The position numbers and the translations under genes were made by a program. Below are positions 1 to 64,000 of a stretch of 64,000 bases of DNA, piece after piece. A model generated the notes under the pieces. It worked only from the letters and a program-made list of their open reading frames with translations. It made no database searches and had not been told where the DNA came from. The stretch is from the NCBI GenBank assembly GCA_965230895.1, contig OZ246394.1:249316-313315 (forward strand), given 5' to 3'. The DNA is from an uncultured Gammaproteobacteria bacterium. Lineage in GTDB: Bacteria; Patescibacteriota; Microgenomatia; Levybacterales; UBA12049. Each line of letters opens with the position of its first letter. Position 1 is the stretch's first letter.

Positions 1-1430
1 AGATCCTTATTGGTTCGTTCAAAGACATTTGCGATTTCGAAGAGTTTGATATTTTCATGGTCTTGATTGTCTTTGACAACTTTCATCATCCCAGGAATTA
101 AAGTCTTTCTCATGTGGACGAATTCTTCAGTTAACGGATTATGAATCGTCACAGCATCAGTTTCTGTTCCTGTTAATAATTCTTTGGAGACCATTGGATA
201 TGTATAGACTTCAGTAAATCCCCAATACTTCAACGTATCTTTGATGCGATCTTCCCAATAGAATTGGTTTTTATCGACGTGGACGTAATCACTTTGGATT
301 GCTGGGGGCAATTGCCCTGGGATATTGTGGTAGCCATAGACACGCGCAATCTCTTCAATGATGTCTTCCTCTATTTGCATATCATCACCGGTCTTCTTGG
401 GCGGTACAGTGACCTCTAGAGTAGAATCCTTTTGCTTCACACTGAATCCAAGTTTGGTCAGAATTTCAATTGATTGTTTCAAAGGAATTGTGACACCGAC
501 GACTCGATTAATTTTTTCTTCTGAAATAGTGATTTTGGTCTCTTTTGGTTTGTCTGGATAAACATCAATAATGTTTGAAACGATCTTTCCCCCGGCTAAC
601 TTTTCAAACAATTTGATTCCAGCAGCAAATGCATCATCAATGTATTCTGGATTGATTCCTTTTTCATTGAGAACTGCTGCTTCGGTACGGATGCCGTATT
701 CCATTGATGCTTTTCTAATGCGAGTTGGTTCGACTGCTTCGATGAAGAACAGAATTCGTTTTGTTTCTTTGGTCACCACACTATTTGCTGTTCCCATCAA
801 TCCGAGCAAATCAACGATCTCGCCTTTGCCATTGTCTGCGACGAGATCTCCGCCTGAAAGTGTATATGTCTTATCATCAAGCGTGGTAACTTTCTCACCT
901 TTTTTAGATTCCCGGACGATGAGTGTGTGATTTTCCAATCGATCATAATCAAAGACATGGGTTGGGTGACCTGTTTCACGCATAACATAGTTAGTTATGT
1001 CGATGACATTGTTCAAGCTTCGGATGCCTGATGCTTCTAAACGATCTTTGATAACTTGAGGAGAATCTTTAATGCTTACTTCCATGATGACTGCACAGAT
1101 TCGATGCACGAGCTTTGGATCGTTTTTGATGATCATTTCCAAATCGTTTTTGATTTTGACTTTTGGTACTTCGAACTTTGGATCGACGAATGTCGCTTTG
1201 ATGCCATTTTGCGGCAAAACGGTTGCGGCTTCACGTGCCAAACCGATCACTGACATAAGATCTGGTCGGTTGGTTGTGACTTCGATGTCATAGACGAAAT
1301 CGTTCTTCCCAAACTTTTCGATGTGCTCGACGCCGACGCTTGTGAGCGAGAGGAGTTCTCCGATCTTTTGCGGCGTTGCTGATGTCTTTACATGTTCTCG
1401 TAACCACGAGTCTAAGATTTTTATGTTCAT
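1..1430 (-). CDS. pheT: phenylalanine--tRNA ligase beta subunit, N-terminal ~476 codons (gene continues past window start)
   Basis: Minus-strand frame opens with ATG (rc of 1428-1430, MNIKILDSWLREHV...) and runs without a stop to position 1. It contains ...TIHNPLTEEFVHMRKTLIPGMMKVVKDNQDHENIKLFEIANVF..., typical of PheT. It lies directly downstream of pheS. It is absent from the ORF track because it runs off the window edge. Confidence 0.85.
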   Translation of the reverse strand, partial: MNIKILDSWLREHVKTSATPQKIGELLSLTSVGVEHIEKFGKNDFVYDIEVTTNRPDLMSVIGLAREAATVLPQNGIKATFVDPKFEVPKVKIKNDLEMIIKNDPKLVHRICAVIMEVSIKDSPQVIKDRLEASGIRSLNNVIDITNYVMRETGHPTHVFDYDRLENHTLIVRESKKGEKVTTLDDKTYTLSGGDLVADNGKGEIVDLLGLMGTANSVVTKETKRILFFIEAVEPTRIRKASMEYGIRTEAAVLNEKGINPEYIDDAFAAGIKLFEKLAGGKIVSNIIDVYPDKPKETKITISEEKINRVVGVTIPLKQSIEILTKLGFSVKQKDSTLEVTVPPKKTGDDMQIEEDIIEEIARVYGYHNIPGQLPPAIQSDYVHVDKNQFYWEDRIKDTLKYWGFTEVYTYPMVSKELLTGTETDAVTIHNPLTEEFVHMRKTLIPGMMKVVKDNQDHENIKLFEIANVFERTNKD

Positions 1431-1534
1431 ATCTCTATGGAAGGGGTCCTGTCTCGCAACATCCCAATCCGATGTCCTCGCTTTGCTGCGGGCACTCGAT
1501 TGGGAGCCCTATGCGAGCCACCCCAGTTGTGATT

Positions 1535-2584
1535 TTAAAATTGTTTCAAGAAATCTAGATCGTTTGCGTAGAGTGTACGCAAGTCATCGATCTGAATTCC
1601 TTCTTTCATCATGAGTACACGCTCGACTCCCCAACCGGATGCAAATCCTGTATATTTCTTTGGATCGATGCCGCCGGCTTTTAAGACATTTGGATGAACC
1701 ATACCTGCGCCACCGAGTTCAAGCCAACCTTCTTTGCACAGTCTGCATTTTTCTTTCCCGACTCTGCCTGTCCCTTTACAGACTCCACATGATACATCGG
1801 TCTCAAATGATGGTTCAGTGAATCGGAAGTTGTATGGGCGGATGCGGGATTTTCGATTCTCGCCGAAATAGGATTTAACGAAATAATCCAAAACTCCCTT
1901 CAAGTGAGCGATTGAGATATTTTCTCCGACGACCAAGGTTTCAAACTGATGGAATGCTGGTGTGTGACTGACATCAATTTGTCTTCGATAGACTTTGGCG
2001 ATGTTTAGCATCTTAAATGGTGGCTTCACTTTCTCCATATGCTGGACTTGTCCGGTTGAAGTATGGACATTGAGCATCATTCGGCCTTTTTGGTGATGTG
2101 GTGGCTCGGCGATGTAAAAGGTTTCTAAGTCATCTCTTGCAGGATGATTTTGTGGGAAGTTTAACGCAGTGAAGTTATACCAATCCCAACTGATTTCAGG
2201 ATATCGTTCTCGAGTGAATCCGATACTTTCAAAGATTGTGGTAATTTCGCGAATTGCCTGAGTAACCAAGTGAAGATGTCCGAGTTCTGGGCGTTTGCCT
2301 GGTTCTGTGACATCAAGTTTTGGGCGGTTGGTAACTTTAATGTCTTTTAATTCTTTTTGCTTGTTCTTGATGGTATCTTCAATGATTCCTTTTACTTCGT
2401 TTACAACTCTTCCTGCTTCTGGTTTTTCAACTGCTGGGATTGTTTTCATCTCTTTCATTGCTTCAGTTAATGTCCCATTGCGACCAAGGAATTGAAGCCT
2501 GAGTTCTTCAAGTTCTGGAAGAGATTTTGCATCGATGATGAGGGAAAGTGCAGTGTTTTTAATTTGTAATAATTTTTCTTTCAT
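1535..2584 (-). CDS. pheS: phenylalanine--tRNA ligase alpha subunit
   Basis: 349 aa. Class II aaRS core motifs (FRFTEPSFE..., GWGVERV) and a PheS-like N-terminal coiled coil. Carries a Cys-rich insertion CGVCKGTGRVGKEKCRLC. Followed by pheT. Confidence 0.9.
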   Translation of the reverse strand: MKEKLLQIKNTALSLIIDAKSLPELEELRLQFLGRNGTLTEAMKEMKTIPAVEKPEAGRVVNEVKGIIEDTIKNKQKELKDIKVTNRPKLDVTEPGKRPELGHLHLVTQAIREITTIFESIGFTRERYPEISWDWYNFTALNFPQNHPARDDLETFYIAEPPHHQKGRMMLNVHTSTGQVQHMEKVKPPFKMLNIAKVYRRQIDVSHTPAFHQFETLVVGENISIAHLKGVLDYFVKSYFGENRKSRIRPYNFRFTEPSFETDVSCGVCKGTGRVGKEKCRLCKEGWLELGGAGMVHPNVLKAGGIDPKKYTGFASGWGVERVLMMKEGIQIDDLRTLYANDLDFLKQF

Positions 2585-2646
2585 TTTTGATTTCTTTATT
2601 ATAACGCAAGATTATTATTTCGTCAGCTTTTTGGACCTCACCCAGA

Positions 2647-2700
2647 CCCTCTCCTAAGAGGAGAGGGATTTAATTAGTTCCTTCTCCTATTAGGAGAAGG
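2647..2700 (-). terminator. tandem near-identical 9-bp-stem hairpins (ccctctcct-aag-aggagaggg and ccttctcct-att-aggagaagg) between the prephenate dehydratase stop and pheS
   Basis: Perfect inverted repeats at 2647-2667 and 2680-2700; the second abuts the TAA of the upstream gene. Arms are CU-rich/AG-rich (anti-SD/SD-like) and could cross-pair. No clean U-tract, so an attenuator role is as likely as simple termination. Confidence 0.45.
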
Positions 2701-3297
2701 TTAGGATGAGGTCTCGGTACTTTTCACCAACAAGAATGTTGTGTAATTGTTCTGATTGTCTTGGAGACCGTTTTCAATAAGTTTTAAACCATATACTTGT
2801 GCCAGCACAGCGCTCCCCATGACTGCTACATTTGCGGGTATAGTCTTTTGAGAGAGTTGCTCTGCCACTTTTGCATGATCGATGAGTTCTCCTTCACCGA
2901 CCACTTGCTTGAGTTTTGGATACTTTTGTTTTAATGTTTCTGAGCATTGTTTAAAGACTTGTGGATGAGCCATGATCGTATCAATATCTTCGATTTGACT
3001 GTCTTTCCGGATCATTAGTGCATGTTCGATTTTCAATTGATAATCAGTTACAAGTTCATAATTGTACTTCCCCATCGCTCTGATACTTTCATGGACAATG
3101 CCTCCAAGTGAATTGTGAATCGCAAACTGTCCTTGGTCGATTTCATTTTCATTAAGTGCCTTAAGGACATGTTCTGTGGTGTATAAGTATTTGAGAGCTG
3201 TATTTGGAACATTGTTGTGCTGCAAATACATAAGTACCGCTTCTTCATTGAAGCTTCCTCTTCCTCCTTGAATACCGATTGTTAATTGTTTTTTCAT
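2701..3297 (-). CDS. prephenate dehydratase (PDT domain only, no ACT domain)
   Basis: 198 aa. N-terminal IGIQGGRGSFNEEA resembles the PDT start (xAYLGPxGTFS), and C-terminal ...NYTTFLLV matches the TRF motif region. Sits between an aminotransferase and chorismate mutase. Confidence 0.6.
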   Translation of the reverse strand: MKKQLTIGIQGGRGSFNEEAVLMYLQHNNVPNTALKYLYTTEHVLKALNENEIDQGQFAIHNSLGGIVHESIRAMGKYNYELVTDYQLKIEHALMIRKDSQIEDIDTIMAHPQVFKQCSETLKQKYPKLKQVVGEGELIDHAKVAEQLSQKTIPANVAVMGSAVLAQVYGLKLIENGLQDNQNNYTTFLLVKSTETSS

Positions 3298-3354
3298 AAT
3301 TGTTTTCCCTGAGCAAACGAAGTGCGTCGAAGGGTTTTAAGACTTCGACTTCGC

Positions 3355-4506
3355 TCAGTCAAAATATTGATCAATCTTATCAATATTGACGCAGATACTG
3401 ACTCGGACAAAACGTTTTCCATTTTCTCCAAATGCTGTTCCTGGAGTTACCAGGATTTGTTTCTCGTTAAGGAGCTTCATGGCATAGGATTCTGCATCTG
3501 TTTCACTATCAGGAATCTTTGCCCAGATATAAAGACTAGCTTTTGGCAATGTGAACGTGAGTCCTAGTTTTTCCAAATAGTTCGCGATAATATCTCGTCG
3601 TGCTTTATAACTTTGGATCATTGCCTTTTGCCATTCTTCATCCGGGTGATTCAAGATATATGCTCCCAATTGTTGCAATGGCCTTGCGATACCGGAATCC
3701 ATTTGCGATTTTACTTTTGCAAAGATTGCGATGATGTCTTTATTGCCTACGACCCAGCCAAGTCTGTAGCCTGCAAGAGAAGATGATTTGGAGAATGAAT
3801 TGATTTCAATGGCGACATCTTTTGCTTCTGGAATTTGTAAAATGCTTGGTGCGACATACCCGTCAAATGTTATCTCAGAATAAGCATTGTCATAAACGAT
3901 AAAGACATTATGTTCTTTTGCAAAATCTACAAGTTGTGCTAAATCTTCCATTGAAGCGATTTGACCCAATGGGTTCGATGGGAAGTTGACCCAGATGAAT
4001 TTCGTTCGATCGGTTACTTTGGATTTGATGTCTTCGATGTTGAGTTTGTACTCATCGGCTTCATCCAAGGTATAGAAGATAGCTTTTGCTCCGATCATGA
4101 TCGCGGGGCCCGCAAAGCCTTGATATCCTGGATCCGGGATCATGACCTCATCTCCTTCGTTGAGAAATGCCAATGGTAAAAGTGAAATTACCTGCTTCTC
4201 TCCAACTGAGGAATATACTTCGTCTGGCTCGAGATCTACTCCAAACCGTTTTTTATGCCATGCAATCAATGCGTCACGGAATTCTGGAAGTGGTCCATAC
4301 CCAGGATACATATGCGCATTGGATGCATTAATGAATTCTTCAAGTTTCGCAACATATTTTGCACTCGGTGGGACATCGGGAGATCCTGCCCCAAAGTTCA
4401 ATACTTTTTTCCCGGTTTCTTTCTCAACCCGAGCGACTTCTCTATTGAGTCGTGAGAAAATATATTCCGGGAAATGATTAATTCTGTTTGCTGGTGTTAT
4501 GTTCAT
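3355..4506 (-). CDS. class I/II PLP-dependent aminotransferase (aromatic/aspartate/LL-DAP aminotransferase-like)
   Basis: 383 aa. SFSKSSSLAGYRLGW contains the PLP-lysine motif (SxSKxxxxxGxRxG); the length is typical of fold-type I aminotransferases. Confidence 0.8.
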   Translation of the reverse strand: MNITPANRINHFPEYIFSRLNREVARVEKETGKKVLNFGAGSPDVPPSAKYVAKLEEFINASNAHMYPGYGPLPEFRDALIAWHKKRFGVDLEPDEVYSSVGEKQVISLLPLAFLNEGDEVMIPDPGYQGFAGPAIMIGAKAIFYTLDEADEYKLNIEDIKSKVTDRTKFIWVNFPSNPLGQIASMEDLAQLVDFAKEHNVFIVYDNAYSEITFDGYVAPSILQIPEAKDVAIEINSFSKSSSLAGYRLGWVVGNKDIIAIFAKVKSQMDSGIARPLQQLGAYILNHPDEEWQKAMIQSYKARRDIIANYLEKLGLTFTLPKASLYIWAKIPDSETDAESYAMKLLNEKQILVTPGTAFGENGKRFVRVSICVNIDKIDQYFD

Positions 4507-4513
4507 AGCTCTT

Positions 4514-4804
4514 TCATTTCGCCCTATCTTCTATTTCGAGTGCTTCCTTATGGATTCGTTCATAGATATCTTTGATGAGATCTTCGGACAATCCTTTCTC
4601 TCCTGCTAGTGCAATCTTCGATTGCAAAACTTGTTCCCACCGTTTTGGATCAAGTGGTGGCAAATTATTTTCTTTTTTTAATTTTCCGACGCGTTGTACT
4701 ACAGCCATTCTTTCTGCTAAAGCGTCAAGTATCTTGGCATCAGCTGCATCAATTTCAGCTCGTAATTGTTCAAGCGTATCGGTCATAGTTCTTTGCAACA
4801 TCAT
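4514..4804 (-). CDS. chorismate mutase (AroQ class, monofunctional)
   Basis: 96 aa. LEQLRAEIDAADAKILDALAERMAVVQRVGKLKKENNLPPLDPKRWEQVL matches the AroQ helix-bundle pattern (LRxxIDxIDxxIxxLLxxR...P..DPxRE). Confidence 0.75.
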   Translation of the reverse strand: MMLQRTMTDTLEQLRAEIDAADAKILDALAERMAVVQRVGKLKKENNLPPLDPKRWEQVLQSKIALAGEKGLSEDLIKDIYERIHKEALEIEDRAK

Positions 4805-4866
4805 TTATACTATCATGCCCAGCCGATGTAAATCAGCGAAATGAAAAAAGAGCTCATTGCAAAAAA

Positions 4867-5301
4867 TTACCAACCTCTTCTTCTGCTCATAGTTGTACCT
4901 GCAGTACTTTGTGGTCTATTAAGTATTCCACTTCGTCCTGACATTGTTGCTTGCCCCTTAAACTTCCTTGTAAGCGCTTGTGCATCGACTACTACTTCGA
5001 CTCCTGGAGTTAACTCTTTTACACCTGTACCTTGCTTATCAAGTGTAACTTGTAAAGTCTCTTTGCCTAATTGTGGAGCACGAACTTCGATATGAGAATT
5101 TTCATCTCCTGGATTAACATGTGTCGTGTCTACCATTACTCCTTCTGGAAGAATTGGAGACCTGTCGAAGCGTCTTCGCCATTGTGGTATATCAGTGACG
5201 CGGTCTTCCCAGACAACTTCTTGTCCATCTCTCGATTTGTATTGTACGGTTATTCCATCTGGACTAAATTGAGCTATTGAATCTGATCTTCGTTCTGTCA
5301 T
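4867..5301 (-). CDS. hypothetical protein (144 aa), first gene after the rplT terminator
   Basis: Strong SD (AAGGGGGTGA) 8 nt upstream of the ATG. Relatively GC-rich. No confident family; faint Hsp20-like features only. Confidence 0.5.
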   Translation of the reverse strand: MTERRSDSIAQFSPDGITVQYKSRDGQEVVWEDRVTDIPQWRRRFDRSPILPEGVMVDTTHVNPGDENSHIEVRAPQLGKETLQVTLDKQGTGVKELTPGVEVVVDAQALTRKFKGQATMSGRSGILNRPQSTAGTTMSRRRGW

Positions 5302-5322
5302 AAATAAATCACCCCCTTAACG

Positions 5323-5347
5323 CAAAAAACCTCCCTTGTGAGGAGGT
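5323..5347 (-). terminator. rho-independent terminator after rplT
   Basis: Minus strand reads acctcc-ucacaag-ggaggu followed by UUUUUUg, about 110 nt downstream of the rplT stop. Confidence 0.75.
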
Positions 5348-5456
5348 CTTGGTAATGATTTTACCTATTGTTAGTGCATTTTACGCAGCCAACAAACCTC
5401 CTTGAGGGGAAGTAAAGTAAAACCAAAAATAAGCTTTGTTGACAATTCGCATAGGA

Positions 5457-5810
5457 TTATTTTGCAGACTTTGCTGCTGTTACAACATGTTTCCATGCTG
5501 TTGGGTCTTCAACGATCAAGTTACTCAATGATTTTCGATCAAGAGCGATATTTGCTTTTTGAAGCATGTTGATAAATGTACTGTAGTTCAAACCTTCTTT
5601 TTTAACAGCTTCAGAGATACGTGTAATCCAAAGTGTTCGGAAATCCTGCTTTCGGATCTTTCGTCCGTTGTATGCGTATTGTCCAGCATGAAGTGCTGCT
5701 TCTCGAGCAACTTTAACTAATTTACTTTTTGTTCCACGATATCCCTTTGTCAAAGACAAAAGTTTATTGTGTTTTCTTCTTGATACTAATCCTCTTTTAA
5801 CTCTAGCCAT
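5457..5810 (-). CDS. rplT: 50S ribosomal protein L20
   Basis: 117 aa. MARVKRGLVSRRKHNKLLSLTKGYRG... is canonical L20. Confidence 0.95.
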   Translation of the reverse strand: MARVKRGLVSRRKHNKLLSLTKGYRGTKSKLVKVAREAALHAGQYAYNGRKIRKQDFRTLWITRISEAVKKEGLNYSTFINMLQKANIALDRKSLSNLIVEDPTAWKHVVTAAKSAK

Positions 5811-5816
5811 AATATT

Positions 5817-5893
5817 AATTGAGAGTTGAAAATTGAAAGTTGAAAGTTATTGAAAATTTTAATTCTCAATTCTCAACTCTGAATTCCCAATTC
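5817..5893 (-). promoter_or_regulatory. long imperfect stem-loop built from tandem heptad repeats in the rpmI-rplT spacer
   Basis: aattgagaGTTGAAAATTGAAAGTTGAAAGtt ... aATTCTCAATTCTCAactctgaatt: R-TTGAAA heptads on one arm, ATTCYCA heptads on the other, with about 20/23 complementarity. Confidence 0.4.
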
Positions 5894-6105
5894 TATCCTA
5901 ATGCCATCATTTGCTTAATTTTCTTTGCAAATTTACCTGTTAACTCTGCTGGTTCTTTCAATCTTCGTAGTCTTCTCTTTGATTTACCGATCTTCAAATG
6001 TCCACCAAATTGCTTACCGTGCATGACTTTACCAGTCTTTGTAACTTTAAATCGCTTTGTTACAGCGCTTTTTGTTTTCTTTTTTAGTTTCATTCCTTTT
6101 TTCAT
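5893..6105 (-). CDS. rpmI: 50S ribosomal protein L35
   Basis: 70 aa, very basic. MKKGMKLKKKTKSAVTKRFKVTKTGKVMHGK... is L35-like. Confidence 0.9.
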   Translation of the reverse strand: MKKGMKLKKKTKSAVTKRFKVTKTGKVMHGKQFGGHLKIGKSKRRLRRLKEPAELTGKFAKKIKQMMALG

Positions 6106-6107
6106 AA

Positions 6108-6704
6108 TTATTCTTTTGGTGCTTCAGTTTCTTCAGTCTGAGCTTCTCCTTCTTCTTTTACTTTCTTTCCTTTTTCAGGAGACATTAACGCTACCATCTG
6201 TCTTCCTTCAAACTTTGCTTCTCTGTCGACTTTTGAAATGTCACTCAACGAGTCAACGACTTTTTGAATAACTTCCCGTCCAAATTCAGATCGAGTGATT
6301 TGTCTTCCTCTGAACTTTACAACCAATCTAATCTTGTCTCCGTCTTCTAAGAATTCTCGTCCGCGTCTGATCATTACTTGCAGATCATTATCAGACATAA
6401 AAGGGCCAAGGCGAATTTCCTTGGTTTCAGAAGTTTTGGCTTTCTTCTTCTCTTCCTGTTTCTTCTTCGATTGTTGATATAGGAATTTGTTGTAGTCGAT
6501 TATTTTTGCAACTGGTGGCTTTGCCGTAGCTGCGATCTCAACTAAATCAAGTTCCTGTTCTTCAGCAAGTTTTAAAGCTTCATCTCTCGTCAAAACTCCA
6601 ACCTGTTTTCCTTCAGCATCCAACACACGAAGTTGTGATGCGAAGATCCGTCCGTTAATTCTGTATCGTTTCTCTTGCTGTTTGAATTTAGATCTTTTTT
6701 GCAA
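6108..6704 (-). CDS. infC: translation initiation factor IF-3
   Basis: 198 aa. INGRIFASQLRVLDAEGKQVGVLTRDEALKLAEEQELDLVEI... and a C-terminal domain with a Lys/Glu-rich tail. Overlaps the thrS 3' end by 17 nt. Confidence 0.9.
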   Translation of the reverse strand: MQKRSKFKQQEKRYRINGRIFASQLRVLDAEGKQVGVLTRDEALKLAEEQELDLVEIAATAKPPVAKIIDYNKFLYQQSKKKQEEKKKAKTSETKEIRLGPFMSDNDLQVMIRRGREFLEDGDKIRLVVKFRGRQITRSEFGREVIQKVVDSLSDISKVDREAKFEGRQMVALMSPEKGKKVKEEGEAQTEETEAPKE

Positions 6705-8451
6705 TGTTTTCTAGTAATACCTCAAGAAATGCGTCGGTCTTGATCGATCCAAGATCTTCCCCATCTCTTTTACGCACAGAAACTGCCGACTCGGCAATTT
6801 CTTTGTCCCCTATTATACCCATAAAAGGTACTTTTTGTAAAGTAGCGTCTCGTATTTTGGCTTGAAGCCGTTCTGAACGTGTATCAAGCTCTGCTCTGAT
6901 GCCTGCATTTTGAAGCTGTTCTATAACTTTTTGGCCAAATTCAATGTGCCGATCAGCAATTGGCAAAAGGACAACTTGCACCGGTGCAAGCCATGTTGGG
7001 AACTTTCCGCCATAGTGTTCTATCAAAACTCCGAGGAATCGTTCGAGTGATCCGTATACAGCTCTGTGGAATGCCACTGGCTGTACTTCTTTTCCTTGGT
7101 TATCGATATATTTAAGTCCGAAGTTCTTTGGTTGTTGGAAATCTAGCTGAATTGTTCCTGTTTGCCATTGTCTTCCCAACGAGTCTTTCATCAAGATGTC
7201 AATCTTTGGACCATAGAACGCTCCTTCACCCGCAACAGTTATATATGCTTTTCCTGAATCATCAAGCGCTTCTTTCAATGAAGATTCTGCAATATCCCAA
7301 TCTTTTTCTGATCCCATAAACTTCTCTCCACGGGTTCCAAAACGAAGGATATACTCTAAACCAAATGGTTCATACATTTCAGCAATCATTTTAAGCATTG
7401 AATCAAATTCTGATTTGATCTGATCAATCGTTATAAAAACATGCGCATCATCCTGGCGAAATTGTCTTGTACGGAATAATCCATTGAGCGTGCCAGATAG
7501 TTCAAACCGGTGAAGCATACTTGTCTCCGCAAGGCGCATTGGAAGTTCATGGTATGAACGAAGTTTGTGTTTGAATATCGTCATGGCATTTGGACAGTTC
7601 ATCGGTTTCATTCCAAAAACTTCAGGCCCTTCCAAGACTTCTTTTGATTCTCCTCGCAAATAACTCATCGGAGAAAGGAACATGTCATCTCTGTAGTGCT
7701 GCCAATGTCCGGATGTTTCAAATAATGTTTTCTTATTAATTTGCGGCGCCATGACCTCCAGATATCCATATTTGCGATACATTTGGCGGGTGAAATCATA
7801 CAATGTGTTATACAGGACGAAACCTTTTGGTAACCAATACGGCATACCTGGCGCAGATTCTTCAAAAATAAAAAGTTCTAATTCTTTCCCAAGCTTTTTA
7901 TGATCTCGTGCCTTTGCTTCCTCAAGCATTTGGAGATGATCATCAAGATCTTTTTGTGTAGGCCAAGCTGTCCCGTAAACACGAGTCAACATCTTATTCT
8001 TCTCATCGCCTCTCCAATATGCTCCTGCAAGTGAAAGTAATTTAAATGCACCGATGTCTTTTCGCGGATCTTCGCTATGACCGCCTCGGCAAAGATCTTC
8101 GAAGTATCCAGCTTTATAAAATGTTAATTTCTCTCCGCGTTCGACGATGCCATTAATGAGTTCAAGTTTATACGGATTATCTTTATACACTTCCCGAGCT
8201 TCTTTCTCTGTGACTTCTCGATGTGTGAATCCTTCCCAACCCTTTAACGTCTCAGCCATTTTCTTCTCAATCTTTGGCAGATCTGCATCAGAGATAGGTT
8301 TGGCGAAATCAAAATCGTAATAAAATCCATTGTCGATTGCCGGTCCGATGGTTAATTTGGTATCCGGATACAACCGAAGCACAGCCGCAGCCAAAAGATG
8401 CGCTGCTGAGTGTCGGAGCTCTTCAAGGTGTTTGGAGTTTTCATTGCCCAT
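6688..8451 (-). CDS. thrS: threonine--tRNA ligase
   Basis: 587 aa. Editing-domain HxxxH/CxxxH-type segment (HSAAHLLAAAV), class II core, C-terminal anticodon-binding domain. Somewhat short at the N-terminus. Confidence 0.9.
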   Translation of the reverse strand: MGNENSKHLEELRHSAAHLLAAAVLRLYPDTKLTIGPAIDNGFYYDFDFAKPISDADLPKIEKKMAETLKGWEGFTHREVTEKEAREVYKDNPYKLELINGIVERGEKLTFYKAGYFEDLCRGGHSEDPRKDIGAFKLLSLAGAYWRGDEKNKMLTRVYGTAWPTQKDLDDHLQMLEEAKARDHKKLGKELELFIFEESAPGMPYWLPKGFVLYNTLYDFTRQMYRKYGYLEVMAPQINKKTLFETSGHWQHYRDDMFLSPMSYLRGESKEVLEGPEVFGMKPMNCPNAMTIFKHKLRSYHELPMRLAETSMLHRFELSGTLNGLFRTRQFRQDDAHVFITIDQIKSEFDSMLKMIAEMYEPFGLEYILRFGTRGEKFMGSEKDWDIAESSLKEALDDSGKAYITVAGEGAFYGPKIDILMKDSLGRQWQTGTIQLDFQQPKNFGLKYIDNQGKEVQPVAFHRAVYGSLERFLGVLIEHYGGKFPTWLAPVQVVLLPIADRHIEFGQKVIEQLQNAGIRAELDTRSERLQAKIRDATLQKVPFMGIIGDKEIAESAVSVRKRDGEDLGSIKTDAFLEVLLENIAKKI

Positions 8452-8519
8452 GTAGGCATTATAGTAAAAAAAGTATTCTTTATAAAGAGGAGAGAATATA
8501 TTATTAAGGTTAATTTTTT

Positions 8520-9012
8520 AGAAACTTCTTTAATGAAAGTGCTTCAGTAACTGAAACGTGATTAAATTCTTTTGTAACACTGTCAACCATACCTTTCCAT
8601 TTTATTATTGTGTATTGATAATAGTTCTTTCTTAAAATAACATCACTATAATGAACCTCTACTATCATATAGTGTTCTGATAGATTTTTATTTTTACTAT
8701 TCCATGGAGTTTCAAATGTTGGGTATATAGATATTCCCTTAGCTATCTCAGTTGGAGTTACTATTTGACTGGAAAATTTAGGTATGAAGTTCTTGTCTAT
8801 TATTTGGATCTTAGTTTCTAAATTTTTTAAAGGCCTTACTCCAACATTCGTTAAAGTAATAAAACAGCTTATGGGTCCTAAATTTTTACTAAAATATCCG
8901 ATATTAAATCCTTCAAAACCAATATATGGTCTATTGCCAAATATCGTAAGATAAATAGTCCAAGCGTAGCAACTGAAGAAATAGCTGCTAAGAGCACAGT
9001 TAAAAATTCATA
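8520..9012 (-). pseudogene. frameshifted small secreted/membrane protein gene (two consecutive frames)
   Basis: ATG at rc 9012 gives MNEYEFLTVLLAAISSVATLGLFILRYLAI... (signal/TM) ending after 47 codons. An overlapping shifted frame has no ATG/GTG/TTG start, continues about 165 codons (...GPISCFITLTNVGVRPLKNLETKIQIIDKNF...KKFLKN*) and ends about 8521. Neither piece is in the ORF track as a gene over 60 aa with its own start. Confidence 0.3.
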
Positions 9013-9025
9013 TTCATTCATGTTA

Positions 9026-9319
9026 TTAAGGCAGACTTTTTACTATTTGCCAAAGGATAAATACTGATGCAAAAGCAAGTCCAATCTGGATGAGGAGTGT
9101 GATACGGTTTATTCTTGTTGCTTTATTCGGTAATACTAGAAAATCTTTATATGTTAATTGAGGACCTTTTTTTCTATTTTGAAAAAGAGTTTTAGGGAAT
9201 CTCCCTCCATATCCCTTGAAAAATTTGTATAGCAAAAATAATCCCTGGTAAGTATTCCATATTCCAATTCCGTATGAAACCACAAGAAATGGAGCATATG
9301 GAGAAGATAAGTCAGGCAT
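9026..9319 (-). CDS. hypothetical membrane protein (97 aa)
   Basis: Two predicted TM helices; AT-rich locus of uncertain integrity. Confidence 0.35.
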   Translation of the reverse strand: MPDLSSPYAPFLVVSYGIGIWNTYQGLFLLYKFFKGYGGRFPKTLFQNRKKGPQLTYKDFLVLPNKATRINRITLLIQIGLAFASVFILWQIVKSLP

Positions 9320-9344
9320 GGAAGAATTATATCAAATATAATTA

Positions 9345-9373
9345 GGGGATTCTGAAACAAGTTCAGAATGACA
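9345..9373 (-). repeat. 29-nt hairpin repeat, copy 1 (minus orientation: tgtcaTTCTGAACTTGTTTCAGAAtcccc)
   Basis: 8-bp stem attctgaa/ttcagaat with loop cttgt. One of four copies with covarying stem positions (see findings). Lies 50 nt downstream of the minus-strand gene ending at 9426. Confidence 0.8.
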
Positions 9374-9425
9374 GTTCTAGAGATTGCCGCGTCGCTTTGC
9401 TCCTCGCAATGACGGTAAGTTGATA

Positions 9426-9689
9426 CTATCCCTTCAGCAGCTTTTCCAGCATGGTGGTGAATATTTGATTTGCTTCTTCTCTTGAAAAATTCTTCCCGTT
9501 GATTGAATCATTGGCCATAGAGTTCAGTTCTTCTATGACTTCCGCTAGGTGTTTATCCTTTATTATTTTATTCTTGGATTGCTCAGTGATGCCGATCATT
9601 GTGACTGAACTGAACGTTCTTTTGCCTTCGATGTATTCAAGGATTGATTCTAAAAGTCTGGTTTTTAGTTGCTGCTCTCGGTCATTCAT
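9426..9689 (-). CDS. hypothetical protein (87 aa), translationally coupled to the upstream XRE regulator
   Basis: Start overlaps the XRE stop (ATGA). Confidence 0.5.
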   Translation of the reverse strand: MNDREQQLKTRLLESILEYIEGKRTFSSVTMIGITEQSKNKIIKDKHLAEVIEELNSMANDSINGKNFSREEANQIFTTMLEKLLKG

Positions 9690-9889
9690 ATAAGTTCATT
9701 TACTTTCACTCTCAGTTGCTTGGCAATCTTCTGGAGCAGTTCAAGTGAAGGTTGCTTTCTTCCCTGCTCGATATGGCCCATATGCGTTCTGCTGATATTT
9801 AAATATTCTGCAAACTTCTCTTGCGTTATGCCAGAGGACTTCCTAAGCTTCTGAACGTTTTTCCCTAATTGCTTATATGTCTTACTCAT
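9686..9889 (-). CDS. XRE-family helix-turn-helix transcriptional regulator
   Basis: 67 aa. LRKSSGITQEKFAEYLNISRTHMGHIEQGRKQPSLELLQKIAKQL is a classic Cro/C1-type HTH. Confidence 0.8.
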   Translation of the reverse strand: MSKTYKQLGKNVQKLRKSSGITQEKFAEYLNISRTHMGHIEQGRKQPSLELLQKIAKQLRVKVNELI

Positions 9890-9993
9890 ATAATAATTAT
9901 CAATAGCTACCTACTATCAATCTACAAGCTGTAAGCTAGCATTTAGCTTCAGCCCGAATTCGCTCCAAACTCTATCTAAATTATAGTAACCTT

Positions 9994-10016
9994 AAACTCT
10001 ATTTTAAATAGAGTTT
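9994..10016. promoter_or_regulatory. near-perfect palindrome aaaCTCTATTT-t-AAATAGAGttt in the divergent XRE / hydrolase intergenic region (operator candidate)
   Basis: 8-bp arms ctctattt/aaatagag around a single centre base, about 105 nt upstream of the XRE start codon. Confidence 0.4.
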
Positions 10017-10103
10017 TTGAAGAAAGCAACTGAAGTGATGACGATTAAGAAGATTAAATAAATAAGTTTGACAAGCCAATCTGATCCGTGATTTACTGGA
10101 TGT

Positions 10104-11369
10104 ATGTTTAGTTTTCTTGAGAAGTTATTTAGTGCGTATCTAGCTTTTGCATTAAGTTTCATTCCTTTTGGAGGGTCACATAATCCTCCCTCTCCTACAC
10201 CCACTCCAACCCCTACAATTACATCTGCGCCAACAGTGACTTCAGTCCCAACCCTTACACTAACCCCATCTCCAACTGCTACTATGACTCCTATGCCATC
10301 ACTTACACCGACCAAAACCCCAACACCAACTATGAAGCCAACAGCTACACCTACTACATCTCCGACTGCGACATTAACACCGATGCCAAGTCCTACTGCT
10401 ACGCCCACACCGACGAAGACCCCGACTCCTACAATGACAATTTCGCCGACAGCTTCTCCGTCACCAAGTTTGACTATCACCCCGACAGCTTCTCCAAGTC
10501 CAACCATTACTGTTACTCCAACTGCCAGTCCAACTCCGACACTGACGCCAACGCCGACAGCATCAGCAACTCCCACACCGTCTCCGACTGTGACACCAAC
10601 TCCAACGCAAATCCCAACGCCGACAATCACTCGAATTGGGATTGATGTCTCATATCCACAATGTGGACGGACACTTCCATCAGGCCAAGGATTTGGGATA
10701 GTCGGAGTGAATGGAGGAATTGCATCGACCACCAATCCATGCCTTTCGACACAACTTCTTTGGGCGAAGACATCTGTCGGTACCCCGAATCAATCGCCAA
10801 TCCAACTCTATGTAAATACTGGAAATCCTGGAGGTTTGAACACTCCAACCTGGCCAAGAAATAACATTGATCCAAATGGAAATCCTACGCCAAATCCTTA
10901 TGGAACTTGTGATGGATCAGATTCTCTTGCTTGTGCGTGGCAATACGGTTGGAATCGGGCGTTAGAAGATGTTATTAGTCGGTTCACCCCGGCTGCGCAA
11001 GCTGCAGGTATTTCTACTGAACCATCGGTCTATCCTTGGTGGTTGGATGTCGAGACTGCAAACAGTTGGAAATATGGATCAGATTTTGCTTTCCAGAGTA
11101 ATCGGGCAATGCTTGAGGGAATGGTAACCTATTTTAAAGCGCGAGGAGTGAACATCGGAGTTTATTCAACGAATTATCAATGGACATTGATTATGGGAAC
11201 AGTTCCTTCAAGTAGTAATTTAGTAGGTCTTCGCAATTGGAGAGCTGGGGCTACTGATCTTGCGCAAGCGCAATCATATTGTGGGTTGGCTCCGTTGACT
11301 GCTGGATCAAGTGTCATCATGACGCAATTTGTTTTGGATAATCTTGACCACAATTACTCCTGTATTTAA
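10104..11369 (+). CDS. secreted protein with Thr/Pro-rich linker and C-terminal glycoside-hydrolase-like (GH25 / Rv2525c-DUF1906-like) domain
   Basis: N-terminal hydrophobic signal/anchor, about 150 aa of (S/T)PTPT repeats, then GIDVSYPQCG...WW...VYSTNYQW resembling lysozyme-like TIM-barrel hydrolases. TTGACA at 10068. Family assignment is tentative. Confidence 0.5.
   Translation: MFSFLEKLFSAYLAFALSFIPFGGSHNPPSPTPTPTPTITSAPTVTSVPTLTLTPSPTATMTPMPSLTPTKTPTPTMKPTATPTTSPTATLTPMPSPTATPTPTKTPTPTMTISPTASPSPSLTITPTASPSPTITVTPTASPTPTLTPTPTASATPTPSPTVTPTPTQIPTPTITRIGIDVSYPQCGRTLPSGQGFGIVGVNGGIASTTNPCLSTQLLWAKTSVGTPNQSPIQLYVNTGNPGGLNTPTWPRNNIDPNGNPTPNPYGTCDGSDSLACAWQYGWNRALEDVISRFTPAAQAAGISTEPSVYPWWLDVETANSWKYGSDFAFQSNRAMLEGMVTYFKARGVNIGVYSTNYQWTLIMGTVPSSSNLVGLRNWRAGATDLAQAQSYCGLAPLTAGSSVIMTQFVLDNLDHNYSCI
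10190..10630 (+). repeat. low-complexity PT/TP-repeat coding tract
   Basis: Repeated ccNacNccNac codons; generates a long GV-rich shadow ORF on the opposite strand. Confidence 0.8.
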
Positions 11370-11876
11370 TATTCAGGATCGTCTCGTTCCGTCCAGTGGT
11401 ATGGTGGTTGCGAAGCTCGTAGTTCCTGCATATATGCGCCAATTGTTTTATACCGTTGCTCAACTTTAATGCTTGGTTCTTTCTGACGCTTGTCATCAGC
11501 ACTGTATACTTCATGAATTTCAACGCCAGCTGTTTTTAATTCTTCGTATGTTCGTTCCCCTTCTCCACCAACAAAATTTACAAAGCCACTGTGGATTCCG
11601 GTAGGCTGTCCAACTTTTGTAAAAGGATCGTTTGTCGCAATGACTTCTCCCTGTGTTACATCATCCGTAACTTCGGTAACTCTTATTGTTGTTACACGAT
11701 ATTCAACTGGTGGATCAACAGTATAATTACTCACCCTAACCCATGACGTGTCTGGAGTTAATGATATTCCCATGCTCGCACCATTTGGTTTGGCATGAGC
11801 TGAAACAGCTGTTGCGACATCGTTTGGCCGTAAACCTAATTCTTTACTTGTTCCCATTGAGCGGAAGTATACCATG
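11366..11876 (-). CDS. hypothetical protein (170 aa from the SD-supported start; ORF track gives a longer 203-aa version)
   Basis: GGAGGA SD just upstream of ATG at rc 11876. The longer ORF would run through the terminator hairpin at 11893-11912. Confidence 0.5.
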
Positions 11877-11892
11877 ATCCTCCATAATAAAA

Positions 11893-11920
11893 AAGCCCAC
11901 CTTTGGGTGAGCTTTTTGTT
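11893..11920. terminator. bidirectional-looking terminator hairpin (agcccacc-tttg-ggtgagct) with T-runs on both strands
   Basis: On the minus strand it follows the VOC gene stop (11941): agctcaccc-aaa-ggtgggct followed by UUUUUUAUUAU. Confidence 0.6.
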
Positions 11921-11940
11921 TTTCATTTTTTGAATAAAGC

Positions 11941-12351
11941 TTATTCGGCTTTCTTTCCTGCGATGTTTACCATCCATTCGATGCCGAACTTATCAGTCAG
12001 CATACCAAATGTATCTCCCCATGGAGCTTTGTCCAAAGGTGCCGTGATGTTTGCACCTTCTGAAAGTTTTTCCCAATAACCTTTGAGCTCTGTTTCATCT
12101 TCTGCTCCTCCACTGAGTGAGATATTTCCAATCTTTCCTGGCGTAGCTACCATGTGACTTGGTGTATCAGAACCCATAATGGTAAAACCTTTATCGGTTA
12201 TCAATTCTGAATGCATGAGGCCTTCCTCATCAGGCATACCTGATTCTTTGAAAGTGCTCATGGTTAAATTACCGCCAAAGACTGTTTTGTAAAATTCCAT
12301 TGCCTCCTGAGCGCCGCTTTTGAAGTTAAGATATGGATTTAATTTTGTCAT
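11941..12351 (-). CDS. VOC/glyoxalase-superfamily protein (PhnB-like)
   Basis: 136 aa. NPYLNFKSGAQEAMEFYKTVFGG matches the PhnB/3-demethylubiquinone-methyltransferase-like family start (YLxFxGNAxEAxxFY). Confidence 0.7.
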   Translation of the reverse strand: MTKLNPYLNFKSGAQEAMEFYKTVFGGNLTMSTFKESGMPDEEGLMHSELITDKGFTIMGSDTPSHMVATPGKIGNISLSGGAEDETELKGYWEKLSEGANITAPLDKAPWGDTFGMLTDKFGIEWMVNIAGKKAE

Positions 12352-12426
12352 ATGAAACTCACCTCCTTTCGTTTATGCAAAAAGTATAGCAGAGGAAAGT
12401 TATGAGATTCGTAATAAGATTATTTT

Positions 12427-12455
12427 TGTCATCCCGAACTTGTTTCGGGATCCCC
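12427..12455 (+). repeat. 29-nt hairpin repeat, copy 2 (tgtcATCCCGAACTTGTTTCGGGATcccc)
   Basis: Stem atcccgaa/ttcgggat; same loop and flanks as the other copies. Confidence 0.8.
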
Positions 12456-12639
12456 AATTAAACTTTATTCTTTTCTGTTCTTTGACCGCAAAGAACCAAA
12501 CTCTTCAGCAGGCAGTGCTCGCTAAAAATCTTTTCTTATTCACTAAAAGACTTTCGTCTTTCTTCACGTTCATTCGTCGGATTTTTTTAACGCTGCGCGC
12601 TGATTGCTGAACTGTCGGAGATCTTTATAGAAGTTTTTG
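12456..12639 (-). ncRNA. conserved non-coding element A, homologous to 58049-58285; immediately 3' of a minus-strand gene
   Basis: Shares ordered blocks with element B (ttgttctttgaccgcaa, accaaaSctct, cgYtaaaaatc, tttttaacgct...). Contains ctttg-accg-caaag hairpin. No ORF. Strand inferred only from position after gene stops. Confidence 0.35.
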
Positions 12640-12885
12640 CTATTGGCCGACTCGGGGATTTGTGGCAAGGATGAAGTCAATAACTTCTGAAGCAAATGTT
12701 CCTACAATTGGGACAAGGTTTACGTTCTTTGCAATGATACCTAATATATAAAAGAAAACAGCCAAACCGACTGTTGCACCCACAGCCCATGCTACTCCAC
12801 CGATAAAGTTGTTCATGATGATTTCATACCAATGAAGCCGAGTGCTGGAGCGTTCATATGGTTGCATTGGTTTGGGTTTTGCCAT
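12640..12885 (-). CDS. small membrane protein (81 aa, 2 TM)
   Basis: Hydrophobic segments FIGGVAWAVGATVGLAVFFYILGII and VPIVGTFASEVIDFILA. Confidence 0.5.
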   Translation of the reverse strand: MAKPKPMQPYERSSTRLHWYEIIMNNFIGGVAWAVGATVGLAVFFYILGIIAKNVNLVPIVGTFASEVIDFILATNPRVGQ

Positions 12886-12920
12886 GCTTTTAGTATGCAG
12901 ATTATTGTTTGGACTGTCAA

Positions 12921-13544
12921 CTAAAGCCCAAGGTCTTTGTGGATCCCTTGCATTGCTTTTAATGTGATACTGACAAATTCATCCAAAGGGATATCAAGTT
13001 TACTTTCGCAAAGTTTAATTGCTTCTCGATCTGCTCCTGCGGCAAATGCCTTTTGTCCAAACTTTTTCAGCACAGCATCTTCTGTCACTGAAGCCAATGT
13101 CTTTTCTGGTCGTACTAATGCACATGCTGTAATCAATCCTGTCAATTGATCACATGCTGTTATTGCCCAATCCATCGGTTTGTGTGGCATAACGTTTGTT
13201 TCATGATAATTGTGTGACATGATTGCGTAGGCGATATCGTCCGGAAGCTCGATTTCATTATTACTAAAAAGCAAAATACCATGTTTGTTGAGCTGATTTG
13301 TTTCTTGGGCCAATTCATAGTCAATATCGTGTAAAAGGCCTGTGATTCCCCATATTTCTTCGGTTTCAGGGTTTTGCATCTCTTCGATCGTAAGATGCCT
13401 GTAGAGCGCTCTCATCGTCGCCTCGGTGGCAAGAGAATGCTTGATAAGGTTCTTACTCTTCATGTATTTTTGCAGTAATGCAAATGCTTCGTCTCTGTGC
13501 ATATTTTTATTATACTCCTTTCTTGCTACGTTCAAAAATGACAT
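12921..13544 (-). CDS. HD-domain phosphohydrolase
   Basis: H...HD signature (HSLATEATMRAL...GLLHDIDYE) and a downstream His (AIMSHNYH). The start may instead be the internal Met at rc 13502. Confidence 0.6.
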   Translation of the reverse strand: MSFLNVARKEYNKNMHRDEAFALLQKYMKSKNLIKHSLATEATMRALYRHLTIEEMQNPETEEIWGITGLLHDIDYELAQETNQLNKHGILLFSNNEIELPDDIAYAIMSHNYHETNVMPHKPMDWAITACDQLTGLITACALVRPEKTLASVTEDAVLKKFGQKAFAAGADREAIKLCESKLDIPLDEFVSITLKAMQGIHKDLGL

Positions 13545-14346
13545 ATGCTAATGCATTTACTCCTGCCTGGGGTTCCATGCGCATTTTTGTGAATCCGATG
13601 ACTTCTCTCAGTTTTTGCTGGGCAAATGTTTCATTCTCAGCTCTTTCTTGAAGAACTTGTTGGAAAAGTACCATCTCTTCGAGCTTTCCTTCGCTGAGTC
13701 TTTTCCATCTAGCTTCAAACTCTTCATCCGCTAATTCGTCACTTCTCAATGGACTATTTCCCACTGCCAGTTGATCCATAACTTTTATTGTTGGAACCTC
13801 AAGATTCGGATCATCCATATGCGCTTCAATAATAGCTTCAAAATATGGTCTTTTATCTTCGGCATCAGGATAACGGTCTTTTCCATTATTTTTATGACTT
13901 AATGCTACAATTCCGCGTGAAATATCAGGTTGGGTTCTTCTTGCAATCTCTTCCTGAGTATCAGGAGTATTTTCATACAAATCATGTCCCAAAGCTGTTG
14001 TAAATGTTTCCAGCGATAAAGTTCTCCAGCCGATTGCATGTGCTGTCAGTATACCTACTTGGAGTGCATGATTAATCTCATCTTCATCCGTAAACTTCCG
14101 CGTATCTCCTTCATATTTGGTTCCTAAATCACGCACGAATCCACGTATTAATCCTGAAGGAATATGCGGTGCTGCCTCTGCAATACTAAAAACCCGTTCT
14201 CGGAGAATATTTGTATCTCGAGTCTGTAATGTGCCTATTGCTGCTGGCCAAAATGGTTTATCTAAGCGTAGTCGTTCTTTTTTCCTTCTTTGCGTAAGAC
14301 TTTCTTCTGTGGAAATTGGTGGACGACTTTCGGGGGATTTTAACAT
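13510..14346 (-). CDS. HD-domain protein resembling the RelA/SpoT-type (p)ppGpp-hydrolase fold
   Basis: INHALQVGILTAHAIGW...ALGHDLYENT...EEIARRT...YFEAIIEA...KVMDQLAVGNS parallels HPLxVA...LLHDxxEDT...KLADRLHNM. The start was moved to the second Met because the first 16 codons overlap tRNA-Val. Confidence 0.45.
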   Translation of the reverse strand: MLKSPESRPPISTEESLTQRRKKERLRLDKPFWPAAIGTLQTRDTNILRERVFSIAEAAPHIPSGLIRGFVRDLGTKYEGDTRKFTDEDEINHALQVGILTAHAIGWRTLSLETFTTALGHDLYENTPDTQEEIARRTQPDISRGIVALSHKNNGKDRYPDAEDKRPYFEAIIEAHMDDPNLEVPTIKVMDQLAVGNSPLRSDELADEEFEARWKRLSEGKLEEMVLFQQVLQERAENETFAQQKLREVIGFTKMRMEPQAGVNALAYVIFERSKKGV

Positions 14347-14350
14347 AAAG

Positions 14351-14427
14351 GGTGGGCCCAAGAGAATTCGAATCTCTGACCTTTGCAATGTCAATGCAAC
14401 GCTCTAACCAACTGAGCTATGAGCCCG
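14351..14427 (-). tRNA. tRNA-Val (anticodon GAC)
   Basis: Cloverleaf readable: acceptor GGGCTCA/TGGGCCC, D-arm GCTCAGTTGGTTAGAGC, anticodon stem TTGCA/TGCAA with loop TTGACAT, T-loop TTCGAAT, discriminator A, CC encoded. Confidence 0.85.
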
Positions 14428-14488
14428 TATAAACTAATGTTTAATGTAGAAATTATAACACATTAATGAGCCTGTGATGATTGAAATC

Positions 14489-15667
14489 TTATTTTATAGA
14501 CATGAGGAACTTTTTAAGTATTTGATAGTAATCAGCTAAAGCTTGGATATCGACCCATTCATCACTATTATGTTGTCCATGACCTGTTGGTCCAAATTCT
14601 ACAGCGTCACAACCAACGTTTGAGAAAAATGTCGTATCTGATCCGCCGTGTGTCTTTTCAATTGGTAATTCTCTGCCCAAAACATCTGATCCGACTTCTT
14701 TCAATGTCTGCATGTAGCCACTATTTGGATCTGAGAAATGTGCATTGCGCATCTGACTTATTTCAAATTCTACGTCTTCAGGCAACATAGCTTTTATATC
14801 TTTCAAGATCGTATCTCGATCTTTCTTGTTAAATCGAATATCAAAAACAGCTGAGCAATGATCCGGTACTCTATTCCATGTCGGATTTGTCGTATGAATC
14901 TTTGAAACCGTGACTGTTGTCCCATCGGTTTCATCTGTCGGATGCGGGAAATGCTCTTGGATCTTTCTCAAAACTTCATACATCTTAAGGATCGCATTTT
15001 GTCCTTTCCAAGGATATGCTCCATGAGCTGCAGTTCCATTGACGGTGATGTGTGCAGTGATGATTCCTTTGGTTTCATGGATGATTCTAAAATTACTGCC
15101 ACATTCTCCCATGATCGCAAATTCCGTCCGGACACCATTTTGCAATTGATAATCTGTCCCATCTCCACCCGCAATTTCTTCTTCAGTTACGAGTTGTAAT
15201 CCCAAAGGATAATCAACTTTATCAGCGAGTTCATTAAACAACAAAATCATAACCGCAGCAGCGCCTTTCATGTCATATGCGCCACGACCGATCAGCTTGC
15301 CATCTTTCACTTCAGGGATATACTGCTCAGGAGATCCTGCAACCACATCCAAGTGAGCATTTAAAATGATTTTGAAGTTGTTTGTATTTTGATTTCGATA
15401 CAGAAGGCTTGGATACGAGTTTGAAACATATGGTGTAAATTCATGGTCGGATAATTGCTGCTTTGCAAGTTCAAGGACTTTGACTGCATTTTCTATATCT
15501 CCGGTTACTGATGGAACAACGATAAGTTGTTTTGCTAATGATACGATATCATCAGTTGGGGCTTCTTTTGTTGTTTGAGCAAGACTTTGAGATTCTCCTA
15601 CAGGAGTATACTCTTCTTCATCAAAAGACGTTGTATCTAAATTTTGATTATCGGTTATCTTTTTCAT
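14489..15667 (-). CDS. M20-family metallopeptidase / deacylase (ArgE/DapE-like)
   Basis: About 392 aa from MKKITDNQ. AHLDVV, GRGAYDMKG and EEEIAGG match the metal-binding motifs of M20 dimetallo-hydrolases. Confidence 0.75.
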   Translation of the reverse strand: MKKITDNQNLDTTSFDEEEYTPVGESQSLAQTTKEAPTDDIVSLAKQLIVVPSVTGDIENAVKVLELAKQQLSDHEFTPYVSNSYPSLLYRNQNTNNFKIILNAHLDVVAGSPEQYIPEVKDGKLIGRGAYDMKGAAAVMILLFNELADKVDYPLGLQLVTEEEIAGGDGTDYQLQNGVRTEFAIMGECGSNFRIIHETKGIITAHITVNGTAAHGAYPWKGQNAILKMYEVLRKIQEHFPHPTDETDGTTVTVSKIHTTNPTWNRVPDHCSAVFDIRFNKKDRDTILKDIKAMLPEDVEFEISQMRNAHFSDPNSGYMQTLKEVGSDVLGRELPIEKTHGGSDTTFFSNVGCDAVEFGPTGHGQHNSDEWVDIQALADYYQILKKFLMSIK

Positions 15668-15682
15668 AATTAAAAATAAAAA

Positions 15683-15714
15683 ACCCGCTTCTGAGAGCGG
15701 GTGCAAAACGTATC
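15683..15714 (-). terminator. terminator hairpin acccgct-ctcaga-agcgggt + UUUUUAUUUUU directly abutting the M20 start codon
   Basis: Near-identical to the hairpin at 17432-17450. A second small hairpin ccgcgt-cag-acgcgg at 15739-15753 precedes it on the transcript. Confidence 0.6.
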
Positions 15715-15816
15715 ACATAAGCCACCCGCCGCGTCAGACGCGGTTGATAAGGACAAACATGATTTGGCATTTCTTTACCATAAACTCATTATACTCCCCT
15801 CATCAAACGTGTCAAG

Positions 15817-17418
15817 TTACGCTGCTTCTTTTAAATCTTCAAAAATCGCATGCAATTCACCTTTGCGTATTGCTGCGTTTCCAGTCATGATTACACCTAT
15901 TGTTGCTAACTCGCCTTTTTTTGGAGCTTCTAATGGCCGAGTTCGTAATACTACCAGACCATCATCCCTTGAATCCTTCGTATAAGTCTCGAGTAATTCT
16001 TCAGTTAATTCGTCGACATTGACACCATTTGGCAGTGCATATTGATCTTCAGCTCTCAAACCGCCATCAAGAACAGTCCGCATATTTGCGACATTTTGTT
16101 CCATATCCTCCACTAAAAGGACCTCATCAATAGCCTCAATAAGATTTGTTCTTCTCGGATTACTTTCAGCTAGGAAATAGTCTGAAGCGTGATCTAATTG
16201 TCCATATTTACGGAGTTTTGCACGCAGACTTGAATCGATAGAACCATTTGCCAATCCTTCGACAATTCGTCGCTGCACTTCTTGTTCTTGTTCGCCCAAA
16301 ATCATGACGTCTACATTCATCGGTCCTCGAAGATCCAAAGGATCAACACCTTTCTTTTGCGCAAAGGTATGAACAAATTGTTTGCTTGCTTCAGTTACGC
16401 GCCCTTCAAAATCTTCCTGATGGGTTTGGATATACGGATCAGTTGGCTCATATGTAGTTGTTCCGATACATGCCTTTGTTTTCGCATCGAGTATTTGGCC
16501 ATTAAATCCTAATGGTAAGACATCTCCGTCCATAAAAAACATTGAAAGTCCAGGAACGTCCCGAAGATTTAACGATCGTGAGATAACCACATCAGCATTT
16601 TCATCTCCACCTGTACTAGTCTCCATATATGCTTGTGCATCTGCTAATGCATCAGCCCAATTCTCGTATGGTTGATGCTTCTTTTTGTCATCAGTTTCAA
16701 GAACGACTTTGCCATCTTTCTCATGGATATTAAAGCTTCCGAATCCTCCATCAGAGAAACTTAACCTTCCAAATATGCCTTTCTTATAATCTTGCATACC
16801 GATTGCTTCATAGAGCTCGTCTTCAAAGGCTACGAGTTCTTCTGCTTCTGCTGCAACTTCTCCAACTTTCACAACCTCATGATGTGGGACAGCGAAGTCT
16901 GGATCTTGCGCTTCTCGAACTAAATCATGAAATGTCCCTTTATCTTTCAAATCATGAACTACTTCTGAGTGGAGGGCGCTCACTTCGATATCATCACGTT
17001 GTAAACCATTTGTTTCTAAATATTTCGTAAATTTGCCGTTATTTAGATAAGGAGCTATGAGTGCTGTCCCTCCGTCTCTATCAAGTCTTTCTTTCAAAGT
17101 TTCTGCTGTAAAAATAGTAAACCTATTACTATCACCTGAAAGTTCCCCCAAGTATTTCGCTTGCTTTTCCGTGTTCTCTCTGCCTTTAGTAAGTAATCTG
17201 TTTACCGTTGGATTTGATGATCGTGGATCTTCTAAGAGTATTCCTTGTATTCCTCCAACTTGCGGAATATGTCCAAATCGTTGGCTATATTTAGCTTCAA
17301 TACCTGCTGCTTTTACAGCATCGAGCTCCAAAAGGTCACCGACATTATGTCGGCTGAAACCGCCCATAAACTTTTTATGTGGTGCGTATGTAAATTGTGC
17401 TTCTAAATTTCTTGGCAT
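15817..17418 (-). CDS. large conserved hypothetical protein (533 aa)
   Basis: Long acidic protein with no motif I can assign (ATP-grasp/ligase-like possibilities considered and not supported). Confidence 0.5.
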   Translation of the reverse strand: MPRNLEAQFTYAPHKKFMGGFSRHNVGDLLELDAVKAAGIEAKYSQRFGHIPQVGGIQGILLEDPRSSNPTVNRLLTKGRENTEKQAKYLGELSGDSNRFTIFTAETLKERLDRDGGTALIAPYLNNGKFTKYLETNGLQRDDIEVSALHSEVVHDLKDKGTFHDLVREAQDPDFAVPHHEVVKVGEVAAEAEELVAFEDELYEAIGMQDYKKGIFGRLSFSDGGFGSFNIHEKDGKVVLETDDKKKHQPYENWADALADAQAYMETSTGGDENADVVISRSLNLRDVPGLSMFFMDGDVLPLGFNGQILDAKTKACIGTTTYEPTDPYIQTHQEDFEGRVTEASKQFVHTFAQKKGVDPLDLRGPMNVDVMILGEQEQEVQRRIVEGLANGSIDSSLRAKLRKYGQLDHASDYFLAESNPRRTNLIEAIDEVLLVEDMEQNVANMRTVLDGGLRAEDQYALPNGVNVDELTEELLETYTKDSRDDGLVVLRTRPLEAPKKGELATIGVIMTGNAAIRKGELHAIFEDLKEAA

Positions 17419-17431
17419 AAATACAAAAAAA

Positions 17432-17458
17432 CCCGCTTCTTGAGCGGGTATTAGTTTA
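17432..17458 (-). terminator. terminator hairpin acccgct-caagaa-gcgggt + UUUUUUU, 6 nt upstream of the ATG of the 533-aa gene
   Basis: Second copy of the acccgcttctNagNgcgggt hairpin. Confidence 0.6.
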
Positions 17459-17575
17459 AAAACTACGTTAACTCCCGCCCCTAGGGGGTAATAATGAGAG
17501 CAACAATAATGAATGTTGAATGATTCGAAACCATAAATTTATTCTAAAGAAATGTCAGGAAAATGTCAACGAAGA

Positions 17576-18262
17576 TTAACCTGCAGCATTCTGGATCGTA
17601 GTTCGTTCTCCTGATTGATGCATTTTACCGTTTGCGACACTGAAATCAGTTGTAGCTTTGCCACTTCTTTTACCTTTTACTGCACTCAACCATGCACCAC
17701 TATCTTCTACTTTTTGTCGAGCTTGTCGAATTACGATAAGCATCCAATCAAAGAAGGTTTTGTGATATTCACCGGCATCTACAGGAGCTTGCTCCATTGC
17801 TACTTCAGCAAATTCCATTTGAAGCACTTTTGAAGATGAAAGCAAGTTCTGCAATTCTGCTTTAATTTCTTCAACTTCATTTCTGAATGCTTGTTTCTCA
17901 GATTTCACTGAACGTTCACTATTTTGTGCTACCTCTCGGCTATAATTCATTGCAGCTTCAATATGAGGAGCTTTTTCACTTGAAGGTTTCTTTTCAGCAC
18001 TTTGTTTATGCGCTAAGGCATTAAAAATTTCGACGACACCAGCAGTATCAGGTTTTTCTTCTTTTTTTGTATCATGCTTTTCTGATTTTTGTGCTGCACC
18101 AGCTAATTCCAGACCAAGAAGTTGTTTGAGGAATGTTTTTCCAGATTCACCAGCTTCGTTCACTGCTGCTTTTCTGGCTTCTTTCGCAAGCTTCGCGCCC
18201 TGCTCTCCGATACGTTCATGAGCGGCTGCTACACCTTGTGTTTTTTGCTTTGCGCCTGCCAT
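17576..18262 (-). CDS. coiled-coil hypothetical protein (228 aa)
   Basis: Lys/Glu/Ala-rich, heptad-like. No catalytic motif. Confidence 0.45.
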   Translation of the reverse strand: MAGAKQKTQGVAAAHERIGEQGAKLAKEARKAAVNEAGESGKTFLKQLLGLELAGAAQKSEKHDTKKEEKPDTAGVVEIFNALAHKQSAEKKPSSEKAPHIEAAMNYSREVAQNSERSVKSEKQAFRNEVEEIKAELQNLLSSSKVLQMEFAEVAMEQAPVDAGEYHKTFFDWMLIVIRQARQKVEDSGAWLSAVKGKRSGKATTDFSVANGKMHQSGERTTIQNAAG

Positions 18263-18277
18263 ACTTATAGGACTTTA

Positions 18278-19147
18278 TCACAGATTCATTAATAAATCAA
18301 GCGTCTTCTGCTGTCGGAGGATTCCAGCGAGGAGATAGCGGTTTTGCTCCATACTTTGTTTCTCTTGAGGACTTTTTGCTTTTGCTATAGCCTCTTCAAT
18401 TTCTGCCTCTTCAATAGAAACTTTCTCAAGCTCTGCAATCTTTTGGAGAACAAATTCTAGCTTGATATCTTCCTCAGCACGCTTTGCGTATTCTGCTCGA
18501 AGGTCTTCTGGTTTTCTATTGGTTGTTCCGAGATATTGATCGAGACTCAAGCCTAATCGTTTAATGTCATTTAACAACTGTGAGAGCAATCGATCTGCTT
18601 CCTGATCGATAAGCACTTGCGGAACTCGTACTTTTGCGTCAGCAAGAACTGCCTTCATAATTTCATCCATTGGGGGCTTTTTAGCTTCATTTTCTTTACC
18701 TGGGACGATAATTTTACTCTTTGCAGTAACATCTTTTACATTCTTTTTGTAGTCTCCTGCGTTCACTTCAGGCATTTCACATGTTAATGCGTTGAAAACC
18801 CAGTCCTGGCCTTCCTCGATCTTTTCTACATGCATCTTTGGATTCATAATTGGTTTGAGTTTGTGCTCTTCAACTGCTTTCATGTACGCATCAGGGAGTA
18901 ATCTCTTAAGGATTTCTTCCTGAACTGCTTCTGGATTCAATTGACTTGCTGCTAAATTAGTTGGTGCTTTGCCTTTTCTGAAGCCTGCAACGTTTGTTTG
19001 CTTTGCTAAATCGTCGATAACAACTGAGCCTACTTTTGCGATATCTGCTTGTGGGATAACGAGGGTTACTTTGATAGTTCCGTCTTCAAGTTTTTCAACT
19101 CCTGGTTTGAGTGTCTTTTCTGCTGTCTTTGGTTCTGCTTTTGCCAT
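18278..19147 (-). CDS. tig: trigger factor (short form lacking a recognisable PPIase domain)
   Basis: VTLVIPQADIAKVGSVVIDDLAKQTNVAGFRKGKAP carries the ribosome-binding GFRxGxxP signature. Only 289 aa. Confidence 0.7.
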   Translation of the reverse strand: MAKAEPKTAEKTLKPGVEKLEDGTIKVTLVIPQADIAKVGSVVIDDLAKQTNVAGFRKGKAPTNLAASQLNPEAVQEEILKRLLPDAYMKAVEEHKLKPIMNPKMHVEKIEEGQDWVFNALTCEMPEVNAGDYKKNVKDVTAKSKIIVPGKENEAKKPPMDEIMKAVLADAKVRVPQVLIDQEADRLLSQLLNDIKRLGLSLDQYLGTTNRKPEDLRAEYAKRAEEDIKLEFVLQKIAELEKVSIEEAEIEEAIAKAKSPQEKQSMEQNRYLLAGILRQQKTLDLLMNL

Positions 19148-19227
19148 AGTTAATCAAAAAATGAGCTCATCGCTCACTTTCATTACCCAGATTATAATCT
19201 ATTTTGCTTCTCGGATCAAGTTCATTG

Positions 19228-19309
19228 TGCGGGTGAGAGGATTCGAACCTCCACGTCTTTTGGACACTAGTTCCTAAAACTAGCGTGTCTACCATTTCAC
19301 CACACCCGC
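19228..19309 (-). tRNA. tRNA-Leu (anticodon TAG)
   Basis: Acceptor GCGGGTG/CACCCGC, anticodon stem CTAGT/ACTAG with loop TTTAGGA, long variable arm, T-loop TTCGAAT. Confidence 0.85.
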
Positions 19310-19331
19310 GGTAAAACGTATTATACTCAAT

Positions 19332-19910
19332 TTAGAGCGCGAGTGAAAGAGAAATGTTCGGTCTATTCTCTACTTCAGCTGCAACAGCATCAATTTCACT
19401 CATGAAACGAAGCGTCTTCACTGGCCAATTCGGGTCGGCGGCATATTTCGCACCGATCTGGTAGACATTTGTTTCTTCAGAATCATAGAGATAATCTGTT
19501 CGGATAGCCTTTGAAACCGTTGCAATACCATCATCCCACGAGGCAAATCGTCGGACATTATTTCCGTATACGCCATAACCCCATGCATTAAAGGAATATG
19601 CTGGAATTGCTTGTCCAAATGTTGATTCTCCACCAGCAATGGCTGCAATCAATCTCCAGTCAAGGTTATTTTTATCTGCTTCATCGATAAAAGTTTGCGC
19701 ATGAGCCGCAAGGGGTGAATTGTATGATTCAAGATACGTTTTTAGAATTTCAGCACGGTTATCTTTCTCCACATGTGGTGGAGTTACTGGTGCATTTGAA
19801 TGCGCAAGCACGGCAGAAGAACCTTTGGTAAGGTTAGCTTCGACTGTCTGGGGAGTAAACGCAGCTAGGAGCGTAAATGCTGCGAGGAAAAGAAATAATT
19901 TTCTTTTCAT
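19332..19910 (-). CDS. secreted peptidoglycan hydrolase, glucosaminidase-like domain
   Basis: Signal peptide. LIAAIAGGESTFGQAIPAYSFNAWGYGVYG matches the ExxWGxS...NNxFG pattern of the mannosyl-glycoprotein endo-beta-N-acetylglucosaminidase family. Confidence 0.55.
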   Translation of the reverse strand: MKRKLFLFLAAFTLLAAFTPQTVEANLTKGSSAVLAHSNAPVTPPHVEKDNRAEILKTYLESYNSPLAAHAQTFIDEADKNNLDWRLIAAIAGGESTFGQAIPAYSFNAWGYGVYGNNVRRFASWDDGIATVSKAIRTDYLYDSEETNVYQIGAKYAADPNWPVKTLRFMSEIDAVAAEVENRPNISLSLAL

Positions 19911-20133
19911 AATGGTTTCCTTTCTGATTACGATACGTAATCTTGTTTACCCACCTTCGTTTACTTTTTGCCTTAGTTCATTCGAACTGCGGCTCTAAGA
20001 GCACTCCTGGTGGGTTGAGTTTTTATTCAATAAAAAACTCAAAAAAAATCCTCTCGTAAGTGTTTTGGGCACTTACCAGAGGATCTGTTTGGTATTATAC
20101 ATTTAACTATAGGTTTTGTCAAGGGGGTGTATA

Positions 20134-20709
20134 CTATTCCAATTCTTCCATGAAATGGCGTACACTAAAGGCCCAACTCCCATTACTTGAGGGAGTGTAC
20201 ATAGTCATAATTTGTTCTGGTGTCACTAATCCTTTTGGCTTGTAACGAGTGGCTAAACCTTTTGTTACAGTATAGATTCCTTCTTTGTAATCCTTGAATT
20301 TTGTAATCTTTGATCCATAGATTCCATATCCCCAGCAATTGTATGAGCCGTGAGGGATTTTCTTGCATACATTGGACTCTTGCATTGCGATAGCTGGAAT
20401 AAGGCGGTGATCAATTCCATACATGTCTGCGGCCTCTACAATGTCACCAGCATAGGCTTCCATAGGTGAATTGTGCGCTTCAAGAAACTGTCTCACCTTT
20501 TCTTTTCTCCCATCTTCTTGTTCTACTTCTCCAGCCATAGTGTTCTGTGATGTCGGCAAAGCTGCGTAAGCTACTGTGTTTGTCCCAAGGACTTCAACAG
20601 AAGATGCTTTGGTTTGATGCTGATATGCAATTAAAATGCCTATGAGGGAAAACACCATTACAAATGGGGCGACAAAGAAGAGAGCAGTACTGAAAAGTAT
20701 CTTCTTCAT
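20134..20709 (-). CDS. membrane-anchored glucosaminidase-like peptidoglycan hydrolase (paralog of 19332-19910)
   Basis: LIPAIAMQESNVCKKIPHGSYNCWGYGIYG aligns with the neighbouring gene. Confidence 0.55.
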   Translation of the reverse strand: MKKILFSTALFFVAPFVMVFSLIGILIAYQHQTKASSVEVLGTNTVAYAALPTSQNTMAGEVEQEDGRKEKVRQFLEAHNSPMEAYAGDIVEAADMYGIDHRLIPAIAMQESNVCKKIPHGSYNCWGYGIYGSKITKFKDYKEGIYTVTKGLATRYKPKGLVTPEQIMTMYTPSSNGSWAFSVRHFMEELE

Positions 20710-20769
20710 GGGTTAACTCATATAATCACATACCATACAAGAGATTGTCAAGGGAAATACTTTCTGATA

Positions 20770-20853
20770 AAATCGTTTTTAGGCTAAGAAGCCCTGATGC
20801 TGGAATTGGTAGACAGGCTAGCTTCAGGTGCTAGTGTCAGTAATGGTGTGTGA
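20770..20853 (+). tRNA. tRNA-Leu (anticodon CAG)
   Basis: Acceptor GCCCTGA/TCAGGGC, anticodon stem CTAGC/GCTAG with loop TTCAGGT, long variable arm, T-loop TTCGAGT. Confidence 0.85.
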
Positions 20854-20902
20854 GTTCGAGTCTCTCTCAGGGCACATACTATCAACTATAATATAGTGTG
20901 GA

Positions 20903-20946
20903 CCTGCCTGCCGGCAGGCAGGGGTTCGACTCCTCTCTTGGGCACC
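20903..20946 (+). other. tRNA 3'-end remnant (T-arm + 3' acceptor: GGGGTTCGACTCCTCTCTTGGGCACC) preceded by a perfect 20-bp palindrome cctgcctgccggcaggcagg
   Basis: Resembles the 3' end of the adjacent tRNA-Leu(CAG) (TTCGAGTCTCTCTCAGGGCAC) with several changes; no 5' half. Typical of duplicated att-site scars left by tRNA-targeting integrases. Confidence 0.5.
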
Positions 20947-20972
20947 GAGCCAAACTCAGTTAAGAAAACAAT

Positions 20973-21055
20973 GCGGATGTGGTGAAATGGTATACACGCT
21001 ACCTTGAGGTGGTAGTGCTCGCAAGGGCGTGGAGGTTCAACTCCTCTCATCCGCA
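20973..21055 (+). tRNA. tRNA-Leu (anticodon GAG)
   Basis: Acceptor GCGGATG/CATCCGC, anticodon stem CTACC/GGTAG with loop TTGAGGT, long variable arm, T-loop TTCAACT. The last 19 nt overlap the stop-proximal codons of the convergent recombinase gene. Confidence 0.85.
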
Positions 21056-22569
21056 CTGAAGGAGAACTCCTCCGATTCGAATGCTCGAATAGACTGATAT
21101 ATCGGACTAATTGAAGTGTTGTAGTAGTCTGGATAGCCCCATCTGAGTCCCTCAGGGAAAATTGAACACAGTAAGACACGGAGCTGGCTAAGTGTAGACA
21201 TTTGGTATGTTTTTCCTAAATTTACAAATTTCTCTTTCATAAAAGTAATAATAATTTCAAGATTATATTTAGCAAGCAAAGCATCATCCTTTGTAATATG
21301 AAGAGCTGCTATTTGATCTTCAATAAGTTTATTCTGTTCTTTGAATATTTCATCTGAATAAGTTCCATTTAAATTCTTTTGTATAAGCTGTTGACGCATT
21401 TCAGAAAGTCTCTGCATCTCTTTATCTGCTTCATCTCTGCGTTTTTGTAGTTGTGCTACTCGTGCATAATAAGTTCTTCTAAGCAGTGCTATAAAAGCGT
21501 TAAGTGCTTCTTGCGTTGGTGTTATGCCTGATAAATAATGTGCAAGTTCTTTATGTGCTTTATCAGCAGAGATAGAGGTAGGTTTTGGACATTTTTGACA
21601 ACGATAGTAAGCATACTTCATACGTTTCCCTTTACTCCATCCTCCTGTCACAGGATTGCTACATCTATGGCAAATAAGTAGTCTTCGGAGTGGAAATTCC
21701 GCATTATCCTTATTTCTCCTGGTTAATGGAATATTTATATTAGTATTTCTGCCGTCAATCGCTGCCTGAACTCGATAGAAAAGAGCTTCTGATACCATTG
21801 GCAGGTGTTGTCCTTTCACTTCTTCAGGGTACTTTTCTGAGGATAGTATCCCAATATAAAATTTATTGCGAAACATTCGACTTAATGCTTGCTCTCGTAC
21901 AATATGTTTTTTCCCAGCAAAGTTTTGTCTCACTCCCCTATCATTCATTAATTTTGCCATTTCTTTTAATGTCTTTGTTCCTGTTGCCATAAGTTCCCAT
22001 GCAGCTTTTACTTTATCCCATGTTTGTGGATTTTTGACTGCATAACCATTCTCATTTTTGTATCCTAATGGCGGTGTTCCGCTCGTAAGTCCTGCCAAAA
22101 ATCGTGCTCGTAGACCGTTTTTAGTTCGCTCACTTCGTACATCATTATCCATTTGTGCAAAGCTAGCAAGCATAGACTCAATAAAGCGTTCTGTTGGTGT
22201 ATTTCCTGTTGGTTCTGAAGCTGAAAGTATCATTATGCCATAATCTGAAAGCTTTTTCCTAATGGCTAAATAGTCTTGCAACTGTCGGGATATACGATCC
22301 AATCTGTAGACAATTAAAGCATCAATATTCTGTTTGTTCTTTCTGCAATATTCCATAAGTTCCTTAAGCACAGGTCTTCCTGAAATATTTTTTGCAGATT
22401 TCCCTTCTTCTTTAAATACCTTAATAACTGTTAACCCTTTTCTTTCTGCTTCTTGCCTGCAAATTTTTTCTTGGGTTCCGAGTGAGAAATTATCTACTTG
22501 TTCTTCGCTTGAGACTCGAATATATGCAATTGATTGTTTAGTGCCTTTTGTAAAAGTTATTGATTCCAT
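21037..22569 (-). CDS. large serine recombinase (resolvase/invertase catalytic domain + recombinase domain + zinc-ribbon/coiled-coil)
   Basis: 510 aa. IAYIRVSSEEQVDNFSLGTQE (catalytic Ser motif), ...RLDRISR..., and downstream Cys pairs (CHRCSNP...CQKC). Confidence 0.85.
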   Translation of the reverse strand: MESITFTKGTKQSIAYIRVSSEEQVDNFSLGTQEKICRQEAERKGLTVIKVFKEEGKSAKNISGRPVLKELMEYCRKNKQNIDALIVYRLDRISRQLQDYLAIRKKLSDYGIMILSASEPTGNTPTERFIESMLASFAQMDNDVRSERTKNGLRARFLAGLTSGTPPLGYKNENGYAVKNPQTWDKVKAAWELMATGTKTLKEMAKLMNDRGVRQNFAGKKHIVREQALSRMFRNKFYIGILSSEKYPEEVKGQHLPMVSEALFYRVQAAIDGRNTNINIPLTRRNKDNAEFPLRRLLICHRCSNPVTGGWSKGKRMKYAYYRCQKCPKPTSISADKAHKELAHYLSGITPTQEALNAFIALLRRTYYARVAQLQKRRDEADKEMQRLSEMRQQLIQKNLNGTYSDEIFKEQNKLIEDQIAALHITKDDALLAKYNLEIIITFMKEKFVNLGKTYQMSTLSQLRVLLCSIFPEGLRWGYPDYYNTSISPIYQSIRAFESEEFSFSADERS

Positions 22570-22571
22570 GA

Positions 22572-22919
22572 TTATTTTTCGTTGAGTACTTCTTTTAGAG
22601 TCATCCCACTAAAGAGATCTTTTTCAAATTCATCGAGCCATGTATCTATAAGGAATTGAAACTCTGTAGTTACACATTGGATCTTTTCATCAGAAAAATC
22701 TTTCCCTTTTTCTCCAAACATCTTGCGCATTTTTATAACAGTATTTTCTTCTACACCATGGAAAAAGATGTCTTTCAAGCTATTTTCAAGAGGATTAAAT
22801 ATGTCGGCAGGTGGAGAGGCTATATCGGGACTTTCTTTTTGAGGAGTTTTTATATCAGAAGAAATAGAGGTTTCAAATATGGATAATTGTGGTAAGTTTA
22901 TATCTTGCATGATGTTCAA
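22572..22919 (-). CDS. hypothetical protein (115 aa), immediately upstream of and co-oriented with the recombinase
   Basis: Stop is 2 nt before the recombinase ATG. Acidic; could be a recombination directionality factor (speculative). Confidence 0.45.
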   Translation of the reverse strand: MNIMQDINLPQLSIFETSISSDIKTPQKESPDIASPPADIFNPLENSLKDIFFHGVEENTVIKMRKMFGEKGKDFSDEKIQCVTTEFQFLIDTWLDEFEKDLFSGMTLKEVLNEK

Positions 22920-22922
22920 TAA

Positions 22923-23035
22923 CTATCTCCTTAGGGATAGTATATATCTCTATCGGGATAGTGTTCAGTCAATATAAATGATTATTTTTATTGTCTTTCC
23001 GATAATGGCAATCAATAAAGATTATTGCCATAGTT
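22923..23035. promoter_or_regulatory. operator-like repeats in the divergent recombinase-operon / XRE promoter region
   Basis: actatc-N8-gatagt and ctatc-gg-gatag palindromes (gggatagt repeated 30 nt apart), plus aatggcaat-N14-attgccata inverted repeat. Confidence 0.4.
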
Positions 23036-23042
23036 CTTTCAT

Positions 23043-23291
23043 ATGTCATTTTTAGGAAATGATTCTGCAAAAACTCGTGAGCTTAAGAAAGAAGATTATG
23101 CTTTAGCTGAGAAAATCCAAAGATTTCGTAGAGAAAGAGGGATGACTCAAGAAGAACTTTCTGAAAAGATAGGCAGGAATTCTTCATATATTGCTTATGT
23201 TGAAACCCATAGAAGAGGCTTAAGTTTGCCTGTTGTTTATAAACTTGCACGAGTTTTAAAAGTGAAATTGAAAGAGTTGTTTGATTTCTAG
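23043..23291 (+). CDS. XRE-family HTH transcriptional regulator
   Basis: 82 aa. RRERGMTQEELSEKIGRNSSYIAYVETHRRGLSLPVVYKLARVL. Confidence 0.8.
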   Translation: MSFLGNDSAKTRELKKEDYALAEKIQRFRRERGMTQEELSEKIGRNSSYIAYVETHRRGLSLPVVYKLARVLKVKLKELFDF

Positions 23292-23299
23292 TTTAAGTT

Positions 23300-23375
23300 G
23301 CTCCTCAGTATAGACTTGAACTACAACCTTCTCGTAAACTGCGAGCTGCTCTACCAATTAAGCTACCGAGGAATA
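23300..23375 (-). tRNA. tRNA-like gene, most likely tRNA-Asn (GTT), with an atypical anticodon loop (CAGTTTA)
   Basis: Acceptor TCCTCGG/CTGAGGA (one G-U), D-arm GCTT-AATTGGTA-GAGC, T-arm TGTAG-TTCAAGT-CTATA. The anticodon stem has a 27-43 mismatch and A33/T37 in the loop, so identity is uncertain. Confidence 0.5.
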
Positions 23376-23383
23376 TTATTATC

Positions 23384-24574
23384 TTAAAATTGTAACAGAA
23401 TTTTTAGTTTCTTGACGGCTTCTTTGATTTCTTGCTTTGATGCACTTGAGAAGGAAATTCGGATATTCGAAGAATATTTATCACCGAAATAATTCCCTGG
23501 AACAATTGCTATGCCTTGGTCAAGTAATGCATCACAAAAATCTTGTGCATCACGAATCAATTTCCCTGCAATAGTTTTGCCGAAGAAAGAACTTATATTA
23601 GGAAATAAGAAGACTGCCCCTTCTCCATCAATATCTTTGAATCCTTGTATATCTCTTAATCCATCTTTAAGCAATGATTTCCTCTCACTAAATTTATTAA
23701 TTGTAGCTAAAAGAGATTTTTGATCTCCAGCCCAAGCTTCTATTGCCGCGACTTGTGCAAAAGAAACCGGGTTAGCTGTTACTTGTGCTTGTAACATCGA
23801 CATTGTCTTTATTACTTTATTATTCCCACATATAAATCCTATTCTAAACCCGCTCATTGAGTAATCTTTTGAAGTCGAACCAATCGTGAACGTTCTGTTA
23901 AATGCATCCTGCGAGATTGTTGCTATTGGAATATGTTTATTATTCCCATATGTAAAATTCGCCATTGTTTCATCAGAAATAATAAATAAATTCTTTTCAT
24001 TTGCCACATCAGCTATCATTTCAAGCGTTTTCTTTTTGTAAACACGGCCTGTGGGATTAGAAGGACTATTAATAATAATTATTTTAGTTTTTGGAGATAT
24101 AACTTCCAAAAGTTCTTTTTTTGTTGGTTCAAAATTATTCTCTTCTTGTGTATTAACAATAACTGGGATTCCACCCGCAATTTTTACTTGTTCTATATAA
24201 GTTTCCCAATAAGGAGCAAGTATTATTGTTTCATCACCCGTATTTAGAAGTGAGAAAATGCTGTTAAATAGTGCGTGTTTTGAGCCACAAGAAATAAGGC
24301 AATCAATTTGCGGATTATACTGCAAGTTATATTTTTTACGTAGCATGTGACATACTGTTTCTTTAAGTTCAATAATTCCTGAGTAAGTTGTATATTTTGT
24401 TTGGTTATCTTGAATTGCCTTAATTGCAATATCTTTAATATTTTGTGGAGTTTTTACATTAGTTTCAATTGTATCTAATCGAATAATTTTCTTGCCATTG
24501 CTTTCAAGAATTTTTATTTTCTCTTTAATAACATTTGTTGGTGAAATTCGTATGTCCTTAAGATTGTTCCGCAT
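23384..24574 (-). CDS. class I/II PLP-dependent aminotransferase (aspartate-aminotransferase fold)
   Basis: 396 aa. ...IINSPSNPTGRVY... and ...TFTIGSTSKDYSMSGFRIGF... (PLP-lysine region). AT-rich codon usage. Confidence 0.75.
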   Translation of the reverse strand: MRNNLKDIRISPTNVIKEKIKILESNGKKIIRLDTIETNVKTPQNIKDIAIKAIQDNQTKYTTYSGIIELKETVCHMLRKKYNLQYNPQIDCLISCGSKHALFNSIFSLLNTGDETIILAPYWETYIEQVKIAGGIPVIVNTQEENNFEPTKKELLEVISPKTKIIIINSPSNPTGRVYKKKTLEMIADVANEKNLFIISDETMANFTYGNNKHIPIATISQDAFNRTFTIGSTSKDYSMSGFRIGFICGNNKVIKTMSMLQAQVTANPVSFAQVAAIEAWAGDQKSLLATINKFSERKSLLKDGLRDIQGFKDIDGEGAVFLFPNISSFFGKTIAGKLIRDAQDFCDALLDQGIAIVPGNYFGDKYSSNIRISFSSASKQEIKEAVKKLKILLQF

Positions 24575-24671
24575 TGGAGTTTTATACTAAAAGTAGAGTT
24601 AATAGTTATTTTCCATCTTGAAAAAAATAGCTATGTTTGAGATTATACACTAATCGCTCTAGCTTTATATA

Positions 24672-26006
24672 ATGAAAAAAAAGTATATCATACATTTAGA
24701 GAAATTATTACAGAACAAGCATAAAGAGAATGAAGCGATTGCACTCCCCTGTTGGATAAAAGGAAAACGACTCTATAAAGACGTAATGTTTCTAGACATA
24801 ACTGATTCCACTGGCACTATTCAAGTTATTGCAAAAAAAGATCTAATGGGCGAAGAAGATTTTAAGCGTTTAAAAAATACTCCTCAGGAATCTTGTATAG
24901 AAGTAGAATGTGTTGCATCAACAGATCCAGTTAGTAAAGAAAAGAGTATTTTTATTAAGAAGTTCAATTTAGTGGGTGAATGGAAATTGAAATTACAGCC
25001 AGGACCTCGTTCTGATTTTGACGTTTTCTCCTCGGAGAACTCTGATTTTCTTCTTAAAAATAGACATCTTTATATCAGAAATCCAAAAGTAATGGCTATG
25101 TTAAAGTTTCGACATCAAATGATGGGTGCTGTACATGAGTGGTATCGAAAAAATGGATTTATAGAGATTACTGCTCCAGTTTTGACACAACTTCCTTTAT
25201 ATGAAGATGGGAGCGCGCTTTCTCTTAAAATTGATAAGGATGATATTTATCTAACGCAATGTGTAGGATTTTACTTAGAGAGTGCAGTTGCAGCATTTGA
25301 GAAAGTATATAATATTGGTCCGAGTTTTCGCGGTGAAGAAAGTAGAAGCAAACGGCATTTGATGGAATATTGGCATATCAAAGCAGAAGTCGCATTTATT
25401 AATTTAGAGGAAGGTCAAAAGATGGTTGAAGATTTATTAGCATTTATTGTTAATGATCTTATGGAGAATGGTCAAGATATTCTCAAAACGTTAAATGCTC
25501 AACCTGCGCTAGAGATATTAAAAGCACCTTTCCCTAAAATTACTTATCGTGAAGCAGTTAAATTACTTAATGATAATGGACACTCTTTTACATTTGGCAA
25601 AAGTCTGAGTTCTTTAGAAGAAGGCATTCTAGCAGAAAAGTTTACGACTCCTTTTTGGGTTGTGGGTATTCCGAAATCTTTAGAGCCATTTCCTTATGTC
25701 ATAGATCCAAAAGATGCTGAGGTCACAAGAGTCTCAGATCTTATTGCTCCAAGAGGGTATGGAGAGCTTTTAGGAGTAGCCGAAAAGATATATGATATTG
25801 ATGAACTTAACTCAAGAATGAAAGATAAAGGGAAACTTGATAATAAAAATTACAAATGGGTTCAAGAATTACGAGAATCTGGATATTTTCCACATGTTGG
25901 TTTTGGAATGGGAGTTGAAAGATTTATCCGTTATATTCTTGGGCAAGAACATGTTCGAGATGCAATACCTTTCCCTCGAGTATTTCGAAGAAAAATATAT
26001 CCATAA
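24672..26006 (+). CDS. class IIb aminoacyl-tRNA-synthetase homolog, AsnRS/AspRS-like (with N-terminal OB-fold)
   Basis: 444 aa. N-terminal OB-like segment (LPCWIKGKRLYKDVMFLDITDSTGTIQVIAKKD), motif 2-like FRGEESRSKRHLMEYWHIKAEVAF, motif 3-like GFGMGVERFIRYILG. Confidence 0.65.
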   Translation: MKKKYIIHLEKLLQNKHKENEAIALPCWIKGKRLYKDVMFLDITDSTGTIQVIAKKDLMGEEDFKRLKNTPQESCIEVECVASTDPVSKEKSIFIKKFNLVGEWKLKLQPGPRSDFDVFSSENSDFLLKNRHLYIRNPKVMAMLKFRHQMMGAVHEWYRKNGFIEITAPVLTQLPLYEDGSALSLKIDKDDIYLTQCVGFYLESAVAAFEKVYNIGPSFRGEESRSKRHLMEYWHIKAEVAFINLEEGQKMVEDLLAFIVNDLMENGQDILKTLNAQPALEILKAPFPKITYREAVKLLNDNGHSFTFGKSLSSLEEGILAEKFTTPFWVVGIPKSLEPFPYVIDPKDAEVTRVSDLIAPRGYGELLGVAEKIYDIDELNSRMKDKGKLDNKNYKWVQELRESGYFPHVGFGMGVERFIRYILGQEHVRDAIPFPRVFRRKIYP

Positions 26007-26011
26007 AGATT

Positions 26012-26521
26012 ATGACAAATACAAAATATTCTATTGAACCTCTCGACATTAAACATGCAGACCCACTTACTAATTGGTTTAATACATTTGTTGATCAAGA
26101 TCTAGGTGTTGTAGAGAATTTTCATGTAACCGTGGATTCCGAAAGGAGTTATATTGAAGATTACCTCTCTACAATTAAGACAGGCGAACCTATGTCATAT
26201 ATTATTTCCCATGATGAAATTATTGTTGGAAAAGTCGATATCCGTCCGTTTTCAAGATATATTGATAAACATGTTGTGGAGTTAGGTTTTGGAATGCTAA
26301 AGGACCATCCTGAAGCAGGTAAGCAACTCCTTCAATTTATTGAAGAACCTTTGAAGAAAAGAAATCTCGAAGTTGTACTCTATTTTATTTTAGCTCGTAA
26401 TAATTATTTTAGAGAACTTTTCAAACTATCTGGGTTTAAAGAAGTTGGTAAAATTGATAACTTTTATAAAGTAGATGAAGGTTATGACGCAAGAATTATT
26501 TTAGAAAAGATTTTGAAATAA
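26012..26521 (+). CDS. GNAT-like acetyltransferase-fold protein (tentative)
   Basis: 169 aa, 6 nt after the aaRS-like stop. Beta-strand/helix pattern and VVELGFGM... segment consistent with the acyl-CoA N-acyltransferase fold; weak. Confidence 0.35.
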   Translation: MTNTKYSIEPLDIKHADPLTNWFNTFVDQDLGVVENFHVTVDSERSYIEDYLSTIKTGEPMSYIISHDEIIVGKVDIRPFSRYIDKHVVELGFGMLKDHPEAGKQLLQFIEEPLKKRNLEVVLYFILARNNYFRELFKLSGFKEVGKIDNFYKVDEGYDARIILEKILK

Positions 26522-26559
26522 TTACTTCACTTATTGCTATATTTTCTCATTACTCAAGT

Positions 26560-27093
26560 TTACATTATATTATTAAACATAAATCCAATCATTGTTGGAG
26601 CATCAAAAATTTTACTCTTCTTGATCATATCCTGTATTTTCTTAGGCTCCACATATATAATGTCAATATCTGACTCAGAATCATCGAAATTGACCGAGTC
26701 TATCGATTGAGGTTTAGCGGCTATGAAGTGGCATACTTGTGAAGTTGCTCCTTTATTAAGCATACATTTGCCAAGATAAGTTATCTCATCTGGTTGTGCA
26801 ATAAGTCCTGTCTCTTCTTTTAATTCACGAATACCTGCTGTAGTAACATCTTCCCCTTCATGAAGTAAACCCATTGGAAATTCAGTCATACGTGCGTTTG
26901 CAAGATATCTATATTGCTCAATAAGGACATATTTATTTTTATAAACAGGAACAATTACTACAATATCATTCTTCTTATAGTGCTCATAAACACCTTCTTT
27001 ACCATTTGGAAAAACTATCTCATCGCGGAAAACTTGCATGTGTTTTCCTTTATAACACTGTTCTGAAGATATACGTTTATATTCACCTCGCAT
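26560..27093 (-). CDS. Nudix hydrolase
   Basis: GLLHEGEDVTTAGIRELKEETGL is a clear Nudix box (Gx5Ex7REUxEExGU). Confidence 0.8.
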   Translation of the reverse strand: MRGEYKRISSEQCYKGKHMQVFRDEIVFPNGKEGVYEHYKKNDIVVIVPVYKNKYVLIEQYRYLANARMTEFPMGLLHEGEDVTTAGIRELKEETGLIAQPDEITYLGKCMLNKGATSQVCHFIAAKPQSIDSVNFDDSESDIDIIYVEPKKIQDMIKKSKIFDAPTMIGFMFNNIM

Positions 27094-27102
27094 AGTTCAC
27101 GA

Positions 27103-28176
27103 TTAATTAATTTTTACATATGGACTGGCAGCATACCGTTTGCGTCCTTCTGTATTTAGCTCTCTAACCATTGTACCAGATATGTTATATCTTGGAGTAG
27201 GAAGTACAATTATTTCACTATCGAATTCTCTGCCGACTGTTTCTATAGCATCACCTACATCTAATGGATCAGCATCTCCTCGTACAGACAAAAATATAGC
27301 ATTTCCGCTATTAATTAAGTAATTAGAAACAGGATCATCTTCTCTCGCTTTGGCTATACGAGATAACAATGTATCACTCCCCATTACATGACGACCTCTT
27401 CCTTGAGAATCCATGCTTGCAACTAATTGTCTATACTCTATAACTTCTTCTACTTCTGTTAAATCACTTGGAATACCAAGCACAGTCACTCTTTCATGAT
27501 CTGCAAATCCTCTGACAAGATTATCTACTCTATCTGAAAAATTATCGCCAATAGATTTTTCAGTAGATCTTGTGATAGTACTAACCATAACTCTTCGGTC
27601 TTTTATGCCTTTATTCAATAAAACTCCTTCTACTTGTTCTGCGACTTCCGCATGTCCTACATGAGGAAATGGATTAAATGAACCTGGATATTGAGCAATT
27701 GTAACATTATCAGAACTAAGAAGCCCTTCTGCATGCCCTACTGTAAGAATCTGGCCTAATCTTGTTAAATCTCTTTCACCTGTACAAAATCCCATATTTT
27801 TCCTGTTAGCAGCTAAAAAATCTGCTACAACTTCAGGATCTCCAACTTCTGCAACATCCTCAAATTGATTTAAGAAGCTATGTGCTCGAGCTTCTGCCAT
27901 AGTGCTAAATTCGCTTCTCGGAGTTTCAGAGTCAAACTCAGATCCTCCTTTATAAGAACCTAACACTCTTCCAACTCGACCAAGTCTTTCTCCTGAACAG
28001 ATTTCTAATATATCTAAAGGTTTTTGTCCAGTACGAGCAACTCGTATTTCTTCGCCCAATAAAGTTCCCATAGGGACAGAACTTGAATCTGTTGTTAAAG
28101 GGGTGTGTAAGCGGTTTATTGATTGAAGGAAACCAATCTTATTTCTATATACTGATGCATCTGCTTCGGATCTCAT
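27103..28176 (-). CDS. nucleotidyltransferase of the HxGH cytidylyltransferase-like superfamily (PPAT/NadD-like C-terminal domain) with about 165-aa N-terminal domain of unknown function
   Basis: YPGSFNPFPHVGH (T/HxGH motif) and C-terminal ISGTMVRE (ISxTxxR motif). Confidence 0.6.
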   Translation of the reverse strand: MRSEADASVYRNKIGFLQSINRLHTPLTTDSSSVPMGTLLGEEIRVARTGQKPLDILEICSGERLGRVGRVLGSYKGGSEFDSETPRSEFSTMAEARAHSFLNQFEDVAEVGDPEVVADFLAANRKNMGFCTGERDLTRLGQILTVGHAEGLLSSDNVTIAQYPGSFNPFPHVGHAEVAEQVEGVLLNKGIKDRRVMVSTITRSTEKSIGDNFSDRVDNLVRGFADHERVTVLGIPSDLTEVEEVIEYRQLVASMDSQGRGRHVMGSDTLLSRIAKAREDDPVSNYLINSGNAIFLSVRGDADPLDVGDAIETVGREFDSEIIVLPTPRYNISGTMVRELNTEGRKRYAASPYVKIN

Positions 28177-28203
28177 ACTATATTATTGAGCAGGTTGTTA
28201 ATT

Positions 28204-29115
28204 TTAATCTATATAGCTCGGTAAAGCAATTTTGCCAAAAATTCTTTCAGACATTTGATTTAATTGTTTATAACTTTTAATTACTCCTGCTTCATTTAAT
28301 GAATGTAATACCTTATATGTATCATCATGGTTTGGAAGAATATATCGAAATCCTTTGTTATCAATTTCTTTGTGTATCCCTTTATATTTTTTGTCTACTG
28401 AAACGGGATAGAGGTCTGTTTTTTGTTTTTTAGCTATATCTTGAAACATAACCATGCTCGGATTAAACTCAATTTCTAATCTATTGCAAATCTTTTGAAT
28501 TACATTCTCTACACCTCCATCTGGATGTTCAAAAACTTTCATAACTACCATGCTTGTATCAATTCCTTGATCTTGTGCACTGATTATTGTCCCCAAAAAA
28601 CAATTATATGCTGCGATTAGATTCTTTAAAGCTAATTGTCCATATTTTTTATAAGCTTCATCCAGTGTTTTGGGATCTCTCGTTATCATCCAATATTTAA
28701 GCCAACCATTATAAATAGCAAGAGGATCTCTTGTTATTCCTAGTATCTTTGTTTTTTTTATAAATTCAGCCTCTGATACTCCTGCGTGTTCCGCCGCTAG
28801 CTGCAAAACACGGGTTGGATAGTGAACAATCATAGAGGGGGTTATTGGACCATATGTTTCTTTTAAAAATACTGATTTACCATTGCCAGGCATTTGGATA
28901 GTAATAGGTTCTTTGCCTTGATCCGTGGGGTATGCAATTGCATTTCTTAATACATCTTCACCAAATGCATCAAAACTAGATGAACATGATAGAACTTTAC
29001 TCATGGCGGTAGTTCCTCCTCTTCCTACGCCAAGCGTAATTATCATATTTGGATAACCATTGGGAAAGTGAATGTATTTCGCATAATCTTCAGGTTTCAG
29101 AAATTCTTTTTTCAT
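28204..29115 (-). CDS. PAPS-dependent sulfotransferase
   Basis: 5'-PSB-like P-loop ITLGVGRGGTTAM and 3'-PB-like LGITRDPLAIYNGW (RDP) motifs in correct order and spacing. Confidence 0.7.
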   Translation of the reverse strand: MKKEFLKPEDYAKYIHFPNGYPNMIITLGVGRGGTTAMSKVLSCSSSFDAFGEDVLRNAIAYPTDQGKEPITIQMPGNGKSVFLKETYGPITPSMIVHYPTRVLQLAAEHAGVSEAEFIKKTKILGITRDPLAIYNGWLKYWMITRDPKTLDEAYKKYGQLALKNLIAAYNCFLGTIISAQDQGIDTSMVVMKVFEHPDGGVENVIQKICNRLEIEFNPSMVMFQDIAKKQKTDLYPVSVDKKYKGIHKEIDNKGFRYILPNHDDTYKVLHSLNEAGVIKSYKQLNQMSERIFGKIALPSYID

Positions 29116-29172
29116 ATTCTAGGAGGCTGCAAAGTCTCGACAATTATATCATAATAATCTACAATTGCTTTT

Positions 29173-30903
29173 ATGAGAAATTCAAAAAAATCTGTGTCTC
29201 CAGCCCATGGTGGACTATTAAAGAACTTAATGGTTAAGGATAAAAAGCGTAAAGAAGAAATTTTGCAAAAGCTTCCAAATATTCCTCGTCTTAATCTAAG
29301 CATTAGACAATTATGTGATCTAGAACTTCTTATGAATGGCGGATTTTCTCCACTGGAAGGGTTTATGAGAAAAGAAGATTATGAGAGTGTTGTCTATAAT
29401 ATGCGGCTAAATGATGGAACATTGTGGCCAATCCCAGTAGTACTTGATGTAAATGATATTAAAAGTTACAAGCTAGGATCAGAATTACTATTATGCGATC
29501 AATATGGAAAACCACTAGCACTATTTACAATTAGTTCAATCTATGAACCTTCAAAAAGAATAGAAGCAGAAAATGTTTACGGTACAACAGATACAACTCA
29601 CTTTGGAGTAAATCAGTTGGTGGAACATACTGGAAATTTTTATTTAGGAGGGAAAGTAGAAGGTATTAATACTATTGATCATTACGATTTTACAGAAGTT
29701 AGGTTTACTCCTGAACAAATATATAAGTTGCTCAAGGAGGATAAAAATGACAAATTAATAGGATTTCAAACAAGAAATCCATTACACAAAGCCCATTATA
29801 CTATGATTCAGAAAGCTGCTGAAAAATACAAAGCAAAAGTATTAATCCATCCATCCGTTGGTATGACAAAAACTGACGACATTGACTATATTACTCGGAC
29901 TAAATCATATAAATTATTGCATAAGAATTATGCAAAGAATTTCTCATTCTTAAGTCTTTTACCTTTAGCTATGCGTATGGCGGGGCCAAGAGAAGCCTTA
30001 TGGCATGCCATTATACGAAAGAATTATGGTTGTACTCATTTTATTATAGGTAGAGATCATGCAGGTCCAGGTAAGGATAAAAATGGTACTCCTTTTTACG
30101 GAGTCTACGAAGCTCAAGAATTAGTCAAAAAATATTCTAAGGAATTAGATATTATTCCTATTTTTGTTAATGAAATGGTTTATGTTGAAGAGGCAAATGA
30201 ATATATGCAGGAAGACCAAGTTAATGAAACACACACTATTAAGAAAATTTCTGGAACTAGGTTTAGAGAAATGATTCAAAATGATGAACAAATTCCTGAA
30301 TGGTTCTCTTTCCCGGAAATAATAGCTGAGATTAAAAGAGGTGTTACTAGACAGAGAAAAGATGGTTTAACAATATTCTTTACAGGTCTTCCAAGTGCAG
30401 GTAAATCAACGATTGCTCTAAATCTCTATTATCATTTACTCGAGATTCAAGATAAAAACATTACTCTATTGGATGGTGATATTGTAAGAAACAATTTGTC
30501 GAAAGGATTAGGCTTCAGTAAAGAGGATCGAGATGCAAACATAGCACGTATTGGTTTTGTCGCAAATGAGATTACGAAGCATAGAGGAATCGCTATTTGC
30601 TCCGCAATTGCACCTTTCGAGCAAGCACGACAGTTGAATCGAAAGCTAATAAATTCAAATGGAAACTATGTAGAAGTCTATATATCAACTCCAGCAGAAA
30701 TATGTCAACAAAGAGATGTTAAAGGTTTATATAAAATGGCTTCTATGGGGAAAATTAAAGGCTTAACTGGAGTTGATGATTCTTATGAGGTACCTTCAAA
30801 TCCAGAAATGACAATAAATACTGAAAAAAGGACTCCTGAAGAATGTGTTGAAGAGATTATTAACTATCTTCTCAAAAAAAGACTTATACATGTAACTAAA
30901 TGA
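29173..30903 (+). CDS. bifunctional sulfate adenylyltransferase / adenylylsulfate (APS) kinase (PAPS synthase)
   Basis: N-terminal ATP sulfurylase motifs FQTRNPLHKAHYTM and HFIIGRDHAGPG. C-terminal APS kinase P-loop FFTGLPSAGKSTIA and ...RDANIARIGFVANE... Confidence 0.85.
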   Translation: MRNSKKSVSPAHGGLLKNLMVKDKKRKEEILQKLPNIPRLNLSIRQLCDLELLMNGGFSPLEGFMRKEDYESVVYNMRLNDGTLWPIPVVLDVNDIKSYKLGSELLLCDQYGKPLALFTISSIYEPSKRIEAENVYGTTDTTHFGVNQLVEHTGNFYLGGKVEGINTIDHYDFTEVRFTPEQIYKLLKEDKNDKLIGFQTRNPLHKAHYTMIQKAAEKYKAKVLIHPSVGMTKTDDIDYITRTKSYKLLHKNYAKNFSFLSLLPLAMRMAGPREALWHAIIRKNYGCTHFIIGRDHAGPGKDKNGTPFYGVYEAQELVKKYSKELDIIPIFVNEMVYVEEANEYMQEDQVNETHTIKKISGTRFREMIQNDEQIPEWFSFPEIIAEIKRGVTRQRKDGLTIFFTGLPSAGKSTIALNLYYHLLEIQDKNITLLDGDIVRNNLSKGLGFSKEDRDANIARIGFVANEITKHRGIAICSAIAPFEQARQLNRKLINSNGNYVEVYISTPAEICQQRDVKGLYKMASMGKIKGLTGVDDSYEVPSNPEMTINTEKRTPEECVEEIINYLLKKRLIHVTK

Positions 30904-31913
30904 AAATGTATCCAGAAGCCACGAGTATTTTTGAGTATATAAAAAAATCAGAAAATATCGTGATAAATATGCATCGTAATCCAGATCTAGACTCAGTTGG
31001 TAGTGCAAGTTCAATGTGTGAACTCTTACGGACGATGGGTAAGAAGGTAACTCTCATTTGTCCTCATAAACTAAGTAGTAAATTCTTCTTCATAAAACAT
31101 GCTCGATCTGTACTCCAAATAGACTATGCGGATTTTGATTTCACTCCTTATGACTTATTCATCTTAATTGATACAGCTAATTTCTATGTAGCATCTGATA
31201 AGCGAGATCTAACTTGGGCAAGTAAACTTACAGTACCTACTATGGTTTTAGATCATCACAAGACCAATTCAATTAAATCTACTTTTAAATTGATTGATGA
31301 GCAAGCAAATGCAGCTGGAGAAATTCTCTATTATTTGTTTGAACAATGGAAGGTTTCTTTTAATTGTGAGATTGCAACAGCTTTATATGCTTCAATTATT
31401 GGCGATACTGTTTTCTTACGCTATAAAAATAATCCGGAAAACTTATATAAAGTACTTGCTCATTTAATAGAATTAGGAGCTGATGAAAAATTAGTATTAA
31501 GCCAGTACTATGATTTCTTTTCACTTGAACATATTCAAATGTTTGGAGAGTTCTTAAAACATTTTGAGATAAATTCAACAGAAACATTCGCTTGGACAGC
31601 CCTTAATTATGAAACATATGTGCATTACAAAAAGCCTCTAGGAATACGTGAAGCTATAGCGGATGACTATGGTAGAGCTATCGGTAAAAGCAAGTTTGGG
31701 TTAGTCCTCCTTGAAGAGGAACCTGGAAAAGTTATGATGAGTTTTCGTTCATCGAAAGTAGACGTTTCTCAAGTGGCAAAGTTATTTAATGGAGGCGGGC
31801 ATGCTCATGCTGCTGGAGCCGTTATCTATGGAGATTTTGACAAAACTGTTAATAAAATTCTGAATGTAATCGAAAAATTTTTAGCTGAGAGAAGTAATAT
31901 TATTGACATCTAA
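30900..31913 (+). CDS. DHH/DHHA1 phosphoesterase, NrnA-like (candidate 3'-phosphoadenosine-5'-phosphate phosphatase / nanoRNase)
   Basis: DHH motif (MVLDHHKTN) and DHHA1 GGGHAHAAGA. Start overlaps the PAPS synthase stop (ATGA). Confidence 0.75.
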   Translation: MKMYPEATSIFEYIKKSENIVINMHRNPDLDSVGSASSMCELLRTMGKKVTLICPHKLSSKFFFIKHARSVLQIDYADFDFTPYDLFILIDTANFYVASDKRDLTWASKLTVPTMVLDHHKTNSIKSTFKLIDEQANAAGEILYYLFEQWKVSFNCEIATALYASIIGDTVFLRYKNNPENLYKVLAHLIELGADEKLVLSQYYDFFSLEHIQMFGEFLKHFEINSTETFAWTALNYETYVHYKKPLGIREAIADDYGRAIGKSKFGLVLLEEEPGKVMMSFRSSKVDVSQVAKLFNGGGHAHAAGAVIYGDFDKTVNKILNVIEKFLAERSNIIDI

Positions 31914-31971
31914 TATGCAATCTCTTAAATTAGTAATGATCCCCTACTTATAGCAATTTCTTGTGAACAAA

Positions 31972-33603
31972 ATGCTTAATCAAAACGCAGTAGCAGTAAT
32001 GCGGGTTTCCTCACAGAAGTAGGGCTTTGATGGTGATTCTATTGAGCACCAAAGAGTTCAGATTGAACTTTATGCTTCAACTCGCAACATCACGATTAAA
32101 AAATATTTCATATTAATAGAGTCAGCTGCGAAAGAACAACAACCAACACAAGAGGCTATCGAGTATTGCACAAATAAAAAGAATAACATTCAGCTTCTTA
32201 TTATTAAATCTATTGATAGATTTACTCGTGGAGGAGCCTACTTCTATGAGGATATGAAAGCGAAGCTAACAAAACATCGTGTGCAGTTAGTTGATCTCTA
32301 TGGTGTGATTAACAATCAAGAGGTTAATACGCTTGAGCATCTGGGAGTGAAGTATTCATGGAGCGTCTATAATCCAAGTAAAAAATCAGAGATCCTTGAA
32401 GCAGAACGTGGTAAGGATGAGCTACGAGATATCCTATCTCGCATGATTGGTTCTGAAGTTCGTTATACACGTTTGGGATATCGTGTTCGACAAGCACCTT
32501 TTGGATATCAGAATCAACGAATAGAAACTATACATGGAAAGCGGTTTATCCTCGTACCTCATCCAATAGAATCAGTATGGGTAAAACGAATGTTTGAATT
32601 AAAAGTTCAATCGCTTTATTCAGATCAAGAAATCGTTAAGCAAATCAATCTCATGGGTTTTAGAACAAGAAAAGTATATTTCCGTGACCCTAGAAATAAG
32701 GCACGAGCAATTGGTATAAAAGGTGGCAATCAACTAAATTTGACAAGTTTTGATAAATTCCTGCGTAATCCTATCTATACAGGGATTACTGTAGAAGTAT
32801 GGACATTGCAGAAACCTATCAAATGTCAATTTGAAGGTTTAGTTTCGATAGAAACATTTAATAAAGCAAATGCAGGGAAAGTAATGATTTTTGAAGAAAA
32901 TGGAGAATTACAAATATTAAAGGGTAAGGTTCTTAAGAAAAGAATAGTTGAAACAGCTATAAGTGTGAGATATCCTTATCGAAAGTTGGTATTGTGTAGT
33001 AATGGAAGACATCCCTTCTATGGGAGTGCTTCTCGTGGTAGAGGAAACGGTTATTTCCCTGCATATCATTGTGATACTAAAAGAAGAGCTCATTATATTC
33101 GAATTCCTGTTAAAAGATTTCATGCAGCTATTATTGACTACTTACAGAGCGTGCGCATAAAGGATGAGGCAATAGAGGAATTCCATAAAACTCTTTCCGA
33201 AAGACAGAATCTTAAGATGCATGATTCTACGTTTCAAACTACTGCAATTAAGCAAAGAGTATTGCAGATTGAAAAAGAGATTTTCCTTCTTATAGACAAA
33301 ATAAAGATGTTACATTCAGTAGTAGCACTACAAGCGCTTGAAATAGATATAGAAAAGCTGAGAGTAGAAAAAGAAGAATTACTAAAGAAGGAAAAAATGG
33401 TTGCTTTACAAAAGAAAAAAGATAATATAGCGAATAATGTTGTAGTGAGTACTCTAGACAGAATACCTGAAGATGTTATTAATGATCATAACGAAATGCT
33501 TAAAAAACAGCTTTTTGAGATGCTATTTGAAGAACTGCCGAGTTATGATGATCTTTTAAATAAAACAGCCCTTTTAAGGCCAGGATTTGAGCTAGCCTTA
33601 TAG
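31972..33603 (+). pseudogene. large serine recombinase gene interrupted by an in-frame TAG at codon 17 (position of the conserved catalytic-motif Gln)
   Basis: MLNQNAVAVMRVSSQK-TAG-GFDGDSIEHQ... aligns with IRVSSEEQVDNFSLGTQ of the intact paralog. The same frame continues 94 codons to the ATG of the 449-aa ORF (32254-33603), which carries recombinase-domain and coiled-coil regions but lacks the catalytic Ser. Confidence 0.7.
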
Positions 33604-33618
33604 GGATCGAAGCTTGAA

Positions 33619-33879
33619 TCATTTATCTTTTTTAAGATTCTTTGCTACTTTCTGCATTGCATCAACAACTTTTTCAGCATATCCTTCCGTAGCATTTCTT
33701 GGATCACGTTCTGTAAGTACTTTAAGCACTGTTTCCAGTACTTTCTGTCTATTATTTCCACTTGCTACCTCTTCAAAAACAGAAGGAGAAATATGCTTTA
33801 AAAAATCTTTATAACTACTTGCCTCCATATACTTCTTTAGCTCTTCCAAACTAATATCTGTGCTTTTTATTTTCATCAT
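33619..33879 (-). CDS. hypothetical protein (86 aa)
   Basis: Helical, Lys-rich; divergent from the XRE gene. Confidence 0.4.
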   Translation of the reverse strand: MMKIKSTDISLEELKKYMEASSYKDFLKHISPSVFEEVASGNNRQKVLETVLKVLTERDPRNATEGYAEKVVDAMQKVAKNLKKDK

Positions 33880-33953
33880 GGTGATTCTATCACAAAATTC
33901 AGTATTTTAAGCACACATAACCAAAAAGATGTATAATATCTGAAGAAGATATT

Positions 33954-34154
33954 ATGGATTTTTATAACAATATTGGCAAACTTTTTAGAGAAACTCGCGA
34001 AAAAGCTGGATTAACACAATCTGAAGTAGCTAAAAAAGCAGGGATTCATGTTAATTACTATGCGAGAATAGAACGAGGAGAACCCGAATTTCGGGCTGTA
34101 GTGCTTAACAAGGTGGCTAAAGCACTTAACCTGACCATTACACTACCTCTTTAG
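33954..34154 (+). CDS. XRE-family HTH transcriptional regulator
   Basis: 66 aa. REKAGLTQSEVAKKAGIHVNYYARIERGE. Confidence 0.75.
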   Translation: MDFYNNIGKLFRETREKAGLTQSEVAKKAGIHVNYYARIERGEPEFRAVVLNKVAKALNLTITLPL

Positions 34155-34320
34155 TTTACTGCACGTTTCTTCTTATAATGTCTTTTCGTCTTTGAGTAGC
34201 TTGAACCTTGCGGCAACATTTTGTCATCAGCTACACTTTCTTGATCTTTATAAACAAGGATTAGTTTCCAAATCCAAGGCAAAAAGTGTTCAAAAGAAAA
34301 TGCATCAGGGGCACAGACTT

Positions 34321-36147
34321 CTATTTCTTTAAAGGTAACGAGAAACAGAATGTAGATCCTTTACCTTTTTTACTTTCGACCCAGATTTCTCCCCGATGCC
34401 GTTTAATAATCTCAGCAGAAATATATAATCCCAAACCTAAATTCTTTTTACTTTTTTTATCTCTTTCATTCATCCGGAAGTATTTTTCGAAAATTTCTTT
34501 TTGCTTTCCGCTAGGGATTCCCTCGCCAAAATCCTGGATACAAACTCCAATCCTATTTTTTTCTTTATGCATCGTAATGATAATTTCATCGTTCTTTGGC
34601 GAATATTTAACTGCATTTGTCAATAAATTTAAAATTACCTGACTCAAACGTTCTTGATCGCCAGTAATAATACATTTCTCATGAGGAGTATATTTAATTG
34701 TATGTGTATCTGTAATATATTGAAAATCCTTCACTGTTTGTGTAACTAATCCTTGTAAATCAAATTTACTTTCTCGCAAAGCTAATTTCCCAACTTCAAT
34801 TTTACTTATATCAAGAAAATCTCCTACTAACGTCACAAGCTTCTCAACCTGCGTATTTATATTTTGTAAAAAATAAGTGCTTTTCTCGTCAACATTATTT
34901 GCGAGATGTTTTTGAAGAATCTGAGCATAGGCTTTAATGCTCGTGACTGGAGTTTTTATTTCATGAGCAGCCATACTCAGAAATTCGTCTTTTTGCTTTT
35001 GCTGCTCTTTAATGTCAGTAATATCTTTGAATACTACAAAAACAAGATGCTTCTCATTATCATATACTCGATTCATGACAACTCTGTACCATTTTTGAGA
35101 TTCATCATCAAAATGTTCAAACCGCTTGCGTTTTCCTGTCTGGGCAACTTTGGCATGAAGATCGCACCACCATTGTCTATCATCACGATCGGGGTAAACT
35201 TCTCCTGCGGTTTTTCCTACAAGATTTGTGATGCCAACCTGTTTCTCCCACGCGTCGTTGACGGCTAAGAATCGATAATCGTATGAAAAGCCTTCTTTAT
35301 TAAATAGTGCTTCAATAAGGCAAGCTCCATCTTCAAGAGAGTTAAATAAAGTACGATACTTCTCTTCTGATCTTTGTACGATGCTTTCGGCTTGTACACG
35401 TTCGAGGGCTTGTGCACATTGCCTGCCGAGAGCTTGGATGAATAATCTATCTTCTTCACTAAACTTCTTGCTTGAGGAGAAACTTAAACAAAGTACACCT
35501 ATTATTTTCTTATCTATTACTAGTGGTGCTGCTGCAAAAGATGTATTTTCACTTGCCTGCGCAATTTTAATTGTAAGTGGGTATCGTATCTTTCCTTCCT
35601 CTATCGATTCGATGAAGATAACATTTCCGGTCCGTACTGCATCCGCAAGATGAATTGGCGCTGTAATTGGCATATTATTCCAGTGATTGAGTTCGCGTTT
35701 TTTAAATCCAATAGCATGGAGTATTTTAAGCATCTGCCCAGAATCATCAAGGAGGTATATGAGCCCACTTTGGGCTTGCATTGTTTCCATCCCTTGTTTA
35801 ATAAGTATGTCGGCGATATCCAGAGACGTATGTGCCCCAGAAAGCTCATTAATCAGAAATTGGAATCGAGCTAAGCGTTCAATTGCTCGTTCGAAATCAT
35901 GTTTAAAGAAATCTATACTTGTTCCTTGTGAAAGACTTGGTTGGCTTGTGTCTGTACCCATAAGCTGGAGGACATCATCTCTTTTATATCTTCGATCTCC
36001 CCTCTTACCAAATCTAATCGCTTTTAAAATACCATTTTTATCCCAAAGTCTCAGTGTGTTTGGATGAACCTTTAGAATATTACTTGTTTGTTTAAAAGTG
36101 AGAAGTTCTTCTTGAGGTATATTATAATTTGCCATTTTACTTACCAA
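34321..36147 (-). CDS. sensor histidine kinase with N-terminal MerR/excisionase-type DNA-binding HTH, GAF and PAS domains
   Basis: N-term LLTFKQTSNILKVHPNTLRLWDKNGILKAIRFGKRGDRRY (HTH_17-like). Central GAF/PAS-like segments. HisKA H-box HEIKTPVTSIKAYAQIL. HATPase N/G boxes (LLTNAVKYSP..., DFGEGIP..., GLGLYISAEII). Confidence 0.75.
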   Translation of the reverse strand: MVSKMANYNIPQEELLTFKQTSNILKVHPNTLRLWDKNGILKAIRFGKRGDRRYKRDDVLQLMGTDTSQPSLSQGTSIDFFKHDFERAIERLARFQFLINELSGAHTSLDIADILIKQGMETMQAQSGLIYLLDDSGQMLKILHAIGFKKRELNHWNNMPITAPIHLADAVRTGNVIFIESIEEGKIRYPLTIKIAQASENTSFAAAPLVIDKKIIGVLCLSFSSSKKFSEEDRLFIQALGRQCAQALERVQAESIVQRSEEKYRTLFNSLEDGACLIEALFNKEGFSYDYRFLAVNDAWEKQVGITNLVGKTAGEVYPDRDDRQWWCDLHAKVAQTGKRKRFEHFDDESQKWYRVVMNRVYDNEKHLVFVVFKDITDIKEQQKQKDEFLSMAAHEIKTPVTSIKAYAQILQKHLANNVDEKSTYFLQNINTQVEKLVTLVGDFLDISKIEVGKLALRESKFDLQGLVTQTVKDFQYITDTHTIKYTPHEKCIITGDQERLSQVILNLLTNAVKYSPKNDEIIITMHKEKNRIGVCIQDFGEGIPSGKQKEIFEKYFRMNERDKKSKKNLGLGLYISAEIIKRHRGEIWVESKKGKGSTFCFSLPLKK

Positions 36148-36270
36148 TACATACTAACATTAGTAATAAAAGTTTACAAATCCTTATTTCCTTATTACCG
36201 TCTTCTCATCAAAAACTTTTACTCAGGCTTTATAGTGAAATTACATTAAAGAAAGGAGGTGAAATATATA

Positions 36271-36536
36271 TGGCAAATACAGATGATAAAAGACATCAAG
36301 ACAATCTCGATCCAGCAACAAGATCAAGTATTGGCTCAATGGGAGGCAATGCTTCTTCTTCAAAGCAGGATATGAGTGAATTAGGTAAAAAGGGTGGATC
36401 CGCAGCACAACAAAGTGGAAACGCCCATCAACTTACTCATGAAGAGCAAAGCCAAGGCGGCTCAAACAGTGGTGGTAACTTCGCAAACGATCCACAAAGA
36501 GCAAGTGAAGCCGGCCAGAAAGGCGGTAGTAAATAA
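36271..36536 (+). CDS. KGG-repeat stress-induced protein (YciG/GsiB-like)
   Basis: AAAGGAGGTGA SD 7 nt upstream of ATG. Repeats of ...KGGSAAQQSGN... / ...EAGQKGGSK. The ORF-track version starts earlier in non-coding sequence. Confidence 0.65.
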
Positions 36537-36612
36537 GTTACATTCTCTACCGCTAGGTAAAACGACAAGCTTTACTTAGCGGTAGAAATAAATTAAGAAA
36601 GGAATATAAATT

Positions 36613-37800
36613 TTGAAAGCAGTTATCTATAAAGAACCAAAGAAAATAGCAGTGGAAGATATTCCAATGCCAAAAATTGAAGAACCCACAGACATTATTC
36701 TAAAAGTTACAACAGCAGCAATCTGCGGTTCCGATATGCATATGTATGAGGGACGCACTCCTGCGGAATCAGGTGTTGTGCTTGGACATGAAATTATGGG
36801 AGTTGTTGATCAAGTCGGAGATGCCGTGAAGGAATTAAAGAAAGGAGATAGAATTGTTCTCCCATTTAATATTGGATGCGGTAATTGTCGAAATTGCCGC
36901 GTTGGGTTTACAAGTGCATGCATGGTGGCGAATCCAGAAGCAGTTGGTGCAGGATATGGATATGTCGGACTTGGCCCATTTAACGGTGGACAAGCTGAAT
37001 ATGTCCGAGTTCCTTTCGCAGATTTTAATGCGCTTAAAGTTCCAGGAGAACCGTTTGATACATGGGAAGATGATTTTATCCTCCTCGCCGACATTCTTCC
37101 CACTGGATGGCACGCGCTTGATCTAGCCATGTTTGAGCCAGGAGGTATTGTCGTCATCTATGGTGCGGGTCCCGTCGGTCTTTTGACTGCAGAAAGTGCC
37201 TTCATCCGTGGTGCTGCAAAGGTATTTGTCGTAGATTCATTAGAGGATCGATTAGCTTTGGCTCAAAAAATAGGTGCTATACCAATTAACTTTACCAAGT
37301 CTTCATCTGTAGAACAGATCAAAACAACTCTCAAGGCAGATAAAACGTTTCAAGAATCAAAAGACCCTGGTGTTGAAAAGGTAAATCGTATTCTCTATGG
37401 TATCGATGCTGTTGGTTATCAAGCTCAGGATGAACGAACCCAAAAAGATAATCCTTCGCAAGTCCTCAATAATTTAATTGAGCTTGTAGATCCAACAGGA
37501 CATATCGGGATTATCGGAGTATTTATGCCTCAGGATCCAGGTGGTGTTGATGATGAAGCAAAACAAGGGAATATCCGGTTTAACGTAGGTTTGGCATGGA
37601 ATAAAGGACTAACAATTGGTAATGGACAAGCTCCTGTTAAGAAATATAATACACAGCTTCGAGATCTTATCGTTCAAGGTAAAGCAAAGCCAAGTTTTAT
37701 CGTAAGTCATCATATTGATATTGATGAAGCACCAGATGCTTATGAGAAGTTTGACACGAAAGTAAATGGCTATACAAAGATAGTAATTCAATTTAAATAA
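36613..37800 (+). CDS. zinc-dependent medium-chain dehydrogenase (glutathione-independent formaldehyde dehydrogenase-like)
   Basis: 395 aa. CGSDMHMYEG catalytic Zn motif, structural Zn Cys cluster GCGNCRNCRVGFTSAC, Rossmann GAGPVGLL. Confidence 0.8.
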   Translation: MKAVIYKEPKKIAVEDIPMPKIEEPTDIILKVTTAAICGSDMHMYEGRTPAESGVVLGHEIMGVVDQVGDAVKELKKGDRIVLPFNIGCGNCRNCRVGFTSACMVANPEAVGAGYGYVGLGPFNGGQAEYVRVPFADFNALKVPGEPFDTWEDDFILLADILPTGWHALDLAMFEPGGIVVIYGAGPVGLLTAESAFIRGAAKVFVVDSLEDRLALAQKIGAIPINFTKSSSVEQIKTTLKADKTFQESKDPGVEKVNRILYGIDAVGYQAQDERTQKDNPSQVLNNLIELVDPTGHIGIIGVFMPQDPGGVDDEAKQGNIRFNVGLAWNKGLTIGNGQAPVKKYNTQLRDLIVQGKAKPSFIVSHHIDIDEAPDAYEKFDTKVNGYTKIVIQFK

Positions 37801-37801
37801 T

Positions 37802-38653
37802 ATGAAACAAAAAGGACAACCACCACAAGAACAAAAGCCGACAGGTACAGAGCAAAAAATGACTCCAAAGCCCGAAAGCGAAAATCTAAATTACAAAGCA
37901 TCGGACAAATTTGCTAGTAAAACAATACTTATTACAGGCGGTGATAGCGGGATTGGGAAAGCTACGGCTATTGCATTTGCAAAAGAGGGAGCAAATGTTT
38001 CAATTATCTATCTAGAAAATGATGGTGATGCCAATGAAACAAAGAAACGTATTGAAGAAATTGGCCAACAATGTCTTTTGCTTAAAGGTGACATTGGAGA
38101 TAAATCATTTTGTACAGAGGCTGTGAGTAAGACTATCGAAGAGTTTAATACTTTGGATATTCTTATTAACAATGCCGGAGAACAACATCCGCAAGAAAAA
38201 CTTGAAGATATTACAGAAGAACAACTCCGAAAAACCTTCCAAACGAACATCTTCTCAATGTTCTTTATGACGCAAGCTGCGCTTCCCTATCTACACAAAG
38301 GAAGTAGTATTATAAATACGACATCGATTACTGCATATAAAGGAAATCCAATGCTTCTTGATTATTCTTCTACAAAAGGCGCAATTACGAGCTTCACCAG
38401 AGCATTGTCGCAAAGTCTGGCAGAAAAAGAAATCCGGGTAAATGCTGTTGCGCCAGGTCCGATTTGGACACCGCTTATTCCATCAACTTTTCCAAAAGAT
38501 AAAGTTGCGAAATTTGGTACGGATACTCCTCTTGGTCGAGCTGGCCAACCATATGAAGTCGCTGCATGCTACCTCTTTCTTGCATCAGACGATGCTTCAT
38601 ATATCACAGGTCAAACCATTCATGTAAATGGTGGAACAGTGGTAAATGGTTAG
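37802..38653 (+). CDS. SDR-family oxidoreductase (general-stress YhdF-like)
   Basis: TGGDSGIGKA (TGxxxGIG), NNAG, and catalytic Y-x3-K (YSSTKGA). Confidence 0.8.
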   Translation: MKQKGQPPQEQKPTGTEQKMTPKPESENLNYKASDKFASKTILITGGDSGIGKATAIAFAKEGANVSIIYLENDGDANETKKRIEEIGQQCLLLKGDIGDKSFCTEAVSKTIEEFNTLDILINNAGEQHPQEKLEDITEEQLRKTFQTNIFSMFFMTQAALPYLHKGSSIINTTSITAYKGNPMLLDYSSTKGAITSFTRALSQSLAEKEIRVNAVAPGPIWTPLIPSTFPKDKVAKFGTDTPLGRAGQPYEVAACYLFLASDDASYITGQTIHVNGGTVVNG

Positions 38654-39079
38654 CTATTTTTCTCCTCTAAAGATCCATTGAACTCCATATTTATCGTAAA
38701 ATTGTCCATACATGCCAAAAGGCATTTCATGTAATTCCTGGAGCCAAGTATTATTTTTTCCATTTTTGAGTTTATCGAAAATTTCTTTTAACTCTTCAAA
38801 GTTATCTCCCTGAACAAAAATGGCTGTTGTGTTGCCTTGTTTTGGATCAAATGCTGGAGAGGCCATCCAATCCGTTGCTGAAATATCAACATTACCATTT
38901 TTTAAATGCGCATTGATAATCCGATCCCACTTTTCCTCTGGGAATGAATTTTTCATAGGTGTATCGCCAAGTTTGGTCATAGTCAATTCTCCCCCAATGC
39001 ATGCATGATAAAATTTCATCACTTCGGCACAGTTCCCATCAAATAAAAGAAATGGTGTTGTAAAAAGCATATAATTCAC
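38654..39079 (-). CDS. VOC/glyoxalase-superfamily protein (PhnB-like)
   Basis: FLLFDGNCAEVMKFYHACIGGE matches the same family start as 11941-12351. Confidence 0.65.
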   Translation of the reverse strand: MNYMLFTTPFLLFDGNCAEVMKFYHACIGGELTMTKLGDTPMKNSFPEEKWDRIINAHLKNGNVDISATDWMASPAFDPKQGNTTAIFVQGDNFEELKEIFDKLKNGKNNTWLQELHEMPFGMYGQFYDKYGVQWIFRGEK

Positions 39080-39176
39080 CTCCTTCCATACTTATAAAAG
39101 TAATAACAGCTGTTATATAGAAAAAATTGTAATCATTTAGCACAAGATTGACAAGCTCATCTTGTGGTGAAATACT

Positions 39177-39470
39177 GTGAATATGAAATGGATTGCAGTT
39201 GCCGCAGTAATTTTTGTTGTCTTTGCAAGTTGGTTCATATTCACAAAATCAGCTTCCCCACCAATTCCTTCAAAAGATTCTTCAACGATCAGTCCAACGG
39301 CTGAAGTGACTGATTTTGCTCCTGACTTGCCTTTGGACCAGAAGACTACAGTTGTTATCCGACACTCTGATAGTTCGGCAACAACATATTTGATCCCAGA
39401 CGATCAAGTAGAAACATTCACTTCCAAACTACCTGAAGGCGATGTCGTAGCTTCAAAGACAGAAAATTAA
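39177..39470 (+). CDS. small membrane-anchored hypothetical protein (97 aa)
   Basis: Single N-terminal TM helix. Confidence 0.4.
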   Translation: MNMKWIAVAAVIFVVFASWFIFTKSASPPIPSKDSSTISPTAEVTDFAPDLPLDQKTTVVIRHSDSSATTYLIPDDQVETFTSKLPEGDVVASKTEN

Positions 39471-39488
39471 GAATAAGTATCTCTACGC

Positions 39489-39518
39489 TTGTCTTCATGC
39501 CTTTGTATGATATATAAT
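39489..39518 (+). promoter_or_regulatory. candidate sigma70-type promoter for the tRNA-Val/tRNA-Phe pair (TTGTCT-N18-TATAAT)
   Basis: Perfect TATAAT at 39513-39518, 15 nt upstream of tRNA-Val. Confidence 0.4.
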
Positions 39519-39533
39519 TGGTACATTCTTTTC

Positions 39534-39609
39534 GGACGGTTAGCTCAGTTGGTAGAGCACCTGTTTTACACACAGGCTGTCAGGGGTTCGAGTCCCTTAC
39601 CGTCCACCA
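39534..39609 (+). tRNA. tRNA-Val (anticodon TAC), CCA encoded
   Basis: Acceptor GGACGGT/ACCGTCC, D-arm GCTCAGTTGGTAGAGC, anticodon stem CCTGT/ACAGG with loop TTTACAC, T-loop TTCGAGT. Confidence 0.9.
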
Positions 39610-39610
39610 A

Positions 39611-39683
39611 GCCAAGGTAGCCTAGGTGGTCATGGCGCATGTCTGAAGAACATGATATATCAGTTCGACTCTGATCCTTGGCA
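39611..39683 (+). tRNA. tRNA-Phe (anticodon GAA)
   Basis: Starts 1 nt after the previous CCA. Acceptor GCCAAGG/CCTTGGC, discriminator A, anticodon stem CATGT/ACATG with loop CTGAAGA, T-arm ATCAG-TTCGACT-CTGAT. D-arm slightly irregular. Confidence 0.75.
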
Positions 39684-39720
39684 CTGATGAAGGGAGCGGA
39701 AACGCTTCCTTTTTTTGTGG

Positions 39721-40869
39721 TTAGGCTGCATTTTGGAGTTCAAAGGCTTGAGGGGCTCTTTCTTGCAACCTGTCTTCAAGTTGGTCTTGAGTTGGAGGAT
39801 TTTCATGAGCTCCTATCGTCTCTACAGCAAACGATCCGCTTGCACTTCCCCAGCGCATACTTTCATGCAGATCACCTGTTTCAAAATACTTATGCACTGC
39901 GGCTGCCATGTATGCATCTCCAGCACCAACCGTACTTTTGACTTGGTCCACTTTCACCGACCCCACCCATAACTTTCTTTCTGCAGTCGCTCCAAAGGAT
40001 CCTTCTGCTCCATTTGTCACGAAAATTGCTTCTGCGCCGAGACTAAGTCCTTGATCTAATAATTCTGTAATATCTTCTGATGGCAAAATATCTTTTCCTT
40101 TTAAGAGAGTTTGTAATTCACTCATATCAACATTTAATGTTTTTGCGCCTCCGATTGCTTCATAAACTGCATTCATCTTTGCTATATCATTTTCCTTTAT
40201 CGCTTTTAATTGCGAAGATCCTGGTGTGTACGCATATTCAACGCCTTGAGCTTTTAAAACTCGTACTCCCTCAGCCAGATTCATATCCCATTGATCGCCA
40301 CTTAAAGAGTTAATAATCGCATATTCTGTATTCTTTGGTATTCCGCCAACAAATTCTGAAGGCAAACCTTCAGGCTTATTACTGAAAATAGTACGATCTA
40401 TCCCATGCTCTGTTCGTCGTGGAATTACTAGGCCTTGTGGTGTTGCGCCCTCGTACGAAATAATATCTGGTTGCATTCCTGGGTGAGTTAAATCTAAATC
40501 CATTAATTTCCTGAATCCATCAGAGCCTACCCATGTACGTACAACAACAGGACCTGCAGCTTCATTACCTCTGCGGAACTCTTTAATACGATGTGCAGCA
40601 TTAACACTATTTCCTCCTACGGTTGATTCAAAAGTGACGCCTCTATCCCGTAGCTCATCTTTAATCTTCTCAAAGTCAGCATTTGATATTGGTACTTTAT
40701 CACCAATAACGGCAGTCCGTATATCTTTGGGAAGTCTTTCTTCGGGGAGGACGGGAATTGTGGAATCTACAACAGACTTACTAACTGCAAAAACATTTCG
40801 TCGTTTTTCGCTTGCTTCTGTTCTAAATTTTCTTCCTTCGGGTATTATTCTTCTTTCTAAGACTGGCAT
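39721..40869 (-). CDS. PfkB-family carbohydrate/nucleoside kinase
   Basis: C-terminal GAGDAYMAAA (PfkB signature 2) and N-terminal GG motif region. Confidence 0.7.
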   Translation of the reverse strand: MPVLERRIIPEGRKFRTEASEKRRNVFAVSKSVVDSTIPVLPEERLPKDIRTAVIGDKVPISNADFEKIKDELRDRGVTFESTVGGNSVNAAHRIKEFRRGNEAAGPVVVRTWVGSDGFRKLMDLDLTHPGMQPDIISYEGATPQGLVIPRRTEHGIDRTIFSNKPEGLPSEFVGGIPKNTEYAIINSLSGDQWDMNLAEGVRVLKAQGVEYAYTPGSSQLKAIKENDIAKMNAVYEAIGGAKTLNVDMSELQTLLKGKDILPSEDITELLDQGLSLGAEAIFVTNGAEGSFGATAERKLWVGSVKVDQVKSTVGAGDAYMAAAVHKYFETGDLHESMRWGSASGSFAVETIGAHENPPTQDQLEDRLQERAPQAFELQNAA

Positions 40870-41116
40870 ACTTTTTAAAAATTTTCAAAAAACTCTGCGT
40901 AAGATTTATGTAATAATTACGTCAGAAAAAAACATTCTATGCCTGTTGTTATTAAATGTCAACAAGGAAACATTAACCTGACAAAATGTCTATTTAGCCT
41001 CGAATATTCCCTAAAAAGACTATCCCCAACATAACTATAGGCTTGACAAATGTTGACATCTCGTGTATAATGCCGCCGTTGTCTGAAAACTCATATTTTT
41101 AGACAAAAATAAAATT

Positions 41117-41845
41117 ATGTTAGAAACAATTTTTACAACAGTAGTATCATCAGCATTATTCATTACGTCTGCAGCGTTTGTGCCACAGACATCGAATGAT
41201 ATCGCCTTTACTCAGGTATTGCCTGAACAAAACTATGTGGCATATTCTGTCGAATCAGATGAATCTCTTGCTGCTGTTTCCAAAAAGTATTATGGGTCTG
41301 AAGATTATTGGACTAACATTTGGAATGACAATATGTGGGTTTCTGACCCAGAAAATGTGGAAGCAGGAAAACGTTTGCGTATTAATCACGTAAAGCCTGA
41401 ACAGCCTGCCGAGCTTACAACAGTTCTTGCAGACCGTGATGCACAGCTTACTGAGCAAAAGAATCAGGAATACCTTAAAAGTATTGGTTATTTGCAGGCT
41501 GTTCCTTCAGCTGCAGCTCCTACAGTTACACCTGTAATTACTCAGGCACCGGTTGTTAATGCAATTGTTGCATCAAACAATTCTGGAATCTCTGAAGAAG
41601 CTATTACAGCTTTGGGTGCTTGTGAAGCCGGAAATGATCCAGCAAAGAATACTGGTAATGGTTATTATGGCGCGTTCCAATTCTCACAAGGTACATGGAA
41701 CAGTATGAACACTGGATATGCACGAGCTGATCTTGCACCGATTGAAGTACAACGTGCTGCGGTGAAGCAGTTGCTTTCACGATCAAGTATCCATAATCAA
41801 TTCCCTGGATGCGCACGAAAAATGCAAGGTGCTGGTTTAATCTAA
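41117..41845 (+). CDS. secreted LysM-domain protein with C-terminal transglycosylase-like (Rpf-like) domain
   Basis: LysM: AYSVESDESLAAVSKKYYGS...EAGKRLRI. C-term: GNGYYGAFQFSQGTWNSMNTG. Confidence 0.7.
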   Translation: MLETIFTTVVSSALFITSAAFVPQTSNDIAFTQVLPEQNYVAYSVESDESLAAVSKKYYGSEDYWTNIWNDNMWVSDPENVEAGKRLRINHVKPEQPAELTTVLADRDAQLTEQKNQEYLKSIGYLQAVPSAAAPTVTPVITQAPVVNAIVASNNSGISEEAITALGACEAGNDPAKNTGNGYYGAFQFSQGTWNSMNTGYARADLAPIEVQRAAVKQLLSRSSIHNQFPGCARKMQGAGLI

Positions 41846-41846
41846 A

Positions 41847-42548
41847 CTAAACCTTCGGAGTTGTGCCGTAGATAACGAGCGGTATTGAAGCATCTTTAAA
41901 TGTCCACTCGTAAATCTTTGCTACATCAGCTTCTCTCATATTTACACAGCCGTGACTCATAGGTTGTCCAAAGTTATTATGCCAATATGCTCCATGGATA
42001 CCATAACCTCTCCACTTCGGCACTGAAGCGTTTGCAAAATACATGGTGTATGGAACATTTGGAAGGTTATAGTAGGTTCCATTAGCCTTACTTCCTCCCG
42101 ACATTCGAGTATATCTCAACCATGTCCAAATTCTAAATTCGCCTGTTGGAGTTGCGTACCATTTACCTGTTGATACTGGAAATTCATACACCAATCGTTC
42201 ACCCTCAAAAGCAAGGAGCTTTTGCTGCGTTAAATCTACATAAAGTCTCTTATTTGTATTACTTGTTGCATCACCAAGAACGTTTTGTGTCTCTTCAAGT
42301 GCATATTGTGTTTTTTCTTGAGTAGGTGCGTAGACAACTTTTCCTTCAAATTCTCCTTTATTGTCTTTTTGCATTTCACCAGTGAGGTTCTCAATACATG
42401 AAATAGAGTTTGCGCAGAATTCTTGATTCTTTACATTTAAAAAGACTGTGAGGCCAAGAGCTACAACAAATGCCCCAAAAATGAGCATTGTGACTCTTAA
42501 AGCGTAATGTTTTCCCTTTTTGACTGGTTTTGCAGTTTTCTTAGGCAT
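41847..42548 (-). CDS. L,D-transpeptidase (YkuD domain)
   Basis: Catalytic HG...SHGCVNM motif and an N-terminal TM anchor. Confidence 0.8.
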   Translation of the reverse strand: MPKKTAKPVKKGKHYALRVTMLIFGAFVVALGLTVFLNVKNQEFCANSISCIENLTGEMQKDNKGEFEGKVVYAPTQEKTQYALEETQNVLGDATSNTNKRLYVDLTQQKLLAFEGERLVYEFPVSTGKWYATPTGEFRIWTWLRYTRMSGGSKANGTYYNLPNVPYTMYFANASVPKWRGYGIHGAYWHNNFGQPMSHGCVNMREADVAKIYEWTFKDASIPLVIYGTTPKV

Positions 42549-42705
42549 TACTTAATTATTAGCCAAACTCTACAAGGATGTAAAGAGGGAGATTTCTTAT
42601 GGCATATTGAGGCTAAATGACTTAAAAGAAGCCTTATATGAGCTTGACATTTAGTCTTATAGTATGTATAATAATACACTATGGGACTAAAATTCCCTTA
42701 AGAAT

Positions 42706-43389
42706 ATGTTTAAAAAATTATTATTTATTATACCTATCGCAATCTTTCTCGGTGCTGTTCAAGTACAGGCCTTTTCTCATTCGATTGCTGGAGTTGAGGC
42801 TTCAAAAGAAGCTTCATTAACCCAAAAGAAACTTTTAAGTAGTGACTCTATGTCTTTGCAGAACCGTTATGCGAATGCATATATTAATGATGTTTTCAAA
42901 GATAATATTCTTTTGAATCTTGCGTATCTTTCAGGAAGAGTTGAAAATGCATCTCAAGTTAATTGGGATGATGTTAGAAAACCTTCTAGATACGAATTTA
43001 CGTTGCAACCAGGACAAGTTTTTGCATATCATGATGATGTTTTGCCTGAGTTTGCAGGTAAAGTAGAAAAGATCGGAGGATCGCATTTTGGTGCAGCTGA
43101 TGGTTATCGATCGAGTGGATTATTGTACGGTGATGGTGTTTGTCATTTTGCCACCCTTATTAATTGGGCAGCTCAAGATGCTGGTCTAAGAGTTGTTGCG
43201 CCAACAAATCATAACTTTGCTGTTATTCCTGGTATTGATCCAAAGTATGGTACTTCGATTTATTACTCGCCAGAGTCTCCTGCAGTAAGCCAAATGCAAA
43301 ACTTATATGTTGAAAATACTTTAGAGGTTCCAGTGACATTTGTATTTGAAAATAAGGGTGATTCTTTAGAAGTACGTATCTATAAATAA
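42706..43389 (+). CDS. secreted VanW-like domain protein
   Basis: Signal peptide. YGDGVCHFATLINWAAQDAGL resembles the VanW core GGGVCQVSSTLYNA. Confidence 0.5.
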   Translation: MFKKLLFIIPIAIFLGAVQVQAFSHSIAGVEASKEASLTQKKLLSSDSMSLQNRYANAYINDVFKDNILLNLAYLSGRVENASQVNWDDVRKPSRYEFTLQPGQVFAYHDDVLPEFAGKVEKIGGSHFGAADGYRSSGLLYGDGVCHFATLINWAAQDAGLRVVAPTNHNFAVIPGIDPKYGTSIYYSPESPAVSQMQNLYVENTLEVPVTFVFENKGDSLEVRIYK

Positions 43390-43391
43390 TT

Positions 43392-44567
43392 TTAGAGCGT
43401 AATCCCTAATGTCTGCAGCATATACCTTATCGCCTTTTGATTCTCAAATGTAGGACTCGCTTCTTGTTCCATAACGAGTTTACCAATAACTTCCAATGCT
43501 TTTGGCGTATCCAAGTCATTTTCTAAAGCATCTATGAACTGTTTTATCACTATCTTTGGTTCAGTCCCCCTGCCGATTGCAGGCTCTTGAAGTGCTTCTT
43601 CAATTTGTTCTATGTCTCGTTGTGCCTTATCAAGCTCTTTTTGTCGATATTCCCACGGTGTTCGGTAATGGTGGCGTAAAAGCATTAATCTAATTGCTTC
43701 AGGCGAATAAGTTTCAAGCAATGTAGAAACCATTACAAGATTACCCAAAGATTTGGACATTTTCTCCCCTTCATACATGACTGCGCCTGTGTGCATCCAA
43801 AATTGTGAAAAAGGTTTCTCACCCGTGAATTGTTCGGATTGAGCAATTTCGCTTTCATGATGTGGGTAAATAAGATCACTTCCCCCACCATGAATGTCAA
43901 TCTTTTTGTCAATATATTTGTAAATCATCGAAGAGCATTCAATATGCCATCCTGGTCTTCCTTCTCCAAATGGTGCTTTCCATGAAGGTTCGTCCTTCAA
44001 AGATTTTTGCCAAAGGATAAAATCCAGAGGGTTTTCTTTGTTCGGATCGTCTGGATTTGCACCCCGTTCTCTTGAGAGCTTTATCATCTCCTCTTTTGAA
44101 TATTTTGATAACTTTCCATACTCAGGATCTTTTTGTATACGGAAGTAAACGTTGCCATTCTTTTTATAAGCAAAATTATTCTTGAGTAATTTCTCGATAA
44201 ACTCGATAATTGTTGGCATAGTTTCTGTGGCTTTCACATAATGCGTTGGGGGAACATTATTCAAGGTTTTCATATCTTTTACATATTTATCAGTCCAAAA
44301 CTTACCTAGTTTTTTCCAATCTTCTTTCACCTGTTTGGCTTTTTTCAAAATATCATCATCAATATCTGTCACATTTTGCGTGTAATTAATTTTGTATTCC
44401 TTGTTTTCTAATACTCGATACAACACATCAAATACTGTATAGGTAAAAGCATGGCCCAAATGCGTTGTATCATATGGAGTAATTCCGCAAACATACATGC
44501 GGACTTCCTCACTATTCATTGGAGTAAATGTGTCTTTCTTTTTTGTTAACGTGTTATACAGTTTCAT
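43392..44567 (-). CDS. cysS: cysteine--tRNA ligase (short form)
   Basis: CGITPYDTTHLGH (HIGH) and KMSKSLGN. Confidence 0.9.
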   Translation of the reverse strand: MKLYNTLTKKKDTFTPMNSEEVRMYVCGITPYDTTHLGHAFTYTVFDVLYRVLENKEYKINYTQNVTDIDDDILKKAKQVKEDWKKLGKFWTDKYVKDMKTLNNVPPTHYVKATETMPTIIEFIEKLLKNNFAYKKNGNVYFRIQKDPEYGKLSKYSKEEMIKLSRERGANPDDPNKENPLDFILWQKSLKDEPSWKAPFGEGRPGWHIECSSMIYKYIDKKIDIHGGGSDLIYPHHESEIAQSEQFTGEKPFSQFWMHTGAVMYEGEKMSKSLGNLVMVSTLLETYSPEAIRLMLLRHHYRTPWEYRQKELDKAQRDIEQIEEALQEPAIGRGTEPKIVIKQFIDALENDLDTPKALEVIGKLVMEQEASPTFENQKAIRYMLQTLGITL

Positions 44568-44608
44568 AAAGCTAATAATAGTGTTTCTCCGACATTATTT
44601 CAATCAAT

Positions 44609-45076
44609 TTACCGAGAAGCAAATCGTGAGGCAAAACCTCTATAGTTCTCATAGGCAGTAGCGGACGCTCCGTTTATTCCAGCAATGGTAGTAACATCCG
44701 GCACAGTGATTCGTTCTATTTCACTTTCAGGATGCTCTACCAGTTGTTGCATCTGATCTGCAATAAGTGGTACCCAACGTAGTCCTGTGTTTACCCGATA
44801 CCCTGCTCCAGCAGCTCCTTGTAATTGCAATACTGTTAATTCACTATCTTCTACTGCAAAACTTGCAATTGCTCCGGGGTTCCTTCGCCCTTTTGATTCA
44901 TAAACGACAACGAGTGATGCATCTCCCGTAAAAGGCATTCGAATCTCTGCGCGTTCATCTCCTTCCATAAGATTGACTGCAAGTTTCTCCGCGCGTAATG
45001 GTGGAGTAATTGATCGTAAATATGGTTCAAAATCTTTTGCTGAAGGTGGAGTATACAGTTCCTTTAATCCAGGCAT
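44609..45076 (-). CDS. hypothetical protein (155 aa)
   Basis: No assignable motif. Confidence 0.4.
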   Translation of the reverse strand: MPGLKELYTPPSAKDFEPYLRSITPPLRAEKLAVNLMEGDERAEIRMPFTGDASLVVVYESKGRRNPGAIASFAVEDSELTVLQLQGAAGAGYRVNTGLRWVPLIADQMQQLVEHPESEIERITVPDVTTIAGINGASATAYENYRGFASRFASR

Positions 45077-45108
45077 ACCCTATTATACTATAGAGCATGA
45101 ATTGCTGA

Positions 45109-45723
45109 TCAGTATGTCTTGGAATCTGGTATAAAGATACTTTCAATAGTCTTTTTACCATCTTGATCAGCAGTAATTTGTAAGACTTCTCCATGTCGAA
45201 CATACCGAAATCCTTTACCCGTCCGTATGGAATCTATTTCCAAAGGCATCCCTTTGAGTACTGCTTTGACAGTCATGAGAATATCGCCATGACTTACAGC
45301 AACGACATGCTTCCCCTGATGCTTTGTGACAGCGTGATCGATAAAAGCTAATGATCTTTCTGCAAGATCTTCAAGTGTTTCATCCTCATCTTTCCGAAGA
45401 CCTTTCGCAAAAATATCAAATTTAATTTTTTGCAACTCTTCAATTGGCTGTCCCATAAAAGAGCTTCGTACTTCGAGCAAGTGATCAGAAAAAGTTATAT
45501 GCGGAAATTTAAGTTCCTTTTGAATTATTTCAGCCGTTTTCTTCGCTCTCAGTAAGGGACTTGCATAGAGTTCGCTTATTGGCTTATCTCGGAGGAACTT
45601 CGCTGTCTGAGCAATTTCTTCTTCACCGTTTTTTGTGAGGCCAAAACGAGGTAATCTACCGTACCAAACTTTATCTGGATTATCTACTTCCCCATGACGG
45701 ACAAGGTAAATGTATGTATTCAT
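45109..45723 (-). CDS. histidine phosphatase family protein (phosphoglycerate-mutase-like)
   Basis: LVRHGE motif at the N-terminus and a downstream catalytic His region (AVSHGD). Confidence 0.75.
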   Translation of the reverse strand: MNTYIYLVRHGEVDNPDKVWYGRLPRFGLTKNGEEEIAQTAKFLRDKPISELYASPLLRAKKTAEIIQKELKFPHITFSDHLLEVRSSFMGQPIEELQKIKFDIFAKGLRKDEDETLEDLAERSLAFIDHAVTKHQGKHVVAVSHGDILMTVKAVLKGMPLEIDSIRTGKGFRYVRHGEVLQITADQDGKKTIESIFIPDSKTY

Positions 45724-45747
45724 GAAATAGTATTATATAATATCCAA

Positions 45748-46989
45748 ATGCAAAAGAAACGTCTAGCAGTAATCCTCTATCATACTTGTCCGCTTTCAGA
45801 TGAAGTAGATGCCGAAATTGGTGGAGCAAATACGTATGTTCTCGAGCTTTCAAAGTCTCTGGCAAAGAAAGGAAAGGTACTTGATGTGTATACTCGTTTG
45901 CAGGATCCAAAAAGTGAACGAATTGTCCAAGTTAGCCCAAATCTTCGAGTCATTCATTTGCCTGCTGGACCATTAAAGAAACTTCATAAGAAAGAACAAG
46001 AGCAATACATACCTGATTTTCTCGATAATTTTTATACTTTTGTCGAAAAAGAAGAACTCGAATATTCCATAGTAAGTTGTCATTATTATTTGTCGGGCAT
46101 TGCAGGATTGGATATCAAAAAAAAGCTTGGTATTCCTATGATCATGACCTTCCATACATTGGGACTTATGAAGAATCTTGTTGCTCGAAGCGATGATGAG
46201 CGTGAAAGTATTGAGCGTATCCAGACCGAATTACAATTGGTTAAAGAATCAGATCAGATTATTGCAACGAGTGAGACTGATTCTGAATATATAGAAGCAC
46301 TTTATAGTGGCGATTCGAAAAAGATTAGTATTCTAATCCCCGGAGTAAATTTAACCTTGTTTAAACCATTAGACAAATTAAAAGCAAAAAAAGCTATTGG
46401 AGCAGAATCTGAACATAAGATTATTCTTTTTGTTGGTCGCATAGAACCTTTAAAGGGAATCGATGTACTTCTCTACTCACTTAAAATTATTCTTAATGAA
46501 TATCCTGATTTCAAGCTTTGTGTTTGGATTGTCGGTGGAGATGTTTCAAAGCCTGCTGATAACTGGTCGAAAGAATTGAAAAAGTTGAATGAGGTACGCA
46601 AGATTCTGTCTATTGATACTGCTGTAAAGTTTGTCGGGCGGAAAGAGCCATCTGAACTTCCTGCTTATTACAATGCATCCGAGGTGTTAGTACTACCTTC
46701 GCATTACGAGTCATTTGGTATTACGGCTGTTGAAGCTATGGCCTGTGGTGTGCCAGTAATTACTACCGATGTTGCTGGAGTTTCAGATCTTCTTGACCAT
46801 AAACATGATCAGTTGATCACATCAGCAAATAATCCTGTTTTGCTTGCAGATAAGATTAAATCTGTACTTTGCGATAAAAAAGAATATGCAAAATTGAGTA
46901 GTGAATTGCCTCAACGAGTAAAAGATTTAAGCTGGGATGATGCAGCGGATCGGTTTATGAAGCTCTGTCTAGCGTGTGCAAAGACTTAA
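45748..46989 (+). CDS. GT4-family glycosyltransferase
   Basis: PSHYESFGITAVEAMACGVPVI (ExFGxxxxEA). The start was moved to the internal Met (MQKKRLAV...) so it does not overlap the convergent gene. Confidence 0.75.
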   Translation: MQKKRLAVILYHTCPLSDEVDAEIGGANTYVLELSKSLAKKGKVLDVYTRLQDPKSERIVQVSPNLRVIHLPAGPLKKLHKKEQEQYIPDFLDNFYTFVEKEELEYSIVSCHYYLSGIAGLDIKKKLGIPMIMTFHTLGLMKNLVARSDDERESIERIQTELQLVKESDQIIATSETDSEYIEALYSGDSKKISILIPGVNLTLFKPLDKLKAKKAIGAESEHKIILFVGRIEPLKGIDVLLYSLKIILNEYPDFKLCVWIVGGDVSKPADNWSKELKKLNEVRKILSIDTAVKFVGRKEPSELPAYYNASEVLVLPSHYESFGITAVEAMACGVPVITTDVAGVSDLLDHKHDQLITSANNPVLLADKIKSVLCDKKEYAKLSSELPQRVKDLSWDDAADRFMKLCLACAKT

Positions 46990-47219
46990 GAATGAGCAGT
47001 ACAGAATTTAAACTTATGATATGCAGATTGATTCGTTTCTGTGAAGCATGAGGCTACCCTTTCCAATCCTCTCTCTTGAACCGCAAACGTTAGAGCTTGA
47101 AGTCCATAAAGTGAAAAGGTAACCATGACAATAATCAGGATTTTATTCCAATATGGCTCAAACGATTCTATCTCGGCAGGAGCAGGATCTGGAAAGATCT
47201 GCTTTGATCTTTTGGGCAT
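46986..47219 (-). CDS. small single-TM protein (77 aa)
   Basis: TM core IIVMVTFSLYGLQALTFAV; paralogous to 47267-47569. Confidence 0.4.
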   Translation of the reverse strand: MPKRSKQIFPDPAPAEIESFEPYWNKILIIVMVTFSLYGLQALTFAVQERGLERVASCFTETNQSAYHKFKFCTAHS

Positions 47220-47266
47220 TATAATTAGTATCGAGAATTACGTGGAAGATGTCAATATTTTGAGGT

Positions 47267-47569
47267 TTAGTTGAGGATGCCTTGCATTGCGTGAGCTTCA
47301 GGAATGAGGTTATCTATAAAACTTACTGTTTTTGTTCTTGTTTTGAGTTCAGAACATGCAGTAAGACTCATACTTGTGGTTTGATTATTTAGGTTATTAC
47401 AATTGGTAAATGCAGGAGCATCTGCTGCAGTAGCTTTTGCCACAAAACTTTGCGTACCATATCCTAGGAACGTGATGATCACGATACCGATCATTGCGGA
47501 AATGTATGGGGTAAATGAATCACTTGCACGGTAATTTTTGTAATCCGTGTATCTTTTTATTCCTGCCAT
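47267..47569 (-). CDS. small single-TM protein (100 aa), paralog of the preceding gene
   Basis: TM core IGIVIITFLGYGTQSFVAKA. Confidence 0.4.
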   Translation of the reverse strand: MAGIKRYTDYKNYRASDSFTPYISAMIGIVIITFLGYGTQSFVAKATAADAPAFTNCNNLNNQTTSMSLTACSELKTRTKTVSFIDNLIPEAHAMQGILN

Positions 47570-47671
47570 AGAATGTGATCATTATGCAATGCATAGCTGG
47601 TAAAGTCAACATATTATAGTAAGTTATTACAATAGTATTGAGAGTAAGTAATTTACTCTTATATGAATAGA

Positions 47672-48103
47672 CTATTCGTCAGAGAGGTCAAAAAGTTTTA
47701 GCCCAATTTCTTCACTCATTGATTTGGTAAATTCAGTTGGAAGAACTTCAATTTTAATTTCCATAGTTGCAGACACCGTTCCATGGACCAGATGTCCAGA
47801 AAGTGCTTGCATATTTTCATCACCCAATGTTATATGTGGATGAAGAAGTGGTTTCCCTTCAAAAAGTGCAATATTGCCTGTGAAGTTTGTCACTTCAAAA
47901 ATCCCCTCAATCTTTTTCTCACTATACTTTTTATTATCTACTTTGTAGTGTGCAAGAGTTGGATTGTCGATTGATCCAAGTCCGGTAAGCCATGCGTTTT
48001 TAATCCCATGTTTTTCGCAAAAAGAAGTAAGCGTTGAAACAACTTCCTCTTCCCTTTCGAGACGTAAAATATATTGATTATCTGAGATCTTTCCAATTTT
48101 CAT
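47672..48103 (-). CDS. PPC/DUF296-domain protein
   Basis: 143 aa. ...ILRLEREEEVVSTLTSFCEKHGIKNAWLTGLGSI...HPHITLGDENMQALSGHLVHGTVSATMEI matches the DUF296 pattern. Confidence 0.6.
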   Translation of the reverse strand: MKIGKISDNQYILRLEREEEVVSTLTSFCEKHGIKNAWLTGLGSIDNPTLAHYKVDNKKYSEKKIEGIFEVTNFTGNIALFEGKPLLHPHITLGDENMQALSGHLVHGTVSATMEIKIEVLPTEFTKSMSEEIGLKLFDLSDE

Positions 48104-48106
48104 AGA

Positions 48107-48379
48107 TTATTTTTTTAACGCAACTTCAATATCCATTTCAACTTCCTCAAGCCTTTTCTTTACAAGGTCTTTCGTGTCATCGACTCCCTTATTGTAAAGG
48201 TTTGCTCCAATATTTTGAAGGAACATATCAAGTAAGTTCTCTGCCGCAATAACTCCAATTTCTTCCCCGTGTTCTGTACTATAAAAATCGATAATGTCAT
48301 TAATAGCCTTTTGCTTTTGTTCTGGAGTAAGTATATCCCAACTTCTTTTTACATCTGTCATTGTTGCATTACTGTACAA
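48107..48379 (-). CDS. hypothetical protein (90 aa, DUF2164-like)
   Basis: 4 nt downstream of the PPC gene start; helical. Confidence 0.4.
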   Translation of the reverse strand: MYSNATMTDVKRSWDILTPEQKQKAINDIIDFYSTEHGEEIGVIAAENLLDMFLQNIGANLYNKGVDDTKDLVKKRLEEVEMDIEVALKK

Positions 48380-48395
48380 CTTCAGATTATTTCTG

Positions 48396-48938
48396 TCAAT
48401 GGAAATATGTTGTAGCTAAAATGACTATGAAGAATATAGCGTAATAAGCAATTTGTAAAAGTAAAGCATATTTGTAACCTTTCTGGTTCCTCAAAGCTAC
48501 GATAAGCAGCATTACCATACTAAAGAATGATAGCCAACATAGCATCCGTAGAAATTCAGATAGATGAGAAGAAGTCCCTATGATAACTACAAGTGGAAGG
48601 AGCGTAACTGCGGATATACTAGTTAAAATCCTATGAATCAAAGTTTTTCTGCCACCTTCTTCTGGTACAAATGTACAAAGGATTTGGAATAACATCGAAA
48701 TTGAAGCAATCCATAAAAAAATGTTTGGAAGATTTTTTGCTGGGACAAACCATTGCATAAAAAAGAACATAAGAAGCGGTAAGGTTAGTAAAAATAAAGA
48801 AGCGTAATATATTTTTGACCAACGATTTGTAGCAGCATGCTGGCTAAATGTCATGTGTAATCCACCTTTCCATTTTGTGACGGTAAAAAGAAGCCCTGCT
48901 ATAAGCATTAAGATGATATAGAGGATGAGATGCTGCAT
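48396..48938 (-). CDS. integral membrane protein (180 aa, 5-6 TM)
   Basis: Hydrophobicity only. Confidence 0.45.
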   Translation of the reverse strand: MQHLILYIILMLIAGLLFTVTKWKGGLHMTFSQHAATNRWSKIYYASLFLLTLPLLMFFFMQWFVPAKNLPNIFLWIASISMLFQILCTFVPEEGGRKTLIHRILTSISAVTLLPLVVIIGTSSHLSEFLRMLCWLSFFSMVMLLIVALRNQKGYKYALLLQIAYYAIFFIVILATTYFH

Positions 48939-48949
48939 TTGTTAATTAC

Positions 48950-48971
48950 AAAAAAAGCTCCTCTCGGAGCT
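48950..48971 (-). terminator. rho-independent terminator after tRNA-Gly (agctcc-gaga-ggagct + UUUUUUU)
   Basis: Hairpin 48956-48971 with a T-run (plus-strand A-run 48950-48956); 7 nt downstream of the tRNA 3' end. Confidence 0.7.
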
Positions 48972-48978
48972 TACACTG

Positions 48979-49050
48979 AGCGGGTGATGGGAATCGAACC
49001 CACTACATTCTCCTTGGCAAGGAGACATTCTACCGATGAACTACACCCGC
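48979..49050 (-). tRNA. tRNA-Gly (anticodon GCC)
   Basis: Acceptor GCGGGTG/CACCCGC, anticodon stem TCTCC/GGAGA with loop TTGCCAA, T-loop TTCGATT, discriminator U. Confidence 0.85.
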
Positions 49051-49114
49051 GATACAGAGAATTATACCAAAATCCCCCTTTTTCCTCAACTCATCACAAA
49101 ATATCAATACCATT

Positions 49115-49615
49115 TCATATTTTGCTATATGTATAAACTCCGTAAGTCTGAATACTTTTAGTTTGCGGGAGATTAAAAACAGATATAAATTTATAAATGT
49201 TTGTAGGAAAGTCTCTAGTATTTTTGGTAAACAAAAAAAGATTATCAGGATATTGCATAAGTACCCCTCCAAGGATAAGATCTGTCATGTCTATTCCTTT
49301 ACCATCGATACCAAACTTTTGAATCAATGTGTAAATATTCTCATACGTATCTTTCGTTATTGATAAATAAGCATCAATAATCCCCTTAAGTATCTCCATT
49401 TTTTCATTATATTTGATTTCATCCGTTGCTCCTTATAAAAACTCAAAAGCTACTGGATCAATACTAGTAATGATTGTTCCATTTGCTTTTAACTCTTTAA
49501 AAAAAGTTATAAAAGCTGTAGGTTTCGTCAAGTAATCAATAAAGATATTGGTATCTAAAATAATATGTTTATCTTTTAAGAGAGGTAATAAATCAGATGG
49601 TTTTACTAAGTCCAT
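49115..49615 (-). pseudogene. PIN-domain (VapC-like) toxin gene interrupted by a single in-frame TAA
   Basis: N-terminal ...HIILDTNIFIDYL... (canonical PIN start) ends with TAA at rc 49433-49435. Exactly 33 nt later, in the same frame, MEILKG...TKNTRDFPTNIY supplies the PIN C-terminal motif. Confidence 0.65.
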
Positions 49616-49750
49616 ACTTTTCGTTCTGTTCCTTTAAATATTTGTTTTCTTCCTCAAAATACTTCTTTACTTTTTTAGCTAAAATCTCAAGTTTTTTTGT
49701 ATCTAGTGTTTTCTTCTTTTCAATTGTAGGTAACTGGGGCTGTTTATTCA
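49593..49750 (-). CDS. small antitoxin-like protein (52 aa from the internal Met) overlapping the PIN gene start
   Basis: MNKQPQLPTIEKKKTLDTKKLEILAKKVKKYFEE... Its 3' end overlaps the PIN ATG by 23 nt. The longer ORF-track version would overlap polA. Confidence 0.45.
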
Positions 49751-49783
49751 TAATAATATTATTGTATAGAAGTAATCTAATAA

Positions 49784-51202
49784 TCAAGTAAGAATAGGTT
49801 TCAAATTTCCCCATTCCTTTCCTACTTTCACATCAACTGTGGTCGGGACAGAGAGTGGATAGACTGAAGTCATCACGTTTTGAATTTCTTTTATAATTCC
49901 TGATTCAACTTCTTCATCAGGAATTTCAAATACTAAATCATCATGGATCGTCAGAAGCAATGCGACTTCAGGGTGTTTGGTTAAAATTTCTTTGTGCACA
50001 TCGACCATTACCTTTTTCATAAAATCAGCAGCAGCTCCTTGAATCGGATAATTCATCAGAACTCTTCGCATACTGTTATCGATGAATTTTCGCTTTGGAT
50101 CCTCAAAAACATATCTTCTCCGTCCAAGAATCGTCTCGACTGTCCCATGGATTTTTGCGTTCTTGAGATAGTCATCGTAAAAGGTTTTGATGCTAGGATA
50201 TGATCCGTAAAATTGTTTGATGAATTGGTCAGCTGCTTCTTGAGGGATATTTAATCCAGCACTCATACCATAACTACTCATCCCGTAAACAATGCCGAAG
50301 TTAATAGTCTTGCCTATATGTCTTTGATCTTTTGTGACTTTATCATAATCAACTTCAAATAACTTGCTTGCTGTTATCTTGTGTACATCCTGATTTTTTG
50401 AGAAAGCTTCATTGAGTGCTTTCTCTCCGGTCAAATGAGCAAGAATTCGGAGCTCTTGTTGTGAGTAATCAAAGGAAACAAATGTGTGACCGGGTTTTGC
50501 TATGAAGCATGATTTAATCTCTTGTCCCATTTCTGAAGTCACGGGAATGTTTTGCAAATTCGGATTAAGTGAAGCGAGTCTTCCTGTGTTTACCATGACT
50601 TGATTGTATGTGGTGTGTACCAATCCGTTTTCATCAACTTTTTGAATCAAACTTTCGACATATGTCGATCGGAGTTTGCTCAATTCTCGATGCTTCAATA
50701 AGTTATGAATGATATCGAACTGATCAGCGAATTTTGAAAGCTCTGCTTCATTGGTGGCGTATTTTCCTGTTTTGGTTAAGCTTAGTGGTACACCCATTTT
50801 TTCAGCGAGGAATGTCCCAAGTTGCAGTGGAGATTTGAGATTAATTCCCCCGCCTGTTTCTTTGGCAATTTCTTCTTCGAGTTCTATCAAAAGCCTATCG
50901 ATCTTTTCTCCAACCGATGTAAGTTTCTCGACATTCAAAATAATGCCATGCTTTTCCATGTTACGAAGCACTTTTGCCAATGGTAATTCTATTTCAAAAT
51001 ATAATTTCTTAAGCTTTGGATAGTCTTTCAATTTTTCTTGCTGCTTCTTGGCTAATTCTTCAAGATCCTTTGCTCCATATTTCTTTAATGTCTCTTCTTC
51101 GGATTTGAGTCCTCGCCCTTCGAGGAGTAATGCTTCAGCGATGTAGCAGTCGAAGACCTCATCAAATGTTTCAGCAGTTTTACAATCCCATATTGCTTTC
51201 AT
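49784..51202 (-). CDS. polA: DNA polymerase I, polymerase-domain-only protein (no 5'-3' or 3'-5' exonuclease domains)
   Basis: 472 aa. Motif A SFDYSQQELRILAHL, motif B RHIGKTINFGIVYGMS, motif C IHDDLVFE. The ORF begins MKAIWDCK directly at the thumb/palm region. Confidence 0.8.
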   Translation of the reverse strand: MKAIWDCKTAETFDEVFDCYIAEALLLEGRGLKSEEETLKKYGAKDLEELAKKQQEKLKDYPKLKKLYFEIELPLAKVLRNMEKHGIILNVEKLTSVGEKIDRLLIELEEEIAKETGGGINLKSPLQLGTFLAEKMGVPLSLTKTGKYATNEAELSKFADQFDIIHNLLKHRELSKLRSTYVESLIQKVDENGLVHTTYNQVMVNTGRLASLNPNLQNIPVTSEMGQEIKSCFIAKPGHTFVSFDYSQQELRILAHLTGEKALNEAFSKNQDVHKITASKLFEVDYDKVTKDQRHIGKTINFGIVYGMSSYGMSAGLNIPQEAADQFIKQFYGSYPSIKTFYDDYLKNAKIHGTVETILGRRRYVFEDPKRKFIDNSMRRVLMNYPIQGAAADFMKKVMVDVHKEILTKHPEVALLLTIHDDLVFEIPDEEVESGIIKEIQNVMTSVYPLSVPTTVDVKVGKEWGNLKPILT

Positions 51203-51289
51203 GAGGTTATTATAGCGTATATTGTCTAGTAATTTTTCTTACCAAACTCTGCATTGAATTGTAGGGTGAGACTTGGTATTGTTTAACTA

Positions 51290-51703
51290 GTGAACTCTCT
51301 GTTTTACATAAAGCTTTTTCTCGCAACATTTATTGTTTTTCTGGCTGTTGATTTCGTCTGGTTAAGTTTTGTTGCAACGAGTTATTACAAAGAGCAAATC
51401 GGTTTTCTCCTCTCAACACAGCCAAATATCCTTGCTGCAGGTGTTTTCTATGCAGTTTATGTCATTGGATTACTTTATTTTGTCGTCCTACCGGCATTGA
51501 AAGTCAAAAAAAGTCATGCAGGCATTGTAGGGTTTGCCGGTGTTTTCTTCGGGTTTGTTGCTTATGGAACGTACGAACTTACTAACTTTGCGACTGTAGC
51601 AAATTGGCCGTTTGAGCTTGTTGTAGTGGATCTTATTTGGGGGACTGTTTTGACTGCCGTAACTGCCTGGGCTGGCTTTATCGTCGGGAGAAAATTACTC
51701 TAA
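51290..51703 (+). CDS. DUF2177-like membrane protein
   Basis: 137 aa, 4 TM, small conserved-looking membrane protein. Confidence 0.5.
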   Translation: MNSLFYIKLFLATFIVFLAVDFVWLSFVATSYYKEQIGFLLSTQPNILAAGVFYAVYVIGLLYFVVLPALKVKKSHAGIVGFAGVFFGFVAYGTYELTNFATVANWPFELVVVDLIWGTVLTAVTAWAGFIVGRKLL

Positions 51704-52485
51704 TGGAATTTCTATCTACTTTTGGCTTCGCTGCTCTTATCGTTTTTGTCTTTATGACATTGGCTTTTGCTATTTCTGTCATCCGCAAGAGAAATGATTT
51801 CGCTGATACTGCTTGGGGAATTGGATTTATTGTTGTCGCTGTTTCTACACTTCTTCTCAGTGGCTCTTATTATGAAAAGCAATTGCTCGTGACCGGATTA
51901 GTCACTCTTTGGGGGCTTCGTTTGGCGGGACACATCTATCTCCGTAATCGTGGACGAAAAGAAGATCATCGCTATGAAGAATTGAAAAAGAACTGGAAGG
52001 GAAATTTCTACGTCCAATCCTATCTCAATGTCTTCCTCGCTCAGGGTTTATTATTACTTTTAATAAGTACTCCTGTCATCTTTATTAATTCAAGCACAGA
52101 AGCAGGTTTCCAACTTCTTGATGGAATAGCTTTGGTAATCTGGTTTATTGGATTTTACTTCGAAGCAAATGGTGATTATGAACTGTCGGAGTTTATCAAA
52201 AATCCTGATAATAAGGGTCATGTTATGCAAGATGGTTTATGGAAGTATACAAGGCATCCAAATTACTTTGGTGAAGTGATGCAATGGTGGGGAATTTTTC
52301 TGATTGCAGCAAGTTTGCCAAATGGTATTTTTACTATCATTGGACCTTTGGTTATTACAATCTTAATTACAAAAGTTTCAGGTATTCCACTTCTCGAGAA
52401 GAAATATGCTGGCCGACCTGAATGGGAAGCATATAAGAGAAAGACAAGCGTATTCTTTCCTTTCCCTCCAAAGAGTGAACGTTAA
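51703..52485 (+). CDS. DUF1295 / ICMT-PEMT-like membrane protein (steroid-5alpha-reductase-fold family)
   Basis: WKYTRHPNYFGEVMQWWGIF (RHPNYxG motif). The start was set at the ATG overlapping the upstream stop (TAATGG). Confidence 0.6.
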   Translation: MEFLSTFGFAALIVFVFMTLAFAISVIRKRNDFADTAWGIGFIVVAVSTLLLSGSYYEKQLLVTGLVTLWGLRLAGHIYLRNRGRKEDHRYEELKKNWKGNFYVQSYLNVFLAQGLLLLLISTPVIFINSSTEAGFQLLDGIALVIWFIGFYFEANGDYELSEFIKNPDNKGHVMQDGLWKYTRHPNYFGEVMQWWGIFLIAASLPNGIFTIIGPLVITILITKVSGIPLLEKKYAGRPEWEAYKRKTSVFFPFPPKSER

Positions 52486-52934
52486 GCGACTTTCACAAGC
52501 GTATACTTTACAGTTCCTGATGGGATTACTAATTCGACTTCGTCACCCTGTTTCTTTCCTTCAACAGCTTTACCAATTGGAGAGAGTAATGATAGTTTGC
52601 CTTCGCTGGGATTTGCTTCGAGATCACCGACCATTTGGTAGGTCATCTCACGAGTTTCATTCTTCAAGGTAATTGTATTTCCAATTCCTACTCCATCGGC
52701 TTTATTATCGTCAACAATTTGTGCAACCTTCATGTAATATTTGATTCGCATTATTCTGGAATCAATTGAACGAAGCTTTTGTTTGGAAGCTTGATAATAT
52801 CCATTCTCTTTCAGATCTCCAAGTTCACGTGCTTTTTGGACATCTTCAATGACTCCGGGACGTTCTGCATTTAAATCATCCAATTCTTTCTTGAGGTCGT
52901 CAAATCCTTTTTGTGTAAAACGTATCTTATCCAT
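52482..52934 (-). CDS. greA: transcription elongation factor GreA
   Basis: 150 aa. ...ELGDLKENGYYQASKQKLRSIDSRIMRI... and a C-terminal FKBP-like domain. Confidence 0.9.
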   Translation of the reverse strand: MDKIRFTQKGFDDLKKELDDLNAERPGVIEDVQKARELGDLKENGYYQASKQKLRSIDSRIMRIKYYMKVAQIVDDNKADGVGIGNTITLKNETREMTYQMVGDLEANPSEGKLSLLSPIGKAVEGKKQGDEVELVIPSGTVKYTLVKVA

Positions 52935-52955
52935 GAATGTATTATACTATAAAGC

Positions 52956-53207
52956 ATGAGTTACTTTGTTTACATATTACAATGTGCTGATGGGACGTAC
53001 TATACAGGCAGTACCAACGACGTTGAGAAAAGAGTTCTCACACATAATACGAGTAAAACCGGTGCGAAATATACAAAGTCCCGAAGACCTGTGAGACTTG
53101 TTTATCAGGAAGAACTTGAAGATAAAGGAAAAGCTTTAACGAGAGAAAATGAGATTAAACGATTGAGTAGAGCAGAGAAAATCCGATTGGTACATTTGAT
53201 AAAATGA
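52956..53207 (+). CDS. GIY-YIG nuclease-domain protein (YhbQ/UPF0213-like)
   Basis: FVYILQCADGTYYTGSTNDVEKRVLTHN (GIY...YTG...R). Confidence 0.75.
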   Translation: MSYFVYILQCADGTYYTGSTNDVEKRVLTHNTSKTGAKYTKSRRPVRLVYQEELEDKGKALTRENEIKRLSRAEKIRLVHLIK

Positions 53208-53211
53208 TTGT

Positions 53212-53574
53212 GTGATTATATTTATTTTAAATTTTCCTTATACGTTTTTTGGTCTTATATTAGGATTAATATCAATCCCGACATCTGTAGGCATTCATAA
53301 AAAGCCTTTTGCAATCATAATATATATTAAGAGCTTTTGGTGGAGCTTCATGAGAGGATCGAGAGCAAAGACCTGTGGGAATGTCGTTCTATTAAGTAAT
53401 AGAATTTTAAAGAATGATTTAGAGCATGAGTTAATTCATGTTCAGCAGGCTGAACGATATCCATTTATCTTCCCTTTTCTTTATTATAATGAGTTCTTAT
53501 TTAAGGGCTATAAATCAAATAAATTTGAAGAAGAAGCTCATAACTCGTCTAATAGTACCTATAAAGATAATTAA
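53212..53574 (+). CDS. small membrane-associated protein with HExxH motif (putative metallopeptidase-like)
   Basis: N-terminal TM helix, then LEHELIHVQQAE. Confidence 0.4.
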   Translation: MIIFILNFPYTFFGLILGLISIPTSVGIHKKPFAIIIYIKSFWWSFMRGSRAKTCGNVVLLSNRILKNDLEHELIHVQQAERYPFIFPFLYYNEFLFKGYKSNKFEEEAHNSSNSTYKDN

Positions 53575-53621
53575 AGGTACTTTCTTACATACCTCTTAAG
53601 CTCTACTGTTATCATAGCTGG

Positions 53622-53957
53622 ATGGGAGTTCATAAGCCGAAACCATTATTACGCCGTTTAAGTTTCTTATATAAGGTCGTTAGCCATCCGTATAGCTTCC
53701 TCTTTATTTTTGCATCAATTATTGGATGGTTTATTTTTGGCTATATGCTTCATTTCGAAGAAGCTTGGTACAAATGGTTCCATGTCTACGAAATGGTTAT
53801 TACGCTAATCATGGTTTTTTTGATCGAAAATTCAACACATGCTGACAATAGAGCAATGCAAGAAAAATTAGATGAAATCATTCGCGCGTTACCAAAAGCG
53901 AGTGACAAGAAAATTGGATTAGAAAAAAAATTAAAGGGTGAAAAGATTCAGTTTTAA
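53622..53957 (+). CDS. small membrane protein (111 aa)
   Basis: Two TM helices. Confidence 0.4.
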   Translation: MGVHKPKPLLRRLSFLYKVVSHPYSFLFIFASIIGWFIFGYMLHFEEAWYKWFHVYEMVITLIMVFLIENSTHADNRAMQEKLDEIIRALPKASDKKIGLEKKLKGEKIQF

Positions 53958-54002
53958 TCAGATCCTTCGACTGCACTTCGTTTCGCTCAGGATAAAAATT
54001 AC

Positions 54003-54473
54003 TTAGGCTACTTTAGTTCGGTTGTAGAGTCCGATTAATTCAGCTTTATCTATAATATGACCATCCATCGCATCAATAACTGATTGTTTCGTTACCTCAT
54101 TTGGGTCAGGGAATTCGATCATTGTATCGAGCGCAAAGAGCTTGAAGAAATATCGATGTTCGCGATCTGGTGGACATGCTCCAGCATATGCATGTTTATT
54201 GGCAGAATTTAAACCTACTGCTCCTGGAGGGGCGATCGTATTTTCATCAATATCTGTTACAGTTGGATCAATATTATAAATGACCCAATGATCAAAGACA
54301 CCATCTGGTTTTAAATTCTTTGGAACATCTGGATCATCCATAAGTAGTACCAAACTTTGTGCTTCTTTCGGGATGTCACTAAATTTTAAAGGAGGATTTA
54401 CATTGTCACCGTCACATGTATACTTACTTGGAATTGGCTGGTTATTTTCAAAAGTGGAGCTGGTTATCTGCAT
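54003..54473 (-). CDS. YbhB/YbcL-family phosphatidylethanolamine-binding protein (PEBP)
   Basis: ...GACPPDREHRYFFKLFALD... matches the bacterial PEBP signature (HRYxFxLYALD). Confidence 0.75.
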   Translation of the reverse strand: MQITSSTFENNQPIPSKYTCDGDNVNPPLKFSDIPKEAQSLVLLMDDPDVPKNLKPDGVFDHWVIYNIDPTVTDIDENTIAPPGAVGLNSANKHAYAGACPPDREHRYFFKLFALDTMIEFPDPNEVTKQSVIDAMDGHIIDKAELIGLYNRTKVA

Positions 54474-54518
54474 ATATAAATTGTACTGCTCGACTATGTA
54501 CTCTGTGTAAGAATCAAC

Positions 54519-55643
54519 TTACATACCTTTTCCAATGATGTCTGCAATACTTTTAAATACTACTTCCATATCAGTTTGTTCTTTGACTGAAATAAATACT
54601 GGCTCATGATCGCTGTATTTTTCTTTGAGTGCTTCCTGGTCTAGGCCTTTTACTTTATCAATCTTGTTGAAAACGTATACCATGTGATCGTCTAAGTGAA
54701 TACCAATTTCATGAAGAATATTATTGACGACGTGGATCTTCTCTTCAAACTCTGGATCAGATACATCAATAACATGCAAAAGGACATCTGCGTGAATTGA
54801 TTCCATCAGCGTTGATTTAAAGGCCTGGATGAGTCTTGGAGGAAGATTTCTTATAAAACCAATCGTATCTGTAATTAAAACTTCCTTTTCAAGTTGCGGG
54901 ACGTAAACGTTACTTACACTACTATCGAGTGTGGCAAAGAGAGCATTCTTTTCCAACACGCCTTTATGTGTTAATAAATTAAACAATGAACTTTTTCCTG
55001 CGTTTGTATATCCAACGATCGAAACAGTTTGAAATCCAGCGCGTTTGCGCTGTTCGATTTGCGCATTTCGTGCTTCACTAATCTTATCCAATTTATCAGT
55101 TATTTCTTTGATCCCTTCTCTCCAGTGGCGTTTCATAAGTTCGGTATTGGTTTCTCCAACTCCAAGTGTTCCGATACCTCCACCTTGCTTTGAAAGAATT
55201 GCTCCCATACCATAAATCCTCGGTCCCATGTATCGCATCCGTGCTAACTCAATTTGTAGCTTTGCTTCAGTTGTCGTCGCATGTTTATCAAAGATCTGCA
55301 AAATAAGATCCATCCGATCCCAAACTTCAATCTGTGGATTTACTTCCTGAAATCGAGTTTTCAATGTATGGACTTGGCGAGGCTTTGCCATTGTATTTAG
55401 TACAACGACATCAATGTCATGTTCCTTAATCTTTTCTATAACTTCAAGCACTTTTCCTCGCCCGACAAAAGTTCCTTGATCAGGATGGTTGAGTTTCTGA
55501 ATAATTCTATCCGGTACTTCCCCACCCAATGTTTTGATCAATGATTCTAATTCTTCAGCAATACTGAGAGATCGTTCTTGGTTGGCTTGTGGGTTGATAA
55601 CATGGACTGGTAAAACACGTAATGTCTTTTCAAGTTCAATCAT
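54519..55643 (-). CDS. hflX: GTPase HflX
   Basis: N-terminal HflX domain, G1 GYTNAGKSSLFNLLT, G3 TDTIGF, G4 NKID. Confidence 0.9.
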   Translation of the reverse strand: MIELEKTLRVLPVHVINPQANQERSLSIAEELESLIKTLGGEVPDRIIQKLNHPDQGTFVGRGKVLEVIEKIKEHDIDVVVLNTMAKPRQVHTLKTRFQEVNPQIEVWDRMDLILQIFDKHATTTEAKLQIELARMRYMGPRIYGMGAILSKQGGGIGTLGVGETNTELMKRHWREGIKEITDKLDKISEARNAQIEQRKRAGFQTVSIVGYTNAGKSSLFNLLTHKGVLEKNALFATLDSSVSNVYVPQLEKEVLITDTIGFIRNLPPRLIQAFKSTLMESIHADVLLHVIDVSDPEFEEKIHVVNNILHEIGIHLDDHMVYVFNKIDKVKGLDQEALKEKYSDHEPVFISVKEQTDMEVVFKSIADIIGKGM

Positions 55644-55746
55644 ATGTCGTCATTATAACGGAATGATCTCTATAAAGGAAATTACATCTAATTTATAATT
55701 TCTCTATGCATTGGAGAAAATTCTATGATGATGTTATAATGCCGCA

Positions 55747-56541
55747 ATGTCAAAAGAATCACGATTTATATCTCCTGAGATTCCAGGAAAATCCGTCGGA
55801 GTTTCAGCTTTTCTTGCTGAATTGCGACCTACTGGACTCGTCCTGCAGGGAGGATTGAACATCAATAGACAATATGTCGATGCTGAGGGAAGATCTTATC
55901 TTCATCGAGCACCGAAAGAACGAGGCGTAGTGGTCGATAGCATGTTATTTTCTTATCATACGATAGGTTTTACTGCCCATGGAGGTGCCTTTCGTTATTT
56001 AGATACAGCTGAACAACTCGATAAAATGGATTACATGCATAGATTAGGGCTTAAAACGATTGTTCCGATTGTTGCTGAGGGTGAGGAAATGGTTGTACCG
56101 TTTTTAGAAGGAGAAATGCTTCAGAAATATCTTCAGGGAGGAAAAACAAGAATACTTCCTGATGTTCTTGATCATATGGTACATGCACATGATCAAGGGG
56201 TTATCTTTGGTGATCGATGGACATCAAATACATTGGTCTCACCTGAAGAAGATTTTACGGAGATTGATTTTGATGTGGAGTTGACCGGTAAAAGTGCAAA
56301 AGAGTTTGAACTATCACAATTTCTTTATCACGCAATTCTCTTCTCTAAATCTCGCCCTCAAATGATAGGGTTACTAGATAATTATTTCTCGCAGCGTCGT
56401 AGAGAAACCAAATCTTATGACAAAACTACCATTGCGGCTTTCCTACAAGGGCATCTCGATGTGTACGATGGACAAGTGTATGATGGAAGTGTCAATAATA
56501 TTCGTGAGGAAGTCGAACAAGTTTCAGGTATACTTATATGA
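55747..56541 (+). CDS. hypothetical protein (264 aa); faint protein-kinase-like character, unassigned
   Basis: HAHDQGVIFGDRWTSN is loosely kinase-catalytic-loop-like; not enough to call. Translationally coupled (ATGA) to the HAD gene. Confidence 0.4.
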   Translation: MSKESRFISPEIPGKSVGVSAFLAELRPTGLVLQGGLNINRQYVDAEGRSYLHRAPKERGVVVDSMLFSYHTIGFTAHGGAFRYLDTAEQLDKMDYMHRLGLKTIVPIVAEGEEMVVPFLEGEMLQKYLQGGKTRILPDVLDHMVHAHDQGVIFGDRWTSNTLVSPEEDFTEIDFDVELTGKSAKEFELSQFLYHAILFSKSRPQMIGLLDNYFSQRRRETKSYDKTTIAAFLQGHLDVYDGQVYDGSVNNIREEVEQVSGILI

Positions 56542-57128
56542 TGGATATTTCCTCATATGTACAGAAACATAATAAAACGCATATAATTTTTGACTTTGAT
56601 GAAACGCTTGTACAATTGATTCTTCCTTGGGATTCTTGTCTTGACGATATCAAAAGTGAACTGATTAACCTTGATCCAGCAATCTACAATAAATGGGGTG
56701 ACGGGACTATCGTCCCGAGTTATCTCCAAAACCTCTATGTTGAAAAGTATGGTGAGTCATTACGGAAATTACTTAACGAGAATACATATCAATTTGAATC
56801 GACGAAATTACAAAAAGTTCTTTACAATGACCAGCTGCTTGAGTTCATACATAACAGAAATGATTTGCAATTTTATGTATGGTCTTCGAACGCGAAAGCA
56901 ACGATAAATAAAATATTAACAGAGCAAAATCTGTTGGGGAAATTTGAAAAGGTAATCACTCGTGAAGATGTTTTTCTGCTTAAACCGCACATTGATGGCT
57001 TTTCGTTAATTAACTCCAATCATGTTGCGAAAGAACAGTTCCTGTTTGTTGGAGATAGTAGCGCTGACGAAAACGCAGCTAAGAAATTAGGGATCGAATT
57101 TTATAGGATTGATTACTTTGCTCAATAA
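56538..57128 (+). CDS. HAD-superfamily hydrolase
   Basis: Motif I IIFDFDETLV (DxDxT), motif IV FVGDSSADENAAKKLG. Confidence 0.7.
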   Translation: MMDISSYVQKHNKTHIIFDFDETLVQLILPWDSCLDDIKSELINLDPAIYNKWGDGTIVPSYLQNLYVEKYGESLRKLLNENTYQFESTKLQKVLYNDQLLEFIHNRNDLQFYVWSSNAKATINKILTEQNLLGKFEKVITREDVFLLKPHIDGFSLINSNHVAKEQFLFVGDSSADENAAKKLGIEFYRIDYFAQ

Positions 57129-57154
57129 GATCCACAATTTGATATAATCTCATC

Positions 57155-58048
57155 ATGAAGCTTTTAACTACTCCTGGCTGGGAGGAATATCAATTACTGG
57201 ATACTGGTGAAGGAATGCGGCTTGAACAATTTGGAAAATATCGAATTGTTCGTCCTGATCCACAAGTAATCTGGAAACCACATCTGCCACAATCCGAATG
57301 GATGAAAGCTGATGCAATTTTTAATGTAAATGCCAAAGGTTGGGAAAATCGAACTAATGTCCCCAAGCGTTGGATGATGCATTATAAAGATTTGTCTTTC
57401 TGGGCAGAGCTTTCTCCTTTTAAACACACTGGTGTTTTTCCTGAACAATCATTGCAATGGGATTGGATGACAGAAGTTATGCAAAAAGGTGCCGTCGGAG
57501 ACGAGCCTCGCCAAAGGCGGGAAATGCGAAATAAAAAGATACTTAATCTTTTTGGTTATACAGGAATTGCAAGTTTGGTCGCGGCCAAGAATGGTGCGCA
57601 AGTAACACATGTGGACGCTTCTAAGCCAACAATCGGTTGGGCAAAACAAAACCAATCAGTGTCAAAGCTTGAAGACAAACCGATCCGATGGATTCTCGAT
57701 GATGCTGTGAAATTCGTTCAGCGTGAAATAAAGCGAGGAGTGAAATACGATGGTATTATCATGGATCCACCTGTGTACGGACACGGACCAAATGGTGAGA
57801 AATGGGAATTTACAGAGTCGTTCCCTCATTTGCTTTCACTGTGCAAGCAAATACTTGCAGACAAACCGCTTTTTGTTTTAATTAATGCCTATGCGATTTC
57901 TGCATCTTCGCTTATGCTTGAGAATGTGCTTAAAGATTTTGTGCCGACAGCCAAGCAAAATATTGAAGTTGGAGAATTGATTATAGAAGAAAAGGATTCA
58001 AATAGATTGCTATCTACAGGCATTTTCGGACGTTGGAGTTCAGTTTAA
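57155..58048 (+). CDS. class I SAM-dependent (rRNA) methyltransferase, RlmI/RlmK-like
   Basis: LNLFGYTGIASLVAAKNGA (SAM-binding motif I) and IIMDPPVYG (DPP[FY] motif IV). Confidence 0.65.
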   Translation: MKLLTTPGWEEYQLLDTGEGMRLEQFGKYRIVRPDPQVIWKPHLPQSEWMKADAIFNVNAKGWENRTNVPKRWMMHYKDLSFWAELSPFKHTGVFPEQSLQWDWMTEVMQKGAVGDEPRQRREMRNKKILNLFGYTGIASLVAAKNGAQVTHVDASKPTIGWAKQNQSVSKLEDKPIRWILDDAVKFVQREIKRGVKYDGIIMDPPVYGHGPNGEKWEFTESFPHLLSLCKQILADKPLFVLINAYAISASSLMLENVLKDFVPTAKQNIEVGELIIEEKDSNRLLSTGIFGRWSSV

Positions 58049-58285
58049 TTTCTTTTTGTTCTTTGACCGCAATTCTTTTCTTGTGCTTTGTGCCGACAAA
58101 GTACCAAAGCTCTGCCTGTCGGCAGACAGGTCTTCGGCTAATCAGTACTCGTTAAAAATCATTTCTATTCCCGCTAAAGGACACGTTTCGCGATCGCTTC
58201 ACTTGCTGTCCTTTTTAACGCTTCATTCCAATGGTTTTCTTAACACTCCGTTCTGAGCGCCGAATCAATTAATTTATTAATATCA
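58049..58285 (-). ncRNA. conserved non-coding element B, homologous to 12456-12639; immediately 3' of obgE
   Basis: Same ordered sequence blocks as element A (ttgttctttgaccgcaa...accaaagctct...cgttaaaaatc...tttttaacgct...). Contains cctgtc-ggca-gacagg and ctttg...caaag hairpins. The 66-aa plus-strand ORF here is probably spurious. Confidence 0.35.
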
Positions 58286-59371
58286 TTAATAACGTCGTTT
58301 TTTTGGTGGGGGTGGGGTTTTGTAGAGATTTTCTATTGGGAACTTTTTAAATTTCTCAGTTCTTTCAACAATTGGTTCCTTAAATTCTTCTAATGCATGA
58401 ACGCGTTGTTTCAATGTGTTGAGACTCTCGTCATCATAAATAGAGCATGTGATGACTTCCAAACCTTTCTTGAGGAAAAGCTTTTCAGATTTCTCAACTT
58501 GTCCAACTGCTGCAAGATCTGTTTTGGTAAGTAGGATAACTTCTTGCTTCTCTAAAAGTTTGCCACTATGTTGTTCAAATTCTTTTCGGACGATTGTATA
58601 TGTTTTCAAAGGATCAGGATCTGTTGAATCGATACAATGAAGGAGGATTTTTGTTTTCTCAATATGTTTTAGAAAAGCAATTCCTAAACCTTTCCCCTGC
58701 GATGCGCCTTCAATAAGTCCAGGAATATCTGCAATTGTATATTCATCAAGCATACCGATATTTGGTTCAAGCGTTGTAAAAGGATAGTTACCGATCTTTG
58801 GGGATGCATTTGTTAATGTCGCAAGTAAACTACTCTTCCCTGCATTTGGTAAACCAATTAATCCAATATCCGCAATCATCTTTAGCTCTAGTTTGAGCAT
58901 TTTTTCTTCGCCGGGTGTTCCATCTTCTGCATAATTTGGGGATTGGTTGATTGCTGTTTTGAATTCAGTATTACCACGTCCACCTTTCCCACCTTTTGCA
59001 AAGAGCACAGGTTTGCTGTCATTTCGAATCTCGTAGATTCTTCCAGTATCAATATCAGTAATATGTGTGCCAAGTGGAACTAGTATTGTTAAGTCTTCTG
59101 CATTTTTACCGAAGAGTTTCTGATTCTTCCCATTTGTTCCGTTTTGCGCTTCAACCTTTTTCTTAAATCGGAACTGTTTGAGATCATTTATATTTCGTGA
59201 ACCTTGGAAATAGACATTTCCTCCATTCCCACCATTTCCTCCATCAGGTCCACCTCGAGCGGTTAATCCATTGCGCAAAAAAGTTGCGGCGCCATTACCA
59301 CCGTCTCCTGCTTTGATTGTAAGTGTGACATTATCAACTAACATAAGTGTATTATACCTCACTTGAGGCAA
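58286..59371 (-). CDS. obgE: GTPase ObgE/CgtA
   Basis: Gly-rich Obg fold (KAGDGGNGAATF...GGPDGGNGGNGGNVYF), G1 GLPNAGKSSLL, Lys-rich C-tail. Confidence 0.9.
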   Translation of the reverse strand: MPQVRYNTLMLVDNVTLTIKAGDGGNGAATFLRNGLTARGGPDGGNGGNGGNVYFQGSRNINDLKQFRFKKKVEAQNGTNGKNQKLFGKNAEDLTILVPLGTHITDIDTGRIYEIRNDSKPVLFAKGGKGGRGNTEFKTAINQSPNYAEDGTPGEEKMLKLELKMIADIGLIGLPNAGKSSLLATLTNASPKIGNYPFTTLEPNIGMLDEYTIADIPGLIEGASQGKGLGIAFLKHIEKTKILLHCIDSTDPDPLKTYTIVRKEFEQHSGKLLEKQEVILLTKTDLAAVGQVEKSEKLFLKKGLEVITCSIYDDESLNTLKQRVHALEEFKEPIVERTEKFKKFPIENLYKTPPPPKKRRY

Positions 59372-59442
59372 AGAAGCGAAAAAAGAGAAAACAATAACCT
59401 CTACTTTTTGGTTTTATCCAAAGAAATAGAGGCTATTGCGAG

Positions 59443-59895
59443 TTATTTATAGTGAGATTTAATCTCAAATAATAAATACAAACCGATAAGTGCTCCGATA
59501 AGTCCGGAAACAAAGGACATAGCGACAATTGAACCTAGTAAACTAGCAATTTCGCTCCAGAAAAGAAATTCCCATCCTTTATGCTTTCTTGCGTTTAGTC
59601 CTGGATATGCGGCAAGCATAAGTCCAGATGAAACTAACCAAATGAGCGATGCGACAAAGCCGCTACCGTACGCAGACATACCTTCAGTTCCTCCCATTAC
59701 TGCAAATGGAGATGTCGCCGTAAGTAATCCAAGTCCACTAATTGCTCCAAATACACCGAGTATTCCGAAAAGCAATGCAATATAAGGCATAACTTTTACT
59801 AGAACATCTTGGGCGTTTTTCGGCAAATGTGGAAGTTTCGCAAAATGCGGTTCGAGGATTCCTACTAAATCGTTTGATTTGTGTTGATGACTCAT
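59443..59895 (-). CDS. integral membrane protein (150 aa)
   Basis: Four hydrophobic helices. Confidence 0.45.
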   Translation of the reverse strand: MSHQHKSNDLVGILEPHFAKLPHLPKNAQDVLVKVMPYIALLFGILGVFGAISGLGLLTATSPFAVMGGTEGMSAYGSGFVASLIWLVSSGLMLAAYPGLNARKHKGWEFLFWSEIASLLGSIVAMSFVSGLIGALIGLYLLFEIKSHYK

Positions 59896-59996
59896 GATAT
59901 CACCGCCTTTCTTAGAGGGATGTTGTAGGTGTATTATCTCTAATCTCTTCTATTGAATGCAAGATATGAAATGAATAATATGCTATATTTATTTCC

Positions 59997-60584
59997 ATGA
60001 GTGAAAACGAGATGAAAAATACTGTTTACTTAGTTTCTTTTATCCTTTCACTTCTACAAGTCTTTTTTCCATCGTTTGTCCCTGATAATTTATCCAAAAC
60101 AGATCACCTCCCTACTCCGGCTCCGACAGCAGTTCTTGGGGAGCAAACTGCTGTTTCAAGCGAGTCAGCAAAAGTTATAAGAGTGGTTGATGGTGATACC
60201 ATTCGAGTTTCACTGAACAATCAGGAGAAAACGATCCGATTGATTGGGATAAATACACCTGAAACTGTTGATCCACGAAAAGAGGTAGAATGCTTTGGGA
60301 AAGAAGCTTCAGATAAAGCAAAAGAATTACTTTCAGGACAGGATATTTATCTTGAATCAGATGAATCACAAGGAAACACCGATAAGTACGATCGATTGCT
60401 TCGGTACGTGTGGTTGATGGACGGAAGATCGTTTAATAAACTGATGATTTCCCAAGGATATGCTTACGAATATACTTACGATTTACCTTACAAATATCAA
60501 GATGAATTTAAACGAGCACAAGCTCTTGCACAGGAATCGAAAGTCGGATTGTGGGCGGATACAACGTGTGGAAAAAGTTATTAG
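59997..60584 (+). CDS. secreted thermonuclease (SNase/micrococcal-nuclease family)
   Basis: VVDGDTIRV...IRLIGINTPET...YDRLLRYV... matches SNase catalytic residues. N-terminal TM/signal. Confidence 0.8.
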   Translation: MSENEMKNTVYLVSFILSLLQVFFPSFVPDNLSKTDHLPTPAPTAVLGEQTAVSSESAKVIRVVDGDTIRVSLNNQEKTIRLIGINTPETVDPRKEVECFGKEASDKAKELLSGQDIYLESDESQGNTDKYDRLLRYVWLMDGRSFNKLMISQGYAYEYTYDLPYKYQDEFKRAQALAQESKVGLWADTTCGKSY

Positions 60585-61273
60585 TCGATGTTTTCTTTTT
60601 TGAAGGTTTCTTTAATTTCACTAAAGCTTGTAGACTTCTTCTCCGGCTTTAACTCTTTCTTTGCTCGGATGTATTCAATAATTGGTGGAACAAGTGACAA
60701 TAAAATTATAAGGAAGATGGCTTTTTCAAAGTTGTCTTTGATAATTGGTAATGATCCGAGGAAATAACCTGCAACGGTAAGAGATGTGACCCAGATGAAT
60801 CCGCCAACGACATTGTAGTAAAGGAATGTTTTGTAGTCCATGCTTCCCATGCCTGCGACAAATGGTGCAAAGCTACGTACGATTGGAAGAAATCGTGCAA
60901 GAATGATCGTTTTTCCACCATGTTTTTCAAAGAACTCACGAGTTGTTTCAAGGTGTTGTCTGTTAAAGAGTTTTGAATTTTCTTTATTGAAGACTTTATG
61001 TCCAGTTTTGTTTCCAATCCAATAGTTAACTGAATCTCCAAGAATAGCTGCAACTAAAAGTGTGACATAGACAACCCAGAAATTGAGATATCCACTTCCT
61101 GCGAGACTTCCAACGACAAAAAGGAGCGAATCTCCTGGAAGAAAAGGTGTAACGACAAATCCAGTTTCAGCAAAGATAATTCCAAAAAGAAGGACGTATA
61201 CCCACGGTCCAAACATATTAATAAAGTTTGCGAGGTGCTCATCAAAGTGTAAAAGTAAATCAATTAATTCCAT
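60581..61273 (-). CDS. DedA-family membrane protein
   Basis: ...GDSVNYWIGNKTGHK... and ...ILARFLPIVRSFAPFVAGMG... (SNARE-associated/DedA motifs). Confidence 0.8.
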   Translation of the reverse strand: MELIDLLLHFDEHLANFINMFGPWVYVLLFGIIFAETGFVVTPFLPGDSLLFVVGSLAGSGYLNFWVVYVTLLVAAILGDSVNYWIGNKTGHKVFNKENSKLFNRQHLETTREFFEKHGGKTIILARFLPIVRSFAPFVAGMGSMDYKTFLYYNVVGGFIWVTSLTVAGYFLGSLPIIKDNFEKAIFLIILLSLVPPIIEYIRAKKELKPEKKSTSFSEIKETFKKENID

Positions 61274-61292
61274 AGCTCAAGTATAACACATT

Positions 61293-61321
61293 TGTCATCC
61301 TGAACTTGTTTCAGGATCTCC
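61293..61321 (+). repeat. 29-nt hairpin repeat, copy 3 (tgtcATCCTGAACTTGTTTCAGGATctcc)
   Basis: Stem atcctgaa/ttcaggat; same loop and flanks. Confidence 0.8.
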
Positions 61322-61335
61322 AATTAAAAGTTTTT

Positions 61336-62166
61336 TTATATCTTTTGAAGTCGTTTTACCCTTTCTTCAACAGGAGGATGTGTAGACAATAATTTCATCA
61401 TTTGTCCGCCCAAACCACCAGCAGGATTTTCAATATAGAGTGATGACATTGCTGGGTTTACTTGCGCTGGTGCGCGTCGAGTTGAATCATGGATTGCCAA
61501 AAGCGCATTTGCTAAGGCCTTCCCACTTCCGATTGTTTTGGCACCAGTATGATCTGCACCAAATTCTCGTTGTCTTGAAATAGCCATTTGTACAAGCGAA
61601 GCTGCTATCGGGACAAGAATTGCAGCAGCTATAGCGATAATCGGATTTGGAGCTTCTTCATCTCCACTATGCGAACTAAAAAAGCTCATATTTGCTAAGA
61701 ATGAAATAACACTGGCAAGCACAGCTGCAACTGTAGCGACGAGGACATCACGATTCTTAACATGCGCAAGTTCATGAGCCAGAACTCCTCGGAGTTCATC
61801 TTTGGATAGAATTTCTAAGATACCTTCTGTTACCGCAACTGATGCATGACCTGGACCTCTACCTGTTGCAAACGCATTTGCTTGGCGATCTGGGGTGATG
61901 TAAAGATCTGGCATTGGAATATCAATTCTTTTTGAAAGATCTTCAATCATTGCATAAATTTCAGGATATTTTTTCTTATCAAGAGGGACAGCTCTGCTCA
62001 TCTTCAGCGCAAGCTTATCAGAGAAGAAATACATGCCACCATTCATGAGTAATGCAAAGCCAAAGGCCATGTACATAAATTGCTCACCGCCAAAAATTCG
62101 AGCCATTGTAATGATGAGGACACTGAGGACGCCAAGAAGAAATATAGTTTTAATCGTATTACCCAT
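61336..62166 (-). CDS. htpX: protease HtpX (M48 family)
   Basis: HELAHVKNRD (HExxH) within a 4-TM topology; length and layout match HtpX. Confidence 0.85.
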   Translation of the reverse strand: MGNTIKTIFLLGVLSVLIITMARIFGGEQFMYMAFGFALLMNGGMYFFSDKLALKMSRAVPLDKKKYPEIYAMIEDLSKRIDIPMPDLYITPDRQANAFATGRGPGHASVAVTEGILEILSKDELRGVLAHELAHVKNRDVLVATVAAVLASVISFLANMSFFSSHSGDEEAPNPIIAIAAAILVPIAASLVQMAISRQREFGADHTGAKTIGSGKALANALLAIHDSTRRAPAQVNPAMSSLYIENPAGGLGGQMMKLLSTHPPVEERVKRLQKI

Positions 62167-62261
62167 AAACGTAGTATAACAATTTCATCGGTTTCAATCA
62201 AATGTGGTAGATTTCCCATTTAGCCCTGAAATTCTTAAGCTAATCTTGTATAATACTATGT

Positions 62262-63248
62262 ATGGATTTTGTTTCCGCTATATTAATTGTTATTGGATTA
62301 GTTCTTTTTGAAACTGTTAGTTCAATTGATAATGCTGTCATCAATGCTCAGGTTCTGGCCACAATGAGTGACAAGGCGAAGAAGTGGTTCCTTACATGGG
62401 GACTTCTTGTCGCAGTATTCCTGATGCGTGGTTTGCTTCCTTTCGCGATCATCTGGGCAGTCAATCCTGCACTTGGTCCGTGGGGTGCGATTACTGCAGC
62501 TTTCAGTGCCGACCCTGCTGTGAAAGAATCTGTTGAGCAATCCGCACCAGTGCTTCTTGCTGGTGGTGGTACGTTCCTCCTTTTCCTTTTCTTTCATTGG
62601 CTATTTATGGAACCAAAGCATTACGGTATTCGCGGAGAACGAACTTTTGAAAAGCTTGGTGTATGGTTTTATGCTGTTGTTTCTATCCTTTTGGCAGCAA
62701 TTGTATGGTACTCCTTACAGATTGATCCAATGATGGCATTTGGTGCAGTAGTCGGATCTACAGCGTTCTTTATCACACATGGATTTAAAGAAAACGCCGA
62801 AAAGGCGGAGGCGGATTTACTCAATGATAGTGGCAAATCTGATATGAGTAAGATTCTTTATCTTGAAGCGATTGATGCGACATTCTCAATTGATGGTGTC
62901 CTTGGTGCATTTGCTTTCACTTTGTCGGTGCCGTTAATTCTTTTGGGTAATGGTATTGGAGCATTTGTTGTCCGGGAAGCGACGATTAAGGGTATCAATA
63001 CTATTAAAAAATATATTTATCTCAAGAACGGTGCTATGTATTCTGTGTTCTTCCTTGGATGTGTCATGCTTTATGATAGTTTCGGACACCACTTGCCAGA
63101 ATGGTTAACTCCAGTTGCTACGATTATCATCATTTCATACTTCTTTGTTAAATCTCGAAACGAATGGAAGAAAGATCCTGCAAAGATTGCTGCGCTGACT
63201 GGTGCAGAGATGCATCCTCAAAAAAAAGCAAAAAGTAAGAAAAAGTAA
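62262..63248 (+). CDS. integral membrane protein, DUF475/TerC-like
   Basis: ETVSSIDNAVINA (DN motif in first TM). Duplicated topology with a Lys-rich C-tail. Confidence 0.5.
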   Translation: MDFVSAILIVIGLVLFETVSSIDNAVINAQVLATMSDKAKKWFLTWGLLVAVFLMRGLLPFAIIWAVNPALGPWGAITAAFSADPAVKESVEQSAPVLLAGGGTFLLFLFFHWLFMEPKHYGIRGERTFEKLGVWFYAVVSILLAAIVWYSLQIDPMMAFGAVVGSTAFFITHGFKENAEKAEADLLNDSGKSDMSKILYLEAIDATFSIDGVLGAFAFTLSVPLILLGNGIGAFVVREATIKGINTIKKYIYLKNGAMYSVFFLGCVMLYDSFGHHLPEWLTPVATIIIISYFFVKSRNEWKKDPAKIAALTGAEMHPQKKAKSKKK

Positions 63249-63266
63249 TTTTCAACAAAAGGATAT

Positions 63267-63294
63267 GGGATGCTGAAACAAGTTCAGCATGACA
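63267..63294 (-). repeat. 29-nt hairpin repeat, copy 4 (minus orientation: tgtcATGCTGAACTTGTTTCAGCATccc)
   Basis: Stem atgctgaa/ttcagcat. Lies 8 nt downstream of the stop of the minus-strand gene 63302-63808. Confidence 0.8.
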
Positions 63295-63301
63295 AATTAA
63301 T

Positions 63302-63808
63302 TTAGCCGTATTTTTCTTGGTGCTTCTTTTTTAGTTCTTTGTATTCTTGGTCTTCTCGTGCAAGGAGGTATTTCTCATAGAAAATTCTTGCTGATTGTGC
63401 TTTCTCACTATCTTTCCAATCTAATTCCTGGGGATTTATTTTGGTTCGTGCTATCTTTTCTTTTTCGGCAGTTTTTTCTAACTGAGGGTTGGATTCATAT
63501 TTTCGGCCGGTTTTATGGTTTGCATATCTTCTCGAACGAGTATAGCCCATTTGAAGGAACTTCCTTGCCATGTCCATCCCGACAAAATCATTTTGCTTTT
63601 TATATTCTAAAAACATGTTGTAAATTGTTTCAGAGGACTTTTTTGCAATATCGGGAGTTTTAAATCTCCAATGCTGAACAAGCTCAGACTTATATGGTTC
63701 CACAAGTAAAACTCCTTGTTCGCCTATTCCGACTTGATATAAATGAGGATTCTTTCGAAAGTCTATATTCTTAAAGTCTTTTGTATAATCAAACTTTGGC
63801 TTTGGCAT
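63302..63808 (-). CDS. DUF4385-like hypothetical protein
   Basis: 168 aa. MPKPKFDYTKDF...GIGEQGVLLVEPYKSEL...VGMDMARKFLQMGYTRSRRYANH. Family recalled from memory only. Confidence 0.45.
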   Translation of the reverse strand: MPKPKFDYTKDFKNIDFRKNPHLYQVGIGEQGVLLVEPYKSELVQHWRFKTPDIAKKSSETIYNMFLEYKKQNDFVGMDMARKFLQMGYTRSRRYANHKTGRKYESNPQLEKTAEKEKIARTKINPQELDWKDSEKAQSARIFYEKYLLAREDQEYKELKKKHQEKYG

Positions 63809-64000
63809 CGAGGTTCTTTTCTCCTTCTCGCATCATCACTTTCAAAAGGACTACAACTTCGTTTTCACTGGTATTCAGTCCACTGATCTTTCTCAAGTCG
63901 TCTTCCTTTAGTTTATCTTTGAGATTTGAAATAACGTAGCCGTTTGTATATGCTTCGAAAATAGTTGGATGGATGTAATATTTTCTACAAGTTGCTGGTT
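63789..64000 (-). CDS. C-terminal end of a gene running off the window, possibly a type IB DNA topoisomerase
   Basis: Minus-strand frame ...PATCRKYYIHPTIFEAYTNGYVISNLKDKL...GEKNLDAKAKV* resembles the TopIB catalytic-Tyr region (S/T-x-x-C-R-K-x-Y-I-H-P). Only about 70 codons visible. Confidence 0.35.
   Translation of the reverse strand, partial: PATCRKYYIHPTIFEAYTNGYVISNLKDKLKEDDLRKISGLNTSENEVVVLLKVMMREGEKNLDAKAKV

Follow-up and report, generated by a model that had tools for sequence, protein, structure and literature searches.

A cassette of aromatic amino acid genes located between rplT and pheS in a Levybacteria-like member of the CPR (Patescibacteria, Microgenomates) is probably controlled by a ribosome-mediated transcription attenuator that follows rplT, and has probably been trimmed from a larger aromatic operon that occupied the same slot. 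The window (the whole stretch of DNA analyzed, 64,000 nucleotides) carries the thrS-infC-rpmI-rplT…pheS-pheT cluster of this organism on the minus strand of positions 1–8451. To our knowledge, CPR bacteria are usually described as incapable of amino acid synthesis, and we know of almost nothing on their gene regulation; searches of the literature on CPR turned up nothing of relevance on attenuation or on the shikimate pathway. What is new here is a known leader-peptide mechanism, found as a variant in a new phylum.

Gene order and enzymes of the cassette

On the minus strand, the genes follow the order thrS-infC-rpmI-rplT, hyp144, chorismate mutase (CM), class I aminotransferase (AT), prephenate dehydratase (PDT) without an ACT domain, and pheS-pheT (Table 1). 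The thrS-infC-rpmI-rplT order is common to the relatives and to E. coli K-12. A preliminary description of this DNA had placed a full chorismate-to-Phe enzyme set between rplT and pheS, and this set is indeed present on the minus strand: HMM searches uphold both the CM and the PDT assignments (PF01817, PF00800), and the insertion is real, with synteny conserved in the Levybacteria relatives L005 and L007, which carry the same four-gene cassette (cassette proteins 52–86% identical). Since the identical cassette also occurs on four independent Logan contigs and is conserved in these two relatives, the arrangement is neither due to chance nor an assembly artefact. A recent horizontal insertion was considered and discarded, as the GC content of the cassette equals that of its flanks and synteny is conserved. 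All four cassette genes are under purifying selection, with dN/dS values of 0.05–0.36.

Table 1. Features of the thrS–pheT region in window coordinates; RNA features are predicted.
Feature	Position	Strand	Description or evidence
thrS	8451..6688	-	Pfam
infC	6704..6108	-	Pfam
rpmI	6105..5893	-	Pfam
rplT	5810..5457	-	Pfam
Upstream conserved cluster thrS-infC-rpmI-rplT	5457..8451	-	Pfam matches
Leader-peptide transcription attenuator	5452..5324	-	Leader ORF, terminator, competing antiterminator
Leader ORF	5381..5452	-	23 codons + stop, MRIVNKAYFWFYFTSPQGGLLAA; sequence reading; ATG 4 nt past rplT stop
Six consecutive aromatic codons	5414..5431	-	TAT TTT TGG TTT TAC TTT (Y F W F Y F)
Helix P1	5424..5415 with 5367..5357	-	3' portion of codon run can pair with TAGGTAAAATC; duplex energy
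Hairpin H1	5394..5413	-	Segment 1 ACTTCC (5413..5408) pairs with segment 2 AGGAGGTTT (5402..5394)
Antiterminator	5341..5402	-	Segment 2 (5402..5394) pairs with segment 3 AGACCTCCT (5349..5341)
Stop-codon hairpin H2	5395..5368	-	Enclosed by antiterminator
Intrinsic terminator	5324..5348	-	GACCTCCT-cacaa-GGGAGGT at 5348..5329, then T6 at 5329..5324
hyp144	4867..5301	-	144 aa; first gene after attenuator; strong SD AAGGGGGTGA
AroQ-type chorismate mutase (CM_2)	4514..4804	-	PF01817, E 4.7e-25
Class I/II PLP aminotransferase	3355..4506	-	383 aa; PF00155, E 2e-62, 211.8 bits
Stand-alone prephenate/arogenate dehydratase domain (PDT)	2701..3297	-	198 aa; PF00800, E 1.5e-38
PDT–pheS spacer	2585..2700	-	Two hairpins without U-tract, then promoter-like site
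Promoter-like site	2626..2598	-	CTGACG-17-TATAAT, ahead of pheS
pheS	2584..1535	-	HMM match
pheS–pheT spacer	1534..1431	-	104 nt, with hairpin
pheT	1430..1	-	Partial; gene runs past window end

By their predicted functions, CM, AT and PDT make up the enzyme set needed to convert chorismate into Phe, although the specificities of the individual proteins can only be called putative. The mutase is full-length with respect to its profile (positions 1–79 of 80; 88 bits, cutoff 27); as called it has 96 residues, with a dN/dS of 0.23, but translation may in fact begin at the ATG at 4786. The aminotransferase (dN/dS 0.05–0.12) scored below the cutoff for every NCBIfam equivalog, the best being PRK09276 with 370 bits against 507. 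Its relatives in the PDB have mixed specificities and include the Pyrococcus aromatic aminotransferase and a plant prephenate aminotransferase; its substrate would be either phenylpyruvate or prephenate.

The PDT comprises the full-length catalytic domain (profile positions 1–179 of 181; 132.8 bits, cutoff 25.2) and has no ACT domain. The lack of this domain, already recognized in the preliminary description, is the norm in the subfamily, being shared by 101 of the 120 closest homologues. The motif T-T-F stands where the canonical enzyme has T-R-F, the Thr being kept and the Arg replaced, and T[S/T]F takes the place of TRF in 109 of the same 120 proteins. In comparison with canonical PheA/PDT enzymes that combine PDT and ACT domains, such as that of Chlorobium tepidum (2qmx), the full-length PDT domain and the Thr of TRF are thus retained, whereas the ACT domain and the Arg are missing and the closest solved structure, again 2qmx, is matched with an E value of only 1.4e-10. 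NCBIfam equivalogs fall far under their cutoffs (94 vs 219), fusions to a TyrA-type dehydrogenase are frequent in the subfamily, and searches of genome contigs with the PDT as query returned distant PDTs only.

The hypothetical gene with a strong SD that had been noted after rplT was confirmed as hyp144. Its product has no match in Pfam or NCBIfam, and its dN/dS values of 0.17 and 0.36 are those of purifying selection. An exhaustive phmmer search yielded about eight real small homologues, as against three from a word-index search; more than 100 long proteins matching only residues ~8–35 ('FSPDG…') were discarded as motif matches, this stretch looking like a beta-propeller repeat. AF2 models the protein with low confidence (pLDDT 61.5), and a Foldseek search of the PDB gave nothing below E 0.1. 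At the other end of the cassette, pheS appears to have a promoter of its own, judging from the promoter-like site in the preceding spacer; transcription of the cassette may also continue into pheST.

Leader peptide and competing RNA helices

The preliminary description reported a terminator after rplT and took the usual pheST-type leader to be missing. The hairpin and T-run do exist; they are, however, not a plain terminator but one half of a predicted leader-peptide attenuator, and the leader is present, with its YFWFYF run, now ahead of biosynthetic genes. The earlier expectation that any control would be transcriptional agrees with this position.

Levybacteria, Daviesbacteria and metagenomic relatives without assignment together yielded twelve distinct versions of the leader. 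All twelve share the core peptide (Y)FWFYFTS(P), with an in-frame ATG and stop, between variable flanks, and changes of Trp to Tyr and to Gly preserve the frame. Within the aromatic core, no synonymous site varies, so that peptide-level and RNA-level constraints are inseparable there. An SD ahead of the ATG is absent from every leader, the downstream genes carrying strong ones; translation must therefore use coupling to rplT across the 4-nt gap, as we infer for the present leader, or, in relatives, near-leaderless starts.

As read from the sequences, leader codon content tracks operon content in most of the loci examined. Leaders of the FWFYF type stand ahead of DAHP synthase (DAHPS) operons (L033, L035, L036, L040, L041), and the Trp codon is replaced in the leaders of L042, which has the Tyr/Phe branch only, and L039, which has only PDT. 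An FFAFFAF leader precedes a PDT-ACT pheA (L036) and an IITITTI leader precedes ilvA (L040), which makes attenuation look like a general strategy in the clade. A generic scan of the window for further leader-peptide attenuators gave no convincing candidate. For a Phe-only cassette, the Trp codon makes little sense.

Segment 1 of the RNA consists of the Thr-Ser-Pro codons directly past the last Phe codon; the hairpin that it forms with segment 2 (H1) was recovered by RNAalifold in 11 sequences. The terminator hairpin has seven G+C-rich base pairs, shares its last T with the T-run and is present in all twelve leader sequences; a simple consensus terminator scan did not list it. RNAalifold applied to a MAFFT alignment retrieved H1 and part of the terminator only, because the alignment is not structure-aware, and per-sequence duplex energies were used in place of the consensus. 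Across the nine sequences tested, these amount to −8.4 to −13.6 kcal/mol for P1 and −11.6 to −17.6 kcal/mol for the antiterminator, the value of the latter in this window being −16.0 kcal/mol. The antiterminator arms co-vary: cognate pairs of segments 2 and 3 average −15.7 kcal/mol, compared with −11.25 kcal/mol for non-cognate pairs (nine leaders; permutation p ~1e-4).

The dependence on the ribosome was modeled with truncated transcripts, a kinetic scheme in which the RNA is cut just before segment 4 and the ribosome footprint is masked. With the footprint on the aromatic codons, segments 2 and 3 pair in 12 of 12 sequences; with the footprint at the stop codon, this pairing is abolished in all twelve. 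Without a ribosome, segment 3 is wholly or mostly paired to segment 2, as in the antiterminator, in half of the truncated folds (6/12, this window included). In full-length MFE folds with ribosome masks, the terminator wins in most sequences despite the stalled ribosome, and the model therefore requires co-transcriptional kinetics. Under the truncated scheme, the antiterminator is predicted to exclude the terminator and to depend on ribosome position.

We infer a stalling logic of the following kind. A shortage of charged aromatic tRNAs would make the ribosome stall on the Y-F-W-F-Y-F codons and hide segment 1 (ACUUCC). Segment 2 (AGGAGGUUU), once free, would pair with segment 3 (AGACCUCCU) as the latter is transcribed; this would block the terminator (segments 3 and 4 plus U6) and allow RNA polymerase to continue into hyp144-CM-AT-PDT. 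With ample aromatic amino acids, the ribosome would reach the leader stop codon and mask segment 2, the terminator would fold, and the transcript would end at about 5324.

Two other readings of the same RNA have to be weighed. The hairpin may simply close the rplT operon, a separate and otherwise unregulated Phe-branch operon having been inserted next to pheST to couple Phe synthesis to charging. This reading has the order of the genes and their HMM assignments right, and a hairpin with a T-run does sit past rplT; yet upstream of the hairpin lie a conserved ORF of 23 codons with a run of six aromatic ones and a competing helix whose arms co-vary, other aromatic operons with neither rplT nor pheS beside them start with the same leader (L034, L041), and pheS has a promoter-like site of its own, all of which makes this reading very unlikely in our view. 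It is also quite unlikely that a structured RNA senses some other signal, for instance as a protein- or tRNA-binding antiterminator, with the small ORF being incidental. Such an RNA would suit an ORF that has no SD and a core (UAUUUUUGGUUUUACUUUACUUCCCC) whose nucleotide sequence is conserved and forms part of helices P1 and H1, but the frame is maintained in all twelve sequences from ATG to stop through variable flanks and Trp replacements, and the amino acids of the codon run follow the regulated pathway (Phe-only, Ile/Thr, aromatic). Moreover, no T-box or other Rfam family reached its threshold: searches of the window and four related loci at gathering threshold gave tRNAs only, and no T-box was matched at gathering threshold or at E values up to 5 in positions 1–9000 of the window. 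A T-box guessed upstream of trpE in L041 was likewise left unsupported, Rfam at gathering threshold giving only tRNAs. The balance of this evidence favors attenuation by the leader peptide.

A variable slot and the supply of chorismate

The rplT–pheS slot holds a variable aromatic cassette across Levybacteria-like CPR bacteria, of which the present arrangement is one state and not a peculiarity of this genome. Besides the four-gene form, the slot can contain hyp-PfkB-DAHPS-CM-AT-PDT, DAHPS-PDH::PDT, hyp-CM-AT-PDH::PDT or hyp-PDT only. In CP066685.1 (Levybacteria, 762,565 bp), it houses a complete DAHPS-aroB-aroQ-aroA-aroK-aroE-aroC-PDH::PDT::ACT-CM-BCAT series. Nor is aromatic biosynthesis as unexpected here as it first seemed, given 652 short DAHPS homologues, many of them labelled Levybacteria or Daviesbacteria. 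The present cassette would accordingly be a trimmed aromatic operon, the same slot in other Microgenomates being able to hold the whole shikimate and Phe/Tyr pathways behind the same leader.

Two further readings concern the presumed supply of chorismate to the cassette. According to one, which is a real but somewhat doubtful possibility, no chorismate is made and CM-AT-PDT is an eroding remnant of a complete operon, either being lost or finishing Phe from chorismate, prephenate or phenylpyruvate of a host or partner. Even close relatives differ greatly in cassette content, PDT alone being the smallest set; some sets are unworkable on their own, such as DAHPS with PDH::PDT but neither CM nor AT; and orphan PDTs are found in other CPR genomes. 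DAHPS, aroB/D/Q/E/K/A/C, trp and tyrA are all absent from the 64-kb window, no shikimate-pathway genes are annotated in the 20.6 kb around the cassette of the sister species, and the best 120 of the 652 DAHPS matches, among which other Levybacteria score 63–65%, include none from the source contig (1,610,123 bp) or the sister contig (1,318,932 bp). The Trp codon of the leader, too, is more in keeping with an ancestral operon for the common pathway than with a Phe branch. Against this, none of the four genes is broken, purifying selection acts on all of them, the attenuator is intact, the negative results cover 64 kb of a 1.61-Mb contig and the best 120 of 652 matches, and we know of no established uptake of chorismate or prephenate. 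The other reading, which we hold to be unlikely, goes further: the lineage would lack the shikimate pathway altogether, and the attenuated CM-aminotransferase-PDT genes would finish Phe from chorismate or prephenate of a host or partner, with the clade-specific hyp144 and the ACT-less T[S/T]F PDT as adaptations to this hand-off, such as a new subunit for regulation or for delivery of the substrate. If so, a CPR symbiont dividing an amino acid pathway with its host would be documented. A trimmed operon under an intact attenuator remains the preferred reading.

Relation to known attenuators and aromatic operons

The attenuator of pheST-ihfA in E. coli, with its pheM leader, occupies the same position (thrS-infC-rpmI-rplT-leader) and uses a terminator/antiterminator logic that resembles the present one. 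Both leaders are short ORFs in which Phe codons, together with Tyr, form a run, and their …FYF(S)T endings are similar. Unlike pheM, the present leader mixes Tyr, Phe and Trp codons, has no SD and belongs to a CPR bacterium; four biosynthetic genes precede pheS here, and pheS apparently has its own promoter. In Firmicutes, pheST is usually controlled by a T-box leader.

The enterobacterial pheA leader (pheL), Rfam family RF01859 (Phe_leader), aligns over positions 1–125 of 125. The match scores 26.4 bits (E 0.51 for 9 kb, E 0.0097 for 171 nt) and, being far below the gathering score of 55, does not place the leader in the family. The two have in common a codon run that pairs with a downstream A-rich segment, a small CCCC/GGAG hairpin, a CCUCC…GGAGG-U type terminator, which is the best-aligned part of this sub-threshold match, and a regulated prephenate dehydratase gene; they differ in codon content and phylum.

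Aromatic supraoperons are familiar from B. subtilis (aroF-aroB-aroH-trpEDCFBA-hisC-tyrA-aroE) and from the PDT-aminotransferase-DAHPS/CM-PDH clusters of Bacteroidetes/Chlorobi. As in these, L038, L040 and L041 group CM, aminotransferase and PDT/PDH with shikimate genes in one putative transcription unit. In contrast to them, the present cassettes sit inside the thrS–pheT translation gene cluster, would be controlled by a leader peptide instead of TRAP or a T-box, contain a PDT without ACT and are eroded to differing degrees by lineage.

Levybacteria and Daviesbacteria thus carry aromatic amino acid genes, with a complete pathway in one 0.76-Mb genome, and house them inside a universally conserved translation cluster. 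Leader-peptide attenuation, a textbook proteobacterial mechanism, would extend to a very distant lineage. The partly eroded cassettes offer a natural series for studying pathway loss during genome reduction, and (Y)FWFYFTS(P) followed by a terminator provides a simple signature by which CPR metagenomes could be screened for aromatic biosynthesis operons.

The cassette between rplT and pheS

All genes named in the preliminary description are present on the minus strand, and HMM scans uphold its assignment of a chorismate mutase (CM) and of a prephenate dehydratase domain (PDT) without ACT. The cassette of hyp144, CM, aminotransferase (AT) and PDT is identical in four independent short-read assemblies.

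Features of the thrS-pheT cluster and its attenuator (genes from ORF listing and HMM scans; attenuator pairings predicted)
Feature	Position	Strand	Remarks
thrS	8451..6688	-	
infC	6704..6108	-	
rpmI	6105..5893	-	
rplT	5810..5457	-	
Leader ORF	5452..5381	-	encodes MRIVNKAYFWFYFTSPQGGLLAA; six consecutive aromatic codons
Helix P1	5431..5414 and 5367..5357	-	aromatic codons with TAGGTAAAATC
Segment 1, ACUUCC	5413..5408	-	directly 3' of last Phe codon; pairs with segment 2
Segment 2, AGGAGGUUU	5402..5394	-	pairs with segment 1 or 3
Hairpin	5395..5368	-	contains leader stop codon
Segment 3, AGACCUCCU	5349..5341	-	alternative partners: segment 2 (antiterminator), segment 4 (terminator)
Segment 4, GGGAGGU	5335..5329	-	terminator with segment 3, then T6
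hyp144	5301..4867	-	144 aa; strong SD AAGGGGGTGA
Chorismate mutase	4804..4514	-	PF01817, E 4.7e-25
Class I/II aminotransferase	4506..3355	-	PF00155, E 2e-62
PDT domain	3297..2701	-	198 aa, no ACT; PF00800, E 1.5e-38, profile 1-179 of 181
pheS	2584..1535	-	
pheT	1430..1	-	cut by window end

The CM is an ordinary AroQ domain. The aminotransferase scores under every NCBIfam equivalog cutoff (top: LL-DAP-aminotransferase subfamily, 370 vs 507), and its solved relatives extend from Pyrococcus aromatic and aspartate aminotransferases to plant prephenate aminotransferase. Enzymes of this general type can reportedly be prephenate aminotransferases, as Graindorge et al. are said to have described in 2014. 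In the arogenate route (chorismate, prephenate, arogenate, Phe) the enzymes would act in the order CM-AT-PDT, which is that of the genes; the sequence by itself does not discriminate between this route and the one via phenylpyruvate.

The PDT belongs to a distinct subfamily. Among its 120 closest homologues, 101 are ACT-less (≤235 aa), 109 have T[S/T]F in place of the canonical TRF, and many carry a fused TyrA-type dehydrogenase (PDH), the C-terminal part of which matches Pfam TYRAAT1_C. Proteins joining a TyrA-type prephenate/arogenate dehydrogenase to an ACT-less PDT are common in the clade (L033 3143-4432, L041 16510-17838, L042 4083-5444, L010 9511-10858, L015); the L010 fusion has its split elsewhere. 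Two CPR-like contigs (L009 10001-10591, L011 10001-10630) each carry an orphan ACT-less PDT gene whose neighbours include neither CM nor aminotransferase nor aro genes; one adjoins a gene for a class Ib tRNA synthetase, the other lies about 6.5 kb from pheST.

The nearest PDT homologues from named taxa are those of Candidatus Levybacteria (72%) and of Roizman-, Davies- and Dojkabacteria, all placed in the Microgenomates group of Patescibacteria/CPR. The synteny comparison proposed in the preliminary description revealed the exact order thrS-infC-rpmI-rplT-hyp-CM-AT-PDT-pheS-pheT in two relatives, L005 and the Levybacteria MAG L007 (GCA_013816255), whose cassette proteins are 52-86% identical to those of the window. 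All four cassette genes are under purifying selection: dN/dS vs L005/L007 is 0.17/0.36 for hyp144, 0.23/0.24 for CM and 0.05/0.12 for AT, and that of PDT is 0.11 vs L007, with dS saturated vs L005. Conserved order, purifying selection and a GC content equal to that of the flanks rule out a recent transfer and show an old insertion that has been maintained. hyp144 has no Pfam or NCBIfam match in the HMM scans; it is regarded as a real gene because of its dN/dS, its conservation in about eight small homologues and its conserved N-terminus (MTE..DS.AQF) and C-terminus (RRRGW).

Downstream of PDT, the spacer holds two hairpins that lack U-tracts, as well as a promoter-like site (10 of 12) whose distance to the pheS ATG is 10 nt. 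pheST may therefore have two sources of transcripts, read-through and a promoter of its own. A single transcript could possibly couple the making of Phe to its charging. The palindromic hairpins (2633-2700, -) are CCTTCTCCTaatAGGAGAAGG and CCCTCTCCTcttAGGAGAGGG, the latter followed by TCTGGGTGAGGTCC; the second element, single-copy in the window, recurs near-verbatim in L007 (about 7775-7815) between attenuator terminator and hyp gene, and looks like a small REP/MITE-like repeat. Between pheS and pheT, a 104-nt G+C-rich insertion (1431-1534, -) folds as a single long hairpin (-41.9 kcal/mol, z -3.3); the sister genome L005, where the two genes abut, lacks it.

A predicted leader-peptide attenuator

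The 155-nt rplT-hyp spacer had been described as containing a terminator. A hairpin with T6 is indeed present, but instead of a plain terminator it appears to be part of a leader-peptide attenuator with a six-aromatic-codon ORF and a competing helix. The ORF reads ATG CGA ATT GTC AAC AAA GCT TAT TTT TGG TTT TAC TTT ACT TCC CCT CAA GGA GGT TTG TTG GCT GCG TAA. In a permissive Rfam scan, RF01859 Phe_leader matched over its full length, though below threshold (26.4 bits vs a gathering score of 55). L005 (MTINSRAYFWFYFTSPQGGVFAA) and L007 retain the leader; scanning metagenomes for its degenerate core yielded five more (L033-L037), and loci fetched through protein relatives added those of L039, L040, L041 and L042. 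Each of the twelve distinct leader sequences has an in-frame ATG and stop, and all of them lack an SD. Synonymous sites of the core show no variation, probably because the core is also part of P1 and of hairpin H1 (segments 1:2). As the leader ATG lies four nt past the rplT stop in the window and 1 nt in L005, translational coupling to rplT is suggested there; a promoter-like -10 box read 6-11 nt before the ATG in L034, L037, L041 and the L040 ilvA leader suggests near-leaderless starts.

The antiterminator (segments 2:3) of the window has -16.0 kcal/mol. Terminator stems vary by lineage (ACCUCC/GGGAGG, CCCCGC/GCGGGG, GCCCC/GGGGC, UCCCCC/GGGGGA), and segment 2 and its 3' extension vary together with them: GGGG-A-GUUCUUU pairs with AAAGAAC-CA-CCCC in L034, and GGAGGGGUAAUU with AAUUACACCUCC in L035. 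Averaged over nine leaders, 2:3 duplexes have -15.7 kcal/mol when cognate and -11.25 when non-cognate (permutation p about 1e-4). For folding, transcripts were cut just before segment 4, taken as the decision moment, and a ribosome footprint was imposed. With the footprint on the aromatic codons, segments 2 and 3 paired in 12/12 leaders, and with it on the stop codon this pairing was lost in 12/12; in ribosome-free truncated folds, all or most of segment 3 paired with segment 2 in six of the twelve, window included. The terminator was retained in full-length equilibrium folds. The modelled dependence on ribosome position corresponds to classical attenuation logic.

In the E. coli K-12 cluster thrS-infC-rpmI-rplT-pheM-pheS-pheT, the position of the CPR leader is that of pheM, which it resembles at its end (FYFTS) and in its predicted logic; unlike pheM, it combines codons for Tyr, Phe and Trp, is separated from pheS by four biosynthetic genes, has no SD and stays under the Rfam Phe_leader threshold. 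The mechanism is textbook, and earlier comparative work covered Proteobacteria, Actinobacteria and Firmicutes (PMC1262725). For CPR bacteria, neither leader-peptide attenuation nor the cassette arrangement was found described in the searchable literature. We therefore regard this as a known mechanism, new in occurrence and form; as far as could be checked, what is new is that attenuation occurs in CPR, that its leader mixes aromatic codons and that the thrS-pheT cluster harbours a variable aromatic cassette.

Slot contents and leader codons

The rplT-pheS slot holds hyp-CM-AT-PDT in the window, L005 and L007; hyp-PfkB-DAHPS-CM-AT-PDT (DAHPS, DAHP synthase) in the closest PDT relative (P0002, 73% identical), with a PfkB-family kinase between hyp and DAHPS; hyp-CM-AT-PDH::PDT in L042; DAHPS-PDH::PDT in L033; and hyp-PDT in L039. 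In CP066685.1 (L040), a complete 762,565-bp Levyibacteriota genome, DAHPS-aroB-aroQ-aroA-aroK-aroE-aroC-PDH::PDT::ACT-CM-BCAT covers every step leading from erythrose-4-P/PEP to Phe and Tyr. Elsewhere, a CM-AT-(PDH)-PDT module lies 3' of aroB-aroA::aroK-aroE-aroD-aroC (L038), and a leader-DAHPS operon 3' of trpEGDCFBA (L041, a Daviesbacteria MAG). Given this range, the window's cassette is best taken as an aromatic operon in trimmed form.

Leader codons track operon content. FWFYF-type leaders precede DAHP synthase operons (L033, L035, L036, L040, L041); a second leader in L036, MTHITNIFFAFFAFR with terminator, precedes a PDT-ACT pheA; and MNKNQIITITTIPS, in the same four-segment layout, precedes ilvA in L040. 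The Trp-free leaders YFYFYF (L042) and YFGFYF (L039) are followed by hyp-CM-AT-PDH::PDT, covering the Tyr and Phe branches, and by hyp-PDT only, respectively. This match is hard to explain unless ribosomes read the ORFs.

The predicted ilvA attenuator is the second one in L040 (6160-6270, +) and comprises a promoter-like TTGACA-17-TAGTAT, the ORF with its Ile/Thr run, and CCUUCC / GGGAGG / ACCUCCC / GGGAGG-U6. Since leu/ilv genes lie immediately upstream, this 0.76-Mb CPR genome would combine branched-chain amino-acid biosynthesis with attenuation. Tandem attenuators are found on the reverse strand of L036 (positions 645 and 2037; rplT-MTHITNIFFAFFAFR leader-PDT::ACT-YFWFYF leader-hyp137-DAHPS) and of L037 (position 1269), where a second candidate leader, MIKTQNSFYFYFTSLPWRLRCGLK, past the hyp gene has a weak terminator.

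Chorismate supply and the rest of the window

With relatives' proteins as tblastn queries, no aro, trp, tyrA, ilv, tkt or tal gene was found in the 64-kb window, the sole match being PDT. A relative's DAHPS retrieved 652 homologues, and neither the 1,610,123-bp source contig nor the 1,318,932-bp sister contig carries any of the best 120; this is weak, not decisive, evidence that the source contig lacks a DAHPS of that type. It favours, to that extent, a cassette that is a leftover or a salvage module in a genome no longer making chorismate, an explanation that is therefore kept beside the trimmed aromatic operon, although we consider it rather unlikely.

The remaining window consists of housekeeping genes and a probable island. 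A PfkB gene (39721-40869, -) adjoins tRNA-Val/tRNA-Phe. A low-GC block (about 21000-34000; about 33% vs 40%), adjoining two tRNA-Leu and a tRNA-Asn and flanked by two serine-recombinase genes (21037-22569, -; 32254-33603, +), carries a second class I aminotransferase (23384-24574), a PUA-ATP sulfurylase-APS kinase fusion (29173-30903), a DHH/DHHA1 phosphoesterase (30900-31913) and AsnRS/AspRS, and is possibly an integrated element.

Follow-up and report, generated by a model that had tools for sequence, protein, structure and literature searches.

The window, i.e. the whole 64-kb stretch of DNA that was analysed, derives from a Levybacteria-like genome of the CPR/Patescibacteria and carries four copies of a short hairpin, all of them intergenic (Table 1). 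An earlier note on this DNA had proposed these four copies, and the pattern GTCATNNNGAACTTGTTTCNNNATC gave exactly four matches in the window, each with 0 mismatches and each where the note had placed it. The chance expectation was 0.01 matches (100 shuffles), and none of the shuffles contained four. Beyond the exact copies the window holds no sequence within 3 mismatches of the 19 fixed bases, the six variable stem positions being ignored. Copy 1 lies about 52 nt 3' of the stop codon of a co-oriented 87-aa ORF and also 29 nt 5' of the ATG of a 97-aa ORF. Copy 4 is situated in the convergent gap between a TerC/DUF475 gene and a DUF4385 gene, about 7 nt past the stop of the latter, with which it is co-oriented. 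Copies 2 and 3 are antisense to both of their minus-strand neighbours (a DUF5665 and a VOC/PhnB-like gene, and htpX and a DedA/VTT gene, respectively) and are found immediately upstream of the TATACT box of the next gene. This gene context agrees with the earlier description of four intergenic copies, two downstream of co-oriented genes and two antisense to their surroundings.

Table 1. Hairpins and other features of the window.
Feature	Position	Strand	Match to GTCATNNNGAACTTGTTTCNNNATC	Sequence or domain	Stem alleles	Predicted fold (kcal/mol)
Hairpin copy 1	9345..9375	-	9348-9372	ac-TGTC-ATTCTGAA-cttgt-TTCAGAAT-CCCC	TCT/AGA	-5.3 (z -3.8)
Hairpin copy 2	12425..12455	+	12428-12452	tt-TGTC-ATCCCGAA-cttgt-TTCGGGAT-CCCC-AATTAAA	CCC/GGG	-7.3
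Hairpin copy 3	61291..61321	+	61294-61318	tt-TGTC-ATCCTGAA-cttgt-TTCAGGAT-CTCC-AATTAAA	CCT/AGG	-6.1
Hairpin copy 4	63266..63296	-	63269-63293	tt-TGTC-ATGCTGAA-cttgt-TTCAGCAT-CCCA	GCT/AGC	-6.7
Second CGTC-tagged repeat, other class	9381..9414	-		C-CGTC-ATTGC-GAGGAGCAAAGCGACGCG-GCAAT-C		
87-aa ORF	9426..9689					
VOC/PhnB-like gene	11941..12351	-				
DUF5665 gene	12640..12885	-				
Large serine recombinase	21040..22569					
Recombinase-domain ORF	32254..33600					
Sole GIY-YIG nuclease gene, 83 aa	52956..53207	+		PF01541, 62.8 bits		
DedA/VTT gene	60581..61273	-				
htpX	61336..62166	-				
TerC/DUF475 gene	62262..63248	+				
DUF4385 gene	63302..63808	-				

The consensus of the four copies is GTCAT-NNN-GAA-CTTGT-TTC-NNN-ATC. 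Each carries a different stem allele, and all differences are compensated on the opposite arm, as the earlier note had observed. In all four the predicted single-stranded DNA (ssDNA) fold consists of an 8-bp stem with a 5-nt loop, laid out exactly as AT-NNN-GAA / CTTGT / TTC-NNN-AT (-5.3 to -7.3 kcal/mol; z -3.4 to -4.5). When 50 nt on either side were aligned, the copies were identical only across about TGTCAT...ATC(C/T)CC and their flanks were unrelated, so that they are not pieces of a larger duplication. The AATTAAA-containing 3' flank reported for two copies is CCAATTAAA, common to copies 2 and 3. A second CGTC-tagged repeat, of another class, is arranged head-to-tail with copy 1 and lies 9 nt upstream of it. 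It has no significant predicted ssDNA fold (z +0.5). Its class occurs 34 times in 22 loci that had been fetched for other reasons; an identical copy is present in the related contig L323, and a repeat of this class lies upstream of an Ssn-like gene in L064. Rfam reported only 8 tRNAs in the whole window at the gathering score and no family at the hairpins, and at E<=1 nothing except tRNAs around two regions.

In the sister species the hairpin is missing at all four orthologous sites. The site of copy 3 is a clean indel of about 39 nt: the gap measures 62 nt here versus 23 nt in L122 and L319, of which the HtpX proteins are 93% identical to that of the window, and the hairpin is missing from this site in L123, L124 and L126 as well. 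At copies 1, 2 and 4 the sites differ by larger rearrangements. The 87-aa gene next to copy 1 has an ortholog without a hairpin after it, where synteny breaks; the gap that holds copy 2 is 288 nt here versus 63 nt, hairpin-free, in the sister species; and the gap orthologous to that of copy 4 is hairpin-free, with 15 nt in L124 and 173 nt of unrelated repeat in L319. Contig L122 was dropped as an 'empty site' for copy 4, since a longer sister contig has 173 nt of another repeat there. Both repeat classes are also found, at other positions, in the related contig L323. The absences in the sister species indicate that the copies turn over like mobile DNA and that the genes beside them can do without them. 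The differences between sites may stem from recombination or from a deletion in the sister lineage; recent copy-and-paste within this genome would not give four different stem alleles.

The hairpins might act chiefly in RNA, as 3'-end stabilisers or atypical terminators, as the REPs of E. coli can. The positions of copies 1 and 4 just past the stops of co-oriented genes would suit such a role, REPs in general are mostly found downstream of ORFs and are plausibly transcribed (PMC3733652), and the near-palindromic stem is predicted to fold on either strand. However, a T-tract follows none of the four copies and none was called terminator-like, in line with the missing U-tract of the earlier note, whose 'atypical terminator' option is left without support. 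Copies 2 and 3, antisense and directly ahead of a TATACT box, fit it poorly, and a terminator would have no use for the strict GTC tag at the 5' end or for the strand asymmetry of the family. Furthermore, the neighbouring genes do without hairpins in the sister species, and SsnA, the published partner enzyme of related hairpins, acts on ssDNA and did not bind RNA (PMC11893778). A chief function in RNA is therefore considered unlikely; an RNA-level role could exist as a secondary effect.

At least 120 genome stretches, spread over about 15 phylum-level groups, contain the same 25-mer. Hosts among the matches listed include Bacteroidota, Sphingomonadales, Treponema, CPR, Melainabacteria, Nitrospirota, Ignavibacteria, Elusimicrobia, Bacillota, Campylobacterota and one Nanoarchaeota MAG; another 107 viral-contig stretches bear the hairpin. 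The loss of pairing that the earlier note had named as refuting was not seen in these genomes: the three variable stem pairs are all Watson-Crick in 138 of the 155 copies found in 120 unrelated genome stretches among the matches listed. Pairing reaches 95% of these copies at pair 1 and again at pair 3, whereas column frequencies would give 36% and 65%, respectively. In the flanks, also among the matches listed, only a Y at -1 and at +1 is conserved (C in 73 and T in 66 of 152 copies at -1), and inverted dimers are frequent. The tail CCA is typical of sphingomonad and metagenome copies, and relatives elsewhere vary in a few loop or tag bases. Across phyla the hairpin class is thus highly conserved, and this applies to its sequence no less than to its structure. 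The earlier note had deduced selection on structure and not on primary sequence, which holds only in part, the sequence outside the variable pairs being conserved across phyla too. A DNA palindrome may also acquire compensated changes in a single step, through quasi-palindrome correction by template switching. In the case of the Neisseria enzyme, cleavage was abolished when the palindrome was changed and the hairpin kept (PMC11893778).

A full-text literature search with the hairpin sequence itself gave no match. The element nevertheless fits the published superfamily of CGTC-tagged REPs (Di Nocera, De Gregorio & Rocco, BMC Genomics 2013; PMC3733652), and within it the family CGTC-2. This family is defined by a 5' unpaired CGTC, 'changed to TGTC in many repeats' (a CCTC variant occurs too), an 8-bp stem with A-T/T-A as first and second pairs, a 5-nt loop and a short tail, mostly CCA (PMC3733652). 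The supplement lists a CGTC-2 repeat of Sulfurovum SUN_0512 as the peptide RHSELVSGS (PMC3733652), which back-translates to CGTCATTCNGAACTTGTTTCNGGNTC, i.e. CGT CAT TCN GAA CTT GTT TCN GGN TC, and so matches the hairpin. The four copies resemble CGTC-2 in having TGTC immediately 5' of the stem, an 8-bp stem that starts with A-T/T-A, a 5-nt loop and a C-rich tail, in their intergenic position amid unidirectional or convergent genes, and in the several stem alleles per genome. Members of the family are extragenic and numerous in each genome; the window has 4 copies in 64 kb, all between genes. They differ in that they are single, whereas CGTC-2 forms head-to-head dimers, in their tails (CCCC/CTCC/CCCA followed by AATTA, versus CCA) and in a host lineage outside the five phyla of that paper. 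The 'REP-like extragenic palindrome' of the earlier note is hence well matched.

The four copies could alternatively be classical REPs or REPINs that owe their mobility to a RAYT transposase (HUH-Y1, IS200-like) from another part of the genome. They share with the GTAG-type REP/REPIN-RAYT systems of E. coli and Pseudomonas a tagged ssDNA hairpin, a single-copy nuclease gene flanked by repeats, and scattered intergenic satellites that are often inverted dimers elsewhere and polymorphic in presence. On the other hand, the tag is GTC(AT) and not GTAG, the flanked gene encodes a GIY-YIG nuclease and not an HUH-Y1 enzyme (see below), and the class recurs across phyla whereas GTAG repeats are species-specific. 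The CGTC repeats were reported to flank no RAYT (PMC3733652). Pfam annotation of window ORFs >=90 aa revealed no Y1 transposase (PF01797), in keeping with the lack of a visible RAYT in the earlier note, and no recurrent transposase family was seen beside the hairpins in the 120 loci listed. In a weak test with no positive control, an approximate IS200 TnpA probe gave only chance matches in the window and no match across the roughly 3 Mb of retrieved loci. Mobilisation by a RAYT is hardly credible on these grounds.

Another parallel is provided by the Ssn enzymes, GIY-YIG ssDNA nucleases described together with NTS/dRS3 repeats and Ssn-related motifs (SRM) by Chenal et al. (Nat Commun 2025; PMC11893778). 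Binding and cleavage of ssDNA were shown there for the Neisseria and Wolbachia enzymes only, on GC-rich hairpins (PMC11893778). The GAACTTGTTTC class has in common with these hairpins the CGTCAT head, the outer A-T/T-A pairs and the directionality; changes are tolerated in the loop and in some of the stem, yet the sequence counts. It is unlike them in being AT-richer (NNNGAA-CTTGT-TTCNNN versus TCCCGCG-MAVG-CGGGA) and in that the window shows no cognate Ssn. The SRM pattern as printed, HGTCWYN(0-2)YYVSBRHN(0-5)WNVSBRGN(0-2)RNCYNB, was converted to a regex that matches the Neisseria NTS; it matched none of the four copies, missed the sphingomonad GAAC variant and found nothing in the whole window. 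Because the printed pattern misses all four copies, SRM membership rests on the following association analysis.

A search with a 3-sequence protein alignment as query yielded 80 loci that were picked by their small GIY-YIG protein alone and not by the hairpin. In 72 of these, GTC-tagged hairpins were present within 200 nt of the GIY-YIG gene, and their density was 6.2/kb near this gene versus 0.39/kb elsewhere. When all 64 3-nt tags were compared, enrichment was confined to GTC and to its equivalents by register or reverse complement. The commonest architecture (33/80 loci) was a + hairpin upstream and a - hairpin downstream, i.e. with the tags outward. An intergenic-gap control (9/10 vs 9/41 gaps; Fisher p = 1.3e-4) was underpowered, as spurious long ORFs mask GC-rich loci, and the association was judged on density, tag specificity and architecture instead. 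GAAC-class hairpins occurred on both sides of the gene in 12 of the 80 loci, and no gene was flanked by them and the GC-rich type together. On both sides of each of the nine closest homologues (73-85% identical) stood GTCATGCTGAACTTGTTTCAGCATCCA or a near variant with a GTCAC tag or with CTC or CTG as part of the loop, and further flanked modules of the GAAC class were found in L079, L007 and the CPR locus L032; a Kerfeldbacteria (CPR) Ssn-like gene begins 22 nt past a GAAC hairpin. Among the matches listed, the GIY-YIG genes in hairpin-selected loci were hairpin-flanked in 4/4 cases. All-against-all clustering of ORFs in the 120 hairpin-selected loci listed revealed no protein family that recurred within 300 nt of hairpins; the GIY-YIG link emerged only from the flanks of the GIY-YIG genes. 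The published arrangement of hairpins around a single-domain GIY-YIG gene of about 100 aa is thus reproduced for the GAACTTGTTTC class, including one CPR genome, and the 'protein-binding DNA hairpin' of the earlier note finds a plausible counterpart by analogy with the related hairpins. Moreover, the nearest protein neighbour shares the hairpin class in 12/14 GAAC-class and 53/55 GC-rich-class cases. This co-variation of hairpin class with nuclease clade suggests, at the level of sequence comparison, that the GAAC class may mark a distinct ssDNA cleavage specificity.

The sole GIY-YIG gene of the window was downgraded as the cognate nuclease. Its product scores 67 bits to UPF0213 BH0048 versus 26 bits to a hairpin-flanked Ssn homologue (38% identity), and the gene has no flanking hairpins and is syntenic and hairpin-free in the sister species. 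A search of all window ORFs with an Ssn profile found nothing besides this UPF0213-like gene and no Ssn-type (cd10448) gene in the 64 kb. As a partner acting in trans, the UPF0213-like gene is a weak candidate. A GTC-tagged sequence 45 nt downstream of it (53252-53274) was rejected, being AT-rich and without a stable fold (z -0.8); about 3 chance hits of this kind are expected.

Finally, the hairpins could serve site-specific recombinases or IS110-type elements as targets or as places of attachment, their spread being a by-product. The superfamily member dRS3 is a documented target of a phage recombinase, of a Neisseria filamentous phage (PMC11893778), and both the two recombinase genes in the window and the viral-contig stretches with the hairpin would agree with this. 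However, no recombinase gene and no obvious insertion borders any of the four copies, the distance to the recombinases exceeds 8 kb, and the hairpin-gene-hairpin layout around GIY-YIG genes is left unexplained. It is very improbable that this accounts for the repeats; at best, recombinase targeting could be one more function that they serve.

The four hairpins are probably solitary CGTC-2 REPs of the superfamily that includes dRS3/NTS and SRM, with recognition by an Ssn-type nuclease as the mechanism. During an ssDNA stage (replication, transformation or repair) the 5'-YGTCAT strand would adopt the hairpin with its 8-bp stem and 5-nt loop. A small Ssn-family nuclease with a single GIY-YIG domain would recognise this hairpin sequence-specifically by the unpaired GTC tag, the loop, and the outer A-T/T-A and inner GAA/TTC pairs; the enzyme would bind it as ssDNA only and nick a few nt 5' of it. 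For the three middle stem pairs, pairing would suffice, which would explain the compensated alleles. The nuclease gene would normally lie between two hairpins, tags outward, as an IS-like module, and the solitary hairpins would be non-autonomous satellites, gained and lost among close relatives. By analogy, the GAACTTGTTTC class would be cut like the Neisseria and Wolbachia hairpins, and we infer a cognate Ssn elsewhere in this genome. A GIY-YIG nuclease alone leaves the insertion of copies unexplained.

The hairpins are therefore a known type of element and not a new kind, in a new host lineage. As far as the accessible parts of the published work go, three points reach beyond it: an AT-richer class that is missed by the printed SRM pattern and yet has the same hairpin-gene-hairpin architecture, the presence of this class in Patescibacteria/CPR, including the Kerfeldbacteria Ssn-hairpin module, and the co-variation of hairpin class with nuclease clade. 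From Sphingomonas to CPR the sequence class recurs little changed, and its partner enzyme family (Ssn) was identified only in 2025. Such repeats are presumably often translated as spurious peptides, e.g. ...CHPELVSGS... or ...LKQVQDD..., and their masking in annotation pipelines is advisable. A bolder reading, which we hold to be rather unlikely, is that GAACTTGTTTC is a single Ssn-recognition class that has spread horizontally over at least about 15 phylum-level groups and is currently mobile in a Levybacteria-like genome without a nearby canonical Ssn. The spread would in that case include ultra-small CPR, possibly DPANN archaea, and virus-like contigs. If the full genome were without a cd10448 enzyme, the hairpins would be handled by the UPF0213-type protein of the window or by an enzyme acting in trans, from a phage or a host bacterium. 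If true, a second GIY-YIG clade would thereby come under the Ssn paradigm, and the insertion of CGTC REPs would become easier to explain.

The pattern GTCATNNNGAACTTGTTTCNNNATC was found at all four places where the earlier note had described a hairpin (see the table), with a chance expectation of 0.01 matches, and beyond these copies (copies 1-4, the GAAC class) nothing was detected in the window even when three mismatches were allowed. As single-stranded DNA each copy is predicted to fold into an 8-bp stem with the 5-nt loop CTTGT, at -5.3 to -7.3 kcal/mol (z-scores -3.4 to -4.5). The copies vary solely at stem pairs 3 and 5 and each change is compensated, as had been claimed, the alleles being TCT/AGA, CCC/GGG, CCT/AGG and GCT/AGC. 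Alignment of the copies with their 50-nt flanks confined the similarity to approximately TGTCAT...ATC(C/T)CC(A), that is, to the hairpin. They are therefore not parts of one larger duplication, the objection that the note itself had raised. All four are intergenic; copy 1 lies about 52 nt past an 87-aa ORF and copy 4 about 7 nt past the DUF4385 gene, and copies 2 and 3 are antisense, each between co-directional genes. No T tract follows any of them and none was called terminator-like, and an Rfam search of the window returned tRNAs only. The observation is correct and was well described.

Table. Coordinates of the hairpins and of other features of the window (one repeat copy on a fetched stretch, L319, is included)
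Feature	Positions	Strand	Remark
Hairpin copy 1	9348-9372	(-)	match to GTCATNNNGAACTTGTTTCNNNATC
Hairpin copy 2	12428-12452	(+)	match to GTCATNNNGAACTTGTTTCNNNATC
Hairpin copy 3	61294-61318	(+)	match to GTCATNNNGAACTTGTTTCNNNATC
Hairpin copy 4	63269-63293	(-)	match to GTCATNNNGAACTTGTTTCNNNATC
Second CGTC-tagged class	9381-9414	(-)	CGTCATTGCGAGGAGCAAAGCGACGCGGCAATC; head-to-tail, 9 nt upstream of copy 1
~170-190-nt repeat	12456-12640	(-)	intergenic; abuts hairpin copy 2
~170-190-nt repeat	58083-58270	(-)	intergenic
~170-190-nt repeat	L319 847-1019		intergenic
80-nt composite palindrome	2634-2713		GACCTCACCC...GGATGAGGTC; gap between pheS and prephenate dehydratase genes
TATACT box	12360-12375		near the start codon of the gene downstream of copy 2
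TATACT box	61276-61290		near the start codon of the gene downstream of copy 3
tRNA-Leu gene	20791-20875		
tRNA-Leu gene	20973-21056		
Large serine recombinase	21040-22569		Resolvase + Recombinase domains
Recombinase-domain ORF	32254-33600		
UPF0213-type GIY-YIG gene	52956-53207	(+)	83 aa; divergent from greA

The same pattern, with its 19 fixed bases, was searched for in other genomes (one genome per species) and occurred on at least 120 stretches. By their record titles, the matches listed came from many Bacteroidota and from Sphingomonadales, Treponema, Melainabacteria, Ignavibacterium, Sulfurovaceae, Nitrospirota, Nitrospinota, Elusimicrobia, Endomicrobium, two Bacillota, gamma- and delta-proteobacteria and the CPR hosts Gracilibacteria, Kerfeldbacteria and 'Patescibacteria group'; one was on a 3.8-kb, possibly mis-binned contig of a Nanoarchaeota MAG. 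A further 107 viral-contig stretches also carried the hairpin. Among the matches listed, solely a pyrimidine at -1 and +1 was conserved beyond the 25-mer, and the three unconstrained stem pairs were all Watson-Crick in 138 of the 155 copies. Variable pair 1 was paired in 95% of these copies versus 36% expected from column frequencies, and variable pair 3 in 95% versus 65%; the figures were unchanged with one copy per locus. Mismatched stems, which if as frequent as matched ones would, according to the earlier note, have spoken against its reading, are thus the exception. Nearly all copies among these matches represent a handful of alleles (GCT, CCT, CCC, TCC and TCT), so that few independent compensatory events are involved. 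In palindromic DNA a single template-switching event can also yield compensated changes. Inverted pairs or alternating arrays were frequent, the partners being relatives with a slightly different loop or a GTCAC tag. An Ignavibacterium MAG stretch (L034, 1489-1677) contained five GAAC-class hairpins of alleles GCT and CCC in alternating orientation with a spacing of about 40 nt, a BIME-like array, and on another stretch (L096) nine copies were interleaved with a longer repeat.

Among named relatives, those nearest to the HtpX protein of the window (G+C 33-41%) are Candidatus Levybacteria proteins (77% identity), followed by other Patescibacteria, and the window therefore belongs to a CPR bacterium. 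It was compared with a sister species which, like the window strain, comes from sample series SRR142713xx and of which HtpX is 93% identical (NCBI GCA_964507055.1 and Logan contigs). The hairpin was missing from all four orthologous positions, and no GTC-tagged hairpin was found in 20 kb of sister-species DNA. The htpX-VTT gap, site of copy 3, has 62 nt in the window but just 23 nt in the sister, a clean difference of about 39 nt, and more distant relatives likewise have no hairpin in this gap. The DUF5665-PhnB gap, site of copy 2, measures 63 nt versus 288 nt, the extra DNA in the window being the hairpin plus a repeat of about 185 nt. In the DUF4385/TerC gap, site of copy 4, 173 nt of this other repeat type replaces the hairpin, and at copy 1 synteny is broken. 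A further relative (L323) has both repeat classes, at different positions. The absence from orthologous sites indicates gain or loss on the time-scale of species divergence; by sequence comparison this is as would be expected for mobile satellites, with a clean junction at one site only. It also bears on the idea that the hairpins act in RNA, as terminators or stabilisers. Since the neighbouring genes in the sister species manage without them, no T tract follows any copy and two copies are antisense, such a role has no support as their main function, and neither has the atypical terminator family suggested by the note. The TATACT boxes within about 8-30 nt of the start codons of the genes downstream of copies 2 and 3 are conserved in the sister species (L122/L319 equivalents), which suggests very short 5' leaders; the insertion point of copy 3 is just upstream of its box.

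Other repeats were seen nearby. The repeat of about 170-190 nt is specific to the CPR lineage of the window and has the conserved blocks TTCGGCG.TCAGAACGGAGTGTTAAAAAAATC ... GTCCTTTAGCG ... GATTTTTAACGAGTACTG ... GAAGAGCTTTGGTACTTTGTCGGCACAAAG. For 3 sequences RNAalifold predicted one long hairpin and a second, terminal one, supported by 3 compensatory pairs, and no Rfam match was obtained at E<=1. The element may be a MITE or an unknown small RNA. The second CGTC-tagged class, often with a variable inner stem, was counted 34 times, in 22 loci that had been selected on other grounds. An identical copy is present in L323, and in L064 a member of the class precedes an Ssn-like gene; no significant ssDNA fold was predicted for the window copy. 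The composite palindrome encloses two CCYTCTCC-N4-GGAGARGG hairpins. Similar hairpins, CCTTCTCC...GGAGAAGG, were present in 17 of the fetched loci, and the palindrome probably represents a further REP-like family of wide distribution.

The anatomy of copies 1-4 fits the published CGTC-tagged REP superfamily, known from Proteobacteria, Chlorobi, Bacteroidetes, Spirochaetes and Thermotogae (Di Nocera et al., 2013; PMC3733652). A CGTC-2 repeat of Sulfurovum inside gene SUN_0512 is translated as RHSELVSGS (supplement of the same study), and back-translation (CGT CAT TCN GAA CTT GTT TCN GGN TC) gives the window hairpin class. Those authors concluded that a dedicated transposase is apparently lacking for CGTC repeats. 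Mobilisation by a RAYT fails for the window hairpins, because the tag is wrong and because the window Pfam annotation (based on the genes called on matching contigs and on 40 ORFs of at least 90 aa) contains neither a Y1/RAYT transposase, as the note had stated, nor an IS.

All-ORF clustering of 120 hairpin-selected loci revealed no protein family recurrently adjacent to hairpins. Small GIY-YIG genes were present four times in these loci and CGTC-type hairpins adjoined each; three of the genes had them on both sides, the one in L064 just upstream. For an unbiased test, 80 metagenome loci were chosen solely by similarity to a hairpin-flanked small GIY-YIG protein. Up to 200 nt from the gene, GTC-tagged hairpins had a density of 6.2 per kb, versus 0.39 per kb elsewhere, and 72 of the 80 loci had one within that distance. 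When all 64 3-nt tags were examined as a control, enrichment was limited to GTC and to tags equivalent to it by register or reverse complement. The commonest architecture was hairpin(+)-gene-hairpin(-) with the tags outward (33/80 loci). Hairpins matched in class across the gene (33 loci GC-rich NTS-like on both sides, 12 with GAACNNGTTTC on both sides, none mixed), and the nearest protein neighbour carried the same class in 12/14 GAAC-class and 53/55 GC-rich-class cases. For the nine homologues most similar to the query, the flanking hairpins are GTCATGCTGAACTTGTTTCAGCATCCA or differ from it slightly (GTCAC tag; loop with CTC or CTG), and this is the class of the window. On a Kerfeldbacteria (CPR) contig an Ssn-like gene, 55-66% identical to the 80-locus proteins over its 53 visible residues, starts 22 nt past a GAACTTGTTTC hairpin whose tag points outward.

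The NTS hairpin of Neisseria, CGTCATTCCCGCGMAVGCGGGAATCYRG, which contains dRS3, and related hairpins named Ssn-related motifs (SRM) flank homologues of ssnA, whose products are GIY-YIG proteins with a single domain and belong to CDD family cd10448 (Chenal et al., 2025; PMC11893778). SsnA binds the hairpin solely as ssDNA, and just one of the two strands, and its cut lies a few nucleotides upstream. The loop is not required, but a palindrome changed with its structure kept is not cleaved. NTS-ssnA-NTS was likened to an insertion sequence (PMC11893778). The association of hairpin and nuclease gene was thus already published; it was reproduced here and extended to the GAACTTGTTTC class. The printed degenerate SRM pattern matches the Neisseria NTS but none of the four window copies. 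Of the readings offered in the earlier note, a REP-like extragenic palindrome or protein-binding DNA hairpin is the right one, given the CGTC-tagged anatomy and the GIY-YIG nuclease genes that the class flanks elsewhere.

A profile built from the 80 proteins found no Ssn-type gene in the window, just the 83-aa GIY-YIG gene. Its product scored 67 bits against the UPF0213 structure BH0048, for which a hairpin-flanked Ssn homologue scored 26 bits; the product is 38% identical to this homologue. The gene does not belong to the Ssn clade that hairpins flank. No hairpins were found flanking the gene, and in the sister species its synteny is conserved and it is equally hairpin-free. It is a poor candidate for the partner, and the cognate enzyme, if any, therefore lies outside the 64 kb. 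UPF0213-type genes with 76-81% identity and conserved synteny occur across Levybacteria-like genomes, and the type is widespread in CPR. The sole mobile-DNA proteins in the Pfam annotation were the serine recombinase, directly adjoined by the tRNA-Leu genes, and the Recombinase-domain ORF. From about 24 to 36 kb the G+C is lower (0.33-0.36), and 20791-36000 may be an integrated element. By analogy with dRS3, the hairpins could have a side role as attachment sites for recombinases or phage, but the window offers no sign of this.

Copies 1-4 thus belong to a family described in 2013, and the nuclease family that partners it was characterised in 2025. The new points are modest: the host is a CPR bacterium, the published SRM pattern misses this sequence class, and there is evidence of recent turnover.

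Follow-up and report, generated by a model that had tools for sequence, protein, structure and literature searches.

Two puzzlingly long spacers, one ending at the gene of an 81-aa DUF5665 protein and the other at obg, are found in the window, that is, in the whole 64,000-nt stretch of DNA analysed here. Both contain similar non-coding segments, and both of the genes they face are encoded on the minus strand. The question is what such segments are. The first-pass annotation had suggested a 3'-UTR structure or a 3'-UTR-derived small RNA common to the two genes or, alternatively, a decayed repeated element. The segments could also represent a free-standing RNA gene, fragments of a coding sequence, or DNA inserted independently at two sites. 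The proteins encoded in the window place it in Levyibacteriota, a lineage of the candidate phyla radiation, and the comparison was made with loci from related genomes of this group.

Two homologous segments in the window

Local alignment of the regions 12440-12645 and 58040-58295 gave a score of 69, far above the maximum for shuffled sequences (34; n = 500, mean 19.2, standard deviation 2.9) and above the reverse-complement control (21). In nhmmer searches, A recovered B and B recovered A. Thus, the two segments, hereafter copies A and B, are homologous beyond chance, in agreement with the first-pass annotation.

The blocks accaaa(c/g)ctct, cg(c/t)taaaaatc, ctaaa(a/g)ga and tttttaacgct, which had been listed as common to both segments, are all found. 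One correction is needed: the best partner of the tttttaacgct block of A is the second ttttcttaacact block of B (58246-58258), and not the first one. The 17-mer ttgttctttgaccgcaa is present exactly at 58056-58072 and with one mismatch at 12475-12491, the chance expectation being 0.04 matches. The small hairpins described earlier are also real features of the sequence, ctttg..caaag being present in both copies and cctgtc-ggca-gacagg in B. The coordinates are collected in Table 1.

Table 1. Copies of the element, their parts and flanks, and the adjacent small repeats. Positions are those of the window unless a locus from a related genome is named.
Feature	Position	Strand	Description	Basis
Copy A, 162 nt	12462-12623	+ (orientation used)		homology to B, C, D; covariance model 135.8 bits
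Left TTAA of A	12458-12461		also ends the adjacent hairpin repeat, as the last 4 nt of its tail, CCAATTAA	sequence
Right TTTA of A	12624-12627		read as a degenerate copy of TTAA	alignment with the empty site in L036
Native spacer at A	12628-12639		precedes the CTA stop at 12640-12642	aligns with the empty site in L036
Hairpin 1 of A	12477-12496		GTTCTTTG-ACCG-CAAAGAAC	folds on both strands
Long imperfect palindrome of A	12504-12611		arms 12504-12530 and 12580-12611; inner hairpin 12545-12561	predicted fold
Hairpin repeat left of A	12428-12452	+	GTCATCCCGAACTTGTTTCGGGATC; separate family, outside the element	four copies in the window, covarying stems
Copy B, 237 nt	58049-58285		fills the whole gap between the convergent methyltransferase and obg stops	covariance model 158.6 bits
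Left TTAA of B	58045-58048		contains the methyltransferase stop TAA, 58046-58048 (plus-strand gene)	sequence
Right TTAA of B	58286-58289		contains the obg stop (TTA on the plus strand), 58286-58288	sequence
B1, extra truncated A-type left end	58049-58072		T-rich leader, 5' arm and loop of hairpin 1, then CAA	exact 17-mer in common with A
Hairpin 1 of B	58083-58104		GTGCTTTGT-GCCG-ACAAAGTAC, one G·T pair	predicted fold
Extra hairpin, B only	58115-58130		CCTGTC-GGCA-GACAGG	part of 20-21 inserted nt that C and D lack
Long imperfect palindrome of B	58133-58264		arms 58133-58163 and 58230-58264; inner hairpin 58176-58214	predicted fold
Copy C	L004 5962-6134		between TerC-like and DUF4385 genes	
Copy D	L043 3904-4085		between an M20 peptidase gene and tRNA-Val	
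Copy E	L042, same locus as D		cut off by the contig end	
Hairpin-repeat family	9348-9372; 12428-12452; 61294-61318; 63269-63293	-; +; +; -	GTCATYCTGAAC-TTGT-TTCAGRATC	stems covary between copies
Second palindromic module	9383-9413; L043 4094-4124	-; -	GTCATTGCGAG...CGGCAATCTC; beside hairpin-repeat copy 1 and beside copy D, respectively	

Copies in related genomes and empty sites

Searches with nhmmer and a covariance model yielded three further copies (C, D and E) in relatives, so that five copies are known, distributed over four loci and four genomes. Apart from A-E, no copy was found in approximately 540 kb of the window and related loci, either by nhmmer or by the covariance model (R1), and in this DNA the family is therefore rare. 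There were no matches to two conserved-block patterns in JGI metagenome contigs, and none to both patterns and the 24-mer of hairpin 1 in the viral contigs of IMG/VR. So far, the element is known only from a genus-level group of Levyibacteriota. The record containing L004 and L036 (CAZDOJ010000001.1) is titled "uncultured Gammaproteobacteria"; its gene order and proteins match the window and Levyibacteriota, and the label is probably wrong.

The sites occupied in one genome tend to be free in another. At the site of A, the spacer of both L036 and L037 is 63 nt long and contains one TTAA and no element. A single TCAATTAA in L036 takes the position of the left TTAA of A, and at the right junction ATAGAAGTTTTTG of the window aligns with ATAAAGTGTAGAT of the empty site. 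The case of B is even simpler: in L004, whose Obg is 87% identical to that of the window, the overlapping ends of obg and of the convergent methyltransferase gene share one TTAA and leave no spacer, and the window has TTAA-B-TTAA instead. The window has no element at the D/E locus (14427-14488), and in L036 this locus retains only a stump of approximately 33 nt from the left end, cut three nucleotides into the 3' arm of hairpin 1. The C locus of the window carries only the hairpin repeat, so in this case there is no truly empty site for comparison. Thus, empty orthologous sites are observed for the A, B and D/E loci, the intergenic sites that carry copies differ from genome to genome, and the element is inserted DNA.

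All four full copies are situated between direct repeats of TAA, often TTAA, unambiguously so only for B, as the right repeat of A is degenerate (TTTA) and the left flank of D lies among other inserted repeats. The flanks of C are aTAA on the left and TTAA on the right; those of D are cTAA on each side, the native TAATGAG being present also at the empty site of the window. T(T)AA occurs on the left flank of all left ends (6/6); the TAA on the right may be attributed either to the element or to duplication of the target. The flanking repeats often overlap or adjoin a stop codon. B, in particular, abuts two of them, that of obg and that of the plus-strand methyltransferase gene, and shows that the element can land precisely on a stop-codon TAA/TTAA even between genes with overlapping stops. 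The earlier statement that each segment starts at the stop codon of a minus-strand gene is true for B, and not for A, whose right end is separated from the stop of the DUF5665 gene by approximately 16 nt.

These observations bear directly on the suggested role in the 3'-UTR, according to which the minus-strand RNA would form a structured tail that stabilizes, terminates or regulates the mRNA, or is processed into a small RNA. At all four loci the right end faces the stop of an incoming gene (DUF5665, obg, DUF4385, M20 peptidase), which speaks for this explanation; however, only the A and D/E loci are informative about orientation, B and C being located between convergent genes. Further, the tail is not syntenic, since the same obg and DUF5665 genes in the close relative represented by L004 and L036 have no tail after them, other copies are adjacent to unrelated genes in other relatives, and the truncated stump in L036 demonstrates that at that locus the structure is dispensable.

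Conserved fold

A common fold is observed in all four full copies. It starts with a T-rich leader and continues through hairpin 1 (8-9 bp) and the linker CCAAAG to a long imperfect palindrome, inside which lies an inner hairpin. Compared to shuffled sequences, the folding z-scores range from -2.1 to -3.8 on the plus strand of the window and from -1.5 to -2.8 on the other strand.

In the covariance-model alignment, 88.5% of stem cells pair, as opposed to 39-52% when the partners are slid, and both-sided changes are seen in eight pairs, the level reached by none of 500 shuffles, although the alignment was fitted to the structure and comprises five sequences, four of them full, so that the covariation statistics are modest. 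In the manually compiled helix table, 159 of 175 cells (approximately 91%) are Watson-Crick pairs and ten positions have undergone compensatory change, for example, from CAG/CTG to TAG/CTA and from GGAC/GTCC to GTTC/GAAC. Position 3 of hairpin 1 is a T-A pair in A, an A-T pair in C, D and E, and a G·T pair in B. Thus, compensatory substitutions maintain the fold. Of the "decayed repeated element" of the first-pass annotation, therefore, the repeat is retained and the decay is not.

The stem mismatches comprise five G·T and six A·C, and since these counts are balanced, neither strand appears to be favoured. Such a balance would not be expected of a strand-specific RNA, which is a further argument against the 3'-UTR role, whereas conservation of the fold with compensatory changes by itself agrees with it.

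Copy B starts with B1, an additional truncated left end which has no counterpart in C and D. Both B1 and the stump at the D locus of L036 (9002-9033) are cut three nucleotides into the 3' arm of hairpin 1, and this common position may be a preferred breakpoint.

Coding capacity, known RNAs and signals

No reading frame, in any of the six, is open in all four full copies (A-D), and the 66-aa ORF of B (58056-58256) is unique to this copy, in line with the earlier opinion that neither segment has a credible ORF. A six-frame peptide query made of the concatenated translations of A-D, intended to reveal spurious ORFs annotated on further copies, found nothing at E <= 1 among 5.8 billion proteins. 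If the segments were remnants of a pseudogene, one could explain why some blocks of A and B are in the same minus-strand frame, e.g. SVKK and AVKEQK; however, most copies have stops in every frame, no protein relative was found by the above query, and the substitutions follow base pairing rather than codons. We regard such an origin as scarcely credible.

The scan of the whole window against Rfam at the gathering score, a check which had also been proposed, yielded only eight tRNAs and left the element unmatched. When the surroundings of A, B, C and D were scanned permissively, no hit was better than E of about 2, and the families without a match included IS605-associated RNAs, the hammerhead and other small ribozymes. 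Copies A and B contain no sigma-70-like promoter and no intrinsic terminator, as hairpin 1 is not followed by a T-run on either strand. A hammerhead ribozyme was considered because of CTGATGAG...CGAA on the opposite strand of C, and rejected, as this motif is not conserved in A, B and D and Rfam is silent. An integron attC site was rejected as well: in attC the arms have the R''/R' order, and the GTT...AAC arms seen here have the wrong one.

A free-standing structured RNA gene, for instance a new ribozyme or a regulatory RNA duplicated by chance, would account for the conserved multi-helix fold, which on the plus strand is better than that of shuffled sequences (z-scores as above). It would not be expected to lack a promoter-like site and any Rfam match, to vary in position, to occur in only some of the close relatives, to have wobble pairs with no strand bias, or to carry its hammerhead-like motif in C and not in A, B or D. 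Hence this possibility seems very unlikely.

For the 3'-UTR role, the absence of a terminator-like hairpin with a T-run on either strand, and of a promoter-like site in A and B, adds to the evidence from empty sites. It is known that transcripts of MITEs form stable stem-loops and can have a regulatory effect (PMC10969869), which speaks for such a role. On balance, we consider a primary function in the 3'-UTR unlikely, and this role survives only as a possible side effect of insertion.

Inspection of all ends revealed no terminal inverted repeats: the left ends (TTATTC..., TTTCTTT..., ACTTTATTC...) do not match the reverse complement of the right ends (TGACTTTC, TGATATTA, GATCTCCG, GTTCTGCA), and the only long inverted repeat is internal. 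Thus, the possibility, mentioned in the first-pass annotation, that both copies are remnants of an IS or MITE bounded by terminal inverted repeats is half right: insertion and short flanking direct repeats are observed, and the terminal inverted repeats are not.

Adjacent small repeats

The hairpin repeat said to cap A was located immediately to the left of this copy. In A, D and E it sits on the left in the same orientation, and A and E share an identical junction, CCAATTAA followed by the element. Nevertheless, the two do not form one composite unit, an option that we rejected: at the A locus they are situated on opposite sides of the native TTAA and, therefore, are separate insertions.

Comparison with L004 shows that the copy of the hairpin repeat at 61294 was inserted. 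The exact 25-mer of this repeat was found in 33 IMG/VR contigs with GC content from 28% to 71%, and thus the repeat is cosmopolitan across very different genomes. It is absent from Rfam, and a literature search by its sequence string found no paper. Small palindromic units tend to cluster, the second module being adjacent both to a hairpin repeat and to copy D.

Two other repetitive regions were noted. The 421-aa ORF at 10104-11369 has a long Pro/Thr-rich region built from degenerate repeats whose spacing is a multiple of 6 nt, in most cases 12-24 nt. In L043 (6335-6400), the heptamer AGACTTC is repeated approximately seven times in tandem directly after the DUF5665 stop, and a shorter version is present in L042.

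Candidate mobilizing enzymes

Neither an autonomous partner nor a transposase was found in the visible DNA, approximately 64 kb of this genome and 41 kb of the closest relative, and no copy adjoins a transposase gene in the approximately 540 kb examined. One related Levyibacteriota genome encodes a Y1 transposase (L039 778-1452; PF01797, 224 aa), whose gene is flanked by inverted repeats of approximately 35 nt in the style of REP-associated transposases. We rejected its link to the element, as these flanking repeats are unrelated to it.

The window itself contains serine recombinase ORFs at 21037-22569 and 32254-33603, and nothing connects them to the element. The first, a 510-aa protein with Resolvase, Recombinase and zinc-ribbon domains, adjoins two tRNA-Leu genes; this region (20791-22919), close to which there is a small HTH gene (23043-23291), may be an integrated element. 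In the second ORF (449 aa) only the Recombinase domain (PF07508) matches, and the resolvase catalytic domain is lacking.

With these data, one may consider a palindrome-associated single-stranded DNA element derived from IS200/IS605, which would insert 3' of T(T)AA with no duplication, carry TAA as its own right end, and have hairpins bound by a Y1 (HUH) transposase. The lack of terminal inverted repeats is in accordance with this scheme, as is the position of a hairpin 7-17 nt from the flanking T(T)AA in 6/6 left ends; conservation of pairing rather than of sequence, with no strand favoured, is what DNA hairpins would show, and the L039 gene demonstrates that Y1 transposases exist in a related genome. 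At the same time, IS608-type elements have similar hairpins at both ends, while here no hairpin resembling hairpin 1 is seen at the right end. The inverted repeats around the L039 gene and the Rfam scans do not agree with this scheme either, and a 3-bp target-site duplication would account just as well for the TAA on both sides. Taken together, derivation from IS200/IS605 seems rather improbable.

Discussion

In our opinion, A and B probably belong to a lineage-restricted, non-autonomous, structure-dependent dispersed repeat, similar to MITEs while lacking terminal inverted repeats, and mobile rather than a part of the 3'-UTR. If so, its mobilization would depend on an enzyme that acts in trans, is encoded at some other place in the genome, and inserts the element at TAA/TTAA. 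As the conservation of pairing is symmetrical and the ends lack inverted repeats, this enzyme probably recognizes folded DNA, which could be either single-stranded or a cruciform, since neither strand is favoured. Copies would survive mainly at 3' ends of genes, as insertions there should be harmless in compact genomes. After insertion, the transcript of the upstream gene would likely include the element as a structured 3' tail, any stabilizing or insulating effect being a by-product. The element is probably selfish.

A bolder version is that mobilization depends on reading the fold and not the termini, either by a single-stranded DNA system of the HUH type or by an RNA-guided recombinase system in which the non-autonomous element has kept just its structured non-coding part, much like a lone guide or bridge RNA module, with TAA/TTAA at stop codons and beside the cosmopolitan hairpin repeat as targets. 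We consider this version speculative and do not expect it to hold; if true, the reduced genomes of the candidate phyla radiation would harbour non-autonomous elements of a new type. More generally, if the mobilizing enzyme recognizes the fold, the family could serve as a compact model for structure-guided DNA insertion.

The mobile DNA of the candidate phyla radiation, whose genomes are small and densely packed, is little known; our literature search found no paper on comparable elements in these bacteria. The element shows that in this group even close relatives differ by gain and loss of small structured repeats. It also explains two long spacers and cautions against annotating the 66-aa ORF of B as a gene or a 3'-UTR RNA at that place.

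Comparison with known repeat classes

MITEs are defined as non-coding, AT-rich, intergenic elements shorter than 500 bp, with short direct repeats and stable stem-loops (PMC10969869). Prokaryotic examples, such as Correia/NEMIS of Neisseria, RUP of pneumococcus and QMITE of Coxiella, resemble the element in size, lack of coding capacity, AT-rich intergenic location, direct repeats, presence/absence pattern and stem-loops, the element being 162-237 nt long with no coding capacity, flanked by direct repeats, and dispersed with variable presence. It differs from them in that the inverted repeat is internal, there being no terminal ones of about 4-30 bp, no partner IS was found in the DNA examined, and the copy number is very low. 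In the absence of terminal inverted repeats, the usual model of MITEs mobilized by DDE transposases fits imperfectly.

The 3-bp target-site duplication TAA/TNA is characteristic of the IS1031 group of the IS5 family and of Tourist-like MITEs, which belong to the related PIF/Harbinger transposons of eukaryotes, and all four full copies of the element are likewise situated between TAA repeats. On the other hand, terminal inverted repeats are clear in those elements and absent here, and the DNA examined yielded no IS5-like transposase. Like the element, PATEs, which derive from IS200/IS605, lack terminal inverted repeats and have a subterminal hairpin and a short conserved motif on the left flank; in contrast to them, the two ends of the element have no similar hairpins, hairpin 1 being present on the left only, and neither a relative of tnpA/tnpB nor a match to an associated RNA family was found.

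Finally, REP/BIME and the pneumococcal BOX and SPRITE repeats are not known to have any sequence in common with the element. REP units are GC-rich palindromes of 20-40 nt, have high copy numbers, and are associated with RAYT genes. The element is much longer (approximately 170 nt) and not GC-rich (40-45%, with 38% for the window as a whole), and no associated RAYT gene is seen, as the only Y1 gene observed, that of L039, has unrelated repeats. On the other hand, REP/BIME, BOX and SPRITE are also intergenic, usually situated at 3' ends of genes, defined by structure and devoid of terminal inverted repeats. The element is modular and often located beside other small palindromic units, such as the hairpin repeat adjoining A, D and E. 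Thus, the element is a new entry in the class of small structured dispersed repeats.
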